Of a stretch of DNA of 64,000 nt, positions 1 to 64,000 are shown piece by piece. The DNA comes from Scyliorhinus canicula (lineage: Eukaryota). The notes under the pieces were generated by a model, which did not search any database, was not told the DNA's origin, and saw nothing but the letters and a program-made list of their open reading frames with translations. The first letter of the stretch is position 1. Every line of letters begins with the position of its first letter. The stretch lies in assembly GCF_902713615.1 (NCBI RefSeq), contig NC_052172.1, forward strand, positions 6,739,337-6,803,336, written 5' to 3'. A program made the translations under genes and the position numbers.

Positions 1-174
1 ATTTAAACAGTTCCCCCTTTAAAGGTTGAACTCTATTACACTTCCCCTCAATAATTTAAGATTATTAACACTTTTGGCAAACGTTTTCACAGCTCAACTC
101 TGCTTACCACCTTTCTCTGTGTTGGTGTTAAATATCCGCTGTGGTTCAAAGGGTAAAACTCTCATTTAAGAGTC

Positions 175-300
175 ATGACGTCGGGGGTTCATGTCCCACA
201 CCAGAGAGTTTGGCTCATAATCTAGGCTGACATTCCCAGCGTTAACGAGGGAATCTGCCAGCGTTGAGAGAGTGCTGCGCTGTCGGAGAGTCAGTACTGA
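175..300 (+). mobile_element. Truncated SacSINE/DeuSINE-like SINE fragment
   Basis: gggttcatgtcccacaccagagagtttggctcataatctaggctgac...agtgctgcgctgtcggag resembles the Deu-domain SINE (recalled consensus). Confidence 0.5.
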
Positions 301-418
301 GCATGTAGATTATTAGCAACATATTGTGTACGAGCAGCACATAGACTATTAGCATCACATAGAGTATTAGCAGCATATAGAGTATGAGCAACATTTAGAT
401 TATTAGCAGCCTATAGAA
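301..418. repeat. 18-bp minisatellite (gcagcatatagagtatta), about 6.5 copies
   Basis: Visible degenerate tandem units. Confidence 0.75.
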
Positions 419-486
419 ACCCTGGAGAAGGTAAGCCACTGGGAAAAGTAGAAAGCAAGGTGGTTTCAGCAAATCCTGAGTATTAC

Positions 487-634
487 CGGTTGATTTGTAA
501 ATGATCTTCCAGCCTTTCCTCTCCCCGTGTTCATCCGTGTTGAAAGTTATTTCCACCACATTGGACAAATGTCCTTTTATAACTGGTGCTTGGTCTCCAC
601 AGAACGGGCCATATACCCTTCCTCCAGATGTGAC
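487..634 (-). CDS. C1S: Complement C1s-like exon, second half of CUB2 (VTSGGRVYGPFCGDQAP...FNTDEHGERKGWKIIYKST)
   Basis: Not in the ORF track; translated by hand. Acceptor ttccag and donor gtaata, 148 nt (phase 0 to 1). Resembles human C1s FGPYCG...FQTDLTGQKKGWKLRY. Confidence 0.9.
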
Positions 635-965
635 CTGGAATCAGGAGAATCCGCATTGGTTACAGAATTATGGAAAAGTCCGATGCTGGAGGAGGCCACT
701 CAGCCCATCACATCTGTACTAGAGCAATCCAGTTTGTCCCACTCCCTCTGCTTTGGCATCTCGTCCAGCAAAGGTTTTTCTATAATTTATTTGTCTAAAC
801 CTTTCACAATTATGAATGCCTCGAACCAATCCCCTCCTCGCTTTCTCATTTCTAAAGGGGACTAATTCCAGCTGTTCCAATCTCCCACGTAATCCCATTG
901 CCGAACCCTGGAACCATTGGAAAATTGATGGTTAATATTCGTTTCACCTGTGAGGAGAGAAAGAG

Positions 966-1131
966 NNNNNNNNNNNNNNNNNNNNNNNNNNNNNNNNNNN
1001 NNNNNNNNNNNNNNNNNNNNNNNNNNNNNNNNNNNNNNNNNNNNNNNNNNNNNNNNNNNNNNNNNNNNNNNNNNNNNNNNNNNNNNNNNNNNNNNNNNNN
1101 NNNNNNNNNNNNNNNNNNNNNNNNNNNNNNN
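966..1131. other. Assembly gap (166 N) flanked by GA-rich sequence
   Basis: Run of N. Confidence 0.99.
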
Positions 1132-1304
1132 AGAGAGCGAGAGAAAGAGAGAGAAATAGAGAGAGAGAGTAACTGAAAGAATGCTTAAGATCAAGTTCTC
1201 TCCAGTGGCATTGACCACGAGAGGTTAGCAGTCTGTGCAATGGGCTGGAGAAGGGCTGAATGTCCTCTTCCTGCTGTGTTTAACAGGCTGGAGTGGGATT
1301 CAAT

Positions 1305-1597
1305 ACAATGGTTAGTACTGTTGCTTCACAGCGCCAGGGTCCCAGGTTCGAGTCCTGGATTGGGTCACTGTCTGTGCAGAGTCTACACGTTCTCCCCGTG
1401 TCTGCGTGGGTTTCCTCCGGTTGCGCCAGTTTCTTCCCACAAGTCTCAAAAAACATGCTGTTTGGTGAATTGGACATTCTGAATTCTCCCTCGGTGTACC
1501 CTAACAGGCGCCGGAATGTGCGACTCGGGGATTTTCATGGTACTTCATTGCAGTGTTAAGGTAAGCCTACTTGTCAGAATAATAAAGATTATTATCA
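1305..1597 (+). mobile_element. V-SINE with (ATT)n-ending tail
   Basis: tRNA-like head (gttagtactgttgcttcacagcgccaggg...ggttcga), V-domain gtgggtttcctccgg, tail gtaagcctacttgt...aataaagattattat. Confidence 0.85.
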
Positions 1598-1651
1598 TGT
1601 CTTAAGGGACTTGCTGTAGGGATTAAGGGACCATTTTAAAGAGGGCCATAC

Positions 1652-1848
1652 CTTTAAGACATCAGTTATGCAACCGACTGAAGGGTCCCCTTCCACCTCA
1701 AAATCCTTTGCGAATCCCAGGATCACCTCGAAGCCTTGCTCAATCTCGATTCTGTACTGACACTGAGAGTTCTCCGCATAAGGTTCAGGATAGTTGGGGC
1801 TGGTGATCATGCCCTTGAAGCTGGTGGACACTTCGCCGCTGCAATTCA
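1652..1848 (-). CDS. C1S: C1s-like exon, first half of CUB2 (VNCSGEVSTSFKGMITSPNYPEPYAENSQCQYRIEIEQGFEVILGFAKDFEVEGDPSVGCITDVLK)
   Basis: ORF 1595..1849. Acceptor ccccag and donor gtatgg, 197 nt (phase 1 to 0). CUB motif SPNYPxPY; resembles C1s VNCSG...SPNYPKPYPENSRCEY. Confidence 0.92.
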
Positions 1849-1896
1849 CTGGGGGTGAAAAAAATACAGACTGGGTCTCAGACTGACAGCTCTGAT

Positions 1897-3400
1897 CATA
1901 GAATTTACAGTGCTAAAGGAGGTCATTCGGCCCATCGAGTCTGCACCGGTCCTTGGAAAGAGCACCCTACCCAAGCCCCCACCCTATCCCCATAACCCAG
2001 TAACCCCACTTAACCTTTATGGGCACTAAGGGCAATTTATCATGGCCAATCCACCTAACCCTCACATCTTTGTACTGTGTGAGAAAACCGAAGCACCCGG
2101 AGGGAACCCACGCAGGGGGAGAACGTGCAGACTCCGCACAGGCAGTGACCCAGCAGGGAATCGAACCTGGATCTGTGAAGCAACTGTTCCAACCACTGTG
2201 CTACCGTGCTGCCATGAATCAATGTCCTCTTATTGCTGTATCGAAGCTGGTTACCATTGTACACCCTGTTTACTGTCTGGAATTGATATATTTACCACAC
2301 ACGGTTTGTCGTATGAAGAGAGATTGAGCAGTTTAGGCTTATGCTCTGTCGAGGTTAGAAGAATGAGAGGAGATCAATTTGAGGTGTATGAGATGATGTA
2401 ATGTATGGATATGGTAAACAGAGCAGATCTTGCCTCTTGTAGGGTGGAGGCGTGAGCTTAAGTAGGGCAGACTCGATGGGCCGAATAACCTCCTTCTGCA
2501 CTGTAAATTCTATGATATGATTCTATGATTGTGGTGCAATCTAGAACGAGAGTACTTTTAGGGTGAGGGGCAGCAGATTTAAAACCGAGATGTGGAGGTA
2601 TTCTCCCAGAGGTTTGCGAACCTGTGGAACTCACTACCACAGAGTGCGGTGGATGAATCATAAAATAGAATCATAGAACCACCACAGTGCAGAAGGAGGC
2701 CATTCAGCCCATCAGGTCTGCACCGGCCCGCTGAAAGAGCACCCTACCCCACCTTATCTCCTTAACCCCAACTAACCATTGTACACCAAGGGGCAATTTA
2801 GCAAGACCAGTCCAGCTAACCCGCACACCTTTGGAATGTGGGAGGAAACCGGAGCACCCGGAGGCAGTTCATGCAGACACGGGGAGAACGTGTAAATTCC
2901 ACACAGACAGTCATAGAATTTACAGTGCAGAAAGAGATCATTAGGCCCATCAAGTTGACAACGGCTCTTTGAAAAAGCAGCCTACATAAGCCACATCTCC
3001 ACCCTATCCCCGTAACTCAGTAACCCCACCTAAGCTTTTGGACTCCTGCACACCTTTGGACTGGGAGGAAACCGGAGCACCCGGAGGAACCCCACGCAAG
3101 CATGGGGAGAACATGCAAACTCCACACTGTCACCTAAGATCAGAATTGAACCAAGGTCCCTGGCACTGTGAGGCAGCAGTCCCAACCATTGTGCCACTGT
3201 GCTACCCACAACTGGGACATTGGGAAAATTTAAGGAGGCGATGGGCAGATTTTTAATCAGTAAAGGGTCGAAGGGTAATGGAGAACGAGCAGGAAAGTGG
3301 AAATGAGGCTGAGAGGAGATCAGCCTTGATCGTATTGAATGGTGGACGGGATTGAGGGGCTGAATTACCCACTCCTGCTCCTAGGTCTTATGTTTTTCTG
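1897..3400. mobile_element. Cluster of HE1 SINEs (minus: ~1897-2212, ~2665-2910, ~2911-3200) and CR1 3' fragments
   Basis: Repeated catagaatttacagtgc...cattcggcccatc tails and ggaaaccggagcacccggagg cores. Confidence 0.85.
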
Positions 3401-4089
3401 GGTTTAATAGCATATTAATCTCAGCACCTTGAACTATCAGGCAGGTATATTCTAGGAGGTTATGTGGGCTATAATTCCTTTGCCGTGATGCAGGGTATTA
3501 TAGGATAACGGCCGGAATTCTCTGGCCGTTGGGATTTCTCTTTTCCCGCCGGCAGCGCACCCCTGGCCATGGATTTCCCGGCAGAGTGGGATGGCTTCAA
3601 TGGGACATCCCATTGACAAATGGTGGGAAGAGGGAATCACGCGCCGTGTGAATGGCTGTGGGAGGAGAGAACCCCGGCCATTATTATTGCTTTTAGGGGT
3701 CTTGTGGTGCAGTGGGAATTGTCCCTGCCTCTGAGCCACAACCTCCAAGTTCAAATCCGACCCCAGGAAAGAAAGCAGAATAGCTGCAGCGCGGAAAAGG
3801 CCATTCGGTCCATCTAGTCTTCACTGATATTACCTACCCCTAATCTCACTTACCAGTGTTTACTACATGCCCTGAGTTGGCACATGGGTTCTTTTAAATT
3901 AAAAGAAAAAACAGTTACTATCACAAAAAGGGTTGGAAAAAGGAATCCCTGCCCCCCATTCCTGACTTCACCCTAACCCTGTTTCGCTGCCAAGTTAGCC
4001 AAACTCAGAGCAAGGAAAACCTGTGCCTTTCGCCACCTTACGACTTCTGGAAATTCTCGCCAGACAATAGAACTTTGGAGTGGTCACTA

Positions 4090-4410
4090 CTGAACAAAGA
4101 AATAACAAGGAAAATTACAGCACAGGAACAGGCCCTTCGGCCCTCCCAGCCTGCGCCGATCCAGATCCTTTATCTAAACCTGTCGCCTATTTTCCAAGGA
4201 TCAACTTCCCTCTGTTCCCCGCCCATTCATATATCTGTCTAGATGCATCTTAAATGATGCTATCGTGCCCGCCTCTACCACCTCCGCTGGCAAAGTGTTT
4301 CAGGCACGCACCACCCTGCGCGTAAAAAACTTTCCACGAACATCTCCCTTAAGCTTTCCCCCTTTTACCTTGAAGTCGTGACCCCTTGTAATTGACACCC
4401 CCACTCTTGG
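4090..4410 (-). mobile_element. CR1 LINE 3' end
   Basis: aacaaag-type tail and acaggcccttcggccc 3' stem motif, followed by degraded ORF2 C-terminus. Confidence 0.75.
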
Positions 4411-4419
4411 AACTAGAGG

Positions 4420-4745
4420 AACGCAGCAGCCAGCCTGTGCACAGCAAGATCCCATGTTCTCATCGCAGATACCGTATTATTATTTGTTATTATGTTAATT
4501 AGGGGGAAATATCGGCCAAGACTCCAGGGGGAAACCACCCTCTCCTGTTTTCCTTTGTTTGAACTTGAGACCATGGGATCTTCCCTATTCACCCACGACA
4601 GGCCTTGATTTAAAGTCACACCTGACAGAGAGCGCAGCACCGAGGAAGCACTGCGCGGCGAGAGGCAACCTAGTGTCCTGGGCTCATTTCTCTGGCGTGG
4701 GACCAGACCCACAACCTCCGTGGCTCACCAAAGGAGACATTGCTG
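4420..4745 (-). mobile_element. SacSINE1/DeuSINE-like SINE
   Basis: Reverse complement of the Deu-domain pattern (cacagcaagatccca...aaatatcggccaagact...ccatgggatctt...gatttaaagtcacacctgacag). Confidence 0.65.
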
Positions 4746-4821
4746 ATGTGATGACTGCGTTGCTCTTGAAGGACATTTTTGTTGTAAAGCGCATTGAGAT
4801 TTTCTGTTGTAAAGCGCATTG

Positions 4822-5121
4822 TGGGTGGCATGGTAGCACTGTTCTCCAGAGTTCCAGGGTCCCGGGTTCGATTCCCGGCTTGGGTCACTGTCTGTGTGGA
4901 GTCTGCATGTTCTCCCCCGTGTCTGCGTTTGTTTCCTCCGGGTGCTCTGGTTTCCTCCCACATGCCCAGAAAGACGTGGTTGTTGAGTGAATTGGACATT
5001 CTGAATTCTCCCTCTGTGTACCCGAACAGGCGCTAGAATGTGGACACTGGAGGATTTTCACAGTAACTTCATTGCAGTGTTAATGTAAGCCTACTTGTGA
5101 CACTAAAAAAGATGATTATTA
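4822..5121 (+). mobile_element. V-SINE with (ATT)n-ending tail
   Basis: Same family as 1305-1597. Confidence 0.85.
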
Positions 5122-5311
5122 GACTATTGCAATTATTCAAGAATGAAGAATTTTGAGGCCACAGAAGACCTGGGGAGTGCGATTGACTGATTTGCTTTCG
5201 CAATGTGTCTGCAAGGATTCAACTGGCCTTAATGTCCTCTTCCAGTCTTCTAACCCCCATTCTATGATCATATGATTCTACCATAGAATAAATGAAGAGG
5301 ATGATATTTAC

Positions 5312-5431
5312 CTCCACAAATTCTTTTGTTTTCTTGCAGGAAGTAGCCTGGTTTACAGGAGCAAAGGTATCCTCCGATATAGTTGTTGCAGTAATGACTA
5401 CATCTATCCTCCTCTTCACATTCATTGATAT
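5312..5431 (-). CDS. C1S: C1s-like exon, calcium-binding EGF (DINECEEEDRCSHYCNNYIGGYLCSCKPGYFLQENKRICG)
   Basis: Translated by hand. Acceptor ttccag and donor gtaaat, 120 nt (phase 1 to 1), six Cys. CSHxCNNxIGGY matches C1s (CSHFCNNFIGGY) better than C1r/MASP (CxHxCHN). Confidence 0.92.
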
Positions 5432-5689
5432 CTGGAATCAAATGGAGATGTTGAGGTTCTGAGTTCCATTCATACTATGACTCACCTGCGCACCCTGCTG
5501 GTGGAGGCTGGCACTGGGCCGAACTTCCAGAAACTTGAGGTGCTGTCCACTCTCTGAGCACGAGAGAGGGGTGTGGATGTGTGAGATGTGGCGGGTGTTG
5601 CTGCTGAGAACACCACTGGCCCATATGAAAGTCAGACAGATGCACTGGCAATACACACACATATATGTGTACATACATGTAAATATACA

Positions 5690-8020
5690 CACTGAAACAC
5701 AAACACTGTCAGGCAGGGAGGAAGTTGTCGAGCAAGGGAACCGTGGTTTACTAAGGAATTTGAAGCACTTCTCAAGAGGAAGAAGATGGCTTATGTTAGG
5801 ATGAGACACGAAGGCTCAGTTAGGGCACTTGAGAGTTACAAGTTAGCCAGGGAGGACCTAAAGGGAGAGTTAAGAAGAGCGATGAGAGGACACGAAAAGT
5901 CGTTGGCGGATAGGATCAAGGAAAACCCTAAGGCTTTCTATAGGTATATCAGGAACAAAAGAATGACTCGAGTAAGATTAGGGCCAATCAAGGATAGTAG
6001 TGGAAAGTTGTGTGTGGAATCAGAGGAGATAGGGGAAGCGTTAAATGGATATTTTTCGTCAGTGTTTACACTGGAGAAAGACAATGTTGTCGAGGAGAAT
6101 ACTCAGGTACAGTCGACCAGCCTAGATGGGATTGAGGTTCACAAGGAGGAGGTGTTAGCAATTTTGGAAAGTGTAAAAATAGATAAGTCCCCTGGGCCAG
6201 ATGGGATTTATCCTAGGATTCTCTGGGAAGCCAGGGAGGAGATTGCAGAGCCTTTGTCCTTGAACTTTATGCCGTCTTTGTCGACAGGAATAGTGCCGGA
6301 AGACTGGAGGATAGCAAATGTTGTCCCCTTGTTCAAGAAGGGGAGTAGAGACAACCCTGGTAATTATAGACCTGTGAGCCTTACTTCGGTTGTGGGTAAA
6401 ATGTTGGAAAAGGTTATAAGAGATAGGGTTTATAATCATCTTGAAAAGAACAAGTTGATTAGCGATACTCAACACGGTTTTGTGAAGGGTAGGTCATGCC
6501 TCACAAACCTTATTGAGGTTTTTGAGAAGGTGACCAAACAGGTGGATGAGGGTAAAGCGGTTGATGTGGTGTATATGGATTTCAGTAAGGCATTTGGTAA
6601 GGTTCCCCGTACTTCCGTATTTTATGGAATAGCAGCTGGATCAGTAACTGGCTAGCTGAAAGAAGACAGAGGGTGGTGGCTGATAGCAAATGTTCATCCT
6701 GGAGTTCAGTTACTAGTGGTGTACCGCAAGGATCTGTTTTGGGGCCACTGCTGTTTGTCATTTTTATAAATGACCTGGAAGAGGGTGTAGAAGGATGGGT
6801 TAGTAAAGTTGCAGATGACACGAAGGTCCGTGGAGTTGTGGATAGCGCTGAAGGATGTTATAGGTTACAGAGGGACATAGATAAGCTGCAGAACTGGGCT
6901 GAGAGGTGGCAGATGGAGTTTAATGCGGAAAAGTGAGAGGTGGTTCACTTTGGAAGGAGTAACAGGAATGTAGAGTACTGGGCTAATGGCAAGATTCTTG
7001 GTAGTGTAGATGAACAGTGAGATCTCGGCATCCAGGTACATAAATCCCTGAAAGTTGCCACCCAGGTTAATAGGCATATGGTGTGCTAGCCTTTATCAGT
7101 AGAACATAGAACAGTACAGCACAGAACAGGCCCTTCGGCCCTCGATGTTGTGCCGAGCAATGATCACCCTACTTAAACCCACGTAACCCGTAACCCAACA
7201 ATCCCCCCATTAACCTTACACTACGGGCAATTTAGCATGGCCAATCCACCTAACCCGCACATCTTTGGACTGTGGGAGGAAACCGGAGCACCCGGAGGAA
7301 ACCCACGCACACAGGGGGAGGACGTGCAGACTCCACACAGACAGTGACCCAGCCGGGAATCGAACCTGGGACCCTGGAGCTGTGAAGCATTGACGCTAAC
7401 CACCATGCTACCGTGAGGCCCCAGTAGGGGGATTGAGTTTCGGAGCCACAAGGTCATGCTGCAGCTGTACATAACTCTGGTGCGGCCGCACCTGGAGTAC
7501 TGCGTGCAGTTCTGGTCACCACATTATAGGAAGGATGTGGAAGCTTTGGTAAGGGTTCAGAGGAGATTTACTAGGATGTTGCCTGGTATGGAGGGAAGGT
7601 CTTACGAGGAAAGGCTCAGGACTTCAGGTTGTTTTCGTTAGAGAGGAGATGGCTGGGAGGTGGCTTAATAGAGACATATAAGATAGTCAGAGGGTTAGAT
7701 AGGGTGGACAGTGAGAGTCTTTTTCCTCGGATGGTGATGACCAACACGAGGGGACATAGCTTTAAATTGAGGGGTGGTAGCTATAGGACAGATGTCAGAG
7801 GGAATTTTTTTACTCAGAGAGTAGTAGGGGTATGGAACGCCCTGCCTGCAACAGTAGTAGTCTCGCCAAATATAAGGGCATTTAAGTGATCACTGGATAG
7901 ACATATGGATGAAAATGGAATAGTGTAGGTCAGATAGGCTTTAGATGGTTTCACGGGTCAGCGCAACATCGAGGGCCGAAGGGCCCGTACTGCGCTGTAA
8001 TGTTCTATGTTCTATGTTCT
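5690..8020 (+). mobile_element. 5'-truncated CR1 LINE, RT ORF2 pseudogene
   Basis: ORFs 5786..6655 and 6673..6936 (KSPGPDG, NYRPVSLTS, QHGFVKGRSC, SGVPQGSVLGPLLF, ADD) with stops and a deletion; (TTCTATG)n tail. Confidence 0.95.
7103..7421 (-). mobile_element. HE1 SINE nested in the CR1, 6-bp TSD cagtag
   Basis: cagtag at 7097-7102 and 7422-7427; the CR1 reads through when the insert is removed. Confidence 0.9.
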
Positions 8021-8029
8021 ACACACACA

Positions 8030-8835
8030 CAGAGGTCAGAATATATTGTCCTCCCCATGGCGGGCTTGGAGGGGCGGGGACACCACTGATGAAGTCAAGG
8101 GCTGGATGATCTGTGGAACGACCTTGAATTCCATTGCCACTGGTCTCAACCCAGAAACGGGCTAGGGTCTTGCCACCCAGGGGGAGGGGGGGGGGGAGGG
8201 GGTGAGGTGGACAGGTCATGCAAACCTCATTGGTGTTGCTAGCAGTTTCTCAGGGGTGAGTAGACACTCATTGTCAGGACCTCAGTAAGTCCGCTCGAGT
8301 GTAACCCTCAACGCCAGCCCTGAGTACAGCACAGCTGAAGAGGGGTTAGAGCGCCCACCTGCACCATCCACCAGCAGAGACACGCACACAGACCTCCGCA
8401 GCTCCCTGTTCTAGAAGAGCCTCAGGATCACAATATGGTGAGCATGGCACACCATTTGCTCCACAGCAATCAGACACAGGGACATCCGAGACCACCAGCA
8501 CTCAGAGGATACCTAGAGGAGGAATCTGCTGAGTCAGGGTCCAATGACGCCCCTCTGGATTTGGTCCGGGATCAGTTGCTGGAACTGTAATGACAAGTCT
8601 GGGACTATCACAAAGGGATGCACTCTTCAGATTGCTATGCACGATCGAGATGTCCGTTCGCATTCAGTCTGAGTGATATGATAGGCAAGCCAACGCACCA
8701 AGGTGAATACTGGCAGGTTGACAGAATGTGATCCAGCAGATTAGTGCTGCACTGCTGCAGGAGAATCACTTCACCACTGCAGCCAGTTCAGGCATTCATG
8801 GGTATCAAAGTGAAAGGGCACAGGCGTCATACAAA
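8030..8835 (+). mobile_element. Possible degraded Harbinger Myb-ORF fragment
   Basis: Broken frames PAPSTSRDTHT and QLLEL..QVWDYHKGM loosely resemble the C-terminal region of the Harbinger ORF at 23.0-23.4 kb. Confidence 0.3.
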
Positions 8836-8839
8836 GTAT

Positions 8840-11800
8840 CTCACACACATATACACACACACAGTGTCTCACACACACATACACACACACAGTGTCTCAC
8901 ACACACATAGACACACACAGTGACTCACACACATACACGCACACAGTGACTCACACACATACACGCACACAGTGACTCACATACATACATACACACATGC
9001 AGTGACTCACACAGGCAAACACACACACAGTGACTCACACACAAACACATACACACACACACACTGACTCACACAGACAAACACACACACAGTGACTCAC
9101 ACACAAACACATACACACACAGTGACTCACACACAAACACATACACACACACAGTGACTCACACAGACAAAGACACTCACAGTAACTCACACACACACAC
9201 ACGCACACAAAGTGACTCACACACACAAACGCATACTTTGGGGCAGCGTGGTAGCATTGTGGATAGCACAATCGCTTCACAGCTCCAGGATCCCAGGTTC
9301 GATTCCGGCTTGGGTCACTGTCTGTGTGGAGTCTGCACATCCTCCCCGTGTGTGCGTGGGTTTCCTCTGGGTGCTCCAGTTTCCTCCCACAGTCCAAAGA
9401 TGTGCGGGTTAGGTGGATTGGCCATGATAAATTGCCCTTAGTGTTTGGTAGGGTTACTGAGTTATGGGGATAGGTGGAGGTGTTGACCTTGGGTAGGGTG
9501 CTCTTTCCAAGAGCCGGTGCAGGCTCGATGGGCCGAATGGCCTCCTTCTGCACTGTAAATTCTATGTAATCTATGTAATACGCTGATTCACACACACAAA
9601 AACTCATACACTGATTCACAAACACAGTGACTCACACACATACACACAAACTCATATTGATTCTCACACACACAGACATTCAGACATACACACAAACTCA
9701 TGCACAGAGACTCTCACACAGACAAAAACTCATAGTGACACACACGCACGCAAACTCATACACACTGACACACACACAAACTCAGTGATTCACACAACAC
9801 ACAAAGAAATTCAAACACACACAGAAACTCAGGGATTCTCACATATTCACAGAAACCCGTACACAGTGACTCACACACATACACCTAAACCCACACACAC
9901 ATACACACAAATGCATACACATTGATCCACAGACATACACACATACACAGACACAAACACACAAACTCATACACCGTGACTCACACATGCACAAACTCAC
10001 ACACTGACTCACACACACACAAACCCATACACAGTTACACACACAAACCCATACACAGTAACTACGCACACGCAAACTCATAAACAGTGACTTGCATTTT
10101 GTGTTATTTAGGGTACCCACTTATTTTTTTTCCACTTAAGGGGCAATGGACCTTTCCTAAACATCTGTGGGTTGTGGGGTGAATCCCAAGCAGATATGGA
10201 GTGTAACTGTGTAAGTTACTGTGTATCATACTGAAACTGACCTCAGGCCTGGATAGAAACCCGGTCCTGAGGCGCCATTGGCAGCAGTGCTAACTACTGT
10301 GCCACCTTGCCGCCATTCACAGTGTCTCACACACAAAAACTTATACACAATAACACACACAAACTCATACACAGTAACTCACACACAAACACAAACTAAT
10401 ACACAGTAGCTCACATAAACACAATCTGATACACAGTAACTGACACAGACAAACTCATCCACAGTAACTCACACACAAACACAAATTAACACAGAATAAC
10501 TCACACAAAACAAACTAACACACAGTAACGCACGCACAAATTCACACACAGTAACTCACACACACAAACTCATACACAGTAACTCTCACAAAACACAAAC
10601 TAATACACAGTAACACACACAAATTCATACATAATAACTCACACACACAAACTCATACACAGTAACTCTCACACAAATGCAAACTAATACACAGTAACTC
10701 ACACACAAAAACTCATACACAGAGACAGTCACATACACACAAACTAATACAGAGAGACACACAGACACATACACGAAAGCTCACACACAGTGACTCATAT
10801 GCACACACAAACTCATACACTGACTCACAAACACAGAAACCCGTACACAGTGACACATGCAAACGCGTACACAGTAAATCAGGCACACACAAGCGAATAA
10901 ACAAAAACACAATTTTTTTGAAATTTAGAGTACCCAATTAGATTTTTTTTCCAATTAAGGGGCAATCCACCTACCCTGAACATCTTTCGTTTGTGGGGGT
11001 AAGACGTACACAGACAGGAGGAGGATGTACAAACTCCACACCAACAGTGCCCCGGGGCCTGGATCGAACCCGGGTTCTCGCCACCATAGGCAGCAGTGCG
11101 AACCACTACACCACCGCACCACCCTTCACAGTGTCTCACACACAGAAACTAATACACAGTAACTCACACCCACACAATCATGCACAGTGACTCACACACA
11201 CCTAAACTCATACACAGTAACTCCCCCACACACACAAACTCAAACACAGCGAATCAAACGCACACAACCTCATACACAGTGACTCACACACACACACATG
11301 CAAACTCATACACAGTGTCTCACACACACACAAACGTATACACAGAGACTCACACACACCCACAGAAACTCATACACAGTGAATCACACACATACACACA
11401 CAAACACAAACTCATATACAGTGAATCACACACACGCAAACTGATACACAGTGACTCTCACACGCAAACACATACACAGTGATTCACGCACACAAACTCA
11501 TACACAGTGACTCACACAAACACATACAAACTCATACATAGTATCTCACACACAAACTCATACACAGCAACTCACAAAGAAACACAAACTCATACACAGT
11601 GACTTTCACACACACACACAAACTCCTACACAGTGACTCTCACACACATACAAACAAATACACAGTGAGCCCCGCACACAAACACAAACCTATACACAGT
11701 AACTCACACATGCTCAAATATATACACGGTGACTCAGAGTCAAACTCATAGTGTATCTCACACACACAAATACATACACATTAACTCACACAGAAACACA

Positions 11801-12201
11801 AACTCATACACAGTGACTTTCACACACACAGAAACCCGAACGCAGTGGCTTTCACACACACACAAATGCATACACAATGACTTTCACACACACACAAACT
11901 CATACACAGTGACTCTCACATACACACACTCATACACAGTGACTCTCGCACACACACACACACACACACAAACCCATACACAGTACCTCACACATGCTCA
12001 AATATATACACAGTAAGTCACAGTCAAACTCATACATAGTATCTCACACACACACAAACACATATATACATAGAACATAGAACACTACAGCGCAGTACGG
12101 GCCCTTCGGCCCTCGATGTTGCGCCGACAGTAACTCACACAGAAACACAAACTCCTATACAGTGCCTTTCACACACACAAGCACAAACTCATACACAGTG
12201 A

Positions 12202-12261
<60 letters not shown>

Positions 12262-27256: not shown

Positions 27257-27620
27257 ATAGATTACATGTAGAATTTACAGTGCAGAAGGAGGCCATTCGG
27301 CCCATCGAGTCTGCGCCGGCTCTTGGAAAGAGCACCCTACCCCCTATCCAAGGTCAACACCTCCACCCTATCCCCATTACCCAGTAACCCCACCCAACAC
27401 TAAGGGCAATTTTGGATACTCAGGGCAATTGATCATGGCCAATCCACCTAACCCGCACATCTTTGGACTGTGGGAGGAAACCGGAGCACCCGGAGGTAAC
27501 CCACGCACACACGGGGAGGATGTGCAGACTCCGCACAGACAGTGACCCAAGCCGGAATCGAACCTGGGACCCTGGAGCTGTGAAGCGATTGTGCTGTCCA
27601 CAAGGCTACCGTGCTGCCCC
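27257..27620 (-). mobile_element. Full-length HE1 SINE
   Basis: Reverse complement of the 9240-9578 type. Confidence 0.9.
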
Positions 27621-27769
27621 CACACAAACGCTTAAGGTGACACACACGCACACGCACACACAAACTCGTTTACAGTAACTAACACACAGACACACACACA
27701 CAGACTTGCACACTCACTCCCACACACTCATGCACAGAGACAGGCACACTCACATGTACTCAGACATTC

Positions 27770-29205
27770 ACATGCACACACTCTCGCTCACCCTTCCCTT
27801 CTTGTCTCTGTCTACCTCCTTCGTCTATTCTCTCTCACTCTCACTGTCTCACTCTCTTTTTCTCCCTCCCTCCCCTTCAGATTCTTCCCTCCCTCCCTCC
27901 CTCCCCCTCGTCCTATGCTCTCTTTCCCTGCCTTCCCTTCTCTCCTGGCCTCTCACCCATTCCCTCTCCCTCTCTCCTCTCCCTCATTTCTCTCCCCCTC
28001 CCTCTCTCCCTTCTCTCCCCCTCCCTCCCTCCCTTCTCTCCCCCTCCCTCCCTTCCTTCTCTCCCCCTCCCTCCCTTCTCTCCCCCTCCCTCCCTTCTCT
28101 CCCCCTCCCTCCCTTCTCTCCCCCTCCCGCCCTTCTCTCCCCCTCCCTCCCTTCTCTCCCCCCTCCCTCCCTTCTCTCTCCCCCTCCCTCCCCTCCCTCC
28201 CTTCTCTCCCCCTCCCTCCCTTCTCTCCCCCTCCCTCCCTTCTCTCCCCCTCCGTCCCTTCTCTCCCCCCTCCGTCCCTTCTCTCCCCCTCCCTCCCTCT
28301 CCCTCCCTTCTCTCCCCCACCCGCCCGCTCTCTCCCCCTTCGTCCCTCTCCTGCTCCCCTCCTTCCCATCTCTCTATCCTCTTCTCTCCCCCTCCATTCC
28401 TCCCTCTCTGACCCTCCCTCCCCTGCTTTTTTCTCATCTTCCTCTCTCTCCATCTCTCACTCCCCCTTCCCTCCTTCTCTTTCCCCCTCCCTCCTTCTCT
28501 TCCCCCTCCCTCCTTCTCTTCCCCCTCCCTCCTTCTCTTCCCCCTCCCTCCTTCTCTTCCCCCTCCCCTCCTTCTCTTTCCCCCCTCCCTCCTTCTCTTT
28601 CCCCCTCCCTCCTTCTCTTTCCCCCTCCCTCCTTCTCTTTCCCCCTCCCTCCTTCTCTTTCCCCCCTCTCTCCTTCTCTTTCCCCCTCCCTCCTTCTCTT
28701 CCCCCTCCCTCCTTCTCTTCCCCCTCCCTCCTTCTCTTCCCCCTCCCTCCTTCTCTTTCCCCCTCCCTCCTTCTCTTTCCCCCTCCCTCCTTCTCTTTCC
28801 CCCTCCCTCCTTCTCTTTCCCCCTCCCTCCTTCTCTTTCCCCCTCTCTCCTTCTCTTTCCCCCTCTCTCCTTCTCTTTCCTCCTCTCTCCACCTCCCTCA
28901 ATATCCCCTTCCCTCACTCTCCCTTTCTGCCTCTTGCGCCCACCCACACTCTCTCTCCCCTCCCTCAACACCTCTCTTCCTCTCCCCCCTCCTTGTCTCC
29001 TTCCCCCTCTCTCGCCACCTCCCTCCCTCTCTTGCCACCTCCCTCCCTCTCTCACCCGCTCCCTCCCTCCCTCTCACCACCTCCCTCCCTCTCCCCCACA
29101 TTCCTTCCCTCTCCCCCTCTTTTCCTCTTTCTCCCCCTCCCTCCCTCTCTTCCTCACTTTCTCTCCCCCTCCTTCCCTCCCTCTCCCTCCCCTCTCCCTC
29201 CCCTC
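27770..29205. repeat. ~1.4-kb polypyrimidine/polypurine tract ((CCCTCCCTTCTCTCC)n and (CCCTCCCTCCTTCTCTTTCC)n)
   Basis: Seen directly; almost no purines on the plus strand. Confidence 0.97.
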
Positions 29206-29230
29206 TATACACATTCTGTGTAACTCTTAC

Positions 29231-29408
29231 CAACTGCTGCGTAATATGCCGCAAATCCAGTGTAGCGTTCCTCGTTGGAGAAATTGGATACAAACGTCAC
29301 CTTCATCCAGTTTCCAGTGGTGTAGTACTCAAGGGGGAATTGGAACTCCATCTCCACTCTGTCCTTGCTGCCACAGATTGGTGGATGAAGAGCTTTTTCA
29401 CTAAAAAC
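29231..29408 (-). CDS. C1S: C1s-like exon, second half of CUB1 ([15 protein letters not shown]...[24 protein letters not shown])
   Basis: Translated by hand. Acceptor tcccag and donor gtaaga, 178 nt (phase 0 to 1). Matches C1s SDFSNEERFTGFAAYY. Confidence 0.92.
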
Positions 29409-29709
29409 CTGGGAAATGAGAACAGGAAATGATTAGCATCTCTTCGAATGTGAGATCCTCAAAGAGACAGAAAGGGATAGAGGGAAGCAGGGATGGAAGG
29501 AGGGAATTTTATGGGAGACAGACTGACGGACACAGAGGGACATACGGATATGCAGTAGACAAACAGGCCATTCGGCCCTCTTCGTAATATTATTATCTTT
29601 CTATCCCTTCGTCCTTCATGTGCATATCCAGTTTCCCCCTGAAATACATCAGCACTCAATGAAAGGTCAGGAGATCCGACAAGGTGATTCAAATGGAGGT
29701 TTATTTTAT

Positions 29710-30050
29710 TCATTGGACGTGAGCATCACTGGCTGGACCAGCATTTATTGCCCATCTCTAATTGCCTTTGAGGGGGCAATTAAGAGTCAACCACATTGCT
29801 GTGATTCTGGAGTCACATGTAGGCCAGACCAGGGAAGACGGCAGATTTCCTTCCCTAAAGGACATTACCGAACCAGACGGGTTTTTACAGCAATCGACAA
29901 TGGTCATCGTGAGATTTTAAATCCAAGATATTTTAGTGAGTTTGAATTCCACCACCTGCCGTGGCGGGATTCGAATCCAGATGCCCAGAGCATTATCCAG
30001 GGTTTCTGGATTACTAGTCCAGCGACAATACCTCCACACCACCGCCTCTC
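29710..30050 (-). mobile_element. tRNA-headed SINE of a different family
   Basis: Minus head ggaggcggtggtgtggaggtattgtcgctggactagtaatccagaaac...ggattcgaatcccgccacggc has A/B-box-like motifs. Confidence 0.65.
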
Positions 30051-30841
30051 CTTAATTACTTATCACCAACAGATCCCAACCGGGACTACAGATCATGCCA
30101 GTCACAATGTGGGCCATTTTTAAAGAGTGGATTCCATGGACCCCAGCTGATAGGGTCATCCCCGTGGGTCCCGTAAGGGTTATTTACATATTCCCTGTGG
30201 CAAAGACTTCCTCATCCTCACCACACTCTCCAGATAAGCAAATTGTCTTCTGAGCTCCTGATTGGATTCCTCGTTATTGTCTTCGACTCCTGTTTTGCTT
30301 CCCCCCCTCCCCCTTCACCCTTCCCCCTCACCCTCCATAAAAGGGGAAACACCCTCTCTGTGTCAACTCGATCAAAACCTTTCAAAATGTTAACTGTGAC
30401 TCACTTCAGCATTAGTTTTCCTCTGTCTGAGAAGATAGACCATCAGCATCGCAAATAGTTTGTGCAACCTCTCAGGTGCCGTTACATCTTATAATAGATC
30501 AGTAGATAAACAGAGACAGGTGATAAACATATAAAGCCATGATAGAGAGTCAGTTGGATAGATAGAGAGAGAGTGAGAGACAGACCACTAGACAGACAGA
30601 TAAAGGAGACAGATGATGGATAAACAGAGTGAGGTAGACGAGAGACAGAAATGGATAGAGAGATACTGAGAGAGATGTTTGAAATTAATGGACGTATAAT
30701 GGATATACTGACATTTAGCAAGATTTAAGAATTCTAGCTGAGAAAAATAAGACACACAGGAAGCGACATTGCTGTTTGGAGGAGAGGCTCATCATTCAAT
30801 CCACGAGGGCTGAAGCATTGTTTGCCACAGAAAAGGATTAC

Positions 30842-31058
30842 CTGCACATGATCATAGGCACAATCTGGGGTTGGCTCAATGTCGATGTGGGTGAAGGACA
30901 GTCTGATGCCGTAGCCAGTGGCAACCTGGATCTCCCAGCTCTGCTGCACATCATTGGGGTAACGCTGGGGGTAATCGCGAGACGTGATCTGGCCTTGCAG
31001 CCCACACATCGAGATGATGCAGGAGGCCGAAGGCAGCAAGAGGAGAGAGAAAGTCAGC
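30842..31058 (-). CDS. C1S: C1s-like exon, signal peptide plus first half of CUB1 (LTFSLLLLPSASCIISMCGLQGQITSRDYPQRYPNDVQQSWEIQVATGYGIRLSFTHIDIEPTPDCAYDHVQ)
   Basis: ORF 30734..31126. Acceptor ctttag and donor gtaatc, 217 nt (phase 2 to 0). Matches C1s GYGIHLYFTHLDIE...CAYDSVQ. Confidence 0.92.
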
Positions 31059-31302
31059 CTAAAGCAGCAAGAGAAACACATACACACAAACTGAATACAC
31101 CAAGGAAAACAGGGCAGCGGACACAAATATTCCTCATTGTTCCAGATTAGTTATTCTTCCACTCCCTGCCCAATTCACACCCTTATCTACATAACCCCGA
31201 ACAGGCGCCGGAATGTGGCGACTAGGGGCTTTTCACAGTAACTTCATTTGAAGCCTACTCGTGACAATAAGCAATTTTCATTTTCATAACCATCTGCAAT
31301 GT

Positions 31303-34300
31303 CAGAGGGCCAGTACTGAAGGAGTGCTGCACTGTCAGGGGATCAGCACTGAGGGAGTGCCGCACTGTCAGAGGGTCAGTACTCAGGGAGTGCTGCACAG
31401 TCAGTGGGTCAGTACTGAGGGAGTGCTCCACTGTCAGAGGGTCAGTACTGAGGGAGTGCTGCACTGTCAGAGGGGCAGTACTGAGGGAGTCCTGCAGTCT
31501 CAGTGGGTCAGTACTGAGGCAGTGCTGCACTGTCAGAGGGTCAGTAATGAGGCAGCGCCGCTCTGACAGAGAGTCAGTACTCAGGGAGTGCTGCACAGTC
31601 AGTGGGTCAGTACTGAGGCAGTGCTGCACTGTCAGAGGGTCAGTACTGAGGGAGTGCTGCACTGTCAGAGGGGCAGTACTGAGGGAGTCCTGCAGTCTCA
31701 GTGGGTCAGTACTGAGGCAGTGCTGCACTGTCAGAAGGTCAGTAATGAGGCAGCGCCGCTCTGACAGAGAGTCAGTACTGAGGGAGTGCTGCACTGTCAG
31801 AGGGTCAGTACTGAGGGAGTGCTGCACAGTCAGTGGGTCAGTACTGAGGCAGTGCTGCACTGTCAGAGGGTCAGTAATGAGGCAGTGCCGCTCTGACAGA
31901 GGGTCAGTACTGAAGGACTGCTGCACTGTCACAGGGTCAGTACAGAGGCAGTGCTCCTCTCCCACGGGGGGGGGGTCAGTACTGAGTGTGTGCCGCACTG
32001 TCAGAGGTTTAGTACTGAGGGAGTGCTGCACTGTCAGTGGGTCAGTACTAAGTGAGTGCCGCACTGTCAGAGCATCAGTACTGACGGAGTATTGCACTGT
32101 CAAAGGATCAGTATTGAAGGAGTGCTGCACTGTCCCAGGATCAGTACTGAGGGAGTGCTGCACTTTCAGAGGGTCAGTACTGAGAGGATATTGCACTGTC
32201 AATGGATCAGTACTGACGGAGTGCCGCACTGTCAGAAGGTCAGTATTCAGGGAGTGCTGCACTGTCAGAGGGTCAGTACTGAGTGAGTGCTCCACTGTCA
32301 CAGGGTCAGTATTGAGGGAGCGTGGCTCTGCCAGAGGGTTAGTACTGAGGGAGTGATGCACTGTCAGGGGCTCAGTACTGAGGGAGTGCCGCAGTGTCAG
32401 TGTCAGGGTCACAACTCTGACAGTGCACCACTCCCTCGATACTGACCCTCTGACAGTGCAGTACTCCCTCAGTACTGACCTTCTAACTGTGCACCACTCC
32501 ATCAGTCCTGACCCTCTGACTGTGTTTCACTCCCTCAGTATTGACCCTCTGACAGTGCAGCACTCACTCAGTACTGACCCTCTGACAATGCAGCACTGTC
32601 TCAGTACTGACCCTCTGACAATGCAGCACTTGCTCAGTACTGACTCCCTGACAGGGCGGCACTCCCTCAGAACTGACCGTCAAACAGTGCAACATTCCCT
32701 CAATACTGATCCTTTGACAGTGTAATACTCCCTCAGTACTGACGTCTGACCGTGCAGCACTGCCTCAGTACGAACCCTCTGGCAGAGCCACGCTCCCTCA
32801 GTACTAACCTTCTGACAGTGCGGCACTCCGTCAGTACTGACCCTCTGGCAGTGCAATACTCTCTCAGTACTGAACCTCTGACAGTGCAGCAATGCCTGAG
32901 TAGTGACCCTCTGACAGTGCAGCAGTCCCTCCGTACTGACCCTCTGATAGTGCAGCACTCCCTCAGTACTGACCCTCTGACAGTGCGGCACTCCCTCAAT
33001 ACTGATCCTTTGACAGTGCATCACTCCCTGAATACTGATCATTTGACAGTGCGGCACTCACTTAGTACAGACCCTCTAATAGTGCAGCACTCCCTCAGTA
33101 CTGACCCTCTGACAGAGCAGCACTCCCTCAATACTATACCTCTCACAGTGCGGCACTCACTCAGTAGTAACCCACTGACAGTGCAGCACTGCCTCAATAC
33201 TGACCCTCTGACAGTGCAACACTCCCTCAGTACTAAACCTATGACAGTGCTGCACTCCCTCAGTACTGACCCTCAGACAAAACGGCACTCCCTCTGTTCT
33301 GACCCTCTGGCAGAGCCACGCTCCCTCAGTACTGACCCTCTGACAGTGCGGCGCTCCCTCAGTACTAACCTTCTGACAGTGCAGCACTCTCTCAATACTG
33401 ATCCTTTGACAGCGCAATACTCTCTCAGTACTGAACCTCTGAAAGTGCAGCACTGCCTCAGTACTGACCCTCTGACAGTGCAGCACTCCCTCAGTTCTGA
33501 CCCTCTGACAGTGCGGCACTCCCTCAGTACTGACCCTCTGACAGTGCGGGACTCCCTCAGTACTGACCCTCTGACGGTGCAGCACTCCCTCAGTACTGAC
33601 CCTCTGACAGTGCAGCACTACCTGAGTAGTGACCCTCTGACAGTGCAGTAGTCCCTCCGTACTGACCCTCCGACAGTGCGGCGCTCCCTCAATACTGATC
33701 CTTTGACAGTGCAGTACTCCCTCAGTACTGATGATCTGACAGTGTGGCACTCACCTAGTACAGACCCACTGACAGTGCCGCACTGTCTCAGTATTAACCC
33801 TCTGACAATGCAGCACACCCTCAATACTAAACCTCTGACAGTGCGGCACTCCCTCAGTACTGCCCCTCCGACAGTGCAGCACTCCCTCAGTACTGACCCT
33901 CCGACAGTGCAGCACTCCCTCAGTACTGACCCTCTGACAGTGCAGCACTCCCTCAGTACTGACCCTCTGACAGTGCGGCACTCCCTCAGTACTGACCCTC
34001 TGACAATGCTGCCTCAATACTGACCCTGTGACAGGGCAGCACTCCCTCTGTACTGACCCTCTGACAGTGAAGCTTCAATACTTTTTTTTTTATAAATGTT
34101 TTTTATTGAGTTTTCATATTTTATACATGACAAATTACAAATTATTAGAGAGAGAGAAAAAAAAAGAAAACACAAAAATTTAACATGAATATTTACAGGT
34201 AAGCATCTTCATAACAACAATTGTGGCCGCCCCCTTTAGCCAGCATACATATTTTACATTCCCCAATATGGCCGAGGCACATGTTTATAGGCATTTATTT

Positions 34301-37300
34301 ATAGTTTGGTTTTGGGCCTTGGCTTGCCATCAAACCCCCATAACGAGCCCGTAACCCCCCCCCCCCCCCGCCCTCCCCCCGGCTACCTTCCCCCGATTCC
34401 CGTCCATTTTCCCCTGGTTCTTGGCCACCCGACTATTCTTCCTCATGTACGTTGGCCACAAACAGGTCCCGGAACAGTTGCATGAATGGCTCCCACGTAC
34501 TGTGGAAGCCGTCGTCCGACCCTCGGATGGCGAATTTGATTTTCTCCATTTGGAGAGATTCCGAGAGGTCGGACAGCCAGTCTGCAGCTCTGGGTGGTGC
34601 TGCTGACCGCCAGCCAAACAGGATTCTACGGCGGGCAATCAGGGAGGCAAAGGCAAGGGCGTCCGCCCTCCTCCCCAGGAATAGATCTGGCTGGTCTGAA
34701 ACCCCGAAGACCGCCACTATCGGGCATGGCTCCACCCTCACCCCCACCACTTTGGACATAGCCTCGAAGAAGGCTGTCCAGTACTCCACAAGTCTGGGGC
34801 AAGACCAGAACATGTGGACGTGGTTGGCCGGGCCTCTTTGGCACCGCTCACATCTGTCCTCCACCTCCGGGAAGAACCTACTCATACGGTTTCTCGTTAA
34901 GTGGGCTCTATGTACCACTTTTAGTTGCGTCAGGCTGAGCCTTGCGCACGTGGAGGTGGAGTTGACCCTATGCAGTGCTTCGCTCCAGAATCCCCACCCT
35001 ATCTCCATCCCCAGGTCGTCCTCCCATTTCCTTCTTGCTGCGTCCAGTACGGTGTCATCCCTATCTACCAGTCGGTCATACATGTCACTACAGTTCCCTT
35101 TCTCTAGGATACTTGCGTCCAGTAGGTCTTCCAGTAGTGTCTGTCGTGGCGGTTGTGGGTATGTCCTTGTCTCCTTTCGTAGGAAGTTTTTGAGCTGCAG
35201 GTACCGTAGCTCGTTCCCCCCAGCTAGCTGAAATTTCTCTGTCAGTTCGTCCAGTGTTGCGATCCTGTCGTCCGTGTATAGGTCCCTGACTGTCAGTGTC
35301 CCCCCGTCCTGCCTCCACCTTTTGAAGGTGGCGTCAGTCAGTGCTGGTTTGAACCTATGGTTGTTGCAGATGGGAGCCTTGTCCGACATTTTGTACAGGC
35401 CAAATTGCTGCCGCAGTTGGTTCCAGGATTGGAGGGTGGCTGTCACCACTGGGCTGGTGGAGTGTTTTTTGGGTGGGGATGGGAGTGCTGCCGTGGCGAG
35501 GGCCCGGAGGGAGGTTCCCATGCAGGAGGCCTCCTCCGCACGCACCCACTCGGCTTCTGGCTCCTGGATCCATCCCCTTACTCGCTTGGCTGTTGCCGCC
35601 CAGTGGTAGAATTGTAGATTCGGGAGGGCTAGCCCCCCCCCTGGATTTTGTTTTTTGTATGACCTTCTTTGGGATCCTAGCATTTTTACCCCCCCATATG
35701 AACGCCATGATATGTTTGTCCAGCGCTTTGAAAAAGGCCTTGGGGATGTAGATCGGAATGGATCTAAACAGGAAGAGGAACCTGGGCAGTACGTTCATTT
35801 TGATCGTCTGGACTCTTCCCGCGAGGGAGAGTGGGAGTGTGTTCCATCTTTGCAGGTCCTTTTTAACTTCCTCCGTCAGGCTGGTGAGGTTCCATTTGTG
35901 GATCCCTTTCCAGTCATTGGCTATTTGGATCCCCAGGTAGCGGAATTTATTTCGGGCTTGTTTGAACGGCAGCCCCTTTAGTGCTCCCCCCCCCCCCCTT
36001 ACGGGTGTACTGGGAAGATCTCGCTTTTGCTCATGTTGAGTTTGTAGCCCGAGAAGGCTCCAAACTCTTTCAGGAGCGCGATGATTCCGTCCATGCTGCT
36101 TTGTGGGTCCGAGATATAGAGGAGAAGATCATCCGCATAGAGTGAGACTCTGTGCTCTCTGCCTCCCCTTCGGATCCCCCTCCAATTTTTTGCTGCCCTG
36201 AGCGCGATTGCTAGCGGTTCGATTGCTAGTGCGAACAGCAGCGGGGACAGTGGGCATCCTTGTCTGGTGCCCCTGTGCAGCTGGAAGTATTGAGAGTTGG
36301 TATTGTTGGTCCATACACTCGCCATGGGAGCGTTGTATAGGAGCTTTACCCAAGCGGTGAACCCTGTTCCAAGCCCGAACTGCTCCAGTACCTCTATGAG
36401 GTATTTCCATTCGACTCTGTCGAAGGCCTTTTCTGCGTCCAGGGAGACGATCACCTCTTGTGTTCTCTCCCCGGAGGGGGTTATTATCACGTTCAGCAGG
36501 CGCCTGATGTTCGAGGTGAGCTGTCTACCTTTGACGAAGCCCGTCTGGTCCTCTGTGACCACCTCAGGTACACAGTCTTCTAGCCTTTTGGCTAGGATTT
36601 TGGCCAGTATTTTGGCGTCTGCGTTCAGCAGAGATATGGGTCTGTATGACCCACATTCCGTTGGGTCTTTGTCTTTCTTAGGTATCAGCGAGATTGAGGC
36701 CTGTGCTAACGTGGGTGGCAGTGTGCCCCTAGCTAGCGAGTCTGTGAACATCTCCCGCAGGTGCGGGGCCAGCGCTGTCGCAAATTCTTTGTAGAAGTCC
36801 GCCGGGAATCCGTCCGGTCCCGGCGCCTTCCCCGTCTGCATGGAGCTAATGCTCTCCATGATCTCTCCCAGTGCTAGTGGTGCTTCCAGATCCCGTTTTC
36901 TGCCCTCTCCCACGACTGGTATGTCCAGTCCGTCAAGAAACCGGTTCATCCCAGCCTTCTCCGTTGGGGGCTCTGAGGTGTACAGCTCTTGGTAGAAGGC
37001 CTTGAAAGTTTCGTTAATCCTCTCTGGTTCTGTTTCCCACGTGCCTCTGGTACCTCTGATTTGCGCAATTTCTCTGCTGGCAGACTGCTTTCTCAGCTGG
37101 TGTGCCAAAAGGCGGCTGGCTTTGTCTCCGTGTTCGTACAGGGTCCCGCGCGCCTGGCGGAGTTGGTGCACTGCTTTCCTGGTGGAGAGCAGGTCAAAGT
37201 TCCTTTGTAGTTCTTTTCTCTCCGCCAGGAGCTCTACGGTCGGGGCCTCGGAGTATTTACGGTCTACCTCCAGTATGGAGTCGACCAGCTTCTGCCTAGC

Positions 37301-40300
37301 CACCCTTTCCACCCTATCTCTTTGCCCTTTGTAGGCAATGATTTCCCCTCTTAGTACGGCCTTAAGCGCTTCCCAGAACGTGGAGGATGAGACCTCCCCG
37401 TTTTGGTTGTTCTCCGTGTATTCCGCTATGGCCCGCGCTATCCTTTCGCTGAAGGCCTTGTCAGCTAGAAAGGCACCGTCCAGCCTCCATGTGGGGCGCT
37501 GGGCCCTTCCCGTCTCCAGCCGCACGTCCATGTAGTGTGGGGCGTGGTCTGATATCACAATTGCGGAGTATTCCACGTTGTCTATCCCTGGAAGCACCGT
37601 TTTCCCCACCACAAAGAAGTCAATTCTGGTATACACGTTGTGTACTGGGGAGAAGAAAGAGAATTCTTTCTCCCACGGGTGGGCGAATCTCCAGGGGTCC
37701 ACTGCTCCCATCTGCTCCATATAGTGACTGAGTTCCCTTGCCATGTTTGAGGTTTTCCCCGTTCTGGGGTTTGATCTGTCCGTCTTTGGATCCTGTACAC
37801 AGTTGAAGTCCCCCCCAATGATTAGTCGGTGCGTGGAGCTTCAATACTGACCCGGTGACAGTGCAGCACTCACTCAGTAGTACTGACCCTCTGACAGTGC
37901 AGCACTGCCTCAGTACTGACCCACTGACAGTGCGGCACCCCCTCAGTACTGACCCTCTGACAGTGCGGCACTCCCTCAGTACTGACCCTCTGACAGTGCG
38001 GCACTCCTTCAGTACTGACCCTCTGACAGTGCAGCACTCCCTCAGTACTGACCCTCTGACAGTGCAGCACTCCCTCAGTACTGACCCTCTGACAGTGCGG
38101 CACTCCCTCAGTACTGACCCTCTGACAGTGCAACACTCCCTCAGTACTGACCCTCTGACAGTGCAACACTCCCTCAGTACTAACCCTCTGACAGTGCGGC
38201 ACTCCCTCAGTACTGACCCTCTGACAGTGCGGCACTCCCTCAGTACTGACCCTCTGACAGTGGAGCTTCAATACTGACCCGGTGACAGTGCAGCACTCCC
38301 TCAGTACTGACCCTCTGACAGTATGGCACTCCCTCAGTACTGACCCTCTGACAGTGCGGCACTCCCTCAGTACTGACCCTCTGACAGTGCGGCGCTCCCT
38401 CAGTACTGACCCACTGACAGTGCGGCACTCCCTCAGTACTGACCCTCTGACAGTGCGGCACTCCCTCAGTACTGACCCTCTGACAGTGCGGCACTCCTTC
38501 AGTACTGACCCTCTGACAGTGCAGCACTCCCTCAGTACTGACCCTCTGACAGTGCAGCACTCCCTCAGTACTGACCCTCTGACAGTGCAGCACTCCCTCA
38601 GTACTGACCCTCTGACAGTGCGGCACACCCTCAGTACTGACCCTCTGACAGTGCGGCACTCCCTCAGTACTGACCCTCTGACAGTGCAGCACTCCCTCAG
38701 TACTGACCCTCTGACAGTGCGGCACTCCCTCAGTACTGACCCTCTGACAGTGGAGCTTCAATACTGACCCGGTGACAGTGCAGCACTCACTCAGTAGTAC
38801 TGACCCTCTGAGAGTGCACCACTCCCTCGATACTGACCCTCTGACAGTGCAGCAGTCCTTCAGTACTGACCTTCTAACAGTGCACCATTCCATCAGTCCT
38901 GACCCTCTGACTGTGTGGCACTCCCTCAGTACTGACGCTCTGACAGTGCAGCACTCCCTCGGTATTGACCCTCTGACAGTGCAGCACTCACTCAGTACTG
39001 ACCCTCAGACAGTGCAGCATTCCCTCAGTTATGGCCCTCTGACAGTCCAGCACTCCCTCAATACTGACTCTCTGACAGTGTAGCACTCCATTAGTACGCC
39101 CCTCTGACAGTGCAGCACTCCTTCAGTACTGACCTTCTGACAGTGCGGCACTCCCTCAATAGTGACCCTCTGACAGTGCAGCACTGTAACAGTACTGACC
39201 CTCTGACAGGGCAGCAATTGCTCAATCCTGACCCCTTGGCAGTGCGGCACTCTCTCAATACTGATCGTTTGACAGTGTAATACTCCCTCAGCACTGGTGC
39301 TCTGACCGTGCAGAGGGTCAGTACTCAGTGAGTGCTGCACTGCCATAGGGTCAGTATTTAGGCTGCACTGTCAGACGGTCAGTACTGAGGGAGTGCTGCA
39401 CTGTCAGAGGATCAGTTCTGATGGAGTGCCGCACTGTCAGAGTGTCAGTACTGAGGGAGTACCCAACTGTCAGAGGGTCATTACTGAGGGAGTGCAGCAG
39501 TGTCAGAAGGTCAGTACTGAAGGAGTGCTGCACTGTCAGAGGGTCAGTACTGAGGGAGTGCAGCACTGTCAGAGTGTCAGTACTGAGGGAGTGCAGCACT
39601 GTCAGAGGGTCAGTACTGAGGGAGTGCGCCACTGTTCGAGGGTCAGTATTGAGGGAGTGCTGCACTGTCAGAGGATCAGTACTGAGTGACTGCTGCACTG
39701 TCACAGGGTCGGTATTGAGGTTGCACTGTCAGAGGGTCAATACCGAGGGAGTGCTGCACTGTCAGAGGGTCAGTACTGAGGGAGTGGCGCACTGTCAGAG
39801 GGTCAGTACTGAGGGAGTGCTGCACGGTCAGAGGGTCAGTACTGCGGGAGAGCTGCACTGTCAGAGGCTCAGTACTGAGGGAACGCTGCACTGTCAGAGG
39901 GTCAGTACTGATGTGAGTGCCGCACTGTCAGAGGGTCAGTACTGAGGGAGTGCTGCAGTGTCACAGGGCCAGTACTGAGGGAGCGCCACACTGTCAGTGG
40001 GTCAGTACTGAGGGAGTGCTGCATTGTCAGAGGGTCAGTACTGAGGGAGTGCCACACTGTCAGAGGGCCAGTACTGAGGGAGCGCCACACTGTCAGAGGG
40101 CCAGTACTGAGGGAGCGCCACACTGTCAGTGGGTCAGTACTGAGGGAGTGCTGCACTGTCAGAGGGTCAGTACTGAGCGACGCCGCTCTGTCACAGGGTA
40201 AGAACTGAGGGAGTGCTACAGTCTCAGAGGGTCAGTACTGAGACAGTGCTTCACTGTCAGAGGGTCAGTACTGAGGAAGAGCCGCTCTGTCAGAGGGTCA

Positions 40301-43260
40301 GTACTGAGGGAATGCTGCACTGTCAGGGGGTCAGTACTGAGTGAGTGCTGCACTGTCAGAGGGTCAGTGCTGAGAGAGTTCTTAACTGTCAGAGGTTCAG
40401 TACTGACGGAGTGCCGCACTGTCAGAGGGGCAGTACTGAGGGAGTGCTGCACTGTCAGAGACTCAGTACTGAGGGAGTGCCGCACTGTCAGAGCGCTTGT
40501 ACTGAGTGAGTGCCGCACTGTCAGAGCATCAGGACTGAGGGTGCATTGCACTGTCAAAGGGTCGGAACTGAGGGAGTGCTGCACTGTCAGAGGGTCAGTA
40601 CTGAGTGAGTGCCGCACTGTCAGAGCATCAGTACTGAGGGTGCATTGCACTGTCAAAGGGTCAGTACTGAGTGAGTGCTGCACTGTCAGAGGGTCAGTAC
40701 TGAGGGATTGCTGCACTGTCAGAGGGTCCGTACCGAGGGAGTGCTGCACTGTTCGAGGGTCAGTATTGAGAGAGTGCTGCACTGTCAAAGGATCAGTACT
40801 GAGTGAGTGCTACACTGTCACAGGGTCAGTATTGATGTTGCACTGTTAGAGGGTCAATACTGAGGGAGTGCTGATCTGTCAGAGGGTCAGTACTGAGGGA
40901 GCGTGGCTCTTCCAGAGGGTCAATACTGACGCAGTGCTTCACGGTCAGGGGATCAGTACTGCGGGACAGCTGCACTGTCAGAGGGTCAATGCTGAGGGAG
41001 CGCTGCACTGTCAGAGAGTCAGTACTGATGTGAGTGTCGCACTGTCAGGGGGCCAGTACTGAGGGAGTTCGACACTGTCAGTGGGTCAGTACCGTGAGAC
41101 TGCTGCACTGTCAATGGGTCAGTATTGAGTGAGTGCTGCACTGTCAGAGGTTCAGTAGTGACGGAGTGCCGCACTATCAGAGGGTCAGTACTGAGGGAGT
41201 GCTGCACTGTCAGAGGGTCAGTACTGAGGGAGTGCTGCACAGTCAGACGGTCAGTACTGAGTGAGTGCCGCACTGTCAGAGCATCAGTACAGAGGGTGTA
41301 TTGCACTGTCAAAGGGTCGGAACTGAGGGTGTGCTGCACTGTCAGATGGTCAGTACTGAGGGTGTGCTGCATTCTCAGAGGGTCAGTAAAGAGGGAGTGC
41401 CGCACTGCCAGATGGTCAGTACTGAGCGAGCGCCATTCCGTCAGAGGGTCAGTACTGAGTGAGTGCTGCACTGTCAGAGGGTCAGTACTGACGAGTGCCG
41501 CACTGTCAGAGGGTCAGTACTGAGGGAGTGCAGCACTGTCAGAGGGTCAGTACTGAGGGAGTGCTGCACTATCAGAGGGTCAGTACTGAGGGAGAGCTGC
41601 ACTGTCAGAGGTTCAGTACTGAGGGAGAGCTGCACTGTCAGAGGTTCGGTACTGAGAGAGTGCCACACTGTCAGATGATCAGTACTGACGGAGCGCTGCA
41701 TTGTCAGAGGGTCAGTACTGAGGGAGTGCGGCACTGCCAGAGGATCAGAACTGGGTTTGTGCCGCACTGTCAGAGGGGCAGTACTGAGGGTGCTGTGCTG
41801 TCAGAGGGCCAGGACTGAGGGAGTGCTGCACTGTAAGAGGGTCTGTACTGAGGGAGTGCTGCACTGTCAGAGAGTCAGTGCTGAGGGAATGCTGCACTCT
41901 CAGAGTGTCAGTACAGAGGGAGTGCTGCACTGTCAGAGGGTCAGTACTGAGGGATTGCTGCACTGTCAGAGGGTCCGTACCGAGGGAGTGCTGCACTGTT
42001 CGAGGGTCAGTATTGGGAGAGTGCTGCACTGTCAAAGGATCAGTACTGAGTGAGTGCTACACTGTCACAGGGTCAGTATTGATGTTGCACTGTTAGAGGG
42101 TCAATACTGAGGGAGTGCTGATCTGTCAGAGGTTCAGTACTGAGGGAGCGTGGCTCTTCCAGAGGGTCAATACTGATGCAGTGCTTCACGGTCAGGCGTT
42201 CAGTACTGCGGGACAGCTGCACTGTCAGAGGGTCAATGCTGAGGGAGCGCTGCACTGTCAGAGAGTCAGTACTGATGTGAGTCTCGCACTGTCAGGGGGC
42301 CAGTACTGAGGGAGTTCGACACTGTCAGTGGGTCAGTACCGTGAGACTGCTGCACTGTCAATGGGTCAGTATTGAGTGAGTGCTGCACTGTCAGAGGTTC
42401 AGTACTGACGGAGTGCCACACTGTCAGAGGGTCAGTACTGAGGGAGTGCTGCACTGTCAGAGGGTCAGTACTGAGGGAGTGCTGCACAGTCAGACGGTCA
42501 GTACTGAGTGAGTGCCGCACTGTCAGAGCATCAGTACTGAGGGTGTATTGCACTGTCAAAGGGTCGGAACTGAGGGCGTGCTGCACTGTCAGAGGGTCAG
42601 TACTGAGTGTGTGCTGCATTCTCAGAGGGTCAGTAAAGAGGGAGTGCCGCACTGCCAGATGGTCAGTACTGAGCGAGCGCCATTCCGTCAGAGGGTCAGT
42701 ACTGACGAGTGCCGCACTGTCAGAGGGTCAGTACTGAGGGAGTGCAGCACTGTTTGAGGGTCAGTACTGAGGGAGTTCTGAACTGTCAGAGGTTTAGTAC
42801 TGAGGGAGTGCCGCACTGTCAGAGGGTCAGTACTGAGGGAGTGCTGCACTGTCAGAGGGTCAGTACTGCGGGAGTGCTGCACTGTCAGAGGGTCAGTACT
42901 GAGGGAGAGCTGCACTGTAAGAGGTTCGGTACTGAGAGAGTGCCACACTGTCAGAGGATCAGTACTGACGGAGCGCTGCATTGTCAGAGGGTCAGTACTG
43001 AGGGAGTGCGGCACTGCCAGAGGATCAGTACTGAGTTTGTGCTGCACTGTCAGAGGGGCAGTACTGAGGGTGCTGTGCTGTCAGAGGGCCAGGACTGAGG
43101 GAGTGCTGCACTGTCAGAGGGTCTGTACTGAGGGAGTGCTGCACTGTCAGAGGGTCTGTACTGAGGGAGTGCTGCACTGTCAGAGAGTCAGTGCTGAGGG
43201 AATGCTGCACTCTCAGAGTGTCAGTACAGAGGGAGTGCTGCACTGTCAGAGGGTCAGTAT
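31303..43260. repeat. 33-bp minisatellite array (cagtactgagggagtgctgcactgtcagagggt) in alternating orientation, split by an L1
   Basis: Forward 31303-32410; reverse 32413-34081 and 37833-39312; forward 39313-43260. Confidence 0.97.
34082..37832 (-). mobile_element. 5'-truncated fish-type L1 LINE (EN C-terminus, RT, Cys-rich C-terminus)
   Basis: ORFs 35999..37744, 35355..35798 and 34433..35683 (KAPGPDG, SLDAEKAFDRV, RGTRQGCPLSPLLF, SLYADD, CERC...HMFWSC); poly(A) tail and AATAAA at the left end; 15-bp TSD gtg(a/g)agcttcaatac at 34067-34081 and 37833-37847. Confidence 0.95.
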
Positions 43261-43289
43261 TCTCACCGCCCTCTGAGTAAAAATTCCTT

Positions 43290-43856
43290 TTCTCAAATGC
43301 CGTCGGAATCTCCAGCCTCTCAACCTGAAACGGTGTCTCCTGTGATTGAGCCCTCAACCAAGTGGAATAGCTGCTTCCTGTTTCCCCTGTCCAATTCCCT
43401 AATAATCTTATACACCTCGATCATATCCCCCCTCGGCCTTTTCTGCTCGAAAGAAAACAGTCTCAGTTGATCCAGTTTCTCCTTATCGCTCAGATGCTCC
43501 ATCCCAGGCGGAATCCTGTTGAATTTCCTCTGCACCCTCTCCAGTGTAACTGCACAGTGGCCGAACCAATGTTCTGTACAACTCCAACATAACCTCCTTG
43601 CTCTTGTAATCTTTGTCACGACTGATAAAGGCAAGTGTCAAATCTGCCTTCTTAACTATCCTATTCATCTGCTCTGCCGCCTTCAGAGATCTGTGAACAA
43701 GTGCCCCAAGATCCATCTGTTCCTCTGAGCTTCCTAGTGTCCTGCCATTCATTACATACTCCCCTATCCTGTTTATTCTTCAAAAGTGCATCACCTCGCA
43801 CTTATCAGGGCTGAATATCATCTGCCACTGCTCTGCCCAGCTGATCAGCCCATCTG
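43290..43856 (-). mobile_element. Degraded CR1 ORF2 C-terminal fragment
   Basis: ORFs 43483..43752 and 43320..43634 (KSKEVMLELYRTLVRP, LERVQRKF, RGDMIEVYKI). Confidence 0.85.
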
Positions 43857-44920
43857 CGAACAATGGGCTGTTTGAACAACTTCAAACAACCGTGCAACCT
43901 CAAACAAACATTGTTTGCAGCAAACTACCCAGCCTTCAGAACAGCGACCTCGACACTACGCAACCCTGCCATGGCAATCTCTGCAAGACATGCCAGATCA
44001 TCGACATGGATACCACCATTACACGTGAGAACACCACCCACCAGGTACGCAGTACATACTCGTCCGACACGGCCAACGTTGTCTACCTCATACGCTGCAG
44101 GAAAGGATGTCCCGAAGCGTGGTACATTGGCGAGACCATGCAGACGCTGCGACAACGAATGAACGGGCATCGCATGTCAATCACCAGGCAGGAATGTTCC
44201 CTTCCAGTTGGGGAACACTTCAGAAACTTGAACCAAACTGTGTTGTGATCGCTATCACTAAAATGCTCCCCCGCTGTCACATTGAACATTCAGCAGTCAA
44301 GGGCATTCAGCCCCAGGTCTCTGGATAAGCGTTCTCCAAGGTGGTTTCTGCTTGAAATGGGGAGAGTACAGGTTCAACATTTTACCAGGAGGTGGAAATG
44401 TAGGAACAATAACTTCAGGGAACCCTGGATGTTGATGACAATCCAGGCAATTCTACATTGTTGCGCAATTCCTCTCGGGTTGCATGTGGACTTGCTAAAA
44501 GCCTTATCGGGCTTTTAGCAAGTCCAACTGCAACCCGAGAGGAATTGCGCGACAATGCAGCATTGCCAAGCAGAAACCTATAGCCAAGTTCCGCACACAT
44601 TAGTGCGGCCTCAACCGTGACCTGGGATTCATGTCGCATTACATTCACCCCTACCATCTGGCCTGGGCTTGCGACATCCTACAAACTGTCCTGGCTTGAG
44701 ACAATTCACACCTCTTTAACCCCTATCTCTGGATCTGTAAAGACTTGATTACCTGCAAATGCTCGCATTCTAAGCATTGTCTGGCATCTTTGAATTTGTG
44801 TATACATATGTTTCTGGAACATACCTCATCATTCACCTGAGGAAGGAGCAGAGCTCCGAAAGCTAGTGTTTAAAACAAACCTATTGGACTTTAACCTGGT
44901 GTTGTAAGACTGTGCTTTGT
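43857..44920 (+). mobile_element. Penelope-like element fragment: GIY-YIG endonuclease and 3' end
   Basis: ORF 43892..44248: CKTCQII...NVVYLIRCRKGCPEAWYIGETMQTLRQRMNGHR...VGEHF, followed by KFRTH..GLNRDLG-like sequence. Confidence 0.88.
44834..44868 (+). ncRNA. Minimal type I hammerhead ribozyme motif, Penelope-associated
   Basis: CAC-CUGAGGA-A-GGAGC(AGA)GCUCC-GAAA-GCUA-GUG: conserved core, 5-bp helix II, palindromic AGCU, CAC/GUG helix I. Confidence 0.6.
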
Positions 44921-44929
44921 ACTCAGATT

Positions 44930-47290
44930 GCCCCCTTGATCTCTAATGGGTCCTAGTTAACCTCGTTTCCATGGTTTACACTTCCCCTTAATGCATTTAT
45001 AGACTATTTTAGAGATCTCCCTAATCTTATTCACAAGTTCTTTCTTGTGCCCCCTTTTTGCTCGTCTAATTGCTTTCTTAAGTTTCCTCGTGCATTTCAC
45101 ATGTTCTTCTCGGGTTGCAGTTGGACTTGCTAAAAGCCTTTCTCATCCTCCTTATCCAGTCCTGGATTGTCCTCAACATCCAGGGTTCCCTGAAGTTATT
45201 GTTCCTACATTTCCACCTCCTGGGAACATGTTGGGCCTGTACTCACCCCATTTCATGTTGGAGTGTCCCCCACTGCTCCGCCGTAGATTTTCCCACAAGA
45301 ACCTGTACCAAGCCAGATTTTGCCAGATTTGGCCTTATTTCAGTCAAATCTACCTTGCACTAACCCAAAACCATTTTGCGCAGGTTATCTTTTTCCTTGT
45401 CCATCACAAACTTGAACCAAACTGTGTTGTGATCGCTATCACTAAAATGCTCCCCCGCTGTCACATTGAACACTTGTCAGCTTCGTTCTGCAGAACCAGA
45501 TCCAGCACTGCTCCATCTCTTGTTGGGCGTTCTACGTCTTGATACAAAAAACCTCCCTGAATATATTTCAAGAAATGCGCCTCTTCTAACCCCTTTACAC
45601 TATGACTATCCAAATTCATGTTGGGGAAGTTCAAATCCCCGAGTCTAATTACTCGATTCTTATTCTTACACACATCAGTGAATTGTCTACAAAGCTTCTC
45701 CCCTATATGCCACTGACTCTTTTAGGGTCTATTATACACTCCCAGCAATATGGCTGCCCCCTTTGTATTCCTAAATTCTACCCATAAAACCTCATTTGAA
45801 AACCTTTCCAAGATATCATCTCTCCTCGTTGCAGTAATTGATTCCTTAATTAATAGTGCAACACCACCTCCCTTTTCAAACCCTCCTCTATCTCACCTAA
45901 AGATCCTCTACCTCATAATGTTAAATTGCCAATCCTGCCCTTCCCTTCACCATGTCTCTGTGATGGGAACAATGTCACAGTTATATGTGTCAATCCACGC
46001 CCTTAACTCATCAGTCTTACCTATTACACTCCCAGCATTAAAGTAAAGACCATCCAGCCTAGTCTTACTCTCTTGACATTCAACATAGCTGAATGCACTC
46101 TGTCTTGCTTCCTTTATTATAGTATGACGTGTCTCTATTTTATTAATGCTCTGTGTTCCCTCCCCCTACCAAACTAATTGAAACACCTCCCAACAGCACT
46201 AGCAAACCTACCTGCAAGGATGTTGGTTCCAATGTGGTTAGGGCACAGACCATACCTCTTGTAGAGGTCCCACCTTTCCCAGAAATGGTCCAAGTGACCC
46301 AAGAATCTAAACCCCTCCCTCCTGCACCAACTCTTGACCCATGCCTTCAAAGAACAAAGAAAACTAGAGCACAGGAACATGCCCTTCGGCCCTCCAAGCC
46401 TGTGCTGATAATCCAACCGTCTAACCTGAAACCTTCTACACCCGGGGTCCATATCCCCCTATTCCCATCTTATTCATGTATTTGTCAAGCCCCCTCTCCA
46501 ATGCCACTATCGTCCCTGAATCCACCACCTCCTCCGGCAGCGGGTTCCAGGCACCCACTGCCCTCTGCGAAAAAAACTTCCCTCGCACATCTCCTCTAAA
46601 CTTTGCCCCTCGCACCTTAAACTTAATTCCCCGGGTTCCCCCTCGACCTCGATCGTTCCAGTGAGAACAAACCGAGTTTTTCCAACCTCTCCTCGTAGTT
46701 AATACCCTCCATACCAGGCAACATCCTGGTATTCACCCATCGTATTTTTATATTTCTACACTCGCTAGCATGTGGCACAGGGAGTAATCCAGAGATTATA
46801 ACCTCAGAGGTCCTGATTTCTAATCTACTGCCTCGTCCCCTGAAATCTTAATGCAAGGCCTCAACCAATATCGTTGGTGCATCATGAACTCTGATCTTTC
46901 ACCCTCAGCCTTTAGGATGCCCTGCATGGGTCACATTAGAGGAGTTACTGACCATCGGACTTGGGAGCTTTTGAAGGAAATATTAAACCGGGGCCTGCCT
47001 GCTCCTCAACCAGACACTAAAGGTCCCTTTCGGTCCTCCAAACTTGTACCGGTCATTATACCACCCTTAATCAAAACCCTCAGCACTTCCTTGTGCCGTA
47101 TCCCTTTATAACCATCCTATCCATATATTTGTCATGATGCCTTTTGAACGCTGTTAATGTATCTGCTTCCACAACTTCCCCTGGCAACACGTTCCAGTCA
47201 CTCACCACTCTCTGCGTAAAAAACCTGCCTCGTATACCTCCTCTAAACTTTGCCCACGGACCTCAAACCTATGAGGTGTGCCAGAATTCC
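44930..47290 (-). mobile_element. Degraded CR1 fragments (ORF1 esterase-like, ORF2 endonuclease, several 3' tails)
   Basis: GDLNFPN...PTRDGAVLDLVL (45461..45673); RREGFRFLGH...HIGTNILAGRF (46174..46452). Confidence 0.85.
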
Positions 47291-47366
47291 AAACCTTTTT
47301 ATCCTTTCAGCCTTAGACTCTCTCCCTCACTTCCCTTCCGTTTCTTTTTCTATCTTTCTCACTCAC

Positions 47367-47371
47367 CACAT
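47367..47371 (-). CDS. C1S: Probable proximal start-codon exon of the C1s-like gene (ATGTG|gtgagt; gives Met-Trp when spliced to 31058)
   Basis: Minus strand reads GTGGAAATGTG|GTGAGT: consensus donor, purine at -3, and the phase-2 junction the next exon needs. A candidate acceptor tctttcag would start the exon at 47569. Confidence 0.65.
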
Positions 47372-47719
47372 TTCCACTGGCTTTTCACAACCCTCAGAAG
47401 AACGGGAGTCTCGGCATGTCGCTTCCTACCAGTCAAACATGAACTGGTTTGATTTCATAGGTTCAACACTCTGACTCTTGGTCCCTGGGATCTAAGGTTG
47501 TTTGGCACCCGCCCCAGAAATACACAAATTGCCAGTCATTGAGCCAAAGCACACTAGTCCAGCCCAACTCTGAAAGACTGTACAGATCCCGTGTATTCTC
47601 ATTGAAACCTTGTCCGTCAGACCAAGTTTGTGGCAGGGGTAATTTAATCACAGCTTTGTACAGGGGTCCCTTATTTCTTGTAAATTAATTCATCATCGGG
47701 CTGCTTTTCGGCAGAAGTG

Positions 47720-47830
47720 CGATTAAAGATTAACCGAGTGATCCACAATCGCTTGAGGACAGTAAATAGAGATTTTTTATTCAGTAAACACTTGTCATTC
47801 CAAACCCTAACCTGATCATTTCCAAGAATA
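47720..47830 (-). promoter_or_regulatory. Candidate liver-type promoter/enhancer motif cluster upstream of the C1s ATG exon
   Basis: HNF1-like GGTTAATCTTTAATC (47721-47735), forkhead TATTTAC (47761-47768) and TGTTTAC (47783-47790), STAT/GAS TTCCAAGAA (47820-47828), all in non-repeat sequence. Short motifs only. Confidence 0.4.
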
Positions 47831-48319
47831 AGGTGTGGCCAAAGGACCAATTGGGACTGGTCACTTGTTTAATAAAAACAAAAACAAAACATGCTGGAGA
47901 GTGCTAGATAGTCTGAGATGGATAGACTGAGAGTGACGAACAGACAGATAGACAGAGAGATATTGATCATACTCGTGCAACAGTCAATCGTGAATAAAGT
48001 TCAACCCCATGACTTCTGGTCTGAAAAAGCTGAATTTTTCATTAATTTTGTGTAATAGGCGATCCTCGTTTCTTGAGGGATCAAAGGCTTTGTAATTATT
48101 AATTACTTGCAGATAATTAGTGCAGTTTATTAATTTGATGTTACACACTGGAACTGTTAGACTTTCCCTCTGAAAATTCGAGCAGCAATTGCAGTTAATC
48201 AGCGAGGCAGCTGGAAACCTCGGAACCTTCAAGGGAGAATAACAATGCACAGCTCAATTTAAATGGAAAGTTGTAGAACTTGCCAAGAAGGCGAATAACT
48301 TGCAGTAGCAAGAGAGTTT

Positions 48320-51100
48320 TAGAACATAAGAACATAAGAGCTAGGAGAAGGACTAGGTCATCTGGCCCCTCGAACCTGCTCCGCCATTCAATGAGAGCAT
48401 GGCTGTTATTTTGTGGACTCAGCTCTACTTTCCGTCCCAAACACCATAACCCTTAATACCTTTATTCTTCAACAAAATTATCTATTTTTATCTTTAAAAC
48501 ATTTAATTAAGGAGCCTCAACTTCTTCACTGGGCAAGGAATTCCATAGATTCACAACCCTTTGGGTGAAGACGTTCCTCCTAAACTCAGTCCTAAATCTA
48601 GTTCCCCTTATTTTGAGGCTATGCCCCGTAGTTCAGATTTCACCCGCCAGTGGAAACAACCTGCCCGCATCTATCCTATCTATTCCCTTCATAATTTTAT
48701 ATGTTTCGATAAGATTCCCCCCTCATCCTTCTAAATTCCAACGAGTACAGTCCCAGTCTACTCAACCCCTCCTCGTAATCCAACACCGTCAACTCTGGGA
48801 TTAACCTAGTTAATCTCCTCTGCACACCCTCCAGTGCCAGTACATCCTTTCTCAGGTAGGTAGACCAAAGCTGAACACAATACTCCAGGTGTGGCCTCAC
48901 TAACACCTTATACAATTGCAGCATAGCCTCCCTAGTCTCAAACTCCATCTCTCTAGCAATGATGGACAAAATTCCATTTGCCTTCTTAATCACCTGTTGC
49001 ACCTGTCAACCAAGTTTTTGCGCCTCATGCACTCGCACACCCAGGTCTCTGTGCACAGCAGCATCTTTTAATATTTTATCATTTAAATAGTTATCCCTTT
49101 TGCTGTTATTCCTACCAAAATGGATCACCTAACATTTGTCTTAGGGGCTGGTTTAGCACAATGGGCTAAATAGATGGCTTGCAAGTCAGAACAATGCCAG
49201 CAGCACAGGTTCAATTCCCATACCGGCCTCCCTGAACAGGCGCCGGAATGTGGCGACGAGGGGCTTTTCACAGTAACTTCATTGAAGCCTACTTGTGACA
49301 ATAAGCGACAGTCAATTTTGGACGGACAGAGGCTTTTCCCCAGGGTAGAAGGGTCAATTACTAGGGAGCGTAGGTTTAAAGTGCGAGGGTCAAGGTTTAA
49401 AGTAGATGTACGAAGCACGTTTTTTACACGGAGGGTAGTGGGTGCCTGGAACTCGCTGCCGGAGGAGGTGGTGGAAGCAGGGACGATAGTGACATTTAAG
49501 GGGCATTTGACAAATACATGAATATGATGGGAATAGAGGGATACAGACCCAGGAAATGTAGAAGATTGTAGTTTAGTCGGGCAGCATGGTCAGCACGGGC
49601 TTGGAGGGGAGAAGGGCCTGTTCCTGTGCTGTACTTTTCTTTGTTCTTTGTTTGTCAACATTGTATTCCATCTGCCAGACCCTAGCCCATTCACTTAACC
49701 TATCCAAATCCCTCTGCAGACTTCCAGTATTCTCTGCATTTTTTGCTTTACCACTCATTTTAGTGTCATCTGCAAACTTGGACACATTGCCCTTGATCCC
49801 CAACTCCAAATCATCTCTGTAAATTGTGAACAATTGTGGGCCCAACACTGATCCCTGAGGGACACCACTAGCTACTGATTGCCAACCAGAGAAACACTCA
49901 TTGCTTTCTATTAATTAACCAATCCTCTATCCATGCTGCTACTTTACCCTTAATGCCATGCATCTTAATCTTATGCAGCAATCTTTTGTGTGGCACCTTG
50001 TCAAAGGCTTTCTCGAAATCCAGATGTACAACATCCATTGGCTCCCTGCTATCTACCGCACTGGTAATGTCCTCAGAAAATTCCACTAAATTAGTTAGGC
50101 ACGACCTGCCCTTTATGAACCCATGCTGCGTCTGCCCAATAGGATAGTTTCTATCCAGATGCCTCGCTATTTCTTCCTTGATGACAGATTCCAGCATCAT
50201 CCCGACTACCGAAGTTAAGCTAACTGGCCTATAATTACCCGCTTTCTGCTGACCTCCTTTTTTAAACAGTGGTGTCACGTTTGCTAATTTCCAATCCGCC
50301 GGGACCACCCTAGAGTCCAGTGATTTTTGGTAAATTATCACTAGTGCATTTGCAATTTCCCTATCCATCTCTTTTAGCACTCTGGGGTGCATTCCATCAG
50401 AGCCAGGAGTCTTGTCGACCTTTAGCCCCATTAGCTTACCCATCACTACCTCCTTTGTGATAACAATCATCTCAAGGTCCTCACCTGTCATAGCCTCATT
50501 TCTATCAGTCACTGGCATGTTATTTGTGTCTTCCACTGTGAAGACCGACCCAAAAAACCTGTTCAGTTCCTCAGCCATTTCCTCATCTCCCATTATTAAA
50601 TCTCCCTTCTCATCCTCTAAAGGACCAACATTTACCTTAGCCACTCTTTTTTGTTTTATATATTTGTAGAAACTTTTACTGTCTGTTAATATGTTCTGAG
50701 CAAGTTTACTCTCATATTCTATCTTACTCTACTTTATCGCCTTTTTAGTAGCTTTCTGTTGTCCCCTAAAGATTTCCCAGTCTTCTCGTCTCCCACTAAT
50801 CTTTGCCACTTTGTCTGCTATTTCCTTTAATTTGATACTCTCCCTTATTTCCTTAGATATCCACGGCCGATTTTCCCTCTTTCTACCGTCCTTCCTTTTT
50901 GTTGGTATAAACATTTGCTGAGCACTGTGAAAAACCGCTTGGAAGGTTCTCCACTGTTCCTCAACTGTTTCACCATAAGGTCTTTGCTCCCAGTCTACCT
51001 TAGCTAGTTCTTCCCTCATCCCATTGTAATCTCCATTGTTTAAGCACAAAACACTAGTGTTTGATTTTACTTTCTCAACCTCCATCTGTATTTTAAGTTC
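48320..51100 (-). mobile_element. CR1 LINE ORF2 pseudogene with a nested insertion at 49141-49650
   Basis: ORFs 49898..50644, 49573..49848 and 48697..49002; agaacataagaacataag tail. Confidence 0.93.
49141..49650 (+). mobile_element. Composite insertion: short tRNA-SINE plus CR1 3' end, single TSD tttgtc
   Basis: tttgtc at 49135-49140 and 49651-49656. Confidence 0.7.
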
Positions 51101-51175
51101 CATAATTTAAAACTTCTGAAAAAAATAACGAGAGACTGGAGAAAGATATTCAATAAAATATTTGATAAATACCGT

Positions 51176-51466
51176 GGGCGCACGGTGGCACAGTAGTAGC
51201 ACTGCTGCCTCACATCGCCAGGGACTTGGGTGATTGTGTGTGCGGAGTTTGCAGTTCTCCCCGTGTCTGCATGTGTTCCACCGGGTGCTCCAGTTTCCTG
51301 CCACTGGAGCACCCTGTATGCAGGTTAGGTGGATTGGGCATGATAAATTGACCCTTAGTGTCCTAAGGCTAAGTGTGATCATGGGGATTAGACAGCGTTG
51401 TGGTCCTAGGTAGTGCATCGGTGCAGACCTGGTGGGCTGAATGGTCTTCTGCACTGGATTCTATGA
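51176..51466 (+). mobile_element. HE1 SINE
   Basis: gggcgcacggtggcacagt head; gggctgaatggtcttctgcactggattctatg tail. Confidence 0.85.
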
Positions 51467-51484
51467 ACTAGAAAAGATAACAAG

Positions 51485-54400
51485 AACTAAGTGCACCAGG
51501 AGATGAATAACTATGTGGCCTTACCTGGAGATCAAAGTGACAGAATTGGTCAAAGGACATTGCCAGAGAGTCATAACATCACACAGAACAATCTACCTCA
51601 ACGCTTTCAGTGAAGAAAGGTGGTATCCGGAATTCAATGCTAGTGCTGGGTGATGGGCAAGATTCATGAAGAGCTGTGATTTAGCACACCGTCAGAAAAC
51701 AAAACATTCTCGTTCTCTGCCACCTGAAATCGACAGGAAAGGACAAAAAAACGAAGGACAAAGAAAAGTACAGCACAGGAACAGGCTCTTCGGTCCTCCA
51801 AGCCTGCCTCGAGTTTGCTGCCCGACTAACCTAAAACCTCCACTTCCGGGGCCATATCCCTCTATTACCATCCTATTCCTGCATTTGACAAGACGCCCCT
51901 TAAACGTCACTATCGTACCTGCTTCCAGCAGCAAGTTCCAGGCACCCACTACCCCCTGTGTAAAAAAAACTTCCCTTGCACATCTCCTCTAATCTATGCC
52001 CGTCGCACCTTTAACCTATGCCCCCTGGTAATTGACTCTTCGAGCCTGAGAAAAAGCTTCTGACTATCCACTTTGTCCATACCCCTCATAATTTTGTAGA
52101 CATCTCCACCTCAACCTCCGTCGTTCTCAAAGCTAATGCCCTCCAGACCAGGCAACATCCTGGTAAACCTCTTCTGCACCCTCTCCAAAGCCTCCACATC
52201 CTTCTGGTAGTGTGGCGACCAGAATTGAACACTATATTCCAAGTGTCGCCTAACTAAGGTTCTATACAGCTGCAGCATGACTTGCCAATTTTTATACTCA
52301 ATGCCCCGGCCGATGAAGGCAAGCATGCCATATGCCTCCTGTACTACATTCTCCACCTACGTTGTCACTTTTAGTGACCTGTGGACCTGTACACCCAGAT
52401 CCCTCTGCCTGTCAATACTCTTAAGGATTCTGTCATTTACTGTATATTTCCCACCTGTATTAGACTTTCTAAAATGAATTGCCTCACATTTTTCCGGATT
52501 AAACTCCATCTGATATATCTCCCCGCAAGTCTCCAACCTGTCTATATCCTGCTGTATCCTCTGACAGTCCTCATCACTATCTGCAATTCCACCAACATTT
52601 GTGTTATCCGCAAACTTACCAATCAGACGTTTTCTTCCAAATCATTTATATATACTACAAACACCAAAGGACCCAGCAGTTAAGGTTGCGGCACATCACT
52701 CGTCACAGCCCTCCAGTCAGAAAATCACCCTTCCACAACTGCCCTCTGTCTTCCATGACCGAGTCAGTTCTGAACAAAGAGAACATAGAATAATATATCA
52801 CAGGAACAGGCCCTTCGGCCCTCCAAGCCTGTACTGGTCATGATACCAAACTTGGTCAAAAATCCTGGGCACTTCCTTGTGTCATATCCCTCTATACCCA
52901 TCCTATCCATGTGTTTGTCAAGTTGCCTTTTGAACGCAGTTAATCTACCTGCTTCCACATCCTCCCCTGGCATTGCGTTCCATGCACACACCACCCTCTG
53001 TGTAACAAACCTTCCTCTCACATCTCCTCTAAACTTCACCCTTCCATCCTGGGAAGGAGTGCCTGCCCATCCACATTATCCATGCCCCTCATAATCTTGT
53101 AAACCTCTATTAGGTCACCCCTCAACCTCAGTCGTTCTAATGAAAACAATTTGAGTCTATTCTGCCTCTCCGCGTAGATAACATCCTTCAGACCAGGAAA
53201 CATCCTGGTAAACCTCCTCTGCACTCTCTCCAAAGCCTCCACATCCTTCTGGTAGAGTGGCGACCAGAATTCTATGCAATATTCCATCTTGCCAGCTCAC
53301 CTCTACGACTTCAGCTTCTGTACCCGTCTCCCATGCGGGACCTTGTCAAAGGCCTTCCTGATGTCCATGTAGACAACATCCACTGCCCTTCCTTCATCAA
53401 TCATTTTCGTCACTTTCTCAAAAAACCCGATCAAGTTAGTGAGACATGACCTCCTCTTCACAAAACCACGCTGCCTCTCGCTAATACGTCCACTTCCTTC
53501 CAAACGAGAGCAAATCCTGTCTCGAAGAGTCCTCTCCAATAATTTCCCTACCACTGACCTAAGGCTCACCGGCCTGTAATTTCCTGGGTGATCCTTGCTA
53601 CTCTTCTTAAACAAAGGTACAACATTAAGTGAAGTCATCAAATGTCACCGTTTTGCTATCCGCCATTGAGAAAAGAATGGGTACAGATGGGACTACATTG
53701 GAAATATGGACGGGACACCAGTGACCATCACCATGCCACCAAATAAAACTATTCGCAACAAAAACAGAAAACACCAGACAATCTCAACAGACTTAAAGCA
53801 TCAGTGGAGAGAGAAACGGAGCTAACATTTCAAGTCTGGATGATTTACTATTCCCAAGACTGGTGGAAACAAGTAATTATACAGATAACTGAACACGCGA
53901 AGACACTGTTCACCCTGGTGCTATGTTGGATGGGCTGATATTCCAGCACAAAGACCACCCCAAAGAGATATTCCAGAAAGGTGGAGTCCCCGGTGCACAC
54001 GAGAGACGTTGAATGGATAAATGCAGTTGCAAGAAATGGGTCATAGAAGTGTGGAATTTGAAACCAGGAGGATTATGCAAAGAAAAGAGTTTGTTTGTCT
54101 GGGATATGTTCAAATCCCACCGTGTTGATGATGTTGTGCGTGACGGGAGAACAACCAACACAGACACGGCAGTTATTCCCGGTTGTTTTGGGAGTGTTGT
54201 TGAATCCTTTAATGTGTTGTTGAATCCCTAAGGAAAACCTCTCAAGGGCAGTGTCTGAAAGATGTGGAACAATTGGATGTTGTAAGATGAAAATTGAGAA
54301 TGGGAATATGCAAACCTCATTAACAGGCTCGGTAACATTGTGTCGATGGGCCACAGACACCGTGGACTGAACTTGATCCTGAAATTGTGAGAAAAAATCA

Positions 54401-54740
54401 ATTGTAAAATGTGGAATATCTAATGCGCTTGGCTGTAACTGGGATGAGTACTTGTGGAATGACGGTGGCAAAGTTAACAGTACTCCTAATGATGAAGCAG
54501 TGGAAGGCCCAAATGTTATTATTCTATCAGGTCATTGTGATAAATTGTTTAGCGTTTCAAAGAGTGATCAGAGTGATTCAGAAGGAATTTACTGTGACAT
54601 GTCATAGTCAATACATTATGACTTACATTTACATTGTGTTGGATCAATTTATATGTACGTATTTAATGCTATAAGGTTAATAAATGTTGGAGAATTAGAA
54701 TGAATTCTTTAATATTGTTGGTTTGCATTTTATTCAATTA
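51485..54740 (+). mobile_element. Degraded pogo-like (Tc1/mariner) transposase split by CR1 fragments at ~51740-53630
   Basis: HTH-like FNASAG*WARFMKSCDL..RQKT..SRSLP; DDE-like IGNMDGTP, WMD..CKKW..EVW...KSLFVWDMFKSH, VIPG. Confidence 0.75.
51740..53630 (-). mobile_element. Stacked CR1 3' fragments
   Basis: ORFs 52111..52356, 53036..53287 and 53303..53641 with CR1 ORF2 motifs; several AACAAAG/AGAACAT tails. Confidence 0.88.
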
Positions 54741-54744
54741 TGAG

Positions 54745-55250
54745 TGCAGATGACTGCACAATGTTCATCACCATTCGCAACTCCTCAGATAATGAAGCAG
54801 TCCGTGTCCAAATGCAGCAAGACATGGACAATATCCAGGCTTGGGCTGACAAATGGCAACTTACATTCGCACCACACAAGTGCCAGGCAATGACCATCTC
54901 CGACAGGAGAGGATCTAACGACCGCCCCTTGACATTCAATGGCATTACCATCACTAAGTCCCACACAGTCAACATCCTGGGAGTTACCATTGCTCAGAAA
55001 CTGAACTGGACTGGCCATATTAATACTGTGGCTACCAGTACAGGTAAGGGCTATAAATCCTATGATGAGTAACTCAGCTCCTGACCCCCAAAAGCCTGTC
55101 CACCATCTACAAGGCACAAGTCAGGAGTGTAATGGAATACTCTCCACTTGCCTGGATGAGTGCAGCTCCAACAACACTCAAGAAGCTCGACACCATCCAG
55201 GACAAAGCAGCCAGCTTGATTGCACCCAGTTCCACAAACAGGGGTCATAA
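54745..55250 (+). mobile_element. CR1/L2-clade RT C-terminal fragment
   Basis: ADDCT...QQDMDNIQAWADKWQLTFAPHKCQAM; YKAQVRSVMEYSPLAW. Confidence 0.8.
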
Positions 55251-55254
55251 CAGG

Positions 55255-56205
55255 CTGCGTGTGCTGGCGCCATCCCCGTGCATGTGCAGAGGGATTTGCT
55301 TCTGCACCGGGAATGACGCAGGACCACCGATTGCGGGCCAGGCCACCATGGGGGCACCTCCCGGGGCCAGAGCCCCACGCACCCTCTCCCCCCCCCCCCC
55401 AAGAGCCCCGGAGCCTGCCCGCGATGATGGGCCGAAGTCCCGCCGCTGAGAGGCCAATCCCGCCGCCGTGGTTTCAACCACCTCTGGTGCCGGTGGGAGC
55501 AGATGGAGCGATCAGACCCCTGGGTCCTGGGGGGGGGGGGGGGGGGGTGCGCGGGGCGATCGGATCCCGGGGGTGCCCCCACAGTAGCCTGGTCCGCGAT
55601 CGGGGCCCCACCGATCGGCGGGCGGGCCAGTGCCGTGGGGGTACTTTTTCTTCCGCTACCGCCAGGGCCTCCACCATGGCGGAGTCGGAAGAGAATCACC
55701 CAGCACGCATGCGCCGGTGGTGAAGCTGACGTACCGGCGCATGCGCGAACCGACGAAGGTCTTTTGCCCATCCCCGACGCCAGGCGTCGGGCATCAAAGG
55801 CCGTTGTTGCCAGTTTGGGCGCCAGTCGGCGTGGTGCCATCCGCTCCGGCGCAGGCCTAGCCCCTCAATGTGAGGGCTTGGCCTCTAAAGGTTCGGAGAA
55901 TTCCGCACCTTTGAGGAGGCCTGACGCCAGAGTGGTTGGCGCCACTCTGCTACGGGACCCCCCCCCCCACCCCCGCCCGCCCCACCGGGTAGGGGAGAAT
56001 CGTGGCCCTGAGAACTTGTGGAGCCCCTGGGTCCATTGAGTCACGCCGGTCCCCACCATTCTCCGAGGCCAACTCACGCCGGTGCAATTCTTTTGGGGAT
56101 GGGTGCGGGAGAATTTGGAGAACGGCGGGGGCGGGAGTCACACCGACCCCCGCCAATTCTCCGACCCGGCGGGGGGGTGGGGGGGGGGGGTCGGAGAATC
56201 CCGCC
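55255..56205. mobile_element. GC-rich Harbinger-derived non-autonomous (MITE-like) sequence
   Basis: Ends ggagaatcgtggccc (~55995-56008) and tcggagaatcccgccc (~56191-56206) match the Harbinger right TIR. A similar short element lies at ~3508-3655. Confidence 0.6.
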
Positions 56206-56519
56206 CCTGGTGTCTCTTTCGGTGGTGTGTGGCGTGCTGGATGTGACACACGGGTGATCAAAGGCAGGACGCACTTGTGAGGACAATTGCCAGAAGGTGG
56301 CGTTCACACGCTCAATAAATTGTTTCTGTTCCTTGTCGAATACAAGGTGTATAAATCAGCTGCATCAGTGTCTGTGTTCTCGAGAGAGGACACACAGCTT
56401 CTTTATTCAGGCTTCCGTCATCCCATTAACTCAAATGCTCTTTAATGCTTCTTGTAGATAGCAAGTAACCCACAGCCTGTGGCAGGCACTTTGGCTGAGA
56501 AACGCCATTCCTGAGTGAA

Positions 56520-57170
56520 TAGTGGCAGCACGGTAGCACAGTGGTTAGCACGGTTGCTTCACAGCACCAGGTTCTCAGGTTTGATTTCCGCCTTGGATCA
56601 CTGTCTGTGCGGAGTCTGCACGTTCTCCCCATGTCTGCGTGGGTTTCCTCCGGGTGCTCTGGGTTCGTCCCACAAGTCCCGAAAGACGTGCTTGTTAGGT
56701 TATTAGATAATTTGGACATTCTGAAGTCGCTCTCAGTGTACCTGAACAGGCGCCGGAATGTGGCGACTCAGAGCTTTTCACAGTAACTCCATTGCAGTGT
56801 TAATGTAAGCCTACTTGTGACAATAAAGATTATTATTATTATAACGTGGTCACTGTCCTGCATTTTATGGACTCCTGAGGCAGGAGGGTTGTGGTTCCGA
56901 TGAAGGGCCAGGAAATTGTGCTGACGGACCTTCACAATGGGCGCCCAGAGTGTCCAACGTGAAGATATTGGAGAGAAGCTACATCTGGTGACTGGGGTTC
57001 TCCCCGTGTCTGCGTGGGTTTCCTCCGGGTGCTCCGGTTTCCTCCCACAGTCCAAAGATGTGCAAGTTAGGTGGATTGACCATGATCAATTGCTCCTTAT
57101 TGTCCAGGGTGTGCAGGTCAATTTATGGGGTTACAAGAACAGGGTGGGGTGAATTGGGGAGTGGACATGG
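56520..57170 (+). mobile_element. Two V-SINE copies (56520-56843 full; 56991-57170 partial)
   Basis: Head and V-domain motifs as in the other copies. Confidence 0.85.
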
Positions 57171-57174
57171 GTGG

Positions 57175-57260
57175 AGTCATGTCCGCACTGCTCCATACAA
57201 TCCGGCATCGAATGGCTTGGTAGAGAGAGCCATACAACTGGGGGCTCAAGAAACGGTCTT
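57175..57260 (+). mobile_element. Gypsy-like integrase core fragment
   Basis: HVRTAPYNPASNGLVERAIQ in ORF 57058..57324. Confidence 0.6.
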
Positions 57261-57264
57261 CGGG

Positions 57265-58760
57265 CTTGATGGGCACCGGGGTGGCATGTTGTTCTCAGGT
57301 TATTTCCATTATACACGGGCATGAGGCAGGGTGCCCCTGTCTCCGTTATTGTTTGTTTTAGCGACGGAGCCATTGACCACTGTGCTTAGATTGTCAGGAG
57401 AGTGGCGAGATATTGAGAGGGGGGATTAAGAGCATAAAGTTCCCCTTTATGTGGACGATTTATTGTTGGACGTCTCTGATCCTCTCACAGGTATGGGAGA
57501 AATTATGAAACTTGAAAAAGTTAAGACCCTTCTCAGGGCACAGATTGAATATGAGCGAGGACAAAATCTTCCCGATGAATTCCCTGGGGAAGAGGACAGA
57601 TCTGGAGAGGCTGCCTTTTAAACTGGACAAGACAAAGTTTAAATAATTAGGAAATCAGGTGGCGCATTACTGGGCTCTGTTTCCTAAACTTTTGGCTGGT
57701 CGAGTGGAGGAGGTGAAGGGGCACCTGAGGAGGTGGGGTGCCTTGCCGCTATCACTGTGGGTAGAGACAGACGTTCAAAATGAATGTTCTGCCAAGATTT
57801 TTATTTGTGTTCCAGTCTCTTACCATCTTCCTCCCTAAATATTTTTTCACGAGGGCTGACAGGTTCATCTCTGCCTTTGTCTGGGTGGAAAAGACTCCCA
57901 GGACAAGAAGAGATTTCCTTTTCTTTACTTTTATCAATTTTAGAGTCCCCAATTCATTTGACCAACTAAGGGGCAATTTAGCGTGGCCAATCGACTTGCC
58001 CTGCACATCTTTGTGTTGTGGAGGCGACACCCATGCAAACACAGGCAGAATGTGCAAACTCCACACAGACAGTGACCTGGGGTCGGGATTGAACCTGGGA
58101 CTTCAGCGCCTCGAGGCAGTAGTGCTAACCACTGTGCCACCGTGCGGCCGAGAAGAGCTTGCCTGTAGAGAGGACGACAATCGGGTGGGTTGGCGCTGCC
58201 TAACCCAAATCTTTATTACTGGGCGGCGAACATTGGGAAAGTGAGAGGATGGTTCGAGGAGCTGGACCAGGGTAGAAGGGGCCTCGTGTGTAGGGTCATG
58301 TTTAAGGACGTTTGTTACAGGCCCCTCTTCCACTCTCCCGGGCCAGACCTGTGATCAGCCGGTCGTAGTGGCATCTTTAAAAGTCTGGAACCAATTTAGG
58401 CAACATTTTGAACTGGGGGACAAATCATTACTGTCACCAATCTGTGATAATCATAGGATTCCACCGTCAGGGAAGGAGGCAATGTATAGGATCTGGAGAG
58501 AGAAGTGGCTGAGATGTTGAAGGATTTGTCCGTGGAAGGTGGGTTTGCGATTCTAGAGGAGATGGAAAAGACATTTCACAGCCCGAGGGTGAGTGCATTT
58601 CGGTATTTGCAGCCGAGGAACTTTATCCGTGAAGAGCTGTCTTCATTCCCCCAATTGCCGAGACCCACACTGGTAGATGGGATGCCATCATGGGATGAGA
58701 TGGGGCAAGGGAAGATCTCCGATATATATCAGTGTTTGCTGGTGACAAGAAAGTGAAGGG
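57265..58760 (+). mobile_element. Old degraded L1 ORF2 fragment with a nested minus-strand HE1 (57913-58150, TSD agaagag)
   Basis: RQGxPLSPLLF, YVDD, MNVLPRFLFVFQSL; TSD at 57906-57912 and 58151-58157. Confidence 0.8.
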
Positions 58761-60322
58761 GAAATCATAACCTGTCTGCTCTGATCTGAAATGGCTTCTG
58801 GAAGTCCATAAATAACATTCTTTCAACATTTCCCTGCTCACTACCTTACTCATCTCTTCAAAATATTCCTGTGGTGAATCCATGCTGTCTCTTCCTGATT
58901 AACTGAACGTTTTCGACGTATTCAGTTATCCAATCCCTGATTATAGAGTCCAACAATTTCCCCACCATAGATGTGAGACTAACCGCGCTGGGATTCCCTG
59001 CTTTCCTCCTTTCATCCTTCTTAAAAAGTGGAATGCCATGAGCAATTTTACAACCCAGAGCGAGGACTCCTGAATCTAGGGACCTCTGGAACATTACAGT
59101 TAGGGCATCTCAATGTGTTCCTCTACTTCCTTTAACACTCTCGGAAATAACCTGGTCCTGGGGATTTGTCACTCTTTAGTTCCATTAATTATCTCATTAA
59201 TAATGTTTTATCGATTAATTGTATTTACTCTTTATCCCCCATCCTCAGCTGATGTCCCCCTGATTTCCGTTTCTCCTGCAAGTTATCCTCCTTTCCTACT
59301 GCAAATGCTGAGGCAAACTAATTATTCAACATGTCTGCCATGTTCTAATACTCACTGACAATATCCGCACTTTCAGTCTTTCATTGACCAATATTGCTCC
59401 GAACCACCCACGTTCCCGTTCAGTAATAAAGACATGTTTGAGTCAAATATCAGCTTTTCCCAACAAATTGGCCCCCTTTTTCGCTGAATGTGTTCAATAA
59501 ATTAGTGCCAGATGGGTTCCTGTTATATCCTGACAGCTTTCATTTTTATTCTTTCCTCAGGATGGTCAAATGGGCAGAAACGTGGCTGATATATTCTAAC
59601 CCTGAAAATTGTGAGGCGATACACTTTGGATGAAGCAATTTGAAGAGAAAGTATACAATGAAAGGCCTGACACTAATAGGTGATGAAAAATGTTTATGGG
59701 TCACTCGTCTTTATCAATCGATGTATGGATAACAGAAGCATGGACGTCATGTTGGAGTTGAATGGAACGTTGGTGAAGCCAACTGTGTGCAATTCTGGAC
59801 GCCAGATAACAGGAAGTATGTAATCGCACTGGAGTGAGTGAAGAGGAGATTCACAAGGATGTTGCCTGGGATAGAATATTTAAGTTATGAAGAGAGGTTG
59901 GATAGGCTTGGGATATTTTCTCTGAAGAAAAGATGGTTGAGGGGTGACCTGATCGAGGTGTACAGGATTATGATGGATATAGACAGGGTGGAGCTGTTCC
60001 CTTAGTTGAAGGGTCCCTTGCGAGGTGACACAAGTTCAGGGTGAGGGGCAGAATATTTATGCTGGATTTATGGGAAACGTTTTTTCCCCCAGAGGGTGGT
60101 GATGGTCTGGAGTGCACTGCCTGAGAGGTTGGTAGGGGCCGGTTGCCTCACATCCGTTAATAAGTACCTGGATGAGTACTTGGCACGTCATAATATTCAA
60201 GGCTAATATTCAACTAATGGCCAATTGGATTAGGTGAGCAGGACAGGTGATTTCATGCGTAGGTGCAGACTGGATGGGCCGAAGGACTTGTGAGCTGCAT
60301 TAATCTGTGATTCTGTGATTCT
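58750..60322. mobile_element. Degraded CR1 fragments (minus ~58750-59400; plus ~59560-60322)
   Basis: SAVSLTSMVGKLL...QHGF; 3' (CTGTGATT)n tail. Confidence 0.75.
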
Positions 60323-60381
60323 CTGGCAAGACACACTTATCCATTTCTGCCACCTGGTGGCGGGAATGAGCTCTCGGTGCA

Positions 60382-60420
60382 GGTTTTTGTCGCTGTGGGT
60401 CCGCTTTCTCAAACGCTGTG
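60382..60420 (-). other. 23-bp-spacer recombination signal sequence
   Basis: Minus strand: CACAGCG + TTTGAGAAAGCGGACCCACAGCG (23 nt) + ACAAAAACC (perfect nonamer), abutting the V coding end. Confidence 0.95.
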
Positions 60421-60712
60421 ATACTACAAGCACAGAAGTAGACAGCGGTGTGAGATACAGCGGCCTGTCTCAGTTTGAGACTAAACAGCGTGTTGCTAGT
60501 CCTGGCTGCATCGAACGGCTCGGAGGTGTAGTTGTTGAGATTCCCTGCTCCAGCAGAATAGAAAAGAGCTTCTATTGCCCGATTTGGTTGTTGTCTGTAC
60601 CAGAACATTTGCGGATAGTTGGTATTCTTCAGCGTGCAGCTGATAATGGCTGATTTTCCTGCTGCGATCGAGAGCACAGATGGCGACTGTTCCACGTAAG
60701 AGGCGAGTATTC
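60421..60712 (-). CDS. TRBV: T-cell receptor V exon, most likely TCR-beta V (ILASYVEQSPSVLSIAAGKSAIISCTLKNTNYPQMFWYRQQPNRAIEALFYS...FSLKLRQAAVSHTAVYFCACS)
   Basis: ORF 60300..60728. Acceptor cggcag; canonical Cys, WYRQ Trp and YFC, no stops, directly followed by an RSS. Chain assignment (beta rather than delta or alpha) rests on FR2/FR3 style and the CRE promoter. Confidence 0.85.
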
Positions 60713-61073
60713 CTGCCGAATAAAACATCCGTTAGAATCTCAGGTTAGGCAGAGATAAACATATAAAACCGATTTATAAAGCATGTTTCGCGCTCCTGAA
60801 AGTCCCAAATCCTTTTATGAACAAGAAAGAATTCGTTATAATCTGGTCATTGTTGTGATGGGGTCACTGACTTCCGCCCAGAGGGCACCTCTGAAAATAC
60901 CGAACTCCCGCCGCACTGACCTCGAGAGAATCACCGTGTCCTCAATCTCAGGGGTAAGAGTGGCATCTGCACCTTCTGATTCCGAGGACAAATTCCTCCG
61001 AGTGAGTCGATAACTGACATTATAATGCAGAGCTCCACAAAGACCTCTCCAAAGGTTTGAAACTTTGACTTAC

Positions 61074-61122
61074 GTGGAATTAGTAACACCATCAATGTTA
61101 GATAATGAACTTCACACAACAT
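61074..61122 (-). CDS. TRBV: Leader exon of the TCR V gene (MLCEVHYLTLMVLLIP)
   Basis: ATG at 61122, 49 nt, donor gtaagt. Phase 1 splices in frame to the V exon (C|GA = Arg). Hydrophobic core. Confidence 0.85.
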
Positions 61123-61204
61123 GTTGTCAGCTTGAATCGATACTGCTTCGCTCTGTAAACTAATGGAGCTCAGGACCACGTTCAGAGGCCGCCCCTGTCC
61201 TCTG

Positions 61205-61262
61205 GCTGATTAAATATGAAGCATTCGGTTGAGGTTAACACGCTGACGTCATCTTCCGGAAT
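61205..61262 (-). promoter_or_regulatory. TCR V promoter: CRE plus ETS, with a TATA-like element
   Basis: Palindromic TGACGTCA at 61244-61251, ETS CCGGAAG within 61253-61260 and AT-rich CATATTTAAT near 61208-61217, about 85-140 bp upstream of the ATG. A CRE-containing decamer is a known Vbeta promoter element. Confidence 0.7.
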
Positions 61263-63199
61263 AACTGACCCCCCCCCCCCCCCCCCAGTCTTCGGGCGCG
61301 TCAGCAGCGCCACATATTGGCAGAGCACAGCATGACAAGTAGGGATGTAATACTGTAGAAGTGTTCACAGTGATGACCGCATTTGATTGAATTGATCAGG
61401 AAACAGTAATTCCATTGGATGAGGCTCGTGGACCACAGGGTACATGCTTAAGATGATTGACAGAAATATACCTTGGGTGACAGGGAATTCCTGTGCACCG
61501 GAATAGACTGCCTGATCGAATGTGAGCAGCAGAATCAATTATATCTTTCTAAAGGGATAATTAGTTGAAGGGGAGACTTTTGGACACCGAGTGGCAGCCA
61601 CGTTCCAAGATAAAGGGGGTGTGGGTTTTGGGAGCTGGGTGGTGATAATTAGGCAGCAGGCACCAAACCGGGAACCGTAAGTGGTTGTAATAAACTCACT
61701 CGGTTAACTGGGATGGGTGGTGAGAATGTGGACCTCGCTCATGCAAAACGTGTTTCAGGAAAACAGTGCTGGGTATTTAATAGAATTTCCGGAAATACTG
61801 AAGAATTACATCGGAAGAAATTAATTGAAAGATATTCAATAGGGATAGGTGAGGAAGGTTAGGATTTCTAATAGGGAAGATTTTATAAAGAGAGCTGGCA
61901 GAGACTCGATGGGAGAAATAGCCTCTGCTTTTCTTTTAGATCAGGCGGTGCAAGTTTCTGCTCCAATTGGCTAAAAGTGAATCAACGGGTTAAATTATTT
62001 TCCGAATACAAACTACAGATTATTACACAAACACCTGAAAAGCGGCCTTGAGTCTGAGAGAAGCGAGTTAACGGTTGTCAACAGATTCTCAACCCGCCCT
62101 CAAGAGACAGGTGTCCCTGTGATGAACAGATGAACAAAGGCCTTTGTACAGGGTGAAACTAAGAGATGTTTAAAGATTCTGAACTGAATTATTTTCTGTG
62201 TGTGTGGGGCATTCCTCTTGGAACTGAGGAGGCTATGCCGAGGTTATCCAGAATGGAGGATTTTGGTTACTGTGCCGACTGTAGAATCTACTCCATCCAG
62301 CGAAGAGATGAGGGGCAGAATTGATTGAGCCGTTGAGAATCAGGAGCGTTTTTCATCGTGCGAATAAAGAACAATTGTTTCCAGTGGCAGATGGTTCGCT
62401 TGCTGAAGGAAAATGCTGTAATATAACTGGAGGAGCCATTTAGAATCGGTTTATTCTGTGTTTTTTTATGTTCTGGAAGAGGTCACCTGGAGGGATACTA
62501 TACGTAGACCGAATCGGGACTGACTGGATCATTCTTTATCAGGGCTAGTACAGACAGGGAAGGTAGAATAACCTCCTTTCGCGCTAAATCAGTCTATGGT
62601 CTTATCAGAATCAACCTCTCCATCGTTACTACTGTGACGTGTTGATCCGTTAACAACGTCATCTGATTGTAAACATGTTGATGACACCTGAAAGGAAGGA
62701 CATTAACTGCATTGAAAAATTGTTCGTCATTAATTAGTGCCAATTGCAATCAATTAAATTTAGACTAAAGAATCTGAGAGTGAAGCAACAAAGGCCAGCG
62801 GCCGGAGACTTTGTCATCGAAGACCTAAACTGGGGACTGTAAACTGAACTAGCAGAAAACGCTGAGGCCACAATACCCCGTCCTCCAACCTTAATTTACA
62901 GCTCCGCCTTCACCTGATTGGCTGCAAGTAGCGCACATGGGAGCCGGCGTTGCTCAGGGTTCATCAGACATAAACGGGGTGGGCCAAAAGGTGTCAGATG
63001 AAATCTATTGTGACCCAATTCAGCACCAAGAATGATCCTCTCCAGTATCCAACTTCTAATGACAGTGCTGTCTCTAAATGGTGAGAAAGTAGAACACGAG
63101 GTGGAAGAAAGGAATATGTGTCACACAAACAAGTAATTACAAACTGGGACACAGGCAATTGGAGGAGTAGCAATCTTGCGGGTTTTTGGTCCTTCCCTC

Positions 63200-63750
63200 T
63201 CGGAATACAAAAGGAAAATGTGTCGCTTCCGTTGTATACAACATTGGTCAGTCCAGAATACAGAGCTGAATTTTGGGGAATATCTTACAATACCTTCGGG
63301 GTGAGGGACCGCGGGGTGGGGTGGGGGGTATCTTCGACGCACCCGTCACATTTGGGATTTCTGAGCTACATTCAAAAGCAAGAACATGCGTGGAACTTTC
63401 GACCCATCGAATTGCCCCGCCAGTGAAGCAGTTGAGGCTCCTTCATTAAATGCTTCCAAAATAAAGATAGATAGTTTTTTGAAGAATAAAGGAAGAAAGG
63501 GTTCTGGTGTTCGGACGGGAAAGTGGAGCTGAGTCCACAAAAGATCGGCCATGATCTCATTGAATGGCGGAGCAGGCTCGAGGGGCCAGATGGCCGACTC
63601 CTGCTCCTAGTTCTTATAACTCCATTTTTCAGCCTGTTCGTATAATCCTCGAGCATTTTGCCAGTCAGAATTCTCTCTAATTCATTCTTGAATATATTCA
63701 ATAAACGCAGCCTCCACTATTCGCTCGGAAGACAAATTCCGACAGAATCA
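63200..63750. mobile_element. Degraded CR1 3' fragments
   Basis: gatctcattgaatggcggagcaggctcgaggggccagatggccgactcctgctcctagttcttat tail motif. Confidence 0.7.
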
Positions 63751-63941
63751 ACCGAAAAATTCCTCTTCAATCGTCTTCTTCTTCTTTGGACTTCACTAGT
63801 TTTACTCAGGGTCCCACAATGCCAGTTGATTGCGCAACCCCCATCTCCTCTGCTAAGTCACTCATTCCATCTGCTCTAAGGTATTTCTCTCTTTCGTTGT
63901 TCCAGGCAGTCTCATCGCCCACTCGCCGTCACCCAACTCAC

Positions 63942-63965
63942 CACATTTCCGCTCTCTCTTTACCT
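63942..63965 (-). other. Candidate distal or duplicate C1s-type start-codon exon (AGGTAAAGAGAGAGCGGAAATGTG)
   Basis: Flanked by acceptor tctctttcag and donor gtgagt. Shares an identical 15-mer (plus strand actcaccacatttcc) with 47361-47375. Confidence 0.45.
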
Positions 63966-64000
63966 CTGAAAGAGATGACTGGAGCATTTCAGCTTCTGCT

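Follow-up and report, generated by a model that had tools for sequence, protein, structure and literature searches.

The DNA analysed here, called the window, is a 64-kb stretch (C27:6739337-6803336) of the 4.2-Gb genome of the shark Scyliorhinus canicula. Its minus strand carries a TCR-beta V gene (TRBV) located 13 kb upstream of a gene of the complement C1s type. The coding part of the TRBV leader exon (61074-61122) begins with an ATG at 61122-61120 and ends at a GT donor; it is followed by a GT..AG intron of 361 nt (60713-61073) and by the V exon (60421-60712), which is an open frame containing Cys23, WYRQ and YFCACS. The hallmarks of an Ig V domain (Cys23, Trp41, Cys104) are present, and the single-domain PDB matches were dominated by TCR beta V domains, which also included the best match. 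The V exon is flanked on the same strand by a 23-spacer RSS (60382-60420) composed of the heptamer CACAGCG (60420-60414), a 23-nt spacer and the nonamer ACAAAAACC (60390-60382), pointing to lower coordinates. The earlier note had read an open frame, a leader and a consensus RSS from this sequence; frame and leader stand, with the leader found spliced in RNA, while the RSS is near-consensus only, because position 6 of the heptamer is C.

The leader-V splice joint, with the intron removed exactly, was found in RNA contigs of three runs (X3, X11 and X13) from one study, and in one contig the leader 5' UTR extends to at least 61192. A CRE-type octamer, TGACGTCA, is present at 61244-61251 (minus strand) in the V promoter region, approximately 120 bp upstream of the ATG and 52 nt upstream of the RNA contig end furthest 5' (61192), and has no second occurrence in the window. 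The exact octamer recurs in two of the four paralogues compared and with one mismatch in the other two, and it is a putative promoter element of the window V. A role as a general V-beta promoter element of the locus was rejected, as the octamer was found near only one of 15 other Vs. The family of the window V comprises seven intact paralogues on C27 (83-95% amino acid identity) and one split copy. The 39-nt RSS is identical at every position in three of the four paralogues and at 38 of 39 positions in the fourth, although the flanks differ by 7-24%.

Six exons of the C1s-family gene run from 47371 down to 487 on the minus strand, the strand of the V, so that the RSS faces this gene as the earlier note had stated. 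The coding part of exon 1 is predicted from its splice site to consist of only five nucleotides, ATGTG, followed by a GTGAGT donor (47367-47371); in the bamboo-shark homologue, the same motif, GGAAATGTG|GTGAGT, is annotated as the first coding exon. Joining this exon to position 31058 gives MWLTFSLLLL, a predicted signal peptide of the C1s type, and an in-exon ATG at 31081 that had been considered as the start was dropped on account of the bamboo-shark motif. The remaining exons, located by tblastn (shark, ray, chimaera and frog C1s as queries) and by their splice sites, encode the signal peptide with the first half of CUB1 (exon 2, 30842-31058), the second half of CUB1 (exon 3, 29231-29408), a calcium-binding EGF module with DINEC (exon 4, 5312-5431), and the first and second halves of CUB2 (exon 5, 1652-1848; exon 6, 487-634), with coordinate 487 being exactly the last base of exon 6. 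All introns are GT-AG, and the six joined exons give 288 amino acids without a stop, 69% identical to a Chiloscyllium C1s-like protein.

An assembly gap of 166 N (966-1131) falls within a GA repeat in the intron that separates exons 5 and 6, with GA/AG repeats on both of its sides. The end of exon 5 and the start of exon 6 are both in phase 0, and the joined peptide aligns with its Mobula homologue as a single ungapped stretch of 288 residues, indicating that the gap costs no coding sequence. The gene continues to the left of the window with exons for CCP1 (C27:6739074-6739184), CCP2 (C27:6723132-6723278) and a single exon for the serine protease (SP) domain (C27:6710350-6711153), completing the order CUB1-EGF-CUB2-CCP1-CCP2-SP, in which CCP1 and CCP2 were each matched by their first exon.

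Both PDB scores and phylogeny group this gene with C1s and not with C1r or MASP. The SP domain scored 219.6 bits against human C1s, its best PDB match, compared with 184.6 for C1r and 175.5 for MASP-2, and in the tree the window gene falls in a clade with the C1s and C1s-like proteins of sharks, rays and chimaera (support 95/95). With human C1S and its cartilaginous-fish relatives it shares the domain order, the one-exon SP domain, an AGY codon (AGT) for the serine, the absence of the histidine-loop cysteine and an Arg-Ile activation site. Unlike them, however, the window copy has neither an intact catalytic triad nor the S1-pocket aspartate, His57 and Asp189 being replaced by Cys and Gly, respectively.

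Exons outside the window were mapped by whole-genome protein searches, and direct reading of DNA covered the window, the segment at 6.18-6.38 Mb and some short loci. Minus-strand V exons extend over 6.25-6.833 Mb of C27, and a set of inverted Vs is found on the other side of C-beta, 3' of C, at 6.04-6.18 Mb; the window therefore lies inside a V array that spans 6.04-6.83 Mb. As the earlier note had reported, no J or C segment is visible in the window itself, where neither a J-like motif nor, among the ORFs, a C-type domain was detected. Annotation of the flanks placed the D-J-C cluster beyond the C1s-type gene, which was the first of the arrangements the note had considered. The cluster consists of a D core, GGGACAGGGGGGA, flanked by a 5' 12-RSS and a 3' 23-RSS (C27:6234264-77), nine J segments with the FGxGTKLxVL motif and GT donors (C27:6229788-6233811), C-beta exon 1 (C27:6212126-6212506) and a transmembrane exon with the motif Y..IL..K...Y at about C27:6207789. 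D, J and C-beta exon 1 are on the minus strand, and the cluster is 566 kb downstream of the window V, with which it is in cis and on the same strand. When C-beta exon 1 was the sole query of a PDB search, TCR beta and Ig constant domains were not separable, and the assignment of the chain to TCR beta rests on the D, the J segments, the transmembrane exon and the similarity of the V.

This D-J-C cluster is the only one on C27: a single C-beta exon was found, and the D core gave one match, at 6.234 Mb outside the window, in a search of the whole contig (exact 19-mer, up to 1 mismatch). Strictly, a J cluster without a C could still lie between 6.38 and 6.69 Mb, a segment covered by exon-level matches. 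With the sole C-beta exon and the sole D-core match both at lower coordinates and in the orientation of the V, an inversional rearrangement to a D-J-C located to the right of the V, which the earlier note had also proposed, is highly improbable. Queries from two V families gave no V beyond 6.833 Mb, nor was any C match obtained there, and nothing was found in favour of inversion for the window V; inverted Vs do exist at this locus, but across C-beta at 6.04-6.18 Mb. Since the D-J-C cluster shares the strand of the window V and lies past the C1s-type gene, this V is expected to rearrange by deletion, with removal of that gene.

The note's remaining suggestion, an orphon that looks functional or a silent V that is never rearranged, with a C1s-like neighbour of no consequence, agrees less well with the data and is unlikely. 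The window V is part of the main 0.8-Mb array, between Vs at 6.69 and 6.81 Mb; its ATG, splice sites, frame and RSS are intact, and the (near-)invariance of the RSS among paralogues despite the divergence of the flanks counts against disuse. Germline V transcription alone could yield the spliced leader-V RNA, and no V-D-J junction with the window V was seen in the RNA contigs, which cannot assemble across diverse junctions and end inside its V exon. One RNA contig does cross the RSS in unrearranged, germline configuration, but its V-exon variants are those of a paralogue and not of the window V. Compared with functional TRBVs of jawed vertebrates, the window V shares the leader and V exons, the Ig V hallmarks, the 23-RSS and the location upstream of a D whose core is the conserved GGGACAGGGGG. 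Nothing essential differs, the peculiarities being the CACAGCG heptamer, the long leader intron and the family-specific CRE octamer. The window V is thus a transcribed and apparently functional TRBV, and it is probably used in rearrangement.

The C1s-like gene is present in three copies on C27, with SP exons at 6561071 (copy 1), 6710350 (copy 2, the window gene) and 6845328 (copy 3); in the same order, the genes occupy about 6.56-6.64, 6.71-6.79 and 6.845-6.90 Mb. Offsets of the Vs between the copies match at 135-150 kb, revealing a repeated block of about that length, present three times, that contains five Vs, a C1s-like gene and one to five Vs of the family of the window V. An assembly artefact, either a misjoin that created the V/C1s-like adjacency or retained haplotigs that created the three-fold repeat, might be suspected in a region that is rich in satellites and LINEs and holds a gap, but it is quite improbable. 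The same order, with a V of the window family lying upstream of exon 1 of the C1s-like gene, is seen in two blocks, and the V region is present in independent DNA runs of the species. Additionally, the C1s-like copies differ by 2-7% in DNA, far above allelic divergence, and bear distinct catalytic-site substitutions.

These substitutions separate the two copies embedded in the array from the one at its edge. Copy 3, at the 5' edge and outside the array, keeps His, Asp and Ser and is the only intact copy of the three; copy 1 carries Ser195Gly, and copy 2 the His57Cys and Asp189Gly replacements described above. Pairwise dS among the copies is 0.034-0.046, and dN/dS, based on 17-28 differences, is 0.32 for copy 3 against copy 1, 0.73 for copy 3 against copy 2 and 0.83 for copy 1 against copy 2. 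Judged by their sequences, the two embedded copies are most probably duplicates in decay or without catalytic activity; all C1s-like exons examined are still open, and a retained non-catalytic function is therefore possible. With both His57 and Asp189 replaced in the window copy, any deletion of C1s in T cells would probably concern a non-catalytic duplicate.

Combined, these results are best explained by the window being part of the V region of a conventional shark TCR-beta locus on chromosome-scale contig C27 (approximately 6.04-6.89 Mb), in which an apparently functional TRBV would undergo deletional joining past C1s-like copies that were triplicated in blocks together with V genes; we assign this reading as a whole a probability of about 0.85. 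Under the 12/23 rule, the 23-RSS of the V would join the 5' 12-RSS of the D by deletion, and the excised DNA (6.234-6.80 Mb) would carry the window C1s-family gene, which lies between V segments and the D-J-C cluster of the same chromosome, together with the second copy further down. C1s-family genes most probably came to lie within the V array because a gene flanking its 5' end was copied along with V genes, giving rise to the three blocks. The copy furthest 5', whose triad is intact, lies outside the array and would never be excised. The triplication of the C1s-like gene with Vs, the residue losses in the two embedded copies and the leader-V splice in RNA contigs are new findings of this analysis.

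The closest parallel is provided by the trypsinogen genes (PRSS1, PRSS2 and relatives) that are embedded in the TRB of mammals and birds, as in the human and mouse TRB maps. These are likewise secreted S1 serine-protease genes that lie among or beside TRBVs, are unrelated to antigen recognition and were multiplied with Vs by block duplication, and deletional joining removes those of their copies that lie between D-J-C and the V in use, as would be the case here. The shark genes differ in encoding complement proteases with several domains (CUB-EGF-CUB-CCP-CCP-SP) that belong to the C1s clade, and in having lost catalytic residues in two of three copies. A Pfam trypsin scan of C27 found no protease exons other than the C1s-like SP exons. 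The tendency of TRB to harbour a secreted serine-protease gene and to amplify it together with its own segments is therefore not confined to amniote trypsinogens. The locus is also a naturally occurring example in which gene copies that have lost catalytic residues would be subject to somatic deletion in a single cell lineage. The map obtained for this shark TRB is a concrete one, comprising a single D and a single C, nine J segments, and V genes arrayed over about 0.8 Mb, with inverted Vs 3' of C; no new recombination mechanism is implied.

A broader and rather doubtful possibility, raised in the earlier note as a neighbourhood of TRB and C1S/C1R, is that the C1s-lineage gene next to the V array, on its 5' side, reflects a linkage of a complement C1 protease gene with TRB that is ancestral to jawed vertebrates and that other lineages have retained in one form or another, and that trypsinogens replaced the C1s-type gene in amniotes as the protease multiplied with Vs. 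A search of the literature found no report of TRB-C1S linkage in sharks or chicken. No V was detected within 10-kb flanks of the bamboo-shark C1s-like locus (Chiloscyllium scaffold BEZZ01000538.1) or in 4.7 kb downstream of the C1s-like gene on a Heptranchias contig, distances to be read against the 12.3 kb downstream at which Vs begin in S. canicula. Published papers give MOXD2/DBHL and EPHB6 as the flanks of amniote TRB, and no DBH-like (Cu2 monooxygenase, MOXD) exon was matched on C27, so that an amniote flank of the MOXD2/DBHL type was not seen there. With the present map, the age of the TRB-C1s linkage becomes directly testable through synteny. In contrast to complement C1s, the window gene is not beside C1r, a C1r-like gene being located on another chromosome (C16), and a second cartilaginous-fish C1s lineage is represented on C29.

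The analysis supports deletional joining of the V gene in the window to a D-J-C cluster on the same contig (NC_052172.1, hereafter C27), across a C1s-like gene. The V gene comprises two exons on the minus strand, as seen by sequence inspection: a leader exon (ATG at 61122, end 61074) and a V exon (60712-60421; genome 6799759-6800050) encoding Cys23, a WYRQ motif and the end YFCACS, separated by a 361-nt GT..AG intron (61073-60713). The V exon is followed by a 23-RSS (heptamer CACAGCG at 60420-60414, 23-nt spacer, nonamer at 60390-60382 as a perfect ACAAAAACC) that points toward lower coordinates. The exact leader-V splice is present in RNA contigs of three runs, all belonging to a single study, confirming the open, leader-bearing V gene that the earlier note had described. 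One error-free RNA contig reaches 61192, 52 nt downstream of the putative CRE octamer TGACGTCA (61251-61244), which lies about 120 bp 5' of the ATG and occurs only once in the window. An 18-nt G run (61269-61286, minus strand) sits directly upstream of this octamer.

Comparison with four paralogues showed the 39-nt RSS to be identical in three and changed by one base in the fourth, with flank divergence of 7-24%. The leader ATG is kept in the window's V, and a paralogue at 6645837 (locus L003, C27:6644164-6648164) has ACG instead. The leader-V splice, the conserved RSS and the intact start codon are evidence for a functional V gene. No V-D-J junction with this V was seen in the assembled RNA contigs; one contig runs across an RSS in germline state, and the variants in its V exon match the paralogue at 6645837. 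Of the three closest copies, the one in the window is best preserved, and in the paralogue at a further locus (L002) TGACGCCA replaces the CRE octamer. The nearest V protein in a database search was from Scyliorhinus torazame (61% identity), and shark-type SINEs are present in the window.

The D-J-C cluster was found at lower C27 coordinates on the same strand, beyond the C1s-like gene, where the first of the earlier note's three alternatives had placed it. Annotation of a 200-kb stretch of C27 identified the following minus-strand elements: nine J segments (C27:6229788-6233811; FGxGTKLxVL followed by a GT donor), a D segment lying 450 bp 5' of the first J with a 5' 12-RSS and a 3' 23-RSS (GGGACAGGGGGGA, the D-beta core that vertebrates share), a C exon resembling the TCR beta constant domain (C27:6212126-6212506) and a transmembrane exon (C27 ~6207789) showing the TCR beta pattern Tyr..Ile-Leu..Lys...Tyr. 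Other Vs in this stretch terminate in CASS, CAWS or CAAS and have 23-RSSs; together with the D, J, C and transmembrane segments, they therefore identify the locus as TRB. C27 holds a single C-beta exon and, by exact 19-mer search, a single match to the D core. With queries from the window's V family and one other family, related V exons were mapped to the plus strand at 6.04-6.18 Mb and to the minus strand at 6.25-6.833 Mb, where the stretch 6.31-6.40 Mb holds Vs in both orientations; neither family matched any V exon past 6.833 Mb. A second TRB-like locus on another contig (C6:220.51-220.76 Mb) has V exons 54-65% identical to those of C27 and a pair of oppositely oriented C-beta-like exons (52% and 45% identical); the searches turned up no C1s-like exon at this locus.

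The window's V and the D-J-C cluster share one orientation and lie 566 kb apart. The 23-RSS of the V and the 5' 12-RSS of the D face each other, and joining would therefore be deletional, with the C1s-like gene of the window and another copy of it lying on the excised DNA. Two other readings had been raised. Inversion to a D-J-C cluster on the right is rejected because the single C-beta exon of C27 and the one exact 19-mer match to the D core both lie to the left, with no D-, J- or C-like sequence on the right; within the window itself there is no J-like motif, nor any resemblance to a constant domain among the ORFs. A functional-looking orphon was also considered, and this was abandoned because the V is not isolated.

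The C1s-type gene that the supported V-to-D joining would delete begins 13 kb below the V RSS, on the same minus strand, and the six exons confirmed in the window bear out its proposed position: exon 1, coding ATGTG only (47371-47367), signal peptide plus CUB1a (31058-30842), CUB1b (29408-29231), EGF (5431-5312), CUB2a (1848-1652) and CUB2b (634-487). The tiny exon 1 is credible because the shared motif, GGAAATGTG followed by GTGAGT, also opens the annotated bamboo-shark gene. All introns in the window are GT-AG, and the 288 codons contain no stop and give a product 69% identical to the bamboo-shark 'complement C1s subcomponent-like' protein. An assembly gap (966-1131, 166 N) falls within a GA repeat in the CUB2a-CUB2b intron; the exons on either side of it follow in order on one strand, each in phase 0, and once joined they give a product that aligns ungapped to a Mobula homologue. 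The gap costs no coding sequence. The gene continues to the left of the window on the minus strand with CCP1 (C27:6739074-6739184, about 150 bp outside the window), CCP2 (C27:6723132-6723278) and a single SP exon of 268 codons (C27:6710350-6711153), spanning about 76 kb from the ATG at 6786707 to the SP exon at 6710350. A 15-mer of exon 1, GGAAATGTGGTGAGT, recurs at 63932-63946 (minus), 2.8 kb upstream of the V leader, a recurrence expected by chance ~1e-4 times in 64 kb. It is not followed by another C1s-like exon and may be an exon 1 relic left by block duplication.

Three features tie the SP domain to the C1r/C1s/MASP-2 lineage (coding by a single exon, active-site Ser encoded by AGT, no histidine-loop cysteine), and it matches human C1s (219.6 bits) better than C1r (184.6) or MASP-2 (175.5). 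The closest proteins in a search among 1.8 billion are named C1s or C1s-like and come from sharks, rays, chimaera, bichir, gar, lungfish and frogs. An ML tree places the C27 genes with C1s-like proteins of Chiloscyllium, Heptranchias and Mobula and with Callorhinchus 'Complement protein 1S' (support 95/95), while a gene at 11.59 Mb on contig C29 and another Callorhinchus C1s-like protein form a second cartilaginous-fish lineage; cartilaginous fish thus seem to have two old C1s lineages. The C29 region (C29:11578533-11591489) contains two adjacent single-exon SP domains of this second lineage, one of which reaches 236.5 bits with human C1s and clusters with the Callorhinchus C1s-like protein. 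A C1r-like gene is located on contig C16, and the C27 gene is therefore not part of a C1R/C1S pair. The SP domain of that gene (C16:83.87-83.92 Mb) is nearest to human C1r (204.5 bits).

C27 carries three sets of CUB1 and SP exons, always on the minus strand. Copy 1 (C27:6561071 to 6619141), embedded in the V array, carries Ser195Gly (AGT to GGT); copy 2, the window's gene (C27:6710350 to 6786707), is likewise embedded and carries His57Cys (CAT to TGT) and Asp189Gly, both amid clustered substitutions. Copy 3 (SP exon 6845328, CUB1 exon 6885956-6886078) lies at the 5' edge, immediately beyond the last V, and retains His57, Asp102, Ser195 and Asp189; its SP exon is located 12.3 kb upstream of the V at 6832985. 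The surrounding Vs repeat at matching offsets of 135-150 kb, indicating triplication of a block that holds five Vs, one C1s-like gene and a further one to five Vs from the family of the window's V. In the tree all three gene copies fall into a single tight cluster, so the triplication is recent; synonymous divergence among them is 0.034-0.046. Block duplication would have brought a C1s-lineage gene flanking TRB into the V array. The dN/dS ratio is 0.32 for copy 3 against copy 1 and 0.73-0.83 for pairs involving the window's copy. On the simplest reading of these sequences, the embedded copies 1 and 2 were probably relieved of constraint as proteases, and they are also those that T cells would lose by deletional joining of Vs 5' of them. 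A non-catalytic role is conceivable for the embedded copies, whose frames are open in all exons examined.

Trypsinogen genes are S1 proteases within mammalian and avian TRB, co-amplified with Vs and removed by rearrangement. The C27 arrangement shares with them an unrelated secreted S1 protease gene co-amplified with Vs and presumably removed by rearrangement, but the gene belongs to another family, that of C1s. A Pfam trypsin scan of C27 found no protease exons besides the three C1s-like SP exons. A literature search found no published description of C1s-type genes in a TRB locus, and the stretch covered in one other shark ends 10 kb past its C1s-like gene and shows no V, which says little because S. 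canicula Vs begin only at 12.3 kb. The TRB to C1S/C1R neighbourhood in birds suggested by the earlier note would, if borne out, make the linkage a candidate for an ancestral jawed-vertebrate trait. The 5' flank of amniote TRB is marked by the MOXD2/DBHL family (PMC11754216), of which C27 has no member. A DBH-like monooxygenase gene lies at C16:84.60 Mb, 0.7 Mb from the C1r-like gene. The C1s-like genes in TRB are a further variant of a known arrangement, a finding that is descriptive rather than mechanistic.

Repeats fill the C1s-like introns: a 10-kb satellite that bears CACAGTG, a 33-bp satellite and fragments of LINEs. Intron 1 is 16.3 kb long versus about 0.85 kb in bamboo shark, inflated by satellites and LINE sequence. 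The 10-kb satellite (11127-21506, intron CUB1b-EGF), built of a 28-32-bp unit with CACAGTG, contains 28 strict heptamer-12-nonamer matches (nonamer at least 7/9), all on the plus strand; these candidate cryptic RSSs have the orientation that faces the 23-RSS of the V for deletion. Arrays of the 33-bp satellite run in both orientations at 31294-34073 and 37841-43259, with LINE reverse-transcriptase ORFs (34436-37840) between them.
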